Assembly (NCBI GenBank): GCA_024679065.1
Contig: JAGIQG010000014.1
Span: 7,502,001 to 7,566,000, forward strand
DNA: 64,000 nucleotides
Source: Sphyrna mokarran
Lineage: Eukaryota
Direction of reading: 5' to 3'
Of this stretch, positions 1 through 64,000 are shown piece after piece. Position numbers and translations under genes: made by a program. Positions within the stretch are counted from its first letter, which is position 1. The number at the start of each line of letters is the position of its first letter. The notes beneath the pieces were generated by a model, which worked only from the letters and a program-made list of their open reading frames with translations, had not been told where the DNA came from and did not search any database.

Positions 1-2600
1 CAACCTCTGTTTGTTTACTCTCAGTGCTAGCTCTTAATGGAGCTTTACTTGGAGCAGGTTGAAACATGACCTACATCTTCTTTATACTGATGGTAAGACC
101 GAACTTATCGCATGGAGCAGAAGAATTATGCATGACTCACTGAAAGCATTTAGTGCACAGACGCCAGCATTTTAAAATTCATATAATCTATCATTGAGGA
201 ACTTCGTCTTGACTCGGTGGCATCGCAAGTTGAAAATCCGGCTGTCTATTCCATAGCTGATTTCTATGCCTAATCCTTAGACTCGATGGCATCAGTGCGC
301 ACGGCTAACAACATAAGGACTAGTCCCAGTACGCAGCAGTGTTACACTCCATTGATGACAGTGAACAGGGCCGAAATCACATTGTCAAGAAGGAGGCAGG
401 CGTGCATGCCATTGTGCAACCATCGAATCATCAGATTCAATTAGTCTGAAAACTCAAATTTCTTCATAATTTTCCAGAGCCCTTCGCTGCTGACAATTTC
501 GAAGACTTGACTAAATCGATGAATTTGGCGCATTGTTCAGCATTTTGTTTTGGGCATTTCTTCTGCATTTGGCAAAGAACACACACCATGTCGACGGCTT
601 CAATTCTGTTTCTTTTTCCCTTGACCCACACTGGCTCTCCGGAAAGAACCTTGCTCAGGTCAGTCGGTTTAGAAGAATTCTGGCCAAGTCTTTTCCGGAA
701 ACAGTCAGCACATATAATCAGTTGTGTTTTCACAGGATTGGAAATTGACTTTATTTTTGCAGACCTCAGCAAAGAAGCAGTCATTGAAGTACTGTGAAAT
801 GGCCCTTTCCTACCATGTAACTTCAACGGTGGGTGTACTTTCTGAGCCTCTATGATGCACCACATCTATAGATTTCTGCTGGAATTTGATCTGCTCCAGG
901 AACTTTGTCATTTGACAATTACTCAAAAGCTTTCTCTCTTTCAAACAGTGTCGATGGAGTGCCGAGACAAACGGTGGAATTGACCTGGAGATGTTTACTT
1001 ATACTTCATTAATATGAGACAGTCAATTGAGGACATTATTGAAAGACGCAACCATCTCTAACATCAGAAATTACAATATGAGTATTGTCGTCTCTGAAAT
1101 ACTGAATAGCGGAGAACAATTATCTGGGTGAGCCGGAAGGATCATCTTGACAGATTTGTAGTGGTGCCTCATGTAATTTTTGTCAACTCAAGTTTGCGTT
1201 TCATCTGCCTTTTGTTTCAGCCACTTGCCCTGCATCTCACGTAGTCTGCCTCGAACTGTGCTGCAAATGGTGTCATAAACAATTCTTTTGCCTCCGATTT
1301 TTTCATTTAGGTATTCTCTGTATAATTTGTATTTTTCTTCGAAATGATACCGGATTTCAGGGCCATTTTCATCAAAACAGTCCTGGTGCTTTCTCTTTGT
1401 GCGACCCAATAACCGTTAAGCTGTGTCAGACACACAATCCCGCCAAAAAACGCTAAAGTCCCTCGATCTTGTCTTTGGGTTTCTGAAGGTCACTTGGTCG
1501 CCTTACATCATGTGTGACTTGCAGTTGGGTGTGGTCGATCCTCAAGTTTGAGATTTTCAGTCGTTCGGCGATCGTATTCCCTTGAGGCCCTCACTCTAGC
1601 TGAAACTTCAGACATTGGAGATAACATACTTGTGCTCAATCCAACAATCGGTGTCACACATTGTCTGAATAATTCTCACATCCTGTCTGACATCTTTCCT
1701 GACAATTCTGTAGTTCATGAGATTCCAATGGCCAGTTTTCGCGTCAACACTTTCGGGACTTCTGAATTTGACATGGGAGCCAGAAATCTGGGCCAGGGAG
1801 AAGAAGCTCATGCTTAGCGTTGAATTGCAAGCGTAGCAGACTATTGCTGTTGCTTTTGCTAAATGCTTTTCAGGATCACACCTCTCCAAGTTTGGTTATC
1901 TGTGCTGACTGTGACATTAAAGTTACCTATTTTTGTTCAGCTTGTCGATGTCGCTATAGTCAGGGAGTGGAGCCTTCACAGAATCCACGTTTAATGAATT
2001 CAGGATTTGACCCTCTGGAGGTGAAAGCACGATGTTGTTTGTTTTTATTTTTGCTTCCTGCCAGCCATTGGGATATTGCAAGATATGAGACAGTCATTTA
2101 AACTTTCTGGTAAGCTGGTCAACGTAACCAACAGTTTATGATTTTTTATGCAAACCCGCACCGGCCTCGGGTCTGTCCTCTTTGGTTGAACAATTCCAGG
2201 ACAAAGTGCAACCAACCCCTCTTTCCTCGAATTGAAATTCCTCTGTCAGGCACATTTTGCTTAGTTCGGTAATGTCAACTTTGAGTTGGGATGGCCTCAG
2301 ACCAGGAAGCCTGTTTTTCTGTTCTGGTCTGTCAGCTTAGCTTTTGTCCACGAGAATATGTAAATTCCTTGCAGTAAAAGTGAGATTTTTCATATTTGTT
2401 CTCCTCTTTTTGATATTGCTGCCGTTAAACTGGCAGGGACGCCAAAGATGATTTTTTTGTAATTCAGGCAATGTTTTGGGGCACCTTTACTAACTCTTCA
2501 GCAGTGCTGTCTTGAAAAGGGCTGCTCAGTCCCTCAACGCTTTCAACGCTGCTTCACTTCAGTGAAAGATTACCCCGTGGCCTGTGCCCCGATATGCAGA
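1..2600 (-). mobile_element. Degenerate RTE (BovB-like) LINE, endonuclease and 5' part of RT
   Basis: Frameshifted RT remnants (F-ID-L.K.F; LW.I..KF..P); paralogous to 20466-22990. Confidence 0.8.
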
Positions 2601-2989
2601 TTCAGAGCTACTGTTAGCAGTGTATCACTGGAACTGCTTTGTCGCTTCCTCCCCGGGACTTGAGATTTGGATGATAGAGGTATGGAGACGATTTGCGCGA
2701 GAATTTGATTTAAGTGCGGGACAGTTGGCTCAATCGCTACTCTTGTATCCAGCACTGAATCCAGATGGCTGGAAGTAAGCAGGGCTCACTAGGTGACCTT
2801 CCTGTGTCTCGTTTTGCTCATCATGCTCTATAACACTTTGCTGATTCTGCCTTTCATTCTGCTGAATCTGTTAGCCGTTTCTTCCACGCAGTCAGTAAGA
2901 TTTCTCACGCTCAGGTAGGCTAGCCATGTCACACCGACGACCTCGGCACATCAACGACATTCACCTATTTTATCTCACTCGAAGAAGTA

Positions 2990-3190
2990 ATTCATCGTGC
3001 TTTGGAAGCAGCCGCGTTGGATTCCAGCCTACGCCACGCTATATGCGGTTTCTGCACGTTTCCCCGTCTCTTCGTATGTTCCTTCGGCTTTTCCAACTTC
3101 TTCGCACTGTTAGAAGGACGTAGCGGTTGCTGCTTTGGCAATGCTAACTTCTCCTTCGGATTACCTGCACAGACATTGGAGCATGATAAC
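2990..3190 (+). mobile_element. Degenerate HE1-type tRNA-derived SINE
   Basis: Core tgcacgtttccccgtctc...; paralogous copy at ~24045-24250. Confidence 0.55.
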
Positions 3191-5339
3191 TTGGGAATTT
3201 TCATAGTCACTCCACTGCAATGCAAATGAAATTTGACATGAGACACTAACAAATAAGCATAGCTTAAATTTAATTTCAGCTGCAACTTGGAGCCTAAGTT
3301 GAGAGATGAGTGCCACATAGTGTCCAGCGCACTGAACTGCTCCAAGAAGACTGCAATGTGTTTCCTGACACAGGTATGGACCTTTCTTCTGTTACACCTT
3401 ACATCACAAAATGCAATTAGCAGGCCATTGTCTGAATTGTTTCTAAAGTATTCGCACCTTCCCTTGAAAAGGAAGGCAATTTCCTTACACTTTGTGATTA
3501 GCACACTTGAGAAGTTTACAGACTGCTCTTTCTTGTATACACGCTGCTGGAACAAGGTTGAAAAAATCTCCTTTTCCTACTCGCGAAATCCATCATCATG
3601 TCGCTGTAGATTCCCATTTCTTTAGAGCAGAAGAACAAGGAGCAGGGGTAACCAATTCAACCCTTCGAACATGCTCTGCAATTCAATACAATAATGACTA
3701 ATTTTATTTCAGTCTTAATTCCAGTTTCCTGACAGATCTCCGTAAACCTTCAACATTTTATCAATTAAAAAAAAAACAATGTCTCTTGTTTAAATTTGCT
3801 GGATGTTCCGCCATCCAGCGCATTGTTGTGCAGTGAATTCTACAGATTCGTGATCCTTTGAGAAAATAATTACACCTCACCTTTGCTTTAAGTTTGCTAC
3901 CCTTTATCCTAAGATTAAGATCTCTCGTTCTAGACTGTCTCTTCATTGGAAGTACACTTTCCACGTCTACGTTGTAAATTTCTAATCTTCGTGATCGCGT
4001 AGAATGGGAATGAGTTACAGAGATATGACGCATAGCAAGTTTTGGTATCACAATATCATTATCTTGTGTTGCGTGTGAACTGACGTTCAGGATTAAAACA
4101 TCCCGGGCATATCCCTGCTCATGACCCGTGAAAGAAATACAATGGTTACATTGGCTCATTTCAGAGGACTGAGAAAATTACCAAAATACCTCGATGACAA
4201 TCGACTCAGCCGCAAAATCCAAAGACATATATTGATTAAATTTCCCGTCATTGAGTACTGTTACAGAAAATTTGACTCTAAGCTATATATTTATTTCACA
4301 GCTCAGAACATTAAGCTGTACGTTATCTCTGGGAAACCTAGCAAAAATGCTATGATCATGGAACAGTGAAGAGAATTTCGAAGAGATAAACATTGGCATA
4401 TCAAACCGGCTTGAAATGAACATTTCCCGTCGCAGTAGAGCGAAATGGGAGTTATCGCATTGTCCAGTTTATAGGCATTTGAATATGGGTTGGACTTCTT
4501 TGTCAGGCGGAAAGAATAAACGAAGCTGACCAGAGCTCAGCATCACGACTCAATACATCTCCTTAATCCAAGCATTTTAAATAGAATGAAGCATTCCGAT
4601 TGTATGCGAGCGTGAAAATGCAAGTACGAGTGCATCAATCCGCTTCGTGAGCATTGATATGATTTTTTTGCCCATTCATTTCTTGCTTTGGAATTTACAC
4701 AAACGGTTACAAGACATATATTACAGACATACCTCACGGTTATTATTTCGGGCTCCGTAACTACGTATGCTAAGGTTTCTTTGAATATTACGAACAACTC
4801 ATAGTTACACATCACCCTCGTTCATTCTTCGCCGACTTCCATCGAGTTGTGTATAACATAATTATATGATTCTTAAAATTCACTTCATTTAATACCAATT
4901 TGTGTTCTCTATTCCAACATCGATTATATGTCTCAGTATATTAGAATTCCACTGCTAAACAGATCAACTTGTTTGTGGAAAAATAGTTTTATTTTTGAAT
5001 AATATAACTGTAATTCGCCCGATTGTTGTGTTATAAATATCACTTTTCACCTTTATCGTTTCTGTCAATTAAAATTGTGTTTTACAAATCACTTATTCTC
5101 AAATTTATCAAACAATTCTATTTCTCTTTCTGAAGTTGATGTGTGAGCATCAAATTCTATACCTTGAAACAAATTGCATTTTAATCCTGAAACTGACCCC
5201 AATGCGTGGTCTGCTGTAGACTCTGTTGATTTAATATGACTATTCTTCACTGTTTAATCGGAAAATGTGAACGTTGAAAAAAATGACGAAAAACAATAGT
5301 CATCATCCTGACAAGTTTTAGGGTAGTTCGTTTTTGCAG

Positions 5340-5680
5340 TTGCCTGAGTAGTATTATAATCCAGTAGTAACAATTCAGGCATCTAACGTATATTCTGGAG
5401 TTCTGTGTGCGGATGGCACCAGATTGTAGAATTACAAACCAATATTTTTTTTTTCAAAAATCCAGTGATCATCATGAATGGATTGTCATAACTACCTGTC
5501 TGCTTCACTGAAGCCAAAAGGGAAAGAAACATGCCACCCTCACCCACTATCGTCTGCATGACAGTCCAGACATACTGCAATCTATTTGACAATTAACTGT
5601 TCTCTGAAGAACAATTTGGGATTAATAGCAAATTATGATTTCTACCAGCAGCGTCCCCAAGCCATAACTGAACAAAAAAA
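5340..5680 (+). mobile_element. Degenerate SacSINE1/DeuSINE-type SINE
   Basis: ggattgtcataactacctgtctgcttcactga...tccagacatactgcaat...aactgttctctgaa core and an A-rich tail. Confidence 0.5.
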
Positions 5681-6869
5681 GGATGCTCACCTTCAAATCA
5701 GCCCCAAACTCTCCTCAATTACATCATGTCCGCCTTTCCAATGACGTCATGCACCGTCCACCATCAACCCAGAGAAGAGAAAACTAGAGTTCACAAAAGT
5801 ATGCAAATTTATTGCTGTTGAACTACTTTAGTGTGTTTTTTTTCTAAAAAAAGCATGACTGTAATTGTTGAATGGAAGTCGACACTTACCTCTCCTGCGG
5901 ATGCCAGGATGAATGTTCTTTATTCTGGGCTGTGTCTTGAAGTAGCCTCTGTGAAACTTACTGATGAGTAACCAGAGGGAAAAAGTCAGTCAATTACATC
6001 TCTGAAACACCGGGCAATATGTTACCGAATAAGCCAGTCCTTCAGAAGTCATGGGTTCTTTAGATCTGCAATTGAACTTTAAAACAGCAGTGTTAGTGAT
6101 TATGGGGCTGTGAGAGTTTATTTTCTGGAGTGTGGGACGAATGCAGATGGGGTTATAGGGGGAGGGGCAGAGTGATTGGAGCCTGCAGGAGGTTGCAGCT
6201 GTAGGTTCAGAGGGATTGGGGAGTGTGCGATGAGGGGTGCTGGAGAAGACCCCATCCCCAAGGATGTATGTCTGGTCGTTGGTGACTAGCAGGATGCAGG
6301 ACCCCGCTCCCTCGGCTTTCTTCGAGGCTTTGTAAGTACGCCGTGTGTAGGCCCAGACTTATCGGGCGTTTCCCTGGTCTCTGGAAACCGCTCTGGAGGA
6401 AAACCCGGTTCTGGGGCTGCGGCGCCTGCTGCTTCTCACACGTGGACAGCTGTTCCGCTTCAGTTCCATATCGGGTGTCTCCAGGGTGTCTTTCAAATCA
6501 GAAAGATATGGCACTCAAGCAATATTGGAGAGTTGAAAACACCGAGAATGAAGTTTTAGAAACAAGTGAGAAGAGTAAAAAAAAAGAACACATGCTGGAC
6601 ACAGCTTGCAAGAAGCCGCCTCGCTCCAGCGCCATCTTGGAAGATAGATATGAATATGGAATACTGTATTTTAAAATAGGTTGCATACTAATACTGATAC
6701 TGACCGTTGATGCAGTATCCGTCGTGGTCATTGATGATTTAAAGTGTCAATTATTTGCTACTTAGTTTGAAAAGTTGAAGGAAGAAGGATATCCAAACAG
6801 AAAAAGAAAATCAATAAACATGCTATTGCCAAGATTCAATGTACTCCAGTTTGCCGTTGACTTGTGGCA

Positions 6870-7180
6870 TTTTAATCCCGAGATAGCATTCCAGATCGTA
6901 TAGTGTGATTTCTGGTTTAGAATACCTTCATATTGTGGGATTTGGAAACAATATTATTTCAAAATCTCTGTGATGACCATGAGTGGATTGTCGTACATAG
7001 CTTTCTCGTTCATGTATGCCTGTTAGATAGTAAAAAAAAACATGTTACCCCGACCTGTTGGAGTCTCTATTCCAAGCCAGGACAACCTAATGGAATGCAA
7101 AATGCGCTCTCAGGAATGATATGAGATGAACACGAAATTATATCGAGGCCCACAGTTTCCCATCCCAGTAATGGATACAA
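6870..7180 (+). mobile_element. Degenerate SacSINE1/DeuSINE-type SINE (paralogue at ~26530-26840)
   Basis: gtgatgaccatgagtggattgtcgta core; cccatcccagtaatggata 3' end. Confidence 0.45.
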
Positions 7181-7859
7181 AGTGTTGTCCATAGTCTGTT
7201 TAATGAATCTTCGTATGTATATAACACGAGAATATAACAGTTGGGGTTGATGCATGTACTCACTCTTCCTGATATTTTCTTTTTGTAGCGATGTTGCACA
7301 TATGACTGAGCATATTTTTGAGCTAATGTTTAGGACATCACCATGCAAATTACATGTTGGTTGCTTCGTAGTTATATACGCACAGCGTCTTTGAAGGTCA
7401 ACCGGTGTGCAACATTGAACTAGATGCATTGATTAATTTTCTGGCAAGGTCTTTCAAATGGAGGGGTCCCAGTTGTTTGACTGGTATCTGCTCTGCATTT
7501 CCCCTTTCATTGCTGCAGCTGCCAAACTATATCAGAAATTACTGCCGCTCAGTAACGTAAAGATACAGCAATCTCCTGGAGGAAGCTACTAATCAACTGG
7601 TTAAACTGCACATTTTGACATTCTCCAGATTCTCAATCGACATCAGATCCATGCATGTTAACGAATTCTGAACAGGTGATTTCAGCTAAGACAAGGTAGA
7701 ACAGAATACTTAAACGCGCAGTACATGGATGAATTTGCGATTTGGAGACAAATAACAAGGATGGAATGATCAGTGTCATTTTAAACTCTTTCATTTGGCA
7801 CTAAACTAGGGGGTCGCATGAAGCATCAGGTGGCAGCTGCCATGTACATTTAACATTTA

Positions 7860-8460
7860 TGGTGCGGAACCTGTGATGTAAGTCACAATTTGTAATGCAA
7901 AAATATACCTGTGTTGTTAGTCACGTCCTGTCGTGTAAGGTACTATCCGCGGTGCAAGGCAGCATTTTTCGTTGTGAGGCTATGCTAGTTATGTAAACAT
8001 ATGGTATAATGCAAACCTGCAATGAAAGCCTCTTTCTGCAGTGAAGGGAATTCCTGTGAAGAAGGGAATACATTGCGGTATGGCAATATCTAAGGTGAAA
8101 GCATTCCCCGCGGTCTAAGACAGTAACTTGTTTTTGTAATACAGCAGCTACGGTGTAAAGCAGTCCTTTCCGTTTCTAATGGTACCTGTGTTATAATCCC
8201 GATCAGAAATTTCAAGGTGTTGTATTGAAGACAGTATCCACGTTGGAAGGCAGCAGATGTAGTGTAAGGCAATACCTGCACTACGTGGACTCGTGAATGG
8301 TGCAACGCAGTACCTTTGGAGCAATCAGTACCTGCGGTGTAAAGATGTATCGTAGAACTTACGATGAAAGGAAATAGCTTTGGTGTAAGAGAACACTTAT
8401 AGTGTAACAGCAACTGCAGTGCACGCCAGTACTTGCGGTTTCCGGTGGTACAATGTGTTG
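7860..8460 (+). repeat. Degenerate 19-bp tandem satellite (consensus ~GTGGTGTAAGGCAGTACCT), block 1
   Basis: Recurrent gtgtaaggcagtacct variants with a period of about 19 nt. Confidence 0.75.
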
Positions 8461-9289
8461 TGATCCAGGTCAGAAATTTGAATGCATTTAATGAAGTCTG
8501 CCTGAACCATGTGTTTTGCACATTGAATTTAGCGCTCGTAAGCGTGAGATGTTTCACTCCAAGTATGACTTAAATGACCTACTGGTGAGCTTGTGTCTCA
8601 CAAACTTAATTTTAGAAAGAAGATTAGCAAATTAATTTTTAGCAATTACCAACAAGAAAACAAACAACCAAGGTATTGTATAAACCTTAACAGCTCAATG
8701 TACTGTACAAATACAACATGCTTACGGACATACGTCCCTACTTTCGATTTTGCAAAAAAAATATGAATGCCCAAGGAGTTTTCAGCTCTGCAAGACCTGT
8801 CGTTGTTAGTTATTTGGATGGAGAAAAGAAACACCCGCTTCTCCATTCTGGAACTCACAGCCCCTCGAAGTGGAGATAGTGCCATTGCTTTTCTCCAGCT
8901 GGCAAACCAACAACAGCAAAACGTTCACTCCAGAAAAGTAAGAAACAGTATTTCAAACTAACTAGCAGAATTGTTTGAGAGAGGAGAGGGAAAATCCAGC
9001 CTCGAGTCCAGGCAACTTCGGAATAACCAGCAAACAAAAGTAAATGTGAAAGAATCTTGCGACTTGTCCAACGTGTTTGCGCAGCAATTCCAAAATTGCC
9101 AAAAAAAAAAACTCCAAGAGAATGCAGTCGGTCCAGATTAAAAATAAACAAAACGCAATTTAACTATTTGAGGAGCGTTCAACTGACAGTTAGTCAGGCT
9201 GCTCGATGCTTGTTTATTATGTTAGAAATAACACGGTTAAATTTACGTTTCTTAAAGCACATCTTGGAAGTGTAAGCCACTACTTGAGG

Positions 9290-10450
9290 TCATTAGCAGT
9301 AGCTGGCGCAAAGTGGTGCCTGTGGTGTAATACAGAATTTTTGGTTTAAGTTACCACGTGCGCCTAAGACAGTAGCCGCGATGCAAGGGATCATCTGTAG
9401 CCTTAGGCAGTACTTGTGGGGCTATGCAGTGCTTGCAGTACAGGGCAGTGCATGTGCAGTAAGACAGCGCCTACGGTATCAGGAAGTAGGTCCAATATTA
9501 TGCAGCATCTGTGGTGTAAGGCAGTCCCTGTGGTTAAGATATCAACTGTGGTGGAAGACAGCGCCTGTATGCAAAAATGGAACTGAGGTGTTAGGCATTA
9601 TCTGTGGTGCAAGGCAATTGCGTGTAGTGAAGGTAGTTCCTGCACTGAAGAAAGTACCTGCGTGTATGACATGACTTGTGGTAAAAGGCGACAGCTGTAG
9701 AATAAGTCAGTAACTCAATGTAAGTTCTTGGATGCTGTGCCACTCAGTACCATTGATGTAAGACACTAACTTTGTGTAATGGAGCGTCTGATGTGAAGGC
9801 AGTTTCTGTAGCCGAAGGCAATACCTGTTGTGCAAAGCAGTACCTCCGGTCTGAGGGATTCCCCACCTGCAGTGAAGGCAGTAGTTCTGGTGAAGGCAGT
9901 ACCTACAGTGTCAAACATGCACGTAATTACCTATGGTGTAAGGCATAACTTGTGACGTACGTTAGCAATGTTGGTCTATAACAGACTCTGCTGCCTTAAA
10001 ACAGGACCTGCACTGTAAATAAGTGGATTTGCTATATGGTAATACCCTGGTGCGATGCCTTTCATGTGGTGTAAGACATTGCCGGAGCTGAAGTTGTATC
10101 CCCGCAGTGTAAGGCAGTACCCTTGTTAGAAAGTGGTAGTGCAGTTCTTGCAGTAAAGACAATGCACGCATTGAAAGGCAGTACATGCGATATAACGCAG
10201 TACGTGTGCTTTGAGGATGTTCCTGTGGTGGAAGGCATGCTATTGCTGCAACGCAGTGCCGGCAATGTAAGGAAGTACTTGCGGTGTAAGGCAGTGTTTA
10301 CAGTACAAGCTGGTACCCGTGGCGTTATAAAGTAGCTTTAGTTTAAGTTTTGTGGTGTAATGCAACATCTGCGGTTCCACGTAATACTTGCAGTTTGCAT
10401 AGACACTGCGGTTTTAAGGCAGTGTGAGTTAGTGTCTTTTGTAGTACCTT
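9290..10450 (+). repeat. Degenerate 19-bp tandem satellite, block 2
   Basis: For example aggcagtttctgtagccga|aggcaatacctgttgtgca|aagcagtacctccggtctg at ~9797-9853. Confidence 0.85.
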
Positions 10451-10649
10451 ATAAGCTACAATATTAACAAAGGCATCCAAATAATGCCACAAATATCTTG
10501 AAAACACACAATGCAGAATCAGTGTAATTTAGATTTTATTAAGAAAAATGTTATTACTAGGCTTATTTTTGTTTCCAAAGTTTAACCTTCAAAGTAAAAA
10601 TATGAATAGAATCTGAGATGATAAACTAACCAATGCAACAATAAAAAGA

Positions 10650-10830
10650 ACTGTAAGCAGAAGTGCTGGGGACACAAGTCAGTTAGCACCTGTGAAGCAA
10701 ACAAGATGATCAATGTTTTAAACTTGTACATGTCTTTTAGTTCTGAAGCAGGATACAAGTCCAAGGTATCAATGGTTTACTCAGCAGATGCTGACTGGCC
10801 TGCTGTGTATTTCCATTACTTCCTGCTGCA
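10650..10830. mobile_element. Old palindromic Penelope-type pseudo-LTR remnant
   Basis: Imperfect inverted arms cagaagtgctggggacacaagtcagttagcacctg (10658-) and cagatgctgactggcctgctgtgtatttccattacttcctg (-10827). Confidence 0.45.
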
Positions 10831-12579
10831 TAACTAATGTTTCACTGAGTCTCATTAAAAAACCGACCTTAGATTCCAATAAAATATAGCATTTATCACT
10901 GAATGTTAATGAGACCAAAATTAGTCTCTTCGTGCTCTAAATGTTAACTTACAATGCTCCAAGCTCTTTGACATTAGTGCCGACTTGGTGGGTGTATTAC
11001 ATGGAATTGAAGAGGAGAGTGTGCTGGCTAAGTTTGTAGAACAAAAATGGCACTTTTTCTTTAAATCCTTTAAAATATGTAATTATAGTCTTAGAACAGC
11101 ATTGTGTAATCATTTGTTCATAATAGTCATTTAGGAAAATGTAAAAAAAGTAGTGGTTCACTGCTATTGTAGGTTTTTTGGTTTGATTGATGGTTAAGAG
11201 AGCGAATACTAAGTAACAATGAGTGCTTCTCCATGAAAGAGAACATATTACAGGCCACTCATGTACACATCTAAACATGTTTCAGGGCAAACTTGCCAGA
11301 GTCCTTGAAACAGATCACTTTCACTGCCATTCCTCCACTTCTTAATCAGAGCCTGACTGTCAAAAACTGCAAAGCAAGATTGAAAGTTAGGACGTGAAAA
11401 AGCATCTATGTGAATTTAAAGCTGCATCTGTTTAAGTTGGTGCACAGTTCCACAAAGACTAGTAATTCTTTGATACTTTCCTGCTTTTTTTCTCGTCAAA
11501 GCCTAGATGCTGAATACTGGCAAGACTAATTAACTGACCTGGCTGCCAATCTGATAGTGGTCTCTGATGATATTTACATAAACATACTTATCAGCATGTG
11601 ATAAAAACAGCATTCAGGAGGAGGAGGTATAGCATGCATTACTTTGTTTGCCCCCTCCATCCATACTTTAATCATCTATGTTAGGCCAGAGATCAAGTCT
11701 GAAACTTCTCTGGTCCAACAGACTGAGAACTAATTTGTGAAAACTATCCTGCTGGACTAGCTTCAAGGTGGTGATTATTACACTTAATGAAAGAGATTAT
11801 TCACTTGGAAGTGATTATAACTGAGCTTTACACTGTGTTGGCATCTTGCTAGAGCCTTGGACTCTTGGCATCCAGGTTAAGTAGTGAAGACAAAAACTCT
11901 GGTCTCATTCAAAATGGATTTTAATGCTGGCATATTTGGAAGATAATATTGGAGATCTGAATTCAAGTCTCTTACCTCCATTTATTTTTATGATGGAGTA
12001 TTGAACTGTATAAATAGCTGTGAAAAGTAAATTAAATCTATTGATTCTCTTTGGCATGGGGTCTGGTTTAATGTCTGTTTCGTTTTGAGTGTGTAAGAAA
12101 CAGTTGTAATGCTTAAGTGATTCGAGTCTATGCTTGTAGATAAAGTGGATAGTGCACTATTCCCTTTAATGTATTTCCATGAATAATGAATAATTTTATG
12201 CCCTTTTGAACACGACTATCATTCCTTTTCATTTACAGTGAAAAGAAATTTAAATTAGCCCCTGTAAAACTACATACTGTAAATGCATAGCAGGAATATT
12301 TTATCACTTAACAAGAGTGCAGTACAAACTTCAAGTCAATTTGTGATGTAGAACAATGTATTGGTAATGACCTCTCCTTAGTATACTAAAATTGACTTGT
12401 ATTTTTCAGTCTCAAAATGATTGGTTATTGTAGCTGTTGATAGTTTGTCTTTGCTTGTGCTCCCCTGCTGACTTCTGCAAAACAAACGTTCAGAAACAGG
12501 ATGTAGTTACTAATCAAAGGGAGTATGGACTGGCTCTATCTGCATTTTAGTGTTGACATGGATTGGTTTAGGTGAGCAT

Positions 12580-13024
12580 CTGGTACGGAGGGCAGGTCTT
12601 ATGAAGAGAGGCTGAGCGATTTGAGGTTGTTTTCGTTAGAAAGGAGGCGGCTAAGAGGGGACCTAATCGAAACATATAAGATGATTAGAGGTTTAGATAG
12701 GGTGGACAGCGATAGCCTTTTTCCTAGGATGGAGAAAGCTAGCACGCACGAGGGGACACAGCTTTAAATTAAGGGGTGATATTTATCGGACGGATATCAG
12801 AGGTAGGTTCTTTACCCAAAGGGTGGTTCGGGAGTGGAATGCCCTGCCTGCAGCAGTTGTAGATGCGCCAAGTTTGGTAGCGTTTTAAGAGGTTAGTTGA
12901 TAAGTATATGGAAGAGAAGGGAATGGTTTAGTTCGGAAGGGCATTGCTTTTTATATTGGTCGGCGCAACATCGAAGGCCGAAGGGCCTGTTCTGTGCTGT
13001 AATGTTCTATGTTCTATGTTCTAT
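12580..13024 (+). mobile_element. 5'-truncated CR1 LINE 3' end with (TTCTATG)n tail
   Basis: Encodes [36 protein letters not shown]...FFTQRVV.EWNALP; tail aagggcctgttctgtgctgtaatgttctatgttctatgttcta. Confidence 0.92.
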
Positions 13025-13025
13025 T

Positions 13026-14100
13026 ATACTTGCAGTGTAAGGCAGAATCTGCGGTATAAGACAGGAGTTGCAGTATCTGTAGTGTAAATCAGTAGCTCCT
13101 GTAAAAGGTAGAACCTATGGTGCAATTAAATACTTGTGGCGTAAGGCAAAATTGTGTTTGCAAGGAAGTAGCTTCCATGTAAAAAATGTTGTACAGTGCA
13201 GTGTCTGTGGTTCAAGGAAGTATCTGTGGTTGAAGTTAGTATTATTGTGTAAGAAAATAACTGTGCTTTCAAGGAGAACCACTGGTGTGAGGCATTCACT
13301 GCGGAATTAGTCAGAGACTGTTCTGTAACCACAAAGTGTAATATAATGCAGTACCTGTGATGTGTGACAGAACCATTGGTGGAAGACATATCTCTTTCAT
13401 AAGGAAGAATATTAGAGGTTTGCTGCGGTGTAACACCAGTGGCGTAGGGCAAAACCGGTGGTGCAAGACAATGCTTGCAATATAATGCATACCTATTATG
13501 CATTATGCGCTACCTGACGTGTAACCCTACTGTGTATCCGTAGCGTAAGCAAGTAGTTTAAGTGTGAAACGGAATGTTTGGTGCAATGCCCCACTTAGGG
13601 TTGTAATGGAACATCCGCGGTTTCACGCAATACCTATATTGCAAGGTTGTACTGCGGTGTAAGGCACCATCTGGTACAAGACAGCGACTGCGGTTTAAGG
13701 GAGAAACTATGATGTATTGCATTGCCTGCGATGTAAGGCTGTACGTCATGAAAAAGGCAGTGCCTGAGATGTCAGACACCAGCCGCAGCATAAGGCGGTA
13801 TCTGTGGTTCAAGACCGTCCCTGAAGTGCAGGGCTGTTCCTGTAGTGCAATAAAGTACCTACGGTTTAAGACATTACCAGCGGTGAGCCGATCGTGTAAG
13901 GTGGTACCCCCGGTATACGATAGTCGCTTTAGTGTGCGCAGTATCTGCTGTTGGACCTGCTGTGTAGTCAATATCTGCGGTATGAGTATTAACTAAGTGC
14001 AACGCAGTTCCTCCGGTTTAAGTCAGTAATCGGATGCAAGATGGTTCCTGAGGTAATGCAATAAATGCGATGCAAGAAAGTACCTGCGATTTATCGTGGT
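13026..14100 (+). repeat. Degenerate 19-bp tandem satellite, block 3
   Basis: The same motif resumes right after the CR1 tail. Confidence 0.8.
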
Positions 14101-14215
14101 ACAAAAAAGCAACAAAGAACAAAACAGCACGGGAAACAGACCCTTCGGCCCAACGAGCCCGCGCCGCCACCCCGATGTTCTCACTTCTACCCGTGATCCC
14201 TGTCTATGTTTATAG
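14101..14215 (-). mobile_element. SINE/CR1-derived 3' tail fragment
   Basis: acaaagaacaaaacagcacgggaaacagacccttcggcccaacgagccc; near-identical to 35044-35149 and, in reverse, 38305-38370. Confidence 0.75.
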
Positions 14216-14479
14216 ATCTATGGTACATGCATCATAAAACTGTACATACATGCAGCGTAATTAGGACTGATGCAAACATATTTTAATCCACTATTAGAAA
14301 TACATCATTCATGTTCTCACTGACTGAGAGTAAGCCGTTACAGAAGAAAACACCAACAGTCAACGGCGGATAGCAATAGGAGGCAGAAGATACAACAGAG
14401 TGGAACAATGCTTCTGATATCCTTTATTTAAAGAGACGCTTTTTGTGGCAAGAAGGCCGGCATTTAAACGTGTACTTCA

Positions 14480-15411
14480 CTATTGCCTGAACAGGAAGAC
14501 TAGATTTAATTTTACATATTTTTGCAACATCAGAATCATTGTCCAAGGAGATTTCACGATCTTCTTCAGCTCTTCTCTGAATTTAACTTGTGTAACTGCA
14601 TAAATGCAACTGTTTGTGCATGAACTTAAATGGAGGAGGAAAGCTCCGGTTTCAGTGGCAATATACTCAGGGGATGTATAATCCGGCCGGTTATGAACGA
14701 TTGTACCAGAGACTAAATTACTAATGACTGCTGTCAGCCACAACAGTAGAAAGCTACTAGAAATAGTGAACGATAAAATAATAGACTTCCTTCGGTTCTG
14801 TATCTCTGGATCATTCTGATTCTCACTGCTTTGACCCCGGAGGCCCGCACGGACTTTGCTGGACAACAAAATCCGTCTGATTGTCAAAAAATTAAGTAGT
14901 AATATCGAAATGAAGGGAATCCAGTTCAATAAGATACTTTGTAACCACCTGACTGTCACACCAGTGTGAGAAGTATAAAAATCTTGTTTCGGGAGGACAC
15001 CCCATTGAACACCATTTACTGTACTTCTCTCTTTATATGCAAACCAAACGTACATGTTCTGTAAATAGATAAGGACCGTGGCTGTTGTTAAAACTGCAGC
15101 CGCTGTTCTCGCTGTGCAATAGATTGTTTTAAACTTCTGACTGCATATGGCAATATATCGGTCAAACGTGAATGAGACTGTAAACCATACTGACATATAC
15201 AGGTTATTACAAATCATAAATATCATTAATTTGCAAACAACAGTGTAGGAGAGGAATGAATTTGGAAAACGTTTTCTTAGAAGATTATACAAAATTATAT
15301 TGATGACCATCACCAACAAATCTGCTATTGCCATGGCCACCATGTAGATAGAGACACATCTGGAAAGGCCGCAATTTCCTTTGGCGAGGATCACAATGGT
15401 CACGAAATTCG
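14480..15411 (-). CDS. GPR139/GPR142-like class A GPCR, copy 1, coding exon 2 (gene 17840->14480, 333 aa spliced)
   Basis: 7TM ORF with ADLL (TM2), SVWFTVSFTFDRYIAIC (TM3), WIPF..LLN (TM5), RRKSIIL (TM6) and NSCIYAVTQ.KFREEL (TM7/H8). Acceptor ttctctctcgttcttacAG ends at 15412. Splices in phase 1 to exon 17771-17840 giving ...FGAP-A-NFVTIV; 70+932=1002 nt. Confidence 0.93.
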
Positions 15412-16019
15412 CTGTAAGAACGAGAGAGAAGAACCAAGTAACGGACGCAGTCTGATGACAGTCAAAGCATACTTCAATGAAATGTTTGGGTGCACTTTTA
15501 ATCAGTTAATGTCACGGACTCATTCTGTTGATCATACGAGCAGAGGCGATATATTTACTGAAATAGATCACCATAAACTCAATATTGAGGCACTCAATGC
15601 TTTCCCCATTGCAATAATTTAAGTGTAATCGTTTCCACATGTTGAGGGAAGGGTCGCCGGATTCCGTCGACAGAATGTTAATGGAAAGTTCACCTCAGCA
15701 CCATAGACAACAAAAAAAAACAAGTCTCTAATGAGATCAATTTGATTTCGGAGATTTGAATAAACCAGGTGATCTGGGATCAGCCTCCTTGCATCCATAT
15801 CGATTTAATTACAGTAAGCATCACCCGTGACACTGGTCTGAGACTCCATTCACCCTAAGTCGAAATCACACTTATTCTGCATGCCCTGGGGAAAATCCCC
15901 AGAAAGAAAATTTCGGTTTCCTCAATAAATTGTAGTTTTTCTTTTTCATTTCCTCAGTGAGTGTCACAAGCTCAAACATCTTCAGCTGCTTCATCGTGAC
16001 GTTTCTTCCACTACACGGT

Positions 16020-17012
16020 CAGAAGTGGGAATGATCATTCATGACTCTACAATATATAATATCGCACGCGAATCTTCAGATACCAAGACAGCCCATGTCC
16101 AATTGCAGCAAGATCAGGACAACATCCAAGTTTGGGCTGACAAGTTCCAAATGATGGTTGTGTCACGCACGTTTCAGGCAATGACCGCCTATAACAATAC
16201 ATAATCTAAGCATTTCCCCTCTACATTCGATGCCATCACGGAATCTGCAACTATTAGCATCAACCACAAACACAATCTGAACGGAACGAGCGATATGAAA
16301 ATAAAGTTTAACAAATCTCAGCAGGGCTGGCAGCTTCCGTTGAGGGAGAAAACAGTCATTGTTTTTTTAAGCATTCCCTACGTTTGCTTCAAATCTCAAC
16401 AAATGCTTATTTTAGCGAGTAAATAGCGTCCAGAGCAGCAACTCAACGGTTAGAAATCATGCGATAATTAGCTGACCCCTTGTCTCTCAAAAACCTGTGC
16501 ACTATTTATAAGTTGATGGAGTGATGGAATACTCTCCACTATCCTGCACGAGGGCGGCTCCAAGGATATTCAAAATGCTCCAGACAATGAAGGACGAAGC
16601 AGGCAGTTGGGTTGTTAATCATCCACAAAATGATAACGACCTCAACCGCAGACGCTCTGTAGCAGCGGTGAGCAGCATTTACAGGAACTCACCAGGCACC
16701 TTACACAGAATTATACTAAACTCTCAACCACTACCATTTACAAAGTGACGGGCAGCAGATATATGGGAATAACACCATCTTAACGTTTTCCCAAAGACAG
16801 TGACAAAACTGAGTGGAATATATATCGCCACTCATTCACTGTAGTTGTGCCAAATTCTTGGAACTCTCTTTCCCTCTACCAGCACTGTGGGTGCACTTAT
16901 AACTTGGACCGCAGCGAATCAGGAAGACAGCTCACCACCCTCATCCTAAGGGCAATGAGGAATGACCAATAAAGGACATCGATGCCCACATATCACAAAT
17001 TAATAAAATAAA
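16020..17012 (+). mobile_element. Degenerate CR1/L2-group LINE 3' part in the intron of GPCR copy 1
   Basis: caagatcaggacaacatccaagtttgggctgacaag (DL.NI..WADK), gtgatggaatactctccac (VMEYSP) and a 3' end gctcaccacc...gatgcccacat...aataaaataa. Confidence 0.7.
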
Positions 17013-17770
17013 TGCGACCAAGCAACTGATTCATTTCTATACAGTAATTTCCTTCGCTGCACTTTTGACAACTAAATCCATCTACCACGAGGCTTGTGTC
17101 AGGTGATGCGCCGGATGCACGGTAGAGCAATCGATTGAATTTAGTGTTTTAAATTTACTTGGAGGAGTATCTCAAGAGCTGCATTCGACATGAGGAGTAC
17201 ATATTAGCATTTCAAATAAATCAGTGAGATGACAAAATTGAAATAAATTTTGAAATGGAAATAAGTACGAAACTGATGGATTCTACTTTTTATCACCAGC
17301 GTAAGGGAACTGTCGGGCACAGAACGGGAAATAGCGGAACGGAAAACTGATTTGCATCTTTGAGGAGAGGAGCGGCCTTCTGAATAGTTTTTTTTTTATC
17401 CCTTGAAATAGCATCCAATGATTTCTGCTTTCCACAGAAGCGCATTTCGATGTATTGCCATCTTAAAGTGGTAAGAATACAGATTGTCATTGCAAATAAA
17501 TCGCATACATATCTATGAACTGTTGGAAGGGCAGAGAATCAGGCTCGATCTTCGTAAATGTGGGGAGGGAAGTTAAACTCCCGGTGTCACGTTCTTCTGA
17601 GCTGAACCGCAGCTCAGAGGCCATGCGAACCGTTGAGACTTTCCCTGATATTCAACAATTTAACTCGACAGAGAAAAGGCATTGCAATAATGACCGTCTC
17701 GCAATTAGTTGCTGAATCAGTGAGCAGTGAGATACTCCGCAACTATGAGGCAAATGGTACCTTGACTTAC

Positions 17771-17840
17771 CGGGAGCACCAAAAGCTGCTAGCACAGGAT
17801 AGAAAAGTTCCTTGATCTGAAGAATTAATGGACGGGCCAT
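17771..17840 (-). CDS. GPR139-like GPCR copy 1, coding exon 1 (MARPLILQIKELFYPVLAAFGAP)
   Basis: ATG at 17840; encodes the first half of TM1 (FYPVLAAFGAP); donor GTAAGT at 17770; 70 nt, phase 1. Confidence 0.9.
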
Positions 17841-17909
17841 TATGATATCGAGAAGAATGCAAACGTTTCACTAGATGCACCGTTGCATGTAAGATTCGTA
17901 AATTGTCCC

Positions 17910-18031
17910 CTTTTGTAATGTAATACGTTCCCTGGGGTGAAACATCAGGCTGCTTACGAATTGCAGCAACTTAACGCAAAAGATTCCTTTCCTCTGGTTG
18001 GCCAATCGACACACTGTCAGTTCGTCAATTA
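17910..18031 (-). promoter_or_regulatory. Putative proximal promoter of GPCR copy 1 (degenerate TATA and EBF-type sites)
   Basis: Positional homologue of the copy-2 promoter: TACAAAAG 17910-17917, ACCCCAGGGA 17929-17938, TAATTG 18026-18031. Confidence 0.45.
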
Positions 18032-19789
18032 ACATGTGTGATCAGAAAGGCATCCCAGAGCACATGTGTTCTGCATTGGTCCCAGAATTCAGAATGGAAC
18101 ATCCCAATTGACGCAATGTTTGATTCTGCCAGCTTCATCATGCACTTGTTTAAACGCACGCATTTAATGCGCAGCTTGCATCTATTTCGCTCCTGTTTCC
18201 CTGACTTTTCATTTGATGTGCATTGTGACAATTAGTGATGAATCGACTTTTTTTATTTGTGGCCATTATCTCACTTTCCTGTGTCTTTACTACATTCTGA
18301 ATTGTAGAAACTAAACTACAAATTCACTATGAATATTAATTTATCATTATCAATGCAAACTGTAATTAAATGTGTATGACCTACTGAATCATTACTTGAG
18401 GTGATACTATTTCAGATACTTCCGTGCCAATCCGTGAAACATAGATTAGGCTTGGCATATTTTTTGTCATCCCTCTGACGCATCAGTAAGAAATTGATAC
18501 GAAGCGATTAACACAGCTTGATGGGCACGTTACATTGCTCTAGATGAGTGGCAGCAAGCTACCGCTGGATATTGATCTCAGTGCAGCCGAGCTGCAAAGA
18601 AAATTTCAGAGTGCTTTGAAGCATTTTATTGCCCTCAACTGGAACTTTAGCTATTTGAGATTTCAGTCAATCAATAAGCGATGAAAATAGTTCCTTGCCG
18701 TGTGGACACGATATTTCATCCATTGAAACAGTTTTTGCAGGAGTCTACCCTGACCAATTAGCCAGTATTTAATTGACGAAATGTTTGCTGTCTCTGGACG
18801 AGCAATGCCTCCATTTTAACTCCTGATTCTTAAATTCAAATTCCACATAGCTACGCTACTGTCCATCAATATCATGACTTCCACCCAAAGATTTGCTAAG
18901 CTTTACTATTCTCTTATCTTGGCATTTTGGATACTGCTCGAATTTGGCTTTCGGATTTTCAACTGAATTTATCTAATATTCCAAATCACGAGTTCGTTTC
19001 CCCTTAAGAATCTATAGCAACCTTCATATTTGAGCAGGATTTTTCACGAGAGTTGATGCCTCCTTCTGTGCTCAGAGCCAGTGTTTTTACCATGTTTTCT
19101 ATTGATAAGTCTTTTAGCAAGAAGATTGGAAGGTTGGTTACTTCAATGACGCTTCAAAGACAAGCTGTTCTTGTGAAGAATAATATCTATTACATTTAAC
19201 TTTACTTAGTCGATCCATATGAAGTCACGAATTGGGATCTAGAGTATGCCCTTCAAAGTCTGCTCGTCCATTTAATACGTTTCAGGCTGATCTGGTTCTA
19301 ACTTCAATCCCACTTTCCTCCCAATTTTTGATTATCTTTCACCCCCTTGACGCTCAAGCAAAACATCTTACTATGCTTAAAATTATTAAAAGACACTATT
19401 TGTATTTGGAGACAGAGACTATGAGTGGCGCACGACCAAATGTAAGAGAAACAAAATCTATTCTCAGCCTTCAATTAGCGACCACTTATTTTTAAGCTTG
19501 CACTCCTCGTTCCAGATTTTCTGACAATAAAAAATATCCTCTCCACCTTCACTCATTAATGCTCCTCAGGATGGGAAAGCTTTTGATCAAGTCATCAATT
19601 ACTCTTGTCAATTCTTGTGGATGAAATTTAACCTCTCCAATCTTCCATCATCGAACAATTCAATTATTCCTAGAATTCGTGTAGTCGTCGAATATTCCTT
19701 CAGCAATGAAGAAGATCATTTTCATTTGTCATCCAAGGGTTGTGCTGACCAGTTATTGAGGTCTCTAATGAGCGTGATTTTCGTAGGTT

Positions 19790-22700
19790 CCACTGTAGTG
19801 AGGACAGGAGAATGCGGCTTGCAGGTCGTCGACGGCGGTATTCTTAGGTTTTTTTTTTAACGTGCCTTGATACTATCCATTACCTCACGAATGCGGATGC
19901 AGAGTTGGAAATTACACTCTTCCAGGCTTAGAGGTCCTGGGGAAATGTCTTGCATGATGCATTGTTAATTTTAAAATCCTGAATGATAACTTGCAAGGTG
20001 CCCTTTACACGTTTCGTCTGTGCACCACTGAAGAGTACTCTATTTTTTAGTTCAACACCGAAGATTTGAGAGGGAATCATTGCTCAGGCATTCCGGCGAC
20101 TGCTTCAATTCATCAGAGCAGTTTTTCTAACAACATTGGGAAAATCCTGACCATACCGGGTCTTCCGAGGACCTGTGTGTCTGGGAATTTGCCCTGCGTC
20201 TTGATTTTCTGACGTTTGTTGAGGCAGCAAAGGTAGAAGAGATGAATTTCATTCTGTGTCAGTTGTAGCCCGTCCAGGTCTCATTCTTGCAAAGAAGAAT
20301 GGAGATTGGGGTTGTTCAGTTGACATTGAACACGGCACTTCGCCTCACCCCTCAATTTCCGGTAAAGAGCAGCAACGATTTGGTAATTCTGGCCTTGGGC
20401 TCGCCATCCATCAGAACATAACGTGTGGAAGTGCTGCACATTTGGATGAACTTGTCCACAGGTCGCAACCTCTGTTTGTCTACTCTCAGTGCTAGCTCTT
20501 CATTGAGATTTACTTGGAGCAGATTGAAACATGACTTACGTCTTCTTTATACTGATGGCAAGACCGAACTTATTGCATGGAGCAGATCAATTATGCATTG
20601 CTCACTGAAAGCATTTAGTGCACAGTCGCCAGCAAATTCAAATTCATGTAATCTATCGTTGAGGAATTTCGTCTTGGTGGCGTCGCAAATTGAAAATCTG
20701 GTTGTTTGTTCCATAGCTGATTTCTATGCCTAATCCTTAGCCTCGATGGCATCAGTGCGGAGGGGTTAAGAACATGATGTTCAAGATAACCAGTGCCAGT
20801 ATGCAGCACTATTACACTCCATTGATGACAGTAAACAGGGCCAAAATCACATTGTCAAGGAGGAGGCGGGCCTGTATGCCATATTGCAACCATTGAATCA
20901 TCGGGTTGAGATTGTCTCGAAACCCAAACTTCTTTATAATCATCCAGAGCCCTTCGCTGCTGACAATTTCGAAGGCTTCGCTAGATGGATGAATTTGGGG
21001 CATTGTTCGGCATTTTGTTTTGGGCATTTCTCCTGCATTTGGCGAGCAACACACACCATGCCGATGGCTTCAATTCTGTTTTCTTTTACTCACACTGGCT
21101 CTCCGGAAAGAAGCCCTGCTCAAGTCAGTCGGTTTAGAAGCATTCTGGCAAAGTCCTTTCCGGAAATAGACGGTGCATATAATTAGTTGTGTTTGTCACA
21201 GGACTGGAGATTGACTTTATTTTTGCAGATGTGAGCAAAGAAGCAGTCATTGAAGTATTGTGGAAGATCCCTTTCCCCCCCATGTGAACTTCAGAGATGT
21301 GTGTACTTTGTGAGCCTGTATGATGCACCATATCTATAGATTTCTGCTGGAATTTGATCGGCTTCAGGAACTTTGTCATTTGACAATTACATCAAGCAGT
21401 GTCGATGGAGTGCCGAGATAAACGGTGGGATTAACCTGGGGATGTTTACTTTACTTCATTAATATGGGACAGTCAATTGAGGACATTATCGAGGGCTCAC
21501 CCGTCTGTAACATCAGAAATTACGTTGTGAGTACTGTCGACTCTAAAACACTGAATAGCGGAGAACAATTGTCTGGGTGAGCCCTAAGGAACATCTTGAC
21601 AGATTCGTAGCGGTGCCTCATGTAATTTTTGCCAACTCAGACTTACGTTTCATCTGTCTTTTGTCTCAGCCACTTGCCCTTCATCTCATGTAGTCTGCCT
21701 TGCAGTGTGCTACGAATGGGGTTACAAACAGTTACTATGTCTCCCAATGTTTCATTTCGTTTCATTAAGGCATTCTTTGTATTTTTGCTTCGAAAGGATG
21801 CCGGATTTCAGGGCCATTTTCATCAAAACATTCCTGATTCTTTCCCTCTGTGTGACCCAGTAACCGTTAAGCTGTGGCGTACACAGTGTCCCATCAGAAA
21901 CACCGAAGTCCCTCGATCTTGTCTCCGGGTTTCTGAAGGTCACTTGGCCTCCTTCGACCATCAGTGAACTGCAGTTGGATGTGTTCGATCTTTAAACTTG
22001 AGATTTTCAGTCGTTCGGTGATCGTATTCCCTTGAGGACGTTACTTTAACTGAATCTTCAGGCATGCTTTGGAGGTAACAGTGCTCAATCCAACAGTCGG
22101 TGCCGCATAGGGTCCGAATCATCTTTAGGTCCTGACCTTTTGCAGTTCATGAGGTTCCAAAAGCCATCTTTTGCGTCGACGATTTCAGGATGTCTGAATT
22201 TGGCATGGGAGCCAGAAAACTGTGCTGGTGAGATGAAGTTCATGCTCAGCGTTAAATTGCAAGCGTGACAGTCCATTGCTGTTGCTTTTGCCAAATGCGT
22301 TTTCAGGACGACACCTCCCCAAGTTTGGTTATCTGTGCTGACTCTGGCATTAAAGTTACCAATTTTTGTTCAGCTTGTCGATGTCGCTATAATCAGGAAG
22401 TCAGCAAGTGACTTCACAGAACTCAATATATATAGTTTTTACTGTTTTGCTTCCTGTCAGCCATTGTGATCTTGCAAGATATGAGACAGCCATTTAAACT
22501 CTCTTGAAGGCTGATCAACGTGTTCACCATTTCATGATTTTTTTTTGCACAAAACCCCCATCGGCCTCGGTCCTGTCCTCTTTGGGTGAACAGTTCCAGA
22601 ACGAAGTGCATCCAACCCCTCTTTCCCTGAATTGAAATTCCTCTGCCAGGCACATTCTGCTAAGTGCGGCAATGCCAACTTTAATTCGGCATGGGCCTCT

Positions 22701-22990
22701 GCCCTGGAGGTCAGTTTTTCTGTTTTATCAGCTTGGCTGTTGGCCAAGAGGATGCGTACATTCCTTGCACCAAAAGTGAGATTTATCACATTTGTTTTCT
22801 TCCTCTTTTTGATATTGCTGCCGTTAAAGAGGTAAGTACTCCAAAGCGGCTTCTGTAATTTAGGTATTTTTTGGGAGGGACACTCTTCCTATCTCGTACC
22901 TCGGACGTTTTTTTGCGCAGTGCTGTCTTTAAAATGGCTCTTCAGTCTTTCAACGCATTCAACGCTGCTTCGCTTCAGTGACAGATCACC
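19790..22990 (-). mobile_element. Near full-length (~3.2 kb) degenerate RTE (BovB-like) LINE
   Basis: APE endonuclease start LTFGARNVRILL (22789); RT segment GLWMIIKKFG...GIQARLLLDN...FTVINGV (21054-20812); C-terminal KR.K.TL-like motif near 20000; many stops and frameshifts. Confidence 0.82.
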
Positions 22991-23152
22991 CCATGGCCTG
23001 AGCCACCTATATGCAGATTCACAGCTCCATTTAGAGTGTGTCACTCAAGCTGTTTTGTCCCTTATTCCACGCATTTGAGATTTGGATGATAGAAATATGG
23101 AGAGAATTTGATTTTAAGTAAGGGACAGTTGACTCACTCGCTACTCGTGTAT

Positions 23153-23794
23153 TGCGAGAGAATAAAATCTCACAAAAAATTGTAATTACGTATATTCTTA
23201 CGAGAACTTTTAAGTAAGGTCCGTATGATAAAATGTGACGAGATCAGCATGTTAATCGATAATAGCTAATGTGATCAAAGTATGTTGACCAATGTGATAG
23301 AATCAGTATGGTAATCACTTATAATCAATGGATGTAAGCAGTAACAGCCTCGGGAAATAATGGTTGTTGATCAGTTACTCAGCTTAAATATGATCATGAA
23401 GGGTAGAATGAAGTAAATATGTTCTCTTTATCATTCGGTTAGGCTAGCTAAGCCACAATTGTTATATAAGCAGAATGAATTGGGCAAGGACAGATTGTAA
23501 CTATCATGGTTTCACTGTATCAAATAGTGACCAATCCGAAACGAAGCAGATAACCAATAGCTCAGCAAAAATAGCGGTTAAAGAAATCCAACCTTGAGAA
23601 TGAGATAAGGGTCTCGGGGTATGTAACTACAGCAAATATAAAAAGACTGTAAGCGAGCAGTTCGTTGGATTGCTCCGTACATCCCGTCTCTATTCTCTTG
23701 CACTGAAGAATGAAATCTTTTTACCTGGGAGATCAAGGCTCAGACTCTCATTTGATCAGCTAAAAGTTCGTTGTCATCCTGGGGAAGCACGACA
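23153..23794 (+). mobile_element. Solo LTR (642 bp, TG...CA, 4-bp TSD GTAT)
   Basis: Absent at the paralogous site (2744 gtatccagcac); GTAT at 23149-23152 and 23795-23798; CCAAT boxes near 23532 and 23554; TATAAAAAG near 23637. Confidence 0.85.
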
Positions 23795-24044
23795 GTATCC
23801 AGTGGCAGCACTGAATCCAGATGGCTGGATTTAAGCAGGGCGCACTAGGTGATCTCCTTGTGTCTCGTTTTGCTCATCGTGCTCCATAATACTTTGATGA
23901 TTCTGCCTTTCATTCTGCTGAATGTGCTAGTGTTTCTTCCACGCAGTCAGTAAGATTTCTCACATTCAGGTAGGCTAGCCAAGTCTCACTGATGACGTCA
24001 GCACACCCGTTACTCTCAACTGTTTTATCTCCCTCGCAGAAGTA

Positions 24045-24250
24045 ATTTACCGTGCTGTGGAAGCAGCCGCCTTGGATTCCTGGCCTGGGTCACTGTATAT
24101 GCGCGCTCTGCCCGTTCTTCCCGTCTCTTCGTGGGTTTCCTCTGACTTTATGGGCTTGTTCGCACTGTCAGAAGTTCGTGCTGGTTTGCTGCTTTAACGA
24201 TGCTAATTTCTCCTTCAGATTACCCGCATAGGTACTGGAATATGACAGCT
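24045..24250 (+). mobile_element. Degenerate HE1-type SINE (duplicate of 2990-3190)
   Basis: ggattcctggcctgggtcactgt...cccgtctc...gtgggtttcctc core. Confidence 0.55.
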
Positions 24251-25887
24251 TGGGAATTTTTATAGCCACTTCATTGCGGTGCAAATGTTACCCGACGTAT
24301 GACACAAATACATAAACATAGCTTAATCTTAATTTCAACAGCCACTTGGAGCCTTAGTTGAGAGATGAGTGCCATATGGTGTCTGGAGCGTGCGAACTGC
24401 TCCAAGAAGAGCGCAGCACGTTCCCTGACATGGACCTTTCTCCTGTCACCCCTTACACTACAAAATACAATTAGAGTACTTTACCATCTCTGAACTGCTT
24501 CTAAAATGTTCGCACTTTCTTTGATAAAGAGGGCAATTCTCTTGCATTTTGTGATTTGAACAATTGAGAAATATACAGAATGATCTTCCTTGTCTCCACG
24601 CTGCCACAACAAGCACTATATATAAAGAAAAACATTTTCCTAGTCTCAGAATCAATTTCCATGTCGCTGTGGATTTCCATTTCTTTAGGGCAGAAGAAGA
24701 AGGAACAGGAGTACGCAATTCAACCCCTCTAACATACTGTGCCATTCCATACAATAAGAATTAATCTATCGCACTCTTAACTACACTTTCCTGACGGTTC
24801 ACCAAAAACCTTCAACTTTATTAATAATAACAATAGCTGTCTCCTGCTTAAATATACTCGATGGCCCGCTATCCACCCCATTGTTGTGCAGTGAATTCTA
24901 CAGATTCACAATCCTTTGAGAAGGATAATTGCACCTCACCTTTGCTTAATGTTTGCTACCCTTTATCTAAGAGTAAGACCTTTCGTTTTAGACTGTCTCT
25001 TCGTTGGAAGTTTGCTTTCCACCTCTACGTTGCAAATTTCTAATGCTGATGTGCGCCATAGAAAGATAATGAGTTACAGAGACATGACGTACAAGTTTTC
25101 AATCATGGTATCATGGCCTTATGTTGCATCTGAACTGACATTCAGAACTAAAACACCCCAGATTTGTCCCTGCACATGGCCCGTGAAAGAAATAAAATGG
25201 TTACATTGGTTCATTTCACAGGACTGAGGAAATTGTTAAAGCACCTTGATGACAATTGACTTTTTGTGCAATATTGAAAGACATACATCGGGTAAAATCC
25301 TGTCATTGCAGACTGCTACAAAAAAGGCTGACTCTAAGTTCGCCACTCAGAACATTAAGGTGTACGTTATTTATGAGAACCCGAGCAAAAATACGATAAT
25401 CATGCAACAAAGAAGAGAATTTCGAAGAGAACACAAAAGCACAGTTGACAAAAGTATGCAAATTCGTCGCTGCTGAACTGCTTTAATGTTTTACTTTTAA
25501 CTTTGGAAAAGTATGCTTGTAATTGCTGAATTGAAATCGACATGTATCTCATTTGAGGATGCCAGAGGAATGTTGTGTATTGAGGTCTGTATCTTGAAGT
25601 AACATATGTAAAACTTATTGATTAGCAACCAGAGGGAAAACTCAGTTAGTTACACCTCTGAAACACTGGACAATGTGTTACTGAATAAGCCAGTCCTTCA
25701 GAAGACATGGTTTATTTAAATCTGCAATTCAACATAAAGGAACAATGATGGTGACAGTGGGGCTTGAGAGTTTTTTTTTGGAGTTTGGGACGAGTGTAGG
25801 GGCTGGGGGAGTTGTAAGGGAAGAGGAGTGAATGATTGGAGCCTGCAGGAGGTTGCAGTTGTCTGCTCAAAGGGGATGGGGAGTGTG

Positions 25888-25891
<4 letters not shown>

Positions 25892-25930
<39 letters not shown>
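25892..25930. repeat. (TG)n microsatellite
   Basis: About 19 perfect TG units; only gtgtg at the paralogous site near 6223. Confidence 0.97.
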
Positions 25931-25931
<1 letters not shown>

Positions 25932-27539
25932 GGGGGTGGGGATAGTGGAGAGGCCTTCAGCCTCAGGGATGCAGGTCTGGTCGTTGTTGACCAGCAGAAT
26001 GCAGGTGCCCGTTCCGGTGGCTTTTCCCTAGGCTCTGGGAGTACTCCTAGTGTATGCCCAGGCTTCTTGGGTGTTTTTCTGTCTCTGGAAGCCGCTCTGG
26101 AGGAATCCCCGGCCCTGAGGATGCAACGCCCGCTGCTGCTCACTTGTGGGCAGCTGCTCCGCGTCACTTCCAGACGGGAGTCTCCAGGGCACTAAGAATC
26201 GTCAATCATAATAAAATGCATTCGAGCATTATTAGAGACTTTTAAAAAATTAGAATCAAGTTTGTGAAGCACAGAAGAAGAGTAGAAGGAAGACTAGAAA
26301 GATTATCTTGGAAGACAGATAGAGTATGGGACGCTCTATTTTAAAAGAGGTTGTCTGCTAATCCTCGCACTCGCCCTCGATGCAGTATCCGTCATGGTCA
26401 TTGATGAATAAAAGTGGCTACTATTCGCTACTTATTCTGGAAAGGTGAACGAAGAAGGATATCAAAACAGAAAAAAAGAAAAATAAGCAAGATTTAGGGT
26501 AGTTCTGTTTGCAGTTGACATTGTGGCATTGTAATCCCGAGATAGCAATCCAGACACCGCTCGTATGGTGTGGATTCTTGGGGAGAACACCTTCATATTG
26601 TGGAATTTGAAAACGATATTTTTTTCAAAAAATGTGTGATGACCATGAATGGATTGTCGTAAATACTTTCCAGTTCACGTATCCCATTAGAGAAGTGAAC
26701 ATGATATCCTCATCTGTTGTGAAGTTCTTTCCAACCCATCGCAATCTAGTAGATTGTTATTTTTTTTTGTCTCCGGGACGATACGAGAGGAACAGTAAAT
26801 TATATCGAGGCCAGCCCCGATCCCAGTAATGGATAAAGCGTGTTGCCCTTAGTCTTTTTAATGAACCTTCGTGTGTATATAACACGAGACTCTAACTGTT
26901 GGGTTTGTTGTATGTGCTCATCTCTTCCTGATATTAATGATTTTTTTTATTATTTTTGCAGCGATGTTGCCTACATGACAGCATATTTTTGAGCAGAAGT
27001 TTAGGGCATCATCATACAAATTACATATTGGTTGCTTCATGTCTCCATCAGTAATTATATACGCACAACGTTTGTGGAATTCATCCAGTAGGCAACATTA
27101 AACTGAATGCATTCATTAACTTTCTGGCAAGCAATTCCAAATGGATGGATCCAAGTTGTTTGACTGGTATCTGTCCTGCATTTCCCCTTTCATTGCTGCA
27201 GCTGCCAAAGTATATAATAAATTACCTGCTGCTCAGTAATGTAAAGATACAGCAATCTCCTGGAGGAAGCCATGAATCAACTGGTTAAACTGCACATTTT
27301 CACATTCTCTAGATTCTGAATAGAAATCAGAGCCATGCATGTTGACGAATTCTGAACTGGTGATTTCATCTGAGACAAATTGGAACATAATAGATAAGCA
27401 CACAGTACTTGGATGAACATGGCGTTTGGAGGGGGATGACAATGAATGGAAAGATCAAAGGGATTTTAAACTCTGTCATTTAGCATTAAACTAGGGGGTC
27501 GCATGAAACATTCGGTGGCACTTGCCGTGTACATTAACA

Positions 27540-28445
27540 TTTATGGTGTGAGGCTGCCTATGGTCAAATGCGACTGATGTAGAGTAAGGCACCAAATCTT
27601 TGTTACAAAACAACTATGGTGTAAGTTAGCACCACCACGATAGAGCAGTATCTGTTGTAACGCAATTCCTGAATTTAAGAGGAAACGATAGAGTACGGTA
27701 AAACGTACGGTGTGATGCTTTACCTGTGGTGTGAGGCATAACAGTGTACGAAACACTTGTTACTTAAGGCGGATCCAACATTGTCAGAAGATTACTGTGG
27801 TTTAAGGCAGAACATGTTGTGTAAGATAGTAATTGTGGTGTAAGGCAGCACCTCTAATGTAAGACACTACCTATATTGCAAAACGGTACCTGTGTCATTC
27901 GTCATTTTTTGTTGTGTAAGGCACTATGCGCGGTGCAAGGCAGCATTTTTGTCGTGAGACAGTACCAGCTTTGTAAACGTGTGGTATAATGTAGAACCTG
28001 CAATGAAAGACGCTTTCCGCAGTGAGGGCAATTCTTGTGGAGAAGTGCAATATCTTGGGTGAAAACATTTTCCGCGGTCTAAGGTCCTTTGTTGTAACAC
28101 AACAACTACGGTGTAAGGCAGTCCTTGCGGTTTAAAGTGGTACCTGTGTTATAACCCAGCTCAGAAGTTTCAAGGTATTGTGTGAAATCAGCCAGCACCA
28201 GTGAAGGCAGTGTCCACGTTGGAAGGCACCAGCTCCGCTGTAAACCAATAGTTGTAGTGTAAGGACATGTGGATAGTGCAACACAATACCTCTGGAGCAA
28301 TCAGTACCTGCGGTGTAAAGAAGCTCCAGTGGTGTAAGATGGAACTTATGATGTAAGGAAGTAGCTTCGATGTAAGAGAGCACTTATTGTGTAACAGCAA
28401 CTGCAGTGCAAGGTATTACTTGCGTTTTCCTGAAGCACCTGTGTT
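27540..28445 (+). repeat. Degenerate 19-bp tandem satellite in unit B (further short block 29310-29510)
   Basis: gtggtgtaaggcagcacct, cggtgtaaggcagtcctt and similar variants. Confidence 0.8.
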
Positions 28446-29511
28446 AGAATGCATGCCAGAAATTTCAATGTGTTTAATGAAGTCGGCCTGAAACGTGCGT
28501 TTTGTACATTGAATTTGGCGCAGGTAAGCTTAAAATATTTGACTCCAGGTATGACTTAAATGAACTGCTGCTGAGCTTGTCCCATAAAGTAAATTTCAGA
28601 ATATAGTTAACACATAGAAAGAAAAGTAGCAAAATGAATTTTAGCAATTACAAACCAGAAACAACCAATGTATTATATAAACCTTAACAGCTCAGCACAT
28701 CATGCGTACTAGCATACGCCACTAGTTTCGATTTAGCACAAAAATTATGTATGCCCAATGAGTTTTCAGCTCTGTAAGGCCTGTCGTTGTTCGTTCTTTA
28801 GATGGAGAAAAGAAACACTTGCTTCTCCATTCTGGAACTCCCAACACCTCGAAGTGGAGATAGTGCCGCTGCTTTCCTTCAGCTTGCAAACTATCAACAG
28901 CAAAGCGTTCACTCCAGAAAAGTAAGAAATATTATTTCAAACTAGCCAGCAGAATTTTAAATAGAACAGAGGGGCAAAATAGTGCACCCAGCCTCGAGTC
29001 TAAGCAACTTCGAAATAAAAACAACCAAAACTAAAAGTGAAAGAATCTTGCGAAGGAAAATAAAAGACATCTCTTTCCCTTTGACCGATAACCGTTGTCC
29101 CGCAGCAATTCCAAATTTCCAATAACTCCAAAAGAGTGTTTTAGGTCCAGATTGAAAATAAACACAACACAAATTAATCATTTAAGGACCAATTAAATTA
29201 CATTAATCAGACGGCTCGGTGCCTGTTTATTATTGCAGAAAACACGATTAAACATACATATCTTAAACATAGTAGCCTCACCGCTGCAGTGTCATTCGTT
29301 ACTTGAGGTCAAAAGCAGTACCTGTTGCAAAGTGGTATCTGTAGTGTAACATGGATTTATTTTTTGGTTAAAGGTACCGCCTGTAAGACAGTAACCGCGA
29401 TGTAAAGGATTATCTGAGTCTAAGGCAGAAGTTTTGGGGCTATGCAGTGCTTGGAGTGTAGGGCGACAACTGTGCTGTAAGGGCAGTAACTATGATGTCA
29501 GGAAGTAGGCA

Positions 29512-29650
29512 AGATGTGGAGATGCCGGCGTTGGACTGGTTTAAACACAGTAAGAAGTCTCACAATACCAAGTTAAAGTCCAATATGTTTTTTTTTAGTA
29601 GTAAAGGACTCTAGCATTTGAGGCTCTGCCTCTTTGTCAGTTGAGTTCAC
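29512..29650. mobile_element. Penelope-type pseudo-LTR fragment
   Basis: atgtggagatgccggcgttggactgg...agtaagaagtctcacaataccaagttaaagtccaa; same family as 57060-57190 and 59605-59780. Confidence 0.65.
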
Positions 29651-29774
29651 CAATGATTCTGCAGTAGCGTCAGAAGATAGAACAAAGAGTGGAATAATGC
29701 TTCTGATGTCGTTTATTTAAAGACACCGTTATATTGTTTGTGTCAGGGAGGCCAGCATTCAAACGTGTACTTCA

Positions 29775-30706
29775 CTATTGCCTGAATATGGAGACTAGAT
29801 TTAATTTTACATAGTTTTGCAACATCAGAATTATTCTCCAAGGAGATATCACGACCTTCTGCAGCTCTTCCCTGAATTTAGCTTGTGTAACTGCATAAAT
29901 ACATGTGTTTGTGCATGAACTTAAATGCACGAGCATTGTTCCGGTTTCAATGGCGATATATTCATTAGATGTATAATCCGGCCGGATCTGAGCGACCATC
30001 CCACTGACTAAATAACTAACGACTCTTGTCAGCCACAACAATAGAAAGCTACTAGAAATAGTGAACAATAAAATAATAGACTTCCTTCGGTTCTGTATCT
30101 CTGGATCATTCCGATTCTCACTGCTTTGAGCCCGGAGGCCCGCACGGGTTTTGCTGGACAACAAAATCCGTCTGATTGTCAAAAAATTAAATAGCACTAT
30201 CAAAGTGAATGGAATCCATGTCAGTAAGATACTCTGTAACCAGCTGAATGCCATACCAGTGTGAGAGGAATAAAAATCTTGGTTGGGGATGACACCCCAT
30301 TGAACACCGTTTATTGTGCTTTTATGTTCATATGCAAACCAAGTGTAAGAGTTGTGTAAATAGATAAGGACTGTAACTGTTATTAAAACTGCAGCCGCTG
30401 TTCTCGCTGTGCAATACGTTGTTTTAAACTTCTGACTGCATATAGCAATATATCGGTCAAACGTGAATGAAACTGTAAACCATACTGACATACACAGGTT
30501 ATTACAAAGCATATATATCATTAATTTGCAAACAACAGTGTAGGAGAGGAATGAATTAGGAAAACGTTTTCTCAGAACGTTATACAAAATTACATTGACG
30601 AGCATTACTAACAAATCTGCTGCTGCCATGGCCACCATGTAGATAGAGACACATCTGGAAAGACCGCAATTTTCTTTGGCGAGGATCACGATGGTCACGA
30701 GATTCA
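29775..30706 (-). CDS. GPR139/GPR142-like class A GPCR, copy 2, coding exon 2 (gene 33160->29775, 333 aa spliced)
   Basis: 7TM ORF, about 81% amino-acid identical to copy 1 by manual alignment; DRY motif; acceptor tctcgttctgacAG ends at 30707; 70+932=1002 nt. Confidence 0.93.
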
Positions 30707-31309
30707 CTGTCAGAACGAGAGAGAAGAGACAAGTAATGGAAATAGTCTGGTAACACTCAAAGTATACGTTAGTGAAATGTTTGGGTACACTTTTGCTCAG
30801 TTATTGGCACGGAGACATTCTATTGAACAAGCGAACAGAGGTGATATATTTATTGAAATAGACACCATAAACTCAATATTTAGGCACTCAATGCTTTCCC
30901 CATTGCAAACATTTAAGTGTAATGTTTCCACATGTCGAGGGAAGGGTCGCCCGATTCCGTCTATAGAATGTTAATGCAAAGTTCCCCTCAGCACCATCGA
31001 CAACAACAAAAAAAACGAGTCTCAAATGAGATCAATTATGATTTCGGAGGATTGAATAAACCTAGTGATCTGTGATCAACCTCCTTGCATCCGTATCGAT
31101 TTAATTACAGTAAGCATCACCCTGACATTGGGTCTGAGACTGCATTCACCCTAAGTCGAAATCACACTCATTCTGCATGCCCCGAGGGAAATCCTCAGAA
31201 AGGAAATTTCGGCTTCCTCAATAAATTGTAGTTTTTTTTTCATTTCCTCAGTTAGTGTCCCAGGCTCAAACATCTTCAGCTGCTTCATCGTGACCTTTCT
31301 TCCACTACA

Positions 31310-32315
31310 AGGTCAGAAGTGGGAATGATCATTCATGATTCCACAATATATAATATCACATGTGAATCCTCAGATACCAAGACAGCCCGTGTCCAATTAC
31401 AACAAGTTCTGGACAACATCCAGGTTCGGACTGACAACTGACAAATAATGGCTGCGTCACACAAGTTTCAGGGAATGACCCCCTACAACAATAATAATCT
31501 AAACTTTTCCCCCTCGACATTCGAAACCATCACTGAGTCTGCAACTATAAGCTTCAACCATTAGCACAATCTGAACTGAATGAGTGATATGAAAATAAAG
31601 TTTAACAACACTCAGCAGGGCTGGCAGCTTCCGTTGGGGGAGAAAACAGAAATTTTTCTTTCTAGCTTTCCCTGCGTTTGCTCCTGATTCCAGCATCCAC
31701 TGTATTTTGCTTATTTTAGCAAGTAAATATCGTCCACAAGATCAGATCAGCGTTTAGAAATCTTGAGGTGATTAATTGACTTCTTGTCTCCCAAAATCCG
31801 GTGTACTACTTATATGTTGATGGAGTGATGGAATACTCTCCATTTTCTTGCACGAGGCAGCTCCAAAGACACTCAAGATGCTCTAGACAATGCAGGACGA
31901 AACAAACGGTTGGAATGCTAACGCGTCCACAAAATGTTAATTACCTCTACCGCAGATGCCCTGTAGCAGCCTTGAGCAGCATTTGCAGGAAATCACCAGG
32001 CACCTTACACAGCATTATACAAAACCCTCGACTAACACCATCCAGAAAGTCACGGGTAGCAGATATATGGGGACGCTGCCATCTTAATGTTCTCTCAGTC
32101 GTCAACCAAACTGAGTGGAAATTTATAGCCGTTCCTTCACTGCAGTTGTGCCAAAATCTTGGAACTCTCTTTCCCTCTACCAGCAGTGTGGGTGCACTTA
32201 TAACTTGGACCGTAGTGAATCAGGAAGACAGCTCACCACCCTCATCCTGAGGGCAACGAGGAATGAACAATAAGTACATCGGCGCAGACATCTCACAAAT
32301 GAGTAAAATAAATGC
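31310..32315 (+). mobile_element. Duplicate CR1/L2-group LINE fragment in the intron of GPCR copy 2
   Basis: Colinear with 16020-17012. Confidence 0.7.
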
Positions 32316-33090
32316 AACCAAGCAAATGTTTCATTTCTATATAGTAATTCCCTGTGCTGCCGTTTTGACAATTAAAACCATCTGCCACGAGGCTTGTGTC
32401 ATTTGATGCATCGGCCAATTGTGTAAGTGAGCGCGGTGGCACGGTGGGACAATCGATTGAATTTAGTGTATTAAGTTTACTTGAAGAGGGGGTATCTCAA
32501 GAACGGCATCCCATATCAGGGATACCCAATAGTATTTCAAATAAATCAGAGAGATGACAACAATAGCTATAGAAATAAATACAAGACTGTGGGATTCTAT
32601 TGTTTATCATCAGCGTAAGGGAACTGTCGGGTACAGAAAGAGAAATAGCGGGACGGGAAAACTAAATTGCATCCGTGAGGGGAAGAGCAACCTCCTGAAT
32701 AGTTATTTTTTCCCCCATGAAATATATTCGAATGATTTTTATACTTTCCGGAGATGCTGCATTTCAAGCTGTTGTCATCTTAAAGGGGTAAATATACAGA
32801 TTGTCATTGCAAATGAATCGCATACAGACCTATGAACTGTTGGAAGGGCGGAGAATCAGCCTCGATCTCCGTAAATGTGGGAAGGGAATTTAAACTCCAA
32901 GTGCCACAATATTCTGAGCTGAACCGCGGCTCACAGGCCATGCGAACATTTGAGACTCTCACTGCTATTCAACAATTTATCTCGGCAGAAAGAAAAAACA
33001 ATGCAATAATGACCTTTTCGCATTCGGTTGCTGAATCAGTGAGCAGTGAGATATTCCGCAACTATGAAGCAAAATGGTACATTCACTTAC

Positions 33091-33160
33091 CGGGAGCACC
33101 AAAAGCTGCCAGCACTGGATAGAAAATTCCCTTGATCTGTAGAATTAATGGGAGGGCCAT
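33091..33160 (-). CDS. GPR139-like GPCR copy 2, coding exon 1 (MALPLILQIKGIFYPVLAAFGAP)
   Basis: ATG at 33160, donor GTAAGT at 33090, 70 nt, homologous to 17771-17840. Confidence 0.9.
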
Positions 33161-33228
33161 TGTGATTTCGAAAAGAATGCAAACGTTTCACTAGATGCAC
33201 TGTTTTATGTAAGATTCGTAAGTTCTCC

Positions 33229-33364
33229 CTTTTATACGGTAATATGTTCCCTGGGGAGAAAGTTGCGTCAGTTTCACCAACTTAACTTAAAAGGTCCCTT
33301 CCCTCTGGAGGGAATGCTGGTTGGCCAATCGACACACTGTCTGTCCATGAAGCTCCGTCAATTA
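33229..33364 (-). promoter_or_regulatory. Putative proximal promoter of GPCR copy 2 (TATA, EBF-type site, TGACGCAA, CCAAT, TAATTG)
   Basis: Minus-strand TATAAAAG 33229-33236, TCCCCAGGGA 33248-33257, TGACGCAA 33263-33270 and TAATTG 33359-33364; plus-strand CCAAT near 33325; 70-200 bp upstream of the ATG. Confidence 0.55.
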
Positions 33365-35043
33365 ACATAAGTGATCAGAAAAGAGTCCCGAGCACGTGCG
33401 TTCTACGCTGTTTCCCAGAGGATAGAATTGAACATCCACATTGACACAATGTTTGATTCTGCCAACTTCATCATGCACTTATTTAAAAGCACGCATTTAA
33501 TGCACAGCTTAAATTAATTTCGCTCCTGTTTCCCTAACTTTTCAGTTGATGTGCACTGTGATACTTAATGATGAATCGACGTTTTTATTTGTGACAATTA
33601 TCTTACTTTCGTGTGTCTTTACTACAGTCTGAATTATAGGAACTAAACTACAAATTTACCACTAGTGTTAATTTTCCATTAACAATGCTAGCCTAACTTA
33701 AATATGCATGACCTACTGAATCATTACCTGAGATGATGCTATCTCACAGTGCCCCGTGACAATCCGTGAAATATAGATTAAGTTTGATATCATTCTTTGT
33801 CATCCGTCTGACCCACCAGTAAAAAATTGAGACCCAGCGCTTGACATAGCTTGATGGACAAGTTGCATCGCTCTGAACGAGTGACAGCAAGCTACTGCTG
33901 GTGATTGATCTCAGCGCAGCCGAGCTGCAAAGAACATTATAAAATGCTTTGCATGATTTTATTGACCTCAGCTGAAACTTTACCTATTTGAGATTTCAAT
34001 CCATCAACAAGCCATGAAAATATTTCCTTGCCGTGTGGACACGATATTTCATCCAATGAAACTTTTTGCATGAGTCTTCCCTGACTACTTGGCCAGTATC
34101 TAATTTGACCAAATGTTTATCATCCCTGGACGAGCAATGCCTCCATTTTAACTCCTGATTCTTAAATTCAAATCCCTCGTGGCTACGCTGTTTCCCATCT
34201 CAATCATGAATTCCATCCAAAGATTTGCTAAGCTTTACTATTCTCATATTCTTGCAGTTTGGACATTGCTCGAATTTGATGTCTGGGATTTCAACTGAAT
34301 TGGTCTAATCGTCTAAATCACCAGTTTCATTTCCCCCTAAAGAATCTAAAGCAATCCTTCATATTTGAACAAGATTTTGTCGCGAGAGCTGATGTCTCCT
34401 TCCATAGTCAGAGTCAGTGTTTTTGCCATGTATTGACAACTCTCTTAACAAGGAAGTTGGAAATTTGGTTACTTTAGGGATCTGGAGTATGCCCTTCAAA
34501 GTCTGCTCGGCCATTTAATAAGTTTCGGGCTGATCTGCTTGTAACTACCATTCCATATTTCTTCCAACTCCTGATACATTTCACTCCCTTGATAATCAAG
34601 AAAATGTCTCTCTCTGCTTTAAGATTATTCAGAGAGTCTCTTTGGATTTGGGGAAAGAAACTATGAGTGACACACGACCAAATGGGAGGGAGGAACAAAA
34701 TCTCATCACGGCCTTCAACACTTACTTTACACTTGCTTTAAGTGAACACTTACTTTAAGCTTGCATTCCTCGTTCCAGATTTGCTTACAAGAAGCAAATT
34801 CCTCCCCACCTTCACTCGATAATGCCCCTCAGAGTGTGGAAGCTTTTGATCAAGTCATCCATTACTCGACTGAATTCTTGTGAGTTCAAAGTTAACTTTC
34901 CAATCTTCTATCATGGAACAAGCCAATTATTCCTTGAACTCGTGCATTCGACGACCATTCCTTTACCACTGAAAAAGATCATTTTTATTTGTCTCCAGGC
35001 GTTATGCTAACCGTATGTGAAAGTCTCTAATGAACTTGATCTT

Positions 35044-35149
35044 ACAAAGAGAACAACGAGAACAAAGAGCAACACAGCACGGGAAACAGGCCCTTCGGCC
35101 CAACGAGCCCACACCGCCGTCCTAACGTCCTCATGACATATCCTTGTCT
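35044..35149 (-). mobile_element. SINE 3' end running into the assembly gap
   Basis: acaaagagcaacacagcacgggaaacaggcccttcggcccaacgagccc. Confidence 0.75.
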
Positions 35150-35249
35150 NNNNNNNNNNNNNNNNNNNNNNNNNNNNNNNNNNNNNNNNNNNNNNNNNNN
35201 NNNNNNNNNNNNNNNNNNNNNNNNNNNNNNNNNNNNNNNNNNNNNNNNN
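35150..35249. other. Assembly gap (100 N)
   Basis: Run of N. Confidence 1.
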
Positions 35250-36840
35250 TTGCATGCACGGAGAAAGACATGATTAAGGCTGAAGTTTCAGAATGGATGC
35301 AACTAGTCTGAAGGCATTGTATAAGACATTTGTCGGCATACTTCGAGAAAAATCATATAAGCTACGATAAAGGGAATGGCCTTCATGAGTGGGAAGGGTC
35401 TGCGGAAGTGATAAGGACAGTTTGCAAGGTAGGTACTCTGCCACACTTCCACCATGCGGGACTTATAATGTCCTGGAATTAAATGACATATTAAAGCACA
35501 CTTCAGTCTGTGAGGGAGAGATCTTGAAGACAAGTAAAACAAAATGTTTCTTTTTATTTTTTTTTCGGCACTAGGTGAACCTGAAGACACGACGTTAGTT
35601 CTTTTCAATGACCGTTTTCTTGCCAATCTATCTGGTGCGCATTCATGCGGTGTCGGATTCACAACCTTCTTGCTAGTTAAGGGACGACAATTTCGCCCTC
35701 GGTCTGGTAACCAAAGTAAATAAGAATGGGTTCTCAAAAGTACATTGGTGCCTGAAACCCAACGTTAGTGGAGCGCTGGGTGTGGGGATATATTTGCTTG
35801 ACATATTAACAGATGTTTTGTTTTTTTTTCAACGTCGGGATAGAATGGAATAATTGAATGTTTTGTGGACAATCAGTCTTTATGGGGCAATACTCACTCG
35901 AATGGCTCAGACTGCTTAATTTCCGTGAAACAACAAAGAGCTACCAAATGGCACACAATTCGCCTGCTCCATTCGTGTTACTTCTGTTTGTGAAAATGTC
36001 GATTTTATCCAAATGGCAAAAGTTTTAGTAATTGTTTAAAATTCAGACTCTGCTTTTTGTGTAATGCATTTCCAGTCCAATCTCTTGTTTGATAATTTAA
36101 CTGTGGATCAGCAGCTAAAAATAAAGTAAAAGCAGATTCAATCCGATTCTTCCACTGGGGGAAACAGATCCTCCGTGTTAAATGCAACAAATCTGATTAA
36201 TGTCAAAAATTGAAAATGCATTTTTTTGGCCCGGAATTGAAGCTGCACGAGAGCAATAAAGAAGTCGGAGCCCAATGACTAAAATACGTGAAGAAGTGAG
36301 GCCCTTTAAACGAAAAATTGATGGCGTTAAGAGAGAGATTTCCTTTGCGAATTTCTTTAATCCTGTCAGTACGCATACTTAAATCATCCGTGATTACTGC
36401 TGTACTTTTCTTAGGAACAATCCTTTTTTTTTCATGTTTTTTATACTGTACCCTGCTTTGGAATTAAAAGTCAAGGCGCTCAAATTACTCCTACCAGGAT
36501 GTTCTTTCCTTTTTTTCATTTCCACCCTGATCAAAACGACATTTTTGTCCTTAATGCCAATGTAATTTCTTCATATTGCTGTGATGTTATAGTCAACATG
36601 TAAAGCAACCACAGCTCCTGTTCTACCATGGTTATTCTTTTGAATACTGAATATCTTTAGACATTAAACTCCCAGTCCTTGCCCTCTTGTTACCATTGAA
36701 CTGATATGAGATCAAGGCATGGGAGTCATGATGTATGGAGAATAATATATCAGTTTTGTTTGATGTAGTCTCCAATTATGAATAAGCATTGCATATAATG
36801 ACGGTTGCATTTTAAATTTAAAAAAAAAGTGTTTATTCAA

Positions 36841-36985
36841 TTTAGCGTCAGCGTCTCGTGTTTTCAATCCACAGGGAATTAATCCCGTTGTCATAATTGG
36901 TTTGTTCTCATATAAGGAATACAAGTTTTTGAACACTTCTGCAACATCTGCATCTCCGTGGAGATCGAGGGAACACATAAAGCTT
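36841..36985 (+). promoter_or_regulatory. Putative proximal promoter of GPCR copy 3
   Basis: TCCACAGGGA 36868-36877 directly followed by ATTAAT; TAATTG 36894-36899; TATA-like TATAAG near 36911 and CATAAAG near 36976. Confidence 0.35.
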
Positions 36986-37068
36986 AATGCACAGCGATGT
37001 GTCACATCAGATTTTAATTCCGAGGAATAATTTGCTGAACAAAGGAAGAGGGCCATTCCACACAGAAA

Positions 37069-37135
37069 ATGCATATACCAATTCAATTGGCCAGGGAAAT
37101 ATTCTATCTAGTTCTTGCCTTAATTGGTGTTCCTG
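37069..37135 (+). CDS. GPR139-like GPCR copy 3, coding exon 1 (MHIPIQLAREIFYLVLALIGVP)
   Basis: ATG at 37069; encodes the first half of TM1 (FYLVLALIGVP); donor GTAAGT at 37136; 67 nt, phase 1. Confidence 0.88.
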
Positions 37136-37370
37136 GTAAGTAGCTAAAATAAGTTGTATAGTATAAGTTTGTTTCTGCATAAGCTTGTTTCTGCGATAAA
37201 CCTGTATCTTGTAATGTTGCATTGCATTGCATTGATATAATCATTTGGATTCTAATGAAAGGAAGAATTTCGAGCAAATACTTTTCCTGAATTATTCTTG
37301 TCGTCATATTGTGTTGCAAGAACTATTTCTAGCTCACCCATGACACTAAGTTGGTGGATTCAGTGCAATA

Positions 37371-37935
37371 TTGATAAAGAAAGCGTATGGTATGTTAGCC
37401 TTCATAGGAAGTGGTATAGAATACAAGAGTAGGAGTTTGATGTTGCAAGTGCAACATCAAACGTTGCTTAGGCCTCACTTGGAGTACTGCGTCCAGATCT
37501 GGTCGCCGTACTACCGGAAGGATGTGGAGTCCCTGGAGAGAGTGCAGAGGAGATTTACCAGGATGCTGCCTGTTATGGAAGGGCTGTCTTACGAGGAAAG
37601 GTTGAACGTACTGGGGTTGTTTTCCCTTGAAAGACGTCGGCTGAGAGGGGATCTATTAGAGGTATATAAGATTATGAGGGGTATAGTTAGAGTAAATGGT
37701 GGTAAGCTTTTTCCACCATTAGATTCGGATAGAACGAGGGGTCACGGCCTTAGGGTGAGGGGGGCTATGTATAAGACTAATATGAGAGGGCATTTTTTCA
37801 CACAAAGCGTAGTGGGGATGTGGAATGCACTACCGAGTAACGTGGTGGGAGGAGGCACGCTAGGGTTGTTTAAGGGTCTCTTGGACAGCCACATGAGTGG
37901 TCTGCAGATAGAGGGATATATGAGGACTGTTTAAA
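37371..37935 (+). mobile_element. CR1 LINE ORF2 C-terminal fragment (intron of GPCR copy 3)
   Basis: Open 187 aa: KKAYGMLAFI...RPHLEYCVQIWSPYYRKDVESLERVQRRFTRML...RTRGH...FFTQSVVGMWNALP. Confidence 0.93.
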
Positions 37936-38084
37936 TACTTTAATTGTTTCCACAGGCTATTCGGTCCACCTTGTTGACCAACAAGGTGCATGCATTCGGC
38001 AGGTCGTGCGAGGGCGGCTCCTGGAGGTTACTTCAGGAGTGGCCTCGTGCTTCACGTCGTTAGTGTATGCTTAAACTGGACCAT

Positions 38085-38370
38085 CAGATGGGCAACATGA
38101 CAGCTCAGAGATATCGCTGTTGCTTTGCAGACACATGGATTTGGGCCTGTGTCTGAGGGAGTTTGCGCGTTCTCCCCGCGGTTGCGTGGGTTTTCTCCGG
38201 GTGCTCCGGTTTCCTCCCACATCCCAAAAATGTGCTCTTAGGCTGATTGGGTAACAAATTGTCCCTATATTGGTCTCTATATGTCATTAAGACATTGGGA
38301 TGGCGGCGCTGGCTCGTTGGGCCGAAGGGCCTGTTTCCCGTGCTGTGTTGTTCTTTGTTTGTTCTATTGT
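38085..38370 (+). mobile_element. HE1-type SINE
   Basis: gagtttgcgcgttctccccgcggttgcgtgggttttctccgggtgctccggtttcctcccaca core and a CR1-like tail gggccgaagggcctgtttcccgtgctg. Confidence 0.85.
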
Positions 38371-38974
38371 TTCAGTTGAACCAAACATCGAAGCATGAAA
38401 AAAAAAATCAGGGACATGAATTTCCAAGTTGACAAGTTGACATAAATTATACTGGATATGATGACCAATTAGAATGCAGCATCTAACTTCAGTAATGAGA
38501 AAGAAATAAACAGTACTTATCAGACTAAAATAATCTTGTGTGTAGGTTAGTTACTGGATATCTGATAAAGATTTGTCAAAGAATAATACATTCAATCTGA
38601 GAAAAAAGAACTTTACACATTCGAAGGAAAGTCAATTACCGAATTGTCTTGTAACGATTGATCTTTTTTCCCCAAGTGTGATCCTGATAATCATTAGGTC
38701 ATGGGCGCAGTGTTTTTAAGAGGTTATCTATACAAATGTCACGAAATAAACATTGATATCTATGATCATGTAACACTCAAGTTTCAGATCTTAAAACATG
38801 AACACTTGCCGCAACACGGATTTACTTCAGTCTTTATTTTGGCTTTAATCTGTCTTTATTGCAGCCGGTCTAATCTCCATTCGTTACTCGCCATGATAAA
38901 AACTCACTACGTGAACATTTTTAGCAATTCATAAACATGTTAAATGCACTCCGTATATGTATGTATACTATACT

Positions 38975-39475
38975 TGAGAAGGATGTGAAGGCTTTGGAAA
39001 GTCTATGGAGGAAATTCAGAAGACTGATTCCAAGCAAAACGGACTGTAGCTATGTTGATGGATTGGAGAGAATGGGCTACCATCTATGGAGAAAGTAAGG
39101 CTGAGCCGCCACTTGATGTTTTTGTTCAAGATCTTGAGGGACACCGATAGAATTAATCATGAAGAATTGCTCCCAAAAGAGCGTCAAGATATGGAGAAGA
39201 GATGCAACATAACGGGCACAAAGTTTGAAAAAGAATCTGAGTCTATGTTCTCTCAGACTGTTGTTTGAATCTGGATTGAATTTGCATGAGACAAATGATG
39301 GAAGAATATCCTTTCAATGCCTTGAAAGGAAATCGGCATGCAAACTAAAATCAGTAATGTGTAATGTTACATGGAAATGTCATGGCTGCGGTGCTAGGTT
39401 GAATATTCTTTCAGAGAGCCAGTTGCTATGTAATGGATAGAAAGGCCTCCTTCCCTACTCTATGATTCTATGCAG
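38975..39475 (+). mobile_element. Old CR1 3' fragment
   Basis: gaaggatgtgaaggctttggaaagt...; tail aaaggcctccttccctactctatgattctatg. Confidence 0.7.
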
Positions 39476-40129
39476 TAGCAGATGTACTTTTACTCCGCCC
39501 ACGGAATAAAGATTGCCTATATATGAATTCATAAATAGTTTCGCCTGGTTCTGATGAAACTGAGGTTTGTACACCCTCATACATATAATAGGTTTATCAT
39601 CAACAATCAAAATCTCAACCCTTCGAAAATTTGATTTTTTTTTACTTAAGTTATCCCTTACCCTTCTCGTCTCCATCTTTTATTGACATGGTATTTTTAG
39701 CTCATCCGCATCTCCACAGATTTGGTGTTGTTTTGGTAATAATACACCTGCGCAGCGAAAAACAAAATCACCTGAAGATAGGAACACCGGAAATAGGCAC
39801 AAGGTGTCGAACAAAAATAACACAACTTCTCTTGATTTTGTAACCTTCCATGTAGAAATTAATGCTGCACTTTGTTTACGCTTAAATATTCGCATTATTA
39901 TTCTTCTGAATATGAATCTCTGAAACATCTAAATCTCCGTTCCATAATCCACACAATGAGACGAATCGTGCTCTCTGTTTGAGGAAGTGTTTTGAGTTTG
40001 GAAGGGAATTTGGAAACGTCCAAAACTTCATGCACGGTTTATTACTGCAAAAAAAAAAGTATGCTATGCGCAGAAAGGGAAGGTGCTTGTTGGTGGCTTA
40101 TAATCTGTGTTCCTCCTTTTTTTTTGCAG

Positions 40130-41031
40130 TTAACTTAGTGGCAATCATCATTCTGTCCAATGGAAAATGCGGCCTGTCCAGATGTACAACGTGCTACCTG
40201 TTGTCAATGGCCACAGCGGATCTACTGGTCATTATTGCTGAGGTTTTGCTCTACCGTATCAATGATTATTATTTCCCACTGAATTTCCTCAATATTACGC
40301 CTGTGTGTAGTGTTCGCTATGTCCTGCTCCGTGCAGGCACAGACTGTTCTGTCTGGTTCACTGTCGCTTTCACTTTTGATAGATTTGTTGCCGTTTGTTG
40401 CCAAAGGCTAACATCAAAATATTGCACCAAGAAAACTGCGTGCATAATTCTAGGAACAACCGGGACTCTGTTGTGCTTAAAAAATATTCCCATCTATTTT
40501 AGATTTAAACCGAAAGTGATTGTTGACAATGTACCATGGATCTGTTCCAATAAGCGAAGCTACTTCACTGACCCTAGATGGATTGGGTTTAGAACTTTTG
40601 AAAAGATTTTAAACCCGTTGATACCATTCGGGTTAATTCTGTTGCTCAACGCTCTGACTGTCAGACACATTTTAGTGGCCAGTCGAGTCCGCAAGGGATT
40701 AAGAGGTCAGAAAATGGCAGATAATTGCAATGATCCAGAGATGGAGAGCAGGAGGAAATCTATAGTTTTGCTGTTCACCATATCCGGTAACTTTATAATT
40801 CTGTGGTTGTTGTACGTTTTATATTTCTTTAATATTGCAAATGGTTTAGATGATCTTTCAAAATATATATTTGAAAACATTGTATATATGCTGCGCAATG
40901 TAAGTTGTTGCACAAACACATTTATTTATGTAGCAACTCAGTCGAAATTCAGAGAGCGGTTAAAAGAAGCAGTGAAGTATCCTGCTACATCAATTATTAA
41001 GATAATTAATAAAAACAAGAAATGGAAGTAA
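40130..41031 (+). CDS. GPR139/GPR142-like class A GPCR, copy 3, coding exon 2 (gene 37069->41031, 322 aa spliced)
   Basis: 7TM ORF with MATADLL, SVWFTVAFTFDRFVAVC, PFGLILLLN, DPEMESRRKSIVLLF and NTFIYVATQSKFRE. Polypyrimidine tract and cAG end at 40129; 67+902=969 nt. The ORF-track N-terminus 39979-40129 is intronic. Confidence 0.93.
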
Positions 41032-41409
41032 CTCACTGGTACAACGGTGTGCTGCAATAGGTGATCTTCAGTGAAGAGGAATATTTGGAAGTAAATATGA
41101 AAGTACTGTTAACAATGGGTCAGGAGCCAACAGGCAGAGGAAGAATGAGAAACAAAATAGCAGTAGGACAAGTATACAGAATAAGGCCATGACTCAGGAG
41201 AAACAGCAACCAATTCATGGAGTGGGAAAAAGAAAACACAGTGAGTGGAAAAAAACACAGACTAAACAATACATGGATTGATAAACACATGCGAAAAATT
41301 TGAATGATTTGTAGCAACTACAAATTTGTAGCAGGTGGAATGGGTCACACCAAAGTGACGTAGGAAAATGGCGAGTGGTGGCATAAAATATATGTGAAGG
41401 AAATACCGG

Positions 41410-41710
41410 GAGGTCTGTTTGTCTTTCTGTCCGTCTCTCTATGATCCATCTATCCATCCATCACACGTCCATCGGTTCGTCTGCCCACCTGTGCACCCAT
41501 CCATCTGTCTATCTTGTTATTTATCTATTTATCTGACCATCTGTCTATCTGTCAACCTGACCGTCTGACAGCCTGCCTGCCTGTATGGCAGTCTGTCTGT
41601 CTGTCTACCTTTTTGTTGATTTATCTCACTATCCATTCCTCTACTTATTTGTCTGTCTCCCTATAAATCTGTTGTTTTTTCTTTCTCTCCTTCCCTCCTT
41701 CTCTTTGTTT
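41410..41710. repeat. Compound degenerate tetranucleotide microsatellite (TCCA/TCTA/TCTG/CCTG)
   Basis: atccatctatccatcc..., ctgtctatct..., gcctgcctgcctg. Confidence 0.75.
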
Positions 41711-44184
41711 CCAGATCACGCTCTTGTAGACCAAAAAAAAACACGCCAAAACTCTCTCATATTTAACTCCCTCAAAACCATTCAAACAATTATCATGGAA
41801 TGAAACCGTTTAGGAACATACTGAACTTAAATGGAGAATCAGTAATACATTGTCCTCCCTAACTGCTCCTGCTTCTTTTGTCTCTTACTCTCTTTTGCGA
41901 TGAGATTTCGACGTTACTGATCCACGTGACACTTGGACATCCACATAGCAGCAGTTCTGCTGGAAAAAGACCAAATGTCGAACGTAGCGTGAAACAATAC
42001 TGGAATAAAAATCTTCAGATCTTTGTACTCAACGAATCATCTACCACTTTTATCCCTACTTCAGAGCTCTGCCAAACCATTTGTAGTCACATGAACTAGT
42101 GCAGTACGGAAATAGTACGTCATTGTTCTGCATAAAGTCTTGAAAAAAAAACATTGTGTTCGCAGTTCAATTATGCAAAACAGACATATCATGTGGACCC
42201 TGAGTTGCAAATGTTTGATGTCATTTCTCACTTCAACAAGAGCTGCAATATTAATCCTGAATTCTGCTCGCAAACAGGATTGATCCATGAGCCCCACAGA
42301 ATGCATCAATCCTGCAAACATAACTCATCCCAACTCAGCATCCTCTATGTCAGGTGCCTATCTTTGCAACACAAATTGATTAACTTTTGACAGAACAGAG
42401 CCACTCTCCGTCAACTGCTTAATCTATTTTGAAGATTGGAAAATGTTTCCAGTGAAAAGAAATCCCATGGGAAGACACAATGCCGAGAATGGCAAGTCCA
42501 AGAAATCGAGATGACTAACACTTTCACAATTTTGCTTTTTTCCCGTGTTCTGTGCAAAACATGGTCCTGATTAGCTGACAACGGGAAGAATGCATTTGGA
42601 CTCACGCAACAATACTTCCCAATGACTTGTGGCCTGTTTATAGTCTGGACGAATGACTATAGAGGTTCTAATTGAATTTTTCTATCGCAAAACGACAGTT
42701 AGATTTCTTTTTGCCTTCCTGTGAATATCCCTTATCAGCCTTTATTTTTCTGAAAACCAATGGCCTTTCGGACCTGCCCTCCATTAAATGAAAATAAGTC
42801 TGCCTACACGGTAGCGTAATTCATCATACCACGGGATACGTTCCCCTATCTGATTAATTCAAAATGTACTAACAGGTATGCCGATTTCAACGAGTTATTC
42901 AGATTCTTGGATCCTTTCGTTGTGCACGCATTGTATAATTGCACGATTCTTGGGTAATGGAATGTGAGATCTGAAACTCATTTTAAAAATCTCCTGAGTC
43001 CCCCACCCCTCCCGAGGAAACATCCCAAAATTCATATTATCTTCGCAATTCCACTGAGTAATGTCTGTAGCGTCATGAGCATTCGGAGCAGTTAGATCAT
43101 GGAGTTCTCAAACATTGAAGAACTTCTTGGAAGAAATTTTCGCCTCAATTGCATCTTCCACATGATGGTCAATTCTCAATGTCACACTGATGAAGAGTCC
43201 CCGGTAACACTGCAGAAAAATAGTAGGACACAATTCCAAACAATGTATTTAAATATTCTCTTGTTAGAGGATGCCGAGTTAGTGAGTGAATGAACCCATC
43301 TAATAAATAGATGTGACCCTGTGTTATAATCTGAGTGCTACTTCGTCCTGTTTTTCTTTTACTTGGCCTCAAATTCGTTGTCCAATTCTCTGTCTCCTCC
43401 TTATCAACGCGAAATCTGATTCAAATTAATCATTCAATGATGAGGAAATACTTTGTTAAAGAGACAAATCGCGTTGCAGAGGGCAGAAAACTGAAATATT
43501 GGTGAGGTGAAACAATATGTGGCGATCCAGCATTTCACACAGCACCATCTTAACTTCCATGCTAAAATCAACTACAGCTGGAGCACCAATATTTGTCAAA
43601 AAGTGCAATAACCAATGGTAACTATGCTTAACATGACACTTTGTGAAAGTACAACCTTTATTGACAAGTACGGGGTGCGAATTTTAACGTTATTACCAGC
43701 ACATTCGAACCTCATGGTGGAATGGACTCGAGTGCGGAATTTCCAATCCTCTTTCTATTCTATGCTGTTCCATCCCTCTGTTGTCCTCAACAACTGAAAT
43801 GGCAATAATATGACTTATTCAGGAAAGGCTGTGATGAATATACTTTTGGAACGTGGCGACAGTGAAATAATTCCTCTGATGTCCTTATATCTTCACCATG
43901 CTTTGATTTATTTAGACAGTGATTAGCACGCACACTTCCTCCTGTTGAGTATTAATTTCCGTCACCATTATACTTCACATAATGTACATATGCAACGCTT
44001 CCTGATTGGATACAGTATTATTGTGTACTCCAGCAAATCCACATCGTGGGCCTCCATAAAGTGATTATAGACGGTATTTGGGTTTCACCTGGTATTGAGA
44101 GGAAAACTTTCTCCAAGGTGTGGGTGTGGGTGGAGGCGGGGGGAGAGAAGGTGGAGAGGGGAGGAAATATTTGTGGGGCGAAAG

Positions 44185-44520
44185 GGCGGAACGGTAGCAT
44201 GGTTATCAGAACTACTGCTTCACGGAACCAAGGACCTGGGTTCGAACCCGTCTTGGGTCACTGTCTGTGTCGAGTTTGCACATTCTCTCCGTGTCTGCAT
44301 GGATTTCGTCTGGGTGCTCCTCTTTCCTCCCACAGTCCAAAGATGTGCGGGTTAGGTTGGTTGGTCTTGCTTTAAAAATATGGATCCTTGGTGTCTTTAG
44401 ATGTGTAGGTTAGAGAGATCGCTGGGTAGAATTTGTAGGGATGGAGGTCCTAGGTGATATTTTGGTTGGTGCAGACTCTATGGGCAGAATGGCCTCTTCC
44501 TTTACTGCAGAGTTTCTATG
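44185..44520 (+). mobile_element. Full-length HE1-type tRNA-derived SINE
   Basis: A-box-like ggtagcatgg, B-box gggttcgaaccc (44238), gagtttgcacattctc core and CR1-like tail atggcctcttcctttactg. Confidence 0.88.
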
Positions 44521-44859
44521 AAAGAACGAGAATGGACGATCGAGTTCATATTTCTGCCAAAGTATTGTTCAAGCGAGCGGCGATCAGAGAATAGAAAAGA
44601 ATGTAAATCATGTTGTTTACGTGGACATCAATTTGTATTGGTCGTACTGCCTGAAGGGTAATCCATCTGAACTGTGATCGAATGGAGCGATTGGTGGTTC
44701 TAGGCCTTTTGCGAACAATGTTATCAATAAATCAGGACCAAAAGTTTTTGTTTGATTATTTTTATTCCTCCCAAATATCTGCCCGCTATTAACTAAACTT
44801 AATTTTAAACCCGCTTTCTGCATTTATTTCATTTTGACATTTGGCTGAGTTTCTAACTA

Positions 44860-45214
44860 ATAAGTATTATCTAATTGATCTGGATAATGAGAGGATCGGA
44901 CTGCAGCTTTTGCGAAGTTTTGCCTCAGTTGTGCAGCAGCTTGTCAGACATTACCTCGCGTCCAATGCACAACCTTGGTTTCGATAGCTCAGAAAGAATA
45001 TTATTGACTTAGCGGAAGAGTGACGAAGATTCACTAGATTTGTTACGGAGATGGAGGGATTGCCTTACGAATAGAGATTCAGCATCAAAAAGATTGCGCT
45101 TTATTTTCTGGACTGTGATGGAATGAAAAGTGATCTCATTGAAACCTGAAAAATAATGGAAGAAATAGCGAAGATGTTTCCCTTGGTGAGGAAGTCTAGA
45201 ATCAACGGATTCGC
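44860..45214 (+). mobile_element. Old CR1 3' fragment (continues at 47605-47705 and 48520-48597)
   Basis: Remnants of RRFTR..EMEGLPYE and ESR motifs. Confidence 0.6.
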
Positions 45215-45217
45215 TAT

Positions 45218-47603
45218 AGTTCGACCCATTTTGGATGGGTCCGTCTTTGTCCAATGTCTGCAGCGGGTTTCCCGACGCAGTATATAGATGGAGCAACAAG
45301 AGGCGAGGCCACACTGGATTTGGTACTGTGTAATGATCCTGGCCAGGTGTTAAATTTGGAGGAAGTGAACACTGGTGGTAGTGACCACAATCCTGTTGCG
45401 TTTAATTTAGCGTTGGAAAGGGATAGGTATGAAGCGCAGGGCAAGAGTTATAGCTGGGGACATGAAATTATCATGCAATTGGGGGAGATTTAGGACGCAT
45501 AAGATGTGGAAGGAACCTACAGGGGATGGGCACAATTGAAATGTGGAGCTTCTTCAAGGAGCAGCTATTGTGTTCCTTGATAAGTATGTAGCTGTCAAGC
45601 AGGGAAGAAGCGGTCGAACGAGGGAACCGTGGTTTACTAAAAAAAAAGTTGAATGTCTTGTGAAAAGGAAGAACGAGACTTATGTTATGATGAGATGTGA
45701 CGGCTCATTTGGAGTGCTTGAGAGTCACAAGTTAGCCAGGAAGGACATAAATAGAGAACGAAGAAGAGTCGGAGGAAGAGGCATGATAATTTTGTGGCAG
45801 GTAGGATCAAGTAAAACGGTAAAGGTATCTATAGATATGTCAGAATAAAAGAATGACCAGGGTAAGATTAGGGGAAGTCAAGGACAGTCGTGGGGAGTTG
45901 TGCATGGAGTCGAAGAGATAGGAGAGACGCTAAATGAATATTTTTCGTCAGTATTCACCCAGGAAAAAGACAATGCTGTCAAGGAGAATACTGAGAAACA
46001 GACTATTGAACTCGACGGGACTGAGGTTCATAGGTGGAGGTGTTAGCAATTGTTCAAAATGTGAAAATAAATATCTCCTGGGCCGGATGAGATATATCTC
46101 AGCATTTTCTTGGAAGCAAGGAAACAGATTGCAGAGCCTTTAGCTTTGATCTTTATGTCATCAGTGTCTACAGGAATAGTGCGAGAAGAATGGAAGACAG
46201 CAAATATCGTCCCCTTGTTCAAGAAGGGGAGTAGAGGCAATACTGGTAATTATAGAACAATGAGCTTTGCTTCTGCTGTGGGCAAAGTTTTGGTAAGGAT
46301 TATAAGAGATAGGATTGATAATCCTCTAGAAAGATTAATTTTATTCAGGATAGTCAATAGGGTTTTGTGAAGGATAGGTCATGCCTCCTAAAACTTATTG
46401 GCTTCTTTGAAAAGATGAGCAAAGAGGTGCATGGGGGTAAAGCAGTTAATATGGTATATATGGATTTCATAAAGCGTTTGATAATGTTTTCCATGGAAGG
46501 TTATTGCAGAAAATGCAGAGGCATGGGACTGAGGGTGATTCAGCCATTTGGATCAGAAATCAGCTCGCAATAAGAAGACAGAGGATAGTGGTTGAAGTGT
46601 TCGTCCTGGAATTCAGTTACTAGTGGTGCACGGCAAAGATCTATTTTGGGGGCATTGCTGTTGTCGTTTTTATAAATGACCTGAATGAGGGCGTAGAAGG
46701 ATGGATTATTAAATTTCGGGGTGACGCTAAAGTCGGTGCAGTTGTGGACAGTGCAGACGAATACTGCAGGTTACAGAGGGACATATATAAGCTGCAGAAC
46801 TGGGTTAAGTGCTGGTGAATGGAGCTTAATGCGGAAAAGTGTTAGGTGATTCACTTTGGAAGGAATAACTGGAATAGAAAGTCCGGGCTAATGGCAAGTT
46901 ACTTGGTAGTGCGGATCAGCTAAGAGATCTCGGTTCCATGAGCACAGATCCCTGCAAGTTGGCACCCCGTTTTATATGGATGTTAAAAAGGCATATGGTG
47001 TTAGCCTTTATTGGTAGAGGGATTGAGTTTCGAGCCATGAGATCATGTTGCAGCTCTACAAAATTCCGATGCTTTCACACTTGGAATGCTGCATACCGTT
47101 CTGGTCACCACATTGTAGGAAGAATGTGGAAATATTGGAAAGGGTGCAGAGATTTACCAGCATGCTGCCCGGTATGGAGTGGAAGTCTTATGAGGAAAGA
47201 CGAAGGCATGTGAGGCTTTTTTCGTTAGAGAGAAGAAGGTTAAGAGGTGGCTTAATAGAGGCAGACAAGATGATCAGGGGATTAGATAGGGTGGACAGTG
47301 AAAGTCCTTTTTCCTGGGATGCTGATGGCTAGCACGAGGGAACATAGGTTTAAATTGAAGGGTGATAAATATGAGGCAGATATCAGTGGTAGGTTCTTTA
47401 CGCAGAGTGTAGTAAGGACCATGAAATGTCCTGCCTACAACAATAGTGGTCTCACCAACGTTAAGGGTATTTAAATGGCCGTGGATGAACATATGGATGA
47501 TATTGGAATAGTGTAGGTTAGATTGGCTTTAGATTGGTTTTCACAGGTCACTACAACATTGAGGGTCAAAGGATCTGTATTGTGCTGTAATGTTCTATGT
47601 TCT
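45218..47603 (+). mobile_element. CR1 LINE, ~2.4 kb, endonuclease C-terminus through RT and tail, frameshifted
   Basis: TRGEATLDLVL, GSDHN, IAEPLALIF..EEWKTANIVPLFKKG, MDF.K.F and [11 protein letters not shown] motifs; tail ctgtaatgttctatgttcta. Confidence 0.92.
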
Positions 47604-47711
47604 AGTAGAAAATAAGTGATAATATCAGTTTGGACGGAGATGAGGAGAAATTTCTATACACAGACTTTTTCTGTTCTGACTCTTCAGAATTCTCGACGCC
47701 CACGGACTACA

Positions 47712-48520
47712 AATAACAAAGAGCAAAGAAAATTACAGCACAGGAATAGGCCCTTCGGCCCTCCAAACTGCACTAATCATGCTGCCTGACTTAGTTAAAA
47801 CTCCCTAACTTTCCAGGGACCATATCCCTTTATTCCCATTATATTCATGTACTTGTCAAGACCCCCTTAAAAGTCACTACTATATCTGCTTCCACTACCT
47901 CACCGGGCAACCAGTTTCAGACACCCGCTATTCTCTGTGTAAAAAAAAAAGGTGCCTCTTACATCTCCTTTAAACCTTGCCCCTCGCACCCCAAAACTAT
48001 GCGCCTAGTACTCGACTTTTTTCACGTTGGGATAAAGCTTCTGATTATCCATTTTGACCATGCCCCTCATAGTCTTGTAGAATTCTATCAGATCTCTCCT
48101 CAACCTCCGTCACTCCAGTGAGAACACATCAAGTTTCTGCACCCACACCTTACAGTTAATGCCCTCCATCTCAGAAAACATCTTGGTAATTTTCTTCTGT
48201 AATCTCTCCAAAGCCTCCATATACTTCCGATAGTGCAGCGACCAGAATTGAACAGTACATTCTAAGTGCGGCCTAGTAAGGTTCTACAAAGCTGCAGCAT
48301 GACTTGCCAATTTTTAAACTCTATACCGCAACCAATGAAGGTAAGCATGCCATATGCCTTCTTGACTACCTTCCCCACCCGTGTTGCGACTTTCAGTGAC
48401 CTCTTTACCTGTCCACAAAAATCCCTTTGTCAATCAATATTCTTAAGGGTTTGCCATTTACCGTATATTTGCTATCTGTATTAGACCTTCCAAAATACAT
48501 TCCATCGTATTTGTCCGCAA
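47712..48520 (-). mobile_element. CR1 LINE 3' fragment
   Basis: Reverse tail acaaagagcaaagaaaattacagcacaggaataggcccttcggccc; reverse strand encodes KKAYGML.FI. Confidence 0.88.
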
Positions 48521-48597
48521 GTTCAGTCTTTCAATAAGTTTAAGGTAGATGTTGAAAGCTTCCAAATGTCAGTAATTTAAAGGTTTATGGGAATGGT

Positions 48598-50035
48598 GTT
48601 TATGAAAGGGTCCAGAAGAGGTGGGGGAGTGGCGTTGTTAGTTAGGGAGAGCTCCCTCAGCGGTGCAGAGGGAGGACAATACAGAGGAGTTGGGAATGGA
48701 GTCGCTGTGGGTGGAGTTGCAGAATAGAAAGGGGGTGATTACTATGTTAGGGGTGTATTATATGCCACCCAACAGCCCGCGGATAGTTGAAGAAGGAATA
48801 TGTAAAGATATTTTGGATAGGTGCAGAAAGGACAGAGTTGTTATAGTGGGACATTTTAATGTCCCTAGAGTGGATTGGAAGGTACCTAGAGCTGGGGGTT
48901 TGGACGGGGAGGAATTTGTAAAATCTGTACTGGAAGGATCTTTGGAGTAGTATGTGGCTAGCCCGACTAGAAAAGGGGCTATATTGGATTTAGTTCTGAG
49001 TAATGAGCCAGGGCAGGTGGGTGATGCTGTAGTAGGGGAACATGTGGCTAACAGTGACCACAATTCTGTCTACTTTAGGATACAGATGGAAAAGGATGCT
49101 TGTTGTCTAGGGGCAGGGTGCTGAATTGGGGGAAGGCTAACTACGGTCAGATTAGGCAGGAACGTATGGAAACTGATTGGGAACGGTTGTTCGAGGGTAA
49201 GTCCACGCTAGGCATGTGGGACTCTTTCAAGGGAATACTGAAAATGTTGCAAGAAAGATATGAGCCGGCTAAGGGGAAAGATGGGAAAGGTAGGATTAGA
49301 GAGCCGTGGATTATTAGGGATATTGAGGACTTGGTTAGGAAGAAAAGAGAGGCATATGATAGGTCAAAGCAGCTGGGAACGGAGAGAGCGTTGGAGGAAT
49401 ATAGAGAGAATAGGAGGGAGCTCAAACGGGGAGTTAGAAAGGCAAAAAAGGACATGAAATGATTTTGGCGGATAGTATTAAGAAAAATCCAAAGGCTTTT
49501 TACTCCTATATTAGGAATGAAAGGGTGATTAGAGGAAAAATCGGACCTCGTAGGGACAGATGAGGGGAACTGTGCTTAGAGGCCGAGGGAATGGTCGAAA
49601 TCCTGAATGAATACTTTGCGTCGGTATTCACAAAGGAGAAGGGCTTGTTGACAGCTCCTGTCTCTGAGGGAGCTGTGGACCAGTTGAGGGAAATATCTAT
49701 ACCGAGGGAGGAAGTGTTTGAGCTTCTAGGTAGCATTAAAACTGATAAATCTCCGGGGCCTGATGGCATTTATCCCAGGCTGCTTAGGAAGGTGCGAGGT
49801 GAAATTGCTGGGCCTCTGACGCAAATCTTCGACTCTTCTTTGGACGCAGGTGAGGTCCCAGAGGACTGGAAAATAGCTAATGTTGTACCGTTGTTTAAAA
49901 AGGGTAGTAGGGATAACCCTGAAAATTATAGGCCATTGAGTTTGACGTCAGTGGTAGGGAAGCTGTTGGAGGGAATTCGTAGACATAGCATGTATAGGCA
50001 CTTAGAGCGTTGCCATCTGATTAGGGATAGCATAA
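48598..50035 (+). mobile_element. CR1 LINE 5' ORF2 segment (APE endonuclease to start of RT)
   Basis: ESLWVEL..GVYY.PP, VGHFN.P.VDW, SDHN, KSPGPDGIYPRLL and PEDWKIANVVPLFKKG..NYRPLSLTSVVGKLLE. Confidence 0.92.
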
Positions 50036-50624
50036 AATAGTTTCAAGTTATTTTTTGTCATGTTGCATGACGGAACTTATGTTAAAAAATTGCAGTGGCA
50101 AGATATCAACTCTGAATACTAGCCTTGATTTCTGGATTATAATGTAGCGACCTCACTACCATCACCTATCCATGGATTGACTTCCTAGTGTTTGAAAGAA
50201 CAATATCAGAGATGAGAAAATTCAACTTTTCAATAGTTAAACGAGAAAATCGAACACCTGATATTCCTCATCGGCCCTTCAAATGTTCATAAGTTTAGAC
50301 CTTTTCTTCTTGGTGCTGAATTTTGTCTATTTTAAAGAATTATTAATAGGTGTATTTTTCTTCCTCCACTCCTTCGAAACAGATCAGTATAATGTTCACT
50401 CATGATCCAATAATGCTCCTTTTTGCGTCTAGTTATGATAATGTGGCTGTATATATCATTGATTCTCCCTTGCTGCCCCTCCCATCACCGACTTTCCCTT
50501 TTGTTCTTCCTTCCACACTCCGCCTGACATCTAAGGACCAGTGCATGCAGCTCCTTCTGAAACACAGTCGATACATTATCACTCAGCAAGTTCATCGGTT
50601 GCACAGGCTCAGATGGCGGCAGTA

Positions 50625-51600
50625 CATAGAACATAGAACACTACAGCACAAACAGGCCCTTCGGCCCACAAGTTGTGCCGATCACATCTATACCTACCAA
50701 GCCATAGACCTATCTATAACGCCCAATCCCATTTGATCCCATATACTCATCCAGAAGTCTTTTAAAAGACCCCAGCGAGTTCGCCTCTACCAACACCGAC
50801 GGCAGTCGATTCCATTCACTCACCACCCTCTGACTGAAAAACTTACGTCTAACATCTCTTCTGTACTTGCTTCCCTGCACCTTAAATCTGTGTCCTCTCA
50901 TAGCGACCATTTCAGCTCAGGGAAATAGCCTCTGAGAATCCACCCTACCTATTCCTCTCAACATTTTATAAACCTCTATCAGGTCGTCTCTCAACCCTCG
51001 TCTCTCCAGGGAGAAGAGTCCCAGTTCCCTCAACCTATCTTCATAAGGCATGCCTCCCAATCCAGGCAACATCCTTGTAGATCTCCTCTGCACCCTTTCA
51101 ATAGCTTCCACATCCTTCTTATAGTGAGGCGACCAGAACTGCGCACAGTACTCCAAGTGGGTTCTGACAAGGGTCCTATAAAGTTGCAGCATTACCTCCC
51201 GACTCCTAACCTCAATCCCTCGACTAATGAAGGCCAGTACACCATACGCCTTCTTGACCACATCCTTCATCTGCGAGGCCGATTTAAGTGTCCTATGTAC
51301 CCGGGCCCCAAGATCCTTCTGCTCTTCAACACAGCTAAGACTCCTACCCTTGATGTTGTACTCCTTCAACCCATTGGTCCTGCCAAAATGGACCACTACA
51401 CATTTATCCGCATTGAAGTCCATCTGCCACTTCTCCGCCCAGTCTTGCATCCTATCTATGTCCCGCTGCAACTTCTGACATCCCTCCAGACCATCCACAA
51501 CACCACCGACCTTCGTATCTTCGGCGAACTTAGTAACCCATCCCTCCACTTCCTCATCCAGGTCATTTAAGAAAATGACAAACAGTATTCGGTCCCAATC
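50625..51600 (-). mobile_element. CR1 LINE RT C-terminus and tail
   Basis: LFVIFLNDL..KFAEDTK (FADD-like), LEYCAQFWSPHYKKD and LFSLERR.LR.DL; reverse tail acatagaacatagaac. Confidence 0.93.
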
Positions 51601-51899
51601 TGTTCCATCAGTCCAGAAAGATTTCTTTTTCATCTACCATTAAAATAGAACAGGACAGAAGGAAGTTGTTTCCATTTCACTCTCACTCGGTCCCGCTAAC
51701 ATATTTGTACTGAAATCTGAGCCCAAATCATATCTACTATCAGATTCAAACGGATACTGCCATAATCAAATGGGAATCAACTTAAACGAATTGAATAGCA
51801 GACAGATTGATAAAAGAAATATAAATCTTGTCAAAACGCCTGATATAACGCCTCAAAGTAATTCACAATTCGCTTCACATTTATTAATGCTACCTGTGG

Positions 51900-52055
51900 A
51901 AAAGCAGAATTCCGCAGATGCTGTAATCTGAAATGCAAACAGGAAATTCTGGAAATTCTGAGAACGTCTGTCAACAGTTCCGAAAAAGACTCGCCAGGAC
52001 TCTTATCACAAACTCTGTTTCTCGCTCCACAGTCTCTGCCAGATCTTCTGTCTTT
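51900..52055. mobile_element. Degenerate Penelope-type pseudo-LTR remnant
   Basis: gcagatgctgtaatctgaaatgcaaacaggaaattctggaaat ... actctgtttctcgctccacagtctctgccaga, a common shark palindromic repeat. Confidence 0.5.
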
Positions 52056-53279
52056 TTTTTATGATTTCCTCCTTTAAATGACACTTACGTAATGTAAACA
52101 AGATTCTTTTTTCCAAATTCACTGAGGGGAGAATTCAGTATCCATCTTTGTGTTGTGATCGCACAGACACTGTAACATTTGACTTCACGGATTTGCAAAC
52201 TCGAAGCTGCAAGTTAGCAGCGCACTGCAAGGTATTGTTTTCCCAGAGCTGTCTAAATGTTCCCACTTTGACAAAGCTCTTCAGAAACAGCTACTGCTGC
52301 TCTTAAGCTCGCCTTTCTCGGTTGTGCAGCACCTAAGATCTGACGGAAGATATTGGAAAAAATGTAGTGCGATACAATTCAAAGCTCCAGATTCAACTTC
52401 ACCAGCTTGGCTTAGTTGGCTAACGTGCCAGTCCAGTGAACATTTTTTTTTTTGAGATTCCGGTACATTTTGCCAATATTTAAATTAAAACCGTCTGAGA
52501 ATAGTGTTGGCAAAAATGTTATTCATATAGAAGTGGTCAATTTCAACTTTGGATTTGACATGCAAATCAGCAATTTTAACTAGTTCTCTCGATAACTGAG
52601 AAAAAAAAAGATGTTAAGACTTTTATTCAGGACTGCATTTCGGGTGGAAGGTGTGCTTATTTGACTGTTAGATCTGCTTACACCCCGCAATTTGTGATTC
52701 ACAACATTTCGATCATTGTTGTCAATATCTGGCGTTCACGTTCTGTCTCATAAAACTCTTTGATATATTGTTTTAATATTCATTCCTGAAGTCACCACTG
52801 AATTTTTGGATCTTCCGATTCCAATTTGAGCAACCTAATATGTCCCCAAAATCATCGCATTCTTCAAAGAGTGCATGGTCGTGCGAACATACCTGAGTAA
52901 TTACAGTTGTCACATCACACAACGCTGGTTACGAGCGAGAATTTGTCGCAAGTTAGAAGATTTGTGAGATTAAGCCAAAAAAAGAGGCTGCTGTTTTGCC
53001 TGTGAGGAAAATGCACTGTACAGAGTGAATTACCAAAGAAGGAAATGCAAATGCACTTCATTACCTCTCATCAAATAATGAAGATAACAAGAAGATAAAT
53101 GACAAAGCGGTTTGCATACCATTGTGCGTTTTGTTATCATTGACATGGGTAGAAAGAGAGATGAAGATTTGCAATAATAATTCAGTAAGTTAGAAACAAG
53201 ACTAAAAAAAAAGACGACTTCTTGTGTTGCAATCTCTGGATTTCTCCCAATGCCACGTGCCAAAGAGCACATATCAAAG

Positions 53280-55110
53280 AATAAAGATCAAAGAATAGTG
53301 CAGCGCAGGAACAGGCCCTTTCGGATTTCTACGCCCAGTCCAATCATGTTTACCTTTCTAAATCAACTGATCGTATCCCTCTATTCTCCGATTATTAAAA
53401 TAACTACCAGGGTAAGTCTTAAGTGCGACTAAAGTAACCTGAATTGGCAGCGCGTTTCGCCAACCACCACCACCCCCCAACTACCACCACCACCGCAAAT
53501 TTTATGTGCAAAAAGAAACCTCCACACATTTTCACTGAACATTTCTCCCACCCTCACAAACTGCATTACCTCACCCGCCCCTCCCCCGCCCCCATCTTCT
53601 ACCAGGTCGCCACTTAGCCTCCTGCTTTCCAGTGAGAACCATCCCACTATCTTAAGTCTCTTCTCAAAGTTAATAAACTGCATTCCAGACAATTTTCTGG
53701 GAAACCTTTTCTGCACTCTCTCCAAAGCGTCCACATCCTTCTGATGCTGTGATGACCCAAATTTGGCCTTGTTTTACAAGTGAGGCCTAATCAAGGTTTC
53801 ATACAACTCTAAATATTTTGCCAATTTTTATACCCAAAGTCCCGTTTGATGAAGGCAAGCATACAACATGTTTTCTTCACCACCTTTTCCACCAGTGCTT
53901 CCACTTTAAAGGATCTGTAGCCTGTAATCCCAGATCTCGTTTTGTATCTATGCTTCTGATTGTACTACCATTTATTTCTTAACTCCCGCCTGAATTGGAC
54001 CTAAGAAAATGCATCACCTTGCATTTGTCTGGATTAAATTCCATCTGCTATTTTTTGCATCCAATTTTCCAGTCTATCTATATCCTGACAATTTTCTGAC
54101 AATCTTCCTCGTCTTTCACTGCTACATTCTGTCTTCAATGCCAATCCAGTTCTGAATCCATCTAGGTAGAAAATCCCTGCTCCTGTGAGATTTTATTTTC
54201 GCAGCAGCTTCCAACAGGGGCTTTGTCAAATGCCTTGTAAAAGTCAATATAGACAAAATCCACAGCCCTTCCGTCATCAATCATTTTGTCACCTTCTCAG
54301 AAACCTCAATTAAGCGAGTGAAATATGAGCTTCAATGTACAAAACTATAATATCTGTCGCTAACAATACAACCCACTTCGAAATGTGTACATATCCTATT
54401 CTTACGCCTTTTCTCCAACAGTTTAATTATCACTGACATCAAGCTCACTAGCTTTTAATTATCTTCGTTATTCTTGCTACCCTTCTTAAATAATTGAAAA
54501 CATTGGCTATCCTCCAAGCCTCTGGTACCTCATTCATGACCAACGAAGAAACAAAAAAATTATGTTAAAAGCCCAGAAATGTAATCTTTTGACTCCCTTG
54601 GCAATCTGGCCCTACGGATTTATCCACCTTAATGTGTTTTAATTCACCTAAAACTTCCACCTTCATAACAGTAACTTGTTCTAAATAATTTGCACACCTC
54701 TCCAAGAATCATCAATCGTATTTCTTCTTTATTAATACAGTTGCAGTGATAATGAAGAATTTCACCCATTTCATTTCATTTGGTTCCACACAAAATTTCT
54801 CTTTGTCTTTTAGTGGGCGAACTGTTTTACTAGCTATTCTTTTACTAACTATTGTCTAACTTTACTATTATCTTTTGTCTAACTTTACTATTGTCTTTTG
54901 CTAACTACTAACTTTTACCCTATTGTCGTAATATATGTGAAACATCCCTTGGGATTCTCCTAAATCCGTTCTGCCAAGGACATTTCTGATCCTTTCTTGC
55001 CCCCCAAAACCCAAATTGAGCTTTTCTTTTAACTTTTCCTCTATTCTTCAAATGCTTCATCTGTTCTTAATTGCCTGTACCTAATGAGTGTACTTTTATT
55101 CTGACTAGAG
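53280..55110 (-). mobile_element. Degenerate CR1 LINE
   Basis: DALERVQKRFPRKL...FSLESRRLSGDLVE; ctttgtcaaatgccttgtaaaagtc (reverse DF.KAFDK) near 54221. Confidence 0.82.
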
Positions 55111-55329
55111 TTAGAACTATAATGCAGAAGAATACAGGACTAAATGTAGGTACAGGAAAGAGGGTATTAGATTTCTGGATCACTGGAACCGTTTTTGGGG
55201 AAGCTGGGTCCTGTACAAATGGGACAGGATACATCTGTGTTTGTTATACATCTGTGTGATGTGTATCGTATCAGAGCCTACTATAATTCTTTTCAGTCCG
55301 AAAATGGGAAAAAAAACACAAAAGCACAT

Positions 55330-55560
55330 GAATGAAATCTATTCAATCGCACAAACCAACTTCCAAACCAGCGACCCTGTCTACAATTCCCGCTGTCTCG
55401 AAAAAGCAGCGACCATAATTTAGAATCTGATGCACCCCAGATATGCTGTCTTCCACCTTCTATTGTCTGGAAAATGATTCAAAAATCTGAGAACACGTAA
55501 CAGCCGACTCAAGAAAAGCTTCTTATCTATTGTAACCAGACTGTTGAGTGAAGCTACCTT
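55330..55560 (+). mobile_element. Rex1/Babar LINE 3' fragment
   Basis: Encodes HP..A.FHLLLSGK..K.LRTR..RLKKSFL.IVTRLL, typical of the Rex1 C-terminus; interrupted by the SINE at 55619. Confidence 0.7.
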
Positions 55561-55618
55561 GTATTAAGTTGACGCTGTTTTTTTTTTCCACATTATGGTT
55601 ATGTCTTTAACATTATAA

Positions 55619-55915
55619 GGGACGCCAACGTGGCACCATGGTTAGCATTGCTGCCTCACTTTGCCAGCAAAGTGGCAAATTCTGGTCCGAATTCTGGCTT
55701 GGGTCACTGTATGTGTGGCACTACATATTCTCCCCTTGCCTGCGTGGATTTCTTCTGGATGTTCCAGTTTCTTCCCACCGTCTGAAAGGTTTGCTAGTGA
55801 GGTGCTTTGGCCATAATAATTCCTCCCTAGTGTATCCAAGGAGGTGCTGGAGTGTGAGGATTAGGCAATTTTCACAGGAATTTAATGCAAGTCTACTTGC
55901 AAAAGTAGTAAAGAA
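55619..55915 (+). mobile_element. tRNA-derived HE1-related SINE
   Basis: gtggcaccatggttagcattgctgcctca head and ggcttgggtcactgtatgtg...tgcgtggatttc core. Confidence 0.8.
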
Positions 55916-56041
55916 ACTTAAAAAAATCTAAACTTTAAACGTCCTGCATTCTCTTCTTTCCTTCTTGATGTACGTTATTTTTTGTCTGTATAGCATGCAA
56001 TAAATAATATTTTTTCTTCAGCAGTGTACAAATCCAGTGAC

Positions 56042-56250
56042 GTAAGAACATAAGAAGTAGAACAAGAGTAGGCTATCTGGCCTCTCAAGCCTGTTCCGCC
56101 ATTCAATAAGAACATGGCTCATCTTTCCGTGGTTTCAGATCCACTTATCTACCCGCTCACCATAACCTCAATTCCGTTTCTGTTCAAACATGTATCTATC
56201 CTTATCCTAAAACATTTAATGAGTTAGACTCAACTGCTGCATCGCATTGC
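56042..56250 (-). mobile_element. CR1 3' tail fragment
   Basis: taagaacataagaagtagaacaagagtaggc reverse tail. Confidence 0.75.
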
Positions 56251-56254
56251 AACT

Positions 56255-57192
56255 GTCGATCGATGATTCGAGCGCCATATTCTGTTCTTAAGCGTCTGTA
56301 GGTGTCTGATGCGATCCCCAGATTAGCAGATCCTGTACGTACGGAGGGCACGTCCGTACAAGACAGCTTCTTTAACATATTTGGGGTGAAAGGGGGAGAA
56401 GTAGAGCATCGTGAGTTTATCCATGGAATTGCAGTACAGTGAAGTGCTGAGGTGACCATTCTTGATGGAGATGTGTTTGCCCAAGAATGCAACTGACTTT
56501 GGAGGGGAGTCCATGGTGAGTCTTATGGTGAGATGAAACTTGTTGTGTCATCATATGATTTTTTACCATGAGTCCAAAGGAAGAAAATATCAATGATTTA
56601 TCAAATGTTGGTTGAAGGTCCTATGCCGTGGAGAGATCTTCGGATATATGCATGAAGGTGCTAGCATATTGAGTTGGAATCTCGTCTCCACTGTTATTCC
56701 ATTTGTCTGGATGAAGATCTTACTATTGAAGGTGAAGATATTATGGTCCAGGATGAAACAGATGATTTGTAGAAATGCATCTGGAGATTGGCAGTTGTTG
56801 GCATTGGGTGCTGAAGCAGTTGCAGCAATGCCTTTGTCGTGGGGGATGCTGGTGTAGAATGCACAGACATCCATTGTGAAGAGGAGTGCTCCTAGTTCAA
56901 CTGCTGCGTGTGTGCTGAGTTTCAGTTGGAAGTCTGTAGTGTTGCAACAAAAGCTGGAGTACCTTTAACCTGTGCTTAACCCTCTCTGCATTCACATTTT
57001 CTTCTTCTTTAAGACTTGATTACCTGTAAAGGCTTGCATGCCCTATTTGTGAACACAACTCCTGACTCACTCGAGGAAGGAGCAATGCTTCGAAAGCTTG
57101 TGCTAGCAATTAAACCTATTGGTCTTTAACCTGGTGTTGTGAACATCTGACTATGCTTACCCCATCCAACATCAGCACCTCCACTTCATGCA
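56255..57192 (-). mobile_element. Penelope-like element: RT remnant plus inverted pseudo-LTR
   Basis: MDV.AFYTSIPH..G...FILDHNIFTFN...IQTNG and SVAFL...ISIKNGHLST.LY...HPKYVKEAV.YG.ALR..RIC; pLTR sequence at ~56990-57192. Confidence 0.85.
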
Positions 57193-57194
57193 GA

Positions 57195-58510
57195 GATTAA
57201 CCAGGGAACTACAGAGACACATCAGTGTTAGGAAATATTGGAGTAAATTGTGAAGTAAATCAGCTATTCCCATTTAGAGTGGCAAGTTTGATACATGACA
57301 GTCAGCATGACTCTGTCAGAGGAAGTCATCCCAAATAATCTGATTTTTTTGAGGAGGTGAACACATGTGTAGATGGGAGCAATGCAATTGAAATAGCTTG
57401 TGAGGATTTCAGCAATACGCTTGACAAAGCCTGCATGGGAGACTCATAAAGAAGGTAAGTTCACATAGGATACAGAATAATTTGATAAGGCGATTCAAAA
57501 CCAGCTGAGTTGTCTCAGACAGAGGCTGTTTTAAAGGCTTGAAGACAATGTAAAATGGTGTCCAATAATGATCATTGTTTGGTCCTCTTTATTCGCCATA
57601 TCTATAAATGGCAAGATGACGATGTGGGAATAGAATTAGTTCATTTGTGAATGGCACAAATTTGGTTGGTAGTTAACGGCAAGATTGAGTGTTTTGGGCT
57701 ACGAAAGGATATAGATAAGATGGCCAATTTTGGAAATGAAGCGACAGATGGAATTTAACCGTAAAAAGTCTGAGGCATAACACTTTGCAGAGAATAATGT
57801 TACAAGGACATGTTCAATAAGCAGCATAACACTAGGAAGTCCTTGGTGCTAAGGGGCCTTTGTGTCCTTTCCCAATGACCTCATAAGGCAGAAGGGAGTA
57901 CGAGGGGATGGTGAAAAAGATTTTGAACACTTCCGTTTATCAAGCGAGACACTGAGTTCAAAAGCATGCTGGAGTTGAATAGAACTTTGGTGAGGCTACA
58001 AATGGAGTAATGTGTGCAATTCTGGCCACCACATTACAGGAACGGTGTGATTACACTGGAGACGTTAGGGATGGAATCTTTAAGTTACGAAGAAAAGTTG
58101 GAAAGACTTGGATTGTTTTTGTTGGCATAGAGAAGACTAAGGGATGACCTGATCGCAGGAAATAAAATTATGAGCGGCATGGACAAGGTGGATAGGGTAC
58201 TGGCATTCCGTTATTTGAATGGCCAGTTACAAGGGGACAACAGTTCATGGTGAGAGGCAGCAAGTGTAGGGAGAGTGAAGAAAAGCTTTTATTGAAATCA
58301 CGATTTGGTGGTGGTCTAAATGTGTTGGAGAGCGATGCAGGCGGATTAATTTACATTGTTTACACCTGTAACTGGTTGAACACTTGGCACATCATAATTG
58401 CTATGCATTTGTGGGGTACGAGTTGTGATAAATTGTTTGGGTAGATACATCACGTGTTTCTCACGTGCCTGTTCAGAAATGATGGGTTAAAGTGCCTCTT
58501 GTGAACTGTG
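57195..58510 (+). mobile_element. Highly degenerate CR1 LINE
   Basis: ccagggaactacaga (PGNYR), cagcatgactctgtc, ggatttcagcaatacgcttgacaa and tgtgtgcaattctggccaccacattacaggaa. Confidence 0.75.
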
Positions 58511-58639
58511 TGTTTCAATTACAATGTGATTTTGTGCGCTGAAACATCTATCTAAAGCTCAGGATGTCTAATGCATTACGAATCATTGTTTCTCTGATAT
58601 ATTCAGTAGTTGTACATATCAAGAAACAGGTACCTCTGC

Positions 58640-59470
58640 TTTTCCATCACCGTTTGCATTGAACTATTTGTATTACGAAATCTGTCTACTTTCTCCCTAT
58701 CAAAATGAACGGCTTCACATTTCTATTAAATTTAATTTGTTACTTGTCCGCTAATTCTGCCAACTTGCTGATGTCCGTTTGAAGATTTACACAATCTTCC
58801 AGATAATTAACAAAAAAATCCAAGTTTTGCATCATTTCTGCGTTTCTCAAAATGTGCCATAAACAACGAGATCCCCCAGTCAAATAATATGCATCAGAAG
58901 GGCATATGTGTTAATACACAAGAATCACCACTAAAAATATTCCTGAAGTCTGAAAACAACTGTTGCCATTACATTCCGTTTTCTGTCACTTGGCTAACTT
59001 TGCAACTATGTTGCTATTGTCCCTTTCAGTCCAGAAGTTCCAACTTATTTTACAAAGCTGTCGTTTGACACTTTATCAAAGACTTTTTTGGAAGTTCATT
59101 TATACCATCTTAGAAGCATTGCCCCGATCAGCCATCTCTGTTATTTCACCTTTAGAAACAACATCAACAAATTAGTTACGCAAATTTGCCTACCAATAGA
59201 GCCGGTTGTCATTCATTAACATTCATTTTCCCAAGTGATTGTTCTTTTATTATATATAAGTAATGAACTTCTACAGATTTCCCAACAACCAAGATCTAAC
59301 TAATTGGCCTTTGGAAAATTTCGTGAACAAGAACATCACACTCGCAATTCGCCACTCCTCTGGCATCACTTCTGAGTGTAGGAAACTTTGGAAATTGACA
59401 GTCATTTGTGAAACAATTTTGAATCTCACTTCTAGCGCCCATGAATGCATCTGACCCGACAATGACAAAC
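58640..59470 (-). mobile_element. Highly degenerate CR1 LINE fragment
   Basis: MPEEWRIASVMFLF remnant (59271-59468); tttatcaaagactttttggaagttc (reverse DFQK.FDK-like). Confidence 0.6.
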
Positions 59471-59604
59471 ATCTTTCAGATGGGAAATTAATCCATTTTG
59501 TTATTAATTAATCAGTGATAGCAACGTAAGTTAAAATGTTTTTGTTTTATTTTGGAGATACCAGCGAATAAAATGCGGAAGCCTATATGCCATGCAAAAT
59601 TACA

Positions 59605-59780
59605 TTAAGAAGTCTCAACATCAGGTTAAAAACGAACAGGTTTATTTGGTATCACACTGTTCCGGAGCGCTGCTCACTTATAAGATGAGTCACACAATCA
59701 GGCCTGTTGGATTTTAACCTCGTGTTGTGAGATTTCTTACTGTGCCCACCCAGTCCAACTCCGACATCTCCATATCAATG
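59605..59780. mobile_element. Penelope-type inverted pseudo-LTR (palindromic) remnant just downstream of GPCR copy 4
   Basis: Arms aagaagtctcaacatcaggttaaaaacgaacagg and cctgttggattttaacctcgtgttgtgagatttctt are imperfect reverse complements. Confidence 0.7.
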
Positions 59781-59891
59781 CAAAGTTATAAAGGCAATCT
59801 ACACAGAGGTGATACTTTTCAAAAAAAAACTGCTGTCGAAGTCTCAGCTTGATTGTGAGTTAAAGTGAATGTTAATACTTTTACTGGTGTG

Positions 59892-60808
59892 CTATGCCAC
59901 ATTTCTTCCGTTACTGACAAATCTCAGAATCAGTGCACAGGGAAATGTAAACATCTTCTTCAACTCTTCCCGGAATTTCGTTTGGGTCGCTGCATAGATA
60001 AACGTGTTTGGGCAAGAACTCAGAAACTTCAACATAGTTCCAGCTTCTGTGGCGATATATCCTGGGTTTGAACGGTCACCTTTGTACGAATTGATATTAA
60101 CCAATCCGGAAGTAATAAAACTTACGACACCCGTCAACCACAACAGTAAAAAACTGCCCGATACACTGAAGAGTAGAATTATGGATAGCCTACGGCTCTG
60201 TATCTCTGGATCTGAGTTTTTCTTTGTCGTTTGAGACCAGAGTTCTTTTCGGGCTCTACTTACCAATATAATACGTCTGATTGTCAATGAATTAAGCAAA
60301 ATAATTAAAGTAAAGGGAAGCCAGACTAACCAAACTGAATGAAATAATAAGAACACCGCACTGACAGGTGAAGAAAAGAAAGCGACTCTTGAGCGACAAC
60401 CCCAGTGCACTTTGTTAATTATTTTTTCATGTTCAAATGCTAAAAGAAATGGGATATTTTTAAATGAGGTCAGAACAGAGAACAGTGTTATAACCACGCA
60501 TGCAATTCTCTGAGTGCAATGTTTTGCTTTAAAATTCTGGCAACAGATCATTGCAAATCGATCAAATGTGAAGACAGTGAACCAAACTGACAAATCAAGT
60601 GCAACAGCAGTTAGGTACAGGATTAAAGTACACACACGAGTGTGATAGAGAAATGAAAATGGAAAGTTATTACTTAAAATATGATACATCATTACATTAA
60701 TAACCATAACCAGTAGATCTGCTGTTGCCATGGCCAACATGATTGAAGAGATACATTTTGAAAGGCCACAATTTCCTCGGCAAATTATCACAATGGTCAC
60801 CAAATTAG
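59892..60808 (-). CDS. GPR139/GPR142-like class A GPCR, copy 4, coding exon 2 (gene 61012->59892, 328 aa spliced)
   Basis: 7TM ORF with MATADLL, DRF, LPFTLIILLN, DPEIQSRR and NTFIYAATQTKFREEL; acceptor tccttctttcAG ends at 60809; 70+917=987 nt. Confidence 0.9.
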
Positions 60809-60942
60809 CTGAAAGAAGGAAATAGGAAATGAAGAATATTCGAGAGTTCGTTTCACAAATATGAAGACTTATATTATCCTACAAAGTATTAAAAATGAGA
60901 CAGTGAAAATCAATTTGAAGCAAATAAATTACACTAGCTCAC

Positions 60943-61012
60943 CGGGTAGACCTATAGCTGCCAAGATTGGATAGTAAATCGCCTTAATCAACAAAATAAC
61001 TGGTTTTCCCAT
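60943..61012 (-). CDS. GPR139-like GPCR copy 4, coding exon 1 (MGKPVILLIKAIYYPILAAIGLP)
   Basis: ATG at 61012, donor GTGAG at 60942, 70 nt; intron only 134 bp. Confidence 0.9.
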
Positions 61013-61089
61013 CTTCTGAGAACAGATAAACACTGTAGATTTGCAATAATTCTGAGTGAAGTATTGCCGAGGCACTGAAGATGAGTCTG

Positions 61090-61152
61090 TATTTATACAT
61101 CTATGATCTATCCAGGAGCAAAGACAAACAAGTTGCGTCACCATAATCATTA
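61090..61152 (-). promoter_or_regulatory. Putative proximal promoter of GPCR copy 4
   Basis: Minus-strand TATAAATA 61090-61097, TGACGCAACTT 61130-61140 and TAATGA near 61147-61152. Confidence 0.5.
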
Positions 61153-61819
61153 TTTGCAGTCACTTAATAAACAGACACAGACAATGGATTTTAGACATGC
61201 ATTTAATACCATTTTAGCTGTAAGTTAAAACATAGATGAAGACAAGTTATTATTTATTTACCTGCTGTCAGTTTGGTAAGATTATATTTTGTTATTGGGT
61301 AGTTAAAATGCACACTTTGTTTTATTTTGCAAGAATATTTGATTCAGAATGATAATATTTTACAATGTATTTCAAATTGGAAGTTACAGAAAAAAAAACC
61401 TAACACTGGATTAGCTTCCATGCAGCATGTTCCATTTTGGATGCTGCTAACCAAACTTAAGTACAAAGATGCGCAAGTTATGCGGATTGGCTAGACTAAA
61501 TTCCCTCTTAGTGTCCAAAGTTTGCAGATTGGCCGTGCTAAATATGTCATATGATAGTGCCAGGAATTATGTCTGGGCAGAATAGTCAATCAAAAAGTCG
61601 GTGTAGATCTGGTCAACCAGATGTATCCTTCTGTATTGCTGGGATGCTACGTCTTCGAATATTTTTAACACATGTTCAGTGTCAGGAATTCTGCTTGGGG
61701 CCAAAACATTTAAAATGAAGTGAAAAAAAAAATGAAGTCCAATAGAATTCCACGTTTTCACACAAGATCTAGAGAGATAAATGCGTTTTGGTTCTAAGTG
61801 GTAATGAAATAGAAAAAAA

Positions 61820-62180
61820 AACACATGACCACATATTTTCTCTCCCTAGCCCTTGCAGTGACAATGGTCATCCAGATCTTGTGACACACTTGTACTTACA
61901 GTTGATATGCTGTATTCTCCTTGAAATTAAGTGATTCTTAAGTATGGTAAAGTTGGCCATGTTTGCTCCATTGTGGTGATATTCTTACCGTTCACCCAGA
62001 GTAGATAATGTTTCCTCAGCATGGATATGGATGCTATATTGATAATGGAGGTGGAAGTGCTTTTTCAGTGGTGAAGGTGTTCTTACACTCAAACCTTATT
62101 GAGATCACCTTCAATATTAACTGTTTGCTTAATTAACAATGGAGGTAATGGTGGTCTGTGAAATCCTTCTGTATTCATAA
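61820..62180. repeat. Unclassified ~360 bp repeat, copy 1
   Basis: Direct copy at ~63640-63995 (gaccacatattt..., cttgtgacacacttg, gataatgtttcctca, tatattgataatgg). Confidence 0.75.
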
Positions 62181-62604
62181 AAGCAGCTGACACTCATTTA
62201 GTTTCCACTCAACACGCTCACTTTACACTTAACTCACTACCTGTTTTCGCAGCTGTTGCAAATCATGCAGTAAAATACATTTTATATGCTTCAAGGACAC
62301 ATCCTGCAGAAGTCAACAATACGTGTATTGTAAACTTACTAACAGTATTCCAATAGTTACAGAAGAGATGAGAATAATCGTCTAATACTATAGCTGCATA
62401 ATGCTTACACCAAATTGGAACATGTTCTTGTTGAGTTGCTGATACACCTATAATTACACTGGAGTTGGTTCTGGTACAAACAATTTCATGCGCTTTTCTC
62501 AGATATGACAATGGGCATCCATAACTTCTGTTACCATGAACTCACATTAGTGGTCACCAAGGCTCAGGATATTGAATAACAACTGTTGTTTAGCTGCAGC
62601 GCGG

Positions 62605-62673
<69 letters not shown>

Positions 62674-62682
62674 TGTGTGTGT
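62605..62682. repeat. Interrupted (TG)n microsatellite
   Basis: About 38 TG units with a few substitutions. Confidence 0.97.
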
Positions 62683-63639
62683 TGGAGTGGGGAGGGTGCG
62701 GTGGGGGAGGCGGGGGGTTGCAGCGTTGTGATGCAACCTGCCAAGTTGGATGGCTATTCTGAAAGGTAAGTCGTCTGGCATGTTGGCCATTCCAATTGGC
62801 AGACACATCAGCTAATGTGGTGCCAAAGAAAATCTCTATCGACTGTTGTTGTATTTCTTGCTGAGAACAATGAGAGGCTCATCACAAGTGATTGTTTTTA
62901 AAGGGCAAGATTCAATAACTTTCTTCCAGTAAAAGCAGGAAGATATGTGAAACCTACAGCATATATTTGGTAGCATTCGATGCAGAGTGGGGCAGACGTT
63001 ATTGGCTCTGGGGCAGGACTGCTTCAGAAACATAGACCTGCAGAGTCATCAACTTCGTTTCCCTTCGGAATACAGAATTGCCTATTTGATATTTTCAACA
63101 ATTGCGACTGTACTTTGCTTTTCTATTATATGCTCAATGATAGCCTTTTTCTAAGAGCCATTAATTTAAAATTAAAACGTATTGATCACTCAATGTAAAA
63201 TATAATATCCCTGCTAAGGAACCCAACTTATATGAATAGTGCAGTATAGTTGATCAGATCGCTGGTGTAGATTTGCTGGAAGATACTGTCATTTTTTTTC
63301 TACACTTCTTACGCAAATCCTGGACGGATGTGCAAATGCATATGTCAGTATTAGTTCAAAATATTCTGCTTTGTATATGGGATTGCTATTTTTAAACTAC
63401 TGTGAGTTTTTTTTTTGTCGCTGTTGTTGTTCTGTGAATATTTAATATGGAATGTTTCGAACAAACGGAACGGATTGCAAAATATAAATGACCAAATGTG
63501 TATGCAATTGTCCTAAGAGTTTACAAAGTTAATTGTATCATGTTGAACGTGAAGTTTTGGTAGATTGAATGAATAAAGATATAGAATGAAATAGTGAAAA
63601 CGAAAAAAAAAATATCATCATGAAAAAGGAAAAAGAAAA

Positions 63640-63995
63640 GCACGAGACCACATATTTCCCTCCCTGGCCCTGTGGTGTCAATGTTTCTACAGAACTTGTG
63701 ACACACTTGAACTTTTAGTTGATGTGCTAAATCCTCCTCAAAATTAAGTGGTTCGTAATTATATTAGGTTTGGTTATGGTTGTTCCGTTGTGATGATGTT
63801 CTTACCCTTGCCCCAGGGTTGATAATGTTTCCTCAACAAGGACATAGGTTTTATATTGATAATGGTGGTGAAAGTGCTTCCTCAACGGTGACTGTGTACT
63901 TATACTCACACTTACTGTCATCATCTTCAATATTAGCTGTTTGCTTAATTTACAATGGATGTGGTGGTGTTCTGTGATTAATACGTTCTGTGATT
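63640..63995. repeat. Unclassified ~360 bp repeat, copy 2
   Basis: Roughly 75% similar to 61820-62180 by eye. Confidence 0.75.
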
Positions 63996-64000
63996 AATGC

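Follow-up and report, generated by a model that had tools for sequence, protein, structure and literature searches.

A GPR139-like receptor cluster in Sphyrna mokarran belongs to a very large shark-and-ray family that may be an undescribed chemoreceptor repertoire

Known olfactory receptor genes number 43.8 on average in cartilaginous fishes, fewer than in any other group of vertebrates (PMC10869828), and the large noses of these fishes have been explained by sensitivity, not discrimination (PMC10869828, PMC10116579). Trp and Phe act as agonists of the orphan-type receptor GPR139 at a site that comprises F3.33, H5.42 (5x43), W6.48 and N7.39 (7x38) (PMC5430874). Rinne et al. 2019 (PMC6504862) distinguished GPR210A/B and a third, unnamed set; together with the 'Orphan 139-like' row of PMC5207463, these are the closest known grouping to the genes described here. 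In nematodes, the srw chemoreceptor family derives from rhodopsin-family peptide receptors (PMC3963977). We found no earlier description of the shark-and-ray family in the literature searched, which took in few subscription papers. GPR139 names were absent from the supplements of PMC8455134 (12 of 24 files), PMC10115646 (except file 1) and PMC13188829 (8 files).

The window is the whole 64,000-nucleotide stretch of contig JAGIQG010000014.1 that was analysed. Between positions 14480 and 61012 (46.5 kb) it carries four receptor genes (g1-g4), three on the minus strand and one on the plus strand. Coding exon 1 of g1 (17771..17840, minus) comprises 23 codons plus one nucleotide before a phase-1 GT donor; its exon 2 (14480..15411, minus) completes a spliced protein of 333 aa with valine in place of the ECL2 cysteine. 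The g2 gene (exon 1, 33091..33160; exon 2, 29775..30706; both minus) also encodes 333 aa and is 81% identical to g1, all remaining pairs being 43-52% identical. On the plus strand, g3 (37069..37135 and 40130..41031) encodes 322 aa and belongs to a subfamily scattered across many contigs. The fourth gene, g4 (60943..61012 and 59892..60808, minus), has an intron of just 134 nt and encodes 328 aa. No spliced protein has an internal stop, and all four introns have a GT donor and an AG acceptor. The shared phase-1 intron in TM1 reported by the first-pass annotation is borne out, since each exon 1 is 67-70 nt long and ends in GxP plus one base, and each exon 2 opens with A/V-N. So are the DRY/DRF motif (DRY, DRY, DRF and DRF in g1 to g4) and the replacement of NPxxY (NSCIY, NTCIY, NTFIY and NTFIY).

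The same annotation called all four paralogues, in both orientations within 47 kb, intact. Four genes with open spliced frames are indeed present, but the intactness of g4 is doubtful because it has lost a codon in TM3 and, alone of the four, has no Pfam 7tm_1 match at E<=1e-3. The loss (TTC TTC to TTC, at about 60567-60575) is private to g4, no other of the 121 distinct open exon-2 sequences showing a length change of this kind, and g4 is possibly defective. The genes belong to the class A (rhodopsin-like) GPCRs, as judged by seven TM helices, D2.50, D-R-Y/F, helix 8 and 7tm_1, the last above the cut-off in three of the four. The AlphaFold model of g2 has seven helices and helix 8 with a mean pLDDT of 89.8. 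All 500 Foldseek matches fell at E<=0.001 and those listed are class A receptors; the search does not discriminate among receptors, GPR139 standing at rank 18 with similar scores. Pfam identifies only 7tm_1 in the window proteins and the nearest relatives are GPR139-like, which excludes membership of the OR, TAAR, V1R, V2R or T2R families. The likeness to ORs, TAARs, V1Rs and V2Rs is one of organisation: clusters, birth and death, a short N-terminus, a variable pocket and an O/E-like plus TATA promoter. The family differs from them in having a coding intron in TM1.

In a phylogeny of the kind that the first-pass annotation had proposed, the family forms one clade (SH-aLRT 100), distinct from GPR139 and GPR142, and both of its main subclades contain sharks and rays. 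GPR139 and GPR142, the former the source of the database label carried by 112 of the best 120 matches, are 20-25% identical to the family and share with it W6.48 and the phase-1 TM1 intron. The intron is no evidence of GPR139 orthology, since the same phase-1 acceptor occurs in GPR139, GPR142 and both single-copy relatives described below. The true GPR139 and GPR142 orthologues sit elsewhere in the genome, at one locus each (L061, L062). One-to-one orthology with a conserved receptor, which the first-pass annotation had named as a refuting result, is discarded. The label 'GPR139/142-like' proved loose, as the family profile favours a separate single-copy group, clade A (165-213 bits), over GPR139/142 (53-75 bits), with invertebrate rows at 87-107 bits. 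PDB sequence matches at E<=1e-5 were to GPR139/GPR142 only (7vug, 9m42; E 6e-10).

Clade A consists of a 'GPR139-like' gene retained all the way from sharks to reptiles, apparently as a single copy, and represented by coelacanth XP_005988539 and by locus L168 in this genome; it has the highest family-profile score and is the nearest relative by sequence. Unlike the family, it appears to be single-copy in sharks, bony fishes, amphibians, turtles and squamates. Clade B comprises L169 in this genome together with lamprey and bichir sequences. We infer that clades A and B are the GPR210 sets of Rinne et al. In the best tree they are sister to the family (SH-aLRT 91); a clade of the family with GPR139/142 is not rejected by the AU test (p 0.475). 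Both clades share with the family similar motifs in ICL1 (C-x-L/I-S-K) and at the end of TM7 (T-Q-x-K/R-F-R), and the phase-1 TM1 intron of the GPR210-type group is present in the family. Orthology to the clade A gene was rejected: its own orthologue is present in the genome at 63% identity, against 28-36% for family loci. Atlas neighbours, queried with a shark homologue in place of a window protein, include invertebrate FMRFamide-receptor-like clusters carrying PF10324 (Srw). These and the nematode srw genes are independent expansions, the invertebrate rows falling outside the family in the tree.

The genome-wide copy count proposed earlier gave 857, 783 and 998 exact matches for three family motifs against 6, 0 and 0 for control motifs. 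The number of loci, estimated from the overlap of listed places, is 1,222-1,898, some of which are assembly copies; a first look with three window queries gave 2,319-2,455 candidates. In each of two homologue searches the best 120 matches came from sharks and rays only, even where the second search was aimed at longer, non-shark relatives, and no chimaera sequence was among the matches listed. A lineage-restricted birth-and-death expansion, as the first-pass annotation had suggested, is therefore supported by the motif counts and the restriction of matches to sharks and rays, on a scale far beyond what could be seen from the window. The family multiplies by tandem and segmental duplication and loses members by pseudogenisation, and has the large, clustered, birth-and-death organisation of a chemoreceptor repertoire. 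Exon 2 was open in 77/90 search-picked and 14/20 motif-picked loci.

Duplication is visible in the window itself. Positions 1..35148 form a two-unit tandem segmental duplication that holds g1 and g2, with about 20 kb per unit and units 72-84% identical, and run up to a 100-N gap. The corresponding sequences at C446:6605896-6651000 (99.956% identity across 45 kb) and C446:6558149-6603287 (98.1-99.3%; also terminating at a gap) make this 45-kb block one of three near-identical copies on the contig. Because of these copies, g1 and g2 may be present more than once through assembly duplication. For the family as a whole, a pure assembly artefact is ruled out by the 47 members that are less than 70% identical among the 121 distinct open exon-2 sequences.

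Over 36 disjoint pairs dN/dS was 0.36 across all sites, which indicates purifying selection and rules out a family made up of pseudogenes. By region, it was 0.48 (95% CI 0.39-0.59) in the predicted pocket and 0.56 in the outer loops, against 0.28 in other TM positions and 0.31 in the inner loops. No region class exceeded 1 in these pairs, so region-wide positive selection is rejected and relaxed constraint is as good an explanation of the pocket pattern as adaptive tuning. The 34 pocket positions are not measured contacts; they come from the generic residue numbering, mapped by alignment. Across the 47 divergent paralogues mean pairwise identity was 0.33 at these positions and 0.57 at other TM positions, while in 45 single-copy orthologues the values were 0.71 and 0.65 (0/20,000 permutations). 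The pocket is thus conserved in clade A. In the family the cytoplasmic face is conserved and the predicted pocket and outer loops are variable, the pattern of a chemoreceptor with a fixed transducer face. The predicted pocket is rich in polar residues, with D3.37 in 35/47, D/H5.42 in 37/47 and E/Q7.36 in 35/47. At the Trp/Phe site, F3.33 is found in 5/47, H5.42 in 14/47 and W6.48 in 43/47, and N is not among the five commonest residues at 7.39 in the 47. Since most GPR139 ligand residues (E3.32, F3.33, R6.51, N7.39) are not retained, Trp/Phe sensing is not transferable to the family.

A composite promoter, scored with an EBF consensus, accompanies these genes. In g2 an exact consensus match (33248-33257) lies 11 bp before TATAAA (33231-33236; promoter 33231..33257, minus). 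The g1 promoter (17912..17938, minus) has an EBF/O-E-like site with one mismatch (17929-17938) and a TATA-like box (17912-17917), that of g3 (36955..36981, plus) an EBF-like site and a TATA-like box, and that of g4 (61092..61120, minus) a weak EBF-like site (three mismatches) and TATAAA. A TATA box preceded by an EBF/O-E-like site, in most cases at a distance of 11-13 bp, was found in 24/31 divergent promoters, g1-g4 all included, against 9/644 background windows; the promoters are homologous and so are not independent draws. Neither single-copy relative has it. Strict TATA boxes fell in one 50-bp bin in 20/31 (1.7 expected), with an EBF-like site ahead in 10/20 against 2/99 background TATA sites. 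Comparison was made with background windows, shuffles and V2R promoters, the last an olfactory set. V2R promoters of the same genome were enriched for loose EBF-like sites (11/15; shuffle mean 5.8, 0/200 shuffles) and not significantly at one mismatch or fewer (2/15; 22/200 shuffles). They had TATA in 9/15, the family's fixed EBF-TATA spacing in 0/9, and a forkhead-like site at about -150 in 3/15 against 18/31 for the family. Homeodomain-like motifs were weak (TAATGA and CTAATT in 7/31 each in one bin, 1.2 expected), and TAATTA was not enriched over -400..-1 of the family promoters (p 0.17). EBF and forkhead factors are also active in B cells and in many neurons.

We lean, from sequence, towards the family being an undescribed chemoreceptor repertoire, most likely of olfactory neurons. 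The variable predicted pocket and the promoter lend this reading, and the sensory role proposed by the first-pass annotation, indirect support. More tentatively, and with somewhat less confidence than doubt, we suggest that sharks and rays might smell mainly through an independently evolved olfactory family of about a thousand genes; a GPR139-like orphan receptor would be its source, and sparse expression in microvillous neurons its mode of use. The smallest-repertoire view would then be out by a factor of more than ten. The family would have arisen by duplication in the lineage of the apparently single-copy 'GPR139-like' (GPR210-type) gene, before the split of sharks and rays. In sensory neurons, the common promoter would place every gene under the control of an EBF (O/E) factor, with expression probably sparse. 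The ligands would differ from receptor to receptor and be polar compounds carried in water, at best guess amino acids, small peptides or amines, since D3.37, D/H5.42 and E/Q7.36 make the pocket polar and often acidic. Through the conserved inner face, all members would signal via a single G protein, probably into the Go/TRPC2 pathway, a marker of almost every olfactory neuron in catshark (PMC10116579). In catshark, a probe for the putative V2R co-receptor labelled 5.94 neurons per mm and other probes 0.45-2.76 (PMC10116579), so many neurons would seem to lack a known receptor. Against an olfactory role, Syed et al. account for the shark nose by V2Rs alone, and the 50 most specific genes of a catshark brain-plus-olfactory library include no GPCR (PMC11979771); they do not include the known V2Rs either. 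A look for RNA runs containing g1 listed none, which counts neither for nor against.

Alternatively, though this is unlikely, the receptors might be immune or barrier sensors akin to formyl peptide receptors or MRGPRs, placed on leukocytes or on skin, gill or gut cells and directed at microbial or damage-derived peptides. A variable outer face, a fixed inner face and birth-and-death turnover also fit immune receptors, and the nearest solved folds are peptide receptors. EBF-like plus forkhead-like sites (the latter in 17/31 family promoters against 2.9 expected in the -200 to -150 bin) are akin to B-cell regulatory logic; however, shark V2R promoters also have TATA boxes and loose EBF-like sites much like these. 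The lack of any region with dN/dS above 1 also counts against such a role, and to our knowledge immune GPCR families all lie far below 1,000 loci.

It is improbable that the family serves taste buds, solitary chemosensory cells or gut endocrine cells as a continuation of GPR139/142-group nutrient sensing. Surveyed taste repertoires reach at most 268 genes (PMC10869828) and a thousand-gene scale fits olfactory families; the absence of the GPR139 ligand residues is a further objection. These points are set against the roughly four taste receptor genes known in cartilaginous fishes (PMC10869828), the activation of GPR139 by Trp and Phe (PMC5430874), and the retention of W6.48 and, in most members, a polar 5.42. 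It seems equally improbable that an endogenous neuropeptide or hormone receptor has drifted in copy number, for the most part without adaptive value, in regions prone to duplication, with assembly duplicates swelling the count. In favour of such drift are the position of many sampled clusters close to the ends of contigs, the three-copy block, the letter-identical places (about 8/129 sampled, by coordinates), the 6/20 motif-picked loci that are broken or not modellable and, by parallel, a snail FMRFamide-receptor-like expansion that has been tied to reproduction (PMC11589774). Against it stand purifying selection, divergent members, subclades common to sharks and rays, a conserved promoter and divergence specific to predicted pocket positions that are fixed in the single-copy relative.

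If the family is expressed in the nose, as we favour, its more than 1,000 loci, kept under selection and annotated automatically as 'GPR139', would overturn the small-repertoire picture of cartilaginous fishes and give vertebrate olfactory receptors one further origin. Should it act in immunity or the gut, it would still be among the largest unstudied vertebrate GPCR families.

Six-frame translation of the window reveals four long GPCR reading frames (14480-61012), with g1, g2 and g4 on the minus strand and g3 on the plus strand. Upstream of each lies a short coding exon joined by a GT-AG phase-1 intron (2359, 2384, 2994 and 134 nt in g1, g2, g3 and g4), and the spliced products of 333, 333, 322 and 328 residues are free of stops. 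The motifs that the first-pass annotation ascribed to four GPCR genes were all found in these products. The four-gene cluster is real, and it belongs to something far larger than the window. g1 and g2 are 81% identical, g3 and g4 share 43-52% with them, and three of the four proteins match Pfam 7tm_1. An 88-row alignment underlies the predicted structure of g2 exon 2, which shows seven helices together with helix 8 and an ECL2 hairpin (pLDDT 89.8). First intron length is typical by subfamily: 103-195 nt in the g4 group (L078-L089, L101) and, where found, 2.8 to >5 kb in the g3-like group (L108-L127). g3 ends two codons beyond its nearest paralogues (41023-41031), with a tryptophan codon where they stop.

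Searches of the 2.77 Gb genome with three window proteins yielded 2,445, 2,455 and 2,319 candidates at first look; scoring covered 128, 131 and 130 of them, and every one was strong. Three independent exact patterns occur at 857 (control 6), 783 (control 0) and 998 (control 0) places. Overlap was taken among the first 100 places listed per pattern, in the stretch that every list covers; 68 of 97 ICL1 matches, and 14 and 23 of 31 TM3 matches, coincide with other patterns. Extrapolation from this one part of the genome gives 1,222-1,898 loci, or 1,131-1,358 from the scaled union. Of 90 loci chosen from the searches, 77 have an open exon 2; a further 60 loci include 54 open ones, and 14 of these come from the 20 that were chosen solely by motif. 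The 133 open sequences include 121 distinct ones; by coordinates, four of the 12 repeats are the same place counted twice. A fair reading is several hundred to about 1,000 distinct intact genes. For many of the sampled clusters the nearest contig end is at most a few Mb away; for others it is more distant.

g1 and g2 occupy two units of a ~20-kb tandem duplication. A 45-kb block is present in three copies on the window's contig, C446 (window 1-35148; 6605896-6651000; 6558149-6603287). The window copy is 99.956% identical to one further place and 98-99% to the second, and N gaps terminate the window copy and the second further copy. The triplication is probably an assembly duplication, the alternative being a very recent true duplication. 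In g4, TM3 is one TTC codon short, in frame (60567-60575). Since this is unique among the 121 distinct open sequences, g4 may be defective or the loss a consensus error; a real allele and such an error are both possible. In 28 of the 121, from two recently expanded subfamilies (L001-L030, L151-L156, L158) that include g1 and g2 (residue 162), the ECL2 cysteine is replaced and C3.25 kept, so these receptors would be without the usual TM3-ECL2 disulfide, their frames still open. Decayed retrotransposon fragments (37350-37931, 46661-51633, 53597-53907, 56593-56964) contain what we take to be LINE-type and Penelope-type reverse transcriptase; four frames tested from them gave no Pfam match.

Sharks and rays are the source of every one of the best 120 homologues in the search with g1 (433 in total) and, for longer homologues, in the search with g3 (662 in total); those listed are mostly auto-named 'probable GPR139'. 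Membership of GPR139/142 does not hold. In the whole genome a GPR139-type TM7 motif has just two matches; their translations are GPR139-like and GPR142-like exons that share 20-25% identity with the family. Relatives were sought among 50%-identity representatives with a shark GPR139 query and rescored by family profile, which singled out one coelacanth, two amphioxus and one lamprey protein. For the coelacanth gene, orthologues that appear to be single-copy are present in sharks, sturgeon, teleosts, amphibians, turtles and squamates. Its orthologue here is L168 (C805, 46.80 Mb; 63% identical); a second single gene, L169 (C1104, 25.01 Mb), groups with lamprey and bichir. Both are conserved GPR139-like orphan genes. 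Two database models carry a fusion to a TMEM183A name, a hint at the neighbouring gene.

In a 71-row tree (22 of 56 open sampled sequences, two further loci, g1-g4, 10 other shark and ray sequences and 33 relatives), all family members fall into a single clade on a long stem (SH-aLRT 100). This clade is sister to the coelacanth group (SH-aLRT 91) and has sharks and rays in both main subclades. The family profile scores the coelacanth group at 165-213 bits and GPR139/142 at 53-75 bits. Since the AU test does not reject a grouping with GPR139/142 (p 0.475), the putative sister relationship rests on profile scores and shared motifs. The coelacanth and L169 clades may correspond to GPR210A/B, named by Rinne et al. 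as lying near GPR139/142 from data that included no sharks (PMC6504862), and to the 'Orphan 139-like' row listed by Furlong and Seong (PMC5207463). The L168-type gene persists from sharks to reptiles, and its pocket is fixed (E2.61, R6.51, Q6.55, D7.36), which suggests a conserved ligand; the 120 matches listed include no bird or mammal gene.

The family pocket differs. In 47 paralogues <70% identical, 34 pocket positions placed by generic numbering have a mean pairwise identity of 0.33, compared with 0.57 for the rest of the TM positions; for 45 single-copy orthologues the two values are 0.71 and 0.65. Overall divergence of the two sets is similar (0.49 and 0.56). None of 20,000 permutations reached this contrast. 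In ICL1-3 and helix 8 the family shows stronger conservation than the orthologues do. With pairs that were near-identical or saturated excluded, Nei-Gojobori counts over 36 disjoint pairs give dN/dS of 0.36 overall, 0.48 in the pocket, 0.56 in outer loops, 0.28 in other TM positions and 0.31 in inner loops. The genes are functional with an outer face under loose constraint; positive selection is not proven. Among the GPR139 residues required for Trp/Phe (PMC5430874), W6.48 alone is generally kept.

Exon 1 was located for 63 genes and 500 bp upstream for 59, of which 31 (<70% identical) were analysed. In 20 of them (1.7 expected) the bin from 100 to 50 bp upstream of the ATG contains a strict TATA, preceded by an EBF-like site (<=2 mismatches) in 10 of these 20 versus 2 of 99 background TATA sites, mostly at 11-13 bp; 17 promoters have a forkhead-like site around -150 (2.9 expected). 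The composite of EBF-like site and TATA is found in 24 of 31 promoters versus 9 of 644 background windows. All four window genes carry it, g2 as an exact match; it is absent from L168 and from L169, whose first exon may be non-coding. O/E, homeodomain and TATA sites are enriched in mouse odorant receptor promoters (PMC3247239). As a control, 23 V2R first exons of this genome were reduced to 15 by removing near copies; EBF-like sites occur in 11 (shuffle mean 5.8), TATA in 9, the fixed spacing in 0 of 9 and a forkhead-like site in 3 of 15. Promoter evidence, non-specific and compared with this olfactory-type control, lends mild support to a chemosensory reading. About 35 V2R-type (NCD3G) loci are clustered in this genome (C882, 3.46-3.63, 7.05-7.56, 8.16-8.45 and 39.9-40.3 Mb), a number that fits published shark repertoire sizes; many have a TATA box 36-82 bp before the ATG.

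Published work supplies context: (i) cartilaginous fishes have a mean of 43.8 olfactory receptor genes (PMC10869828); (ii) catshark olfactory neurons are nearly all Go- and TRPC2-positive, with labelled-cell densities per mm of 5.94 for v2r1 and 0.45-2.76 for the six further probes (PMC10116579); (iii) the top 50 olfactory genes of the catshark atlas include no GPCR, and its main text does not mention GPR139 (PMC11979771). We infer from these densities that many catshark olfactory neurons may be left without a known receptor. Sharks are not mentioned in the sections of PMC12208981 and PMC12294341 drawn on here. The srw chemoreceptors (PMC3963977) and snail FMRFamide-receptor-like families (PMC11589774) are expansions of related invertebrate receptors.

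Among other explanations, immune or barrier receptors are unlikely, with some weight retained. Taste or gut receptors, also chemosensors, are improbable. Copy-number drift of an endocrine receptor is marginally less probable again. Scale, turnover, pocket pattern and promoter support the proposal that the family would work like a chemoreceptor repertoire, and we lean, by somewhat better than an even chance, towards a chemosensory and most likely olfactory role.
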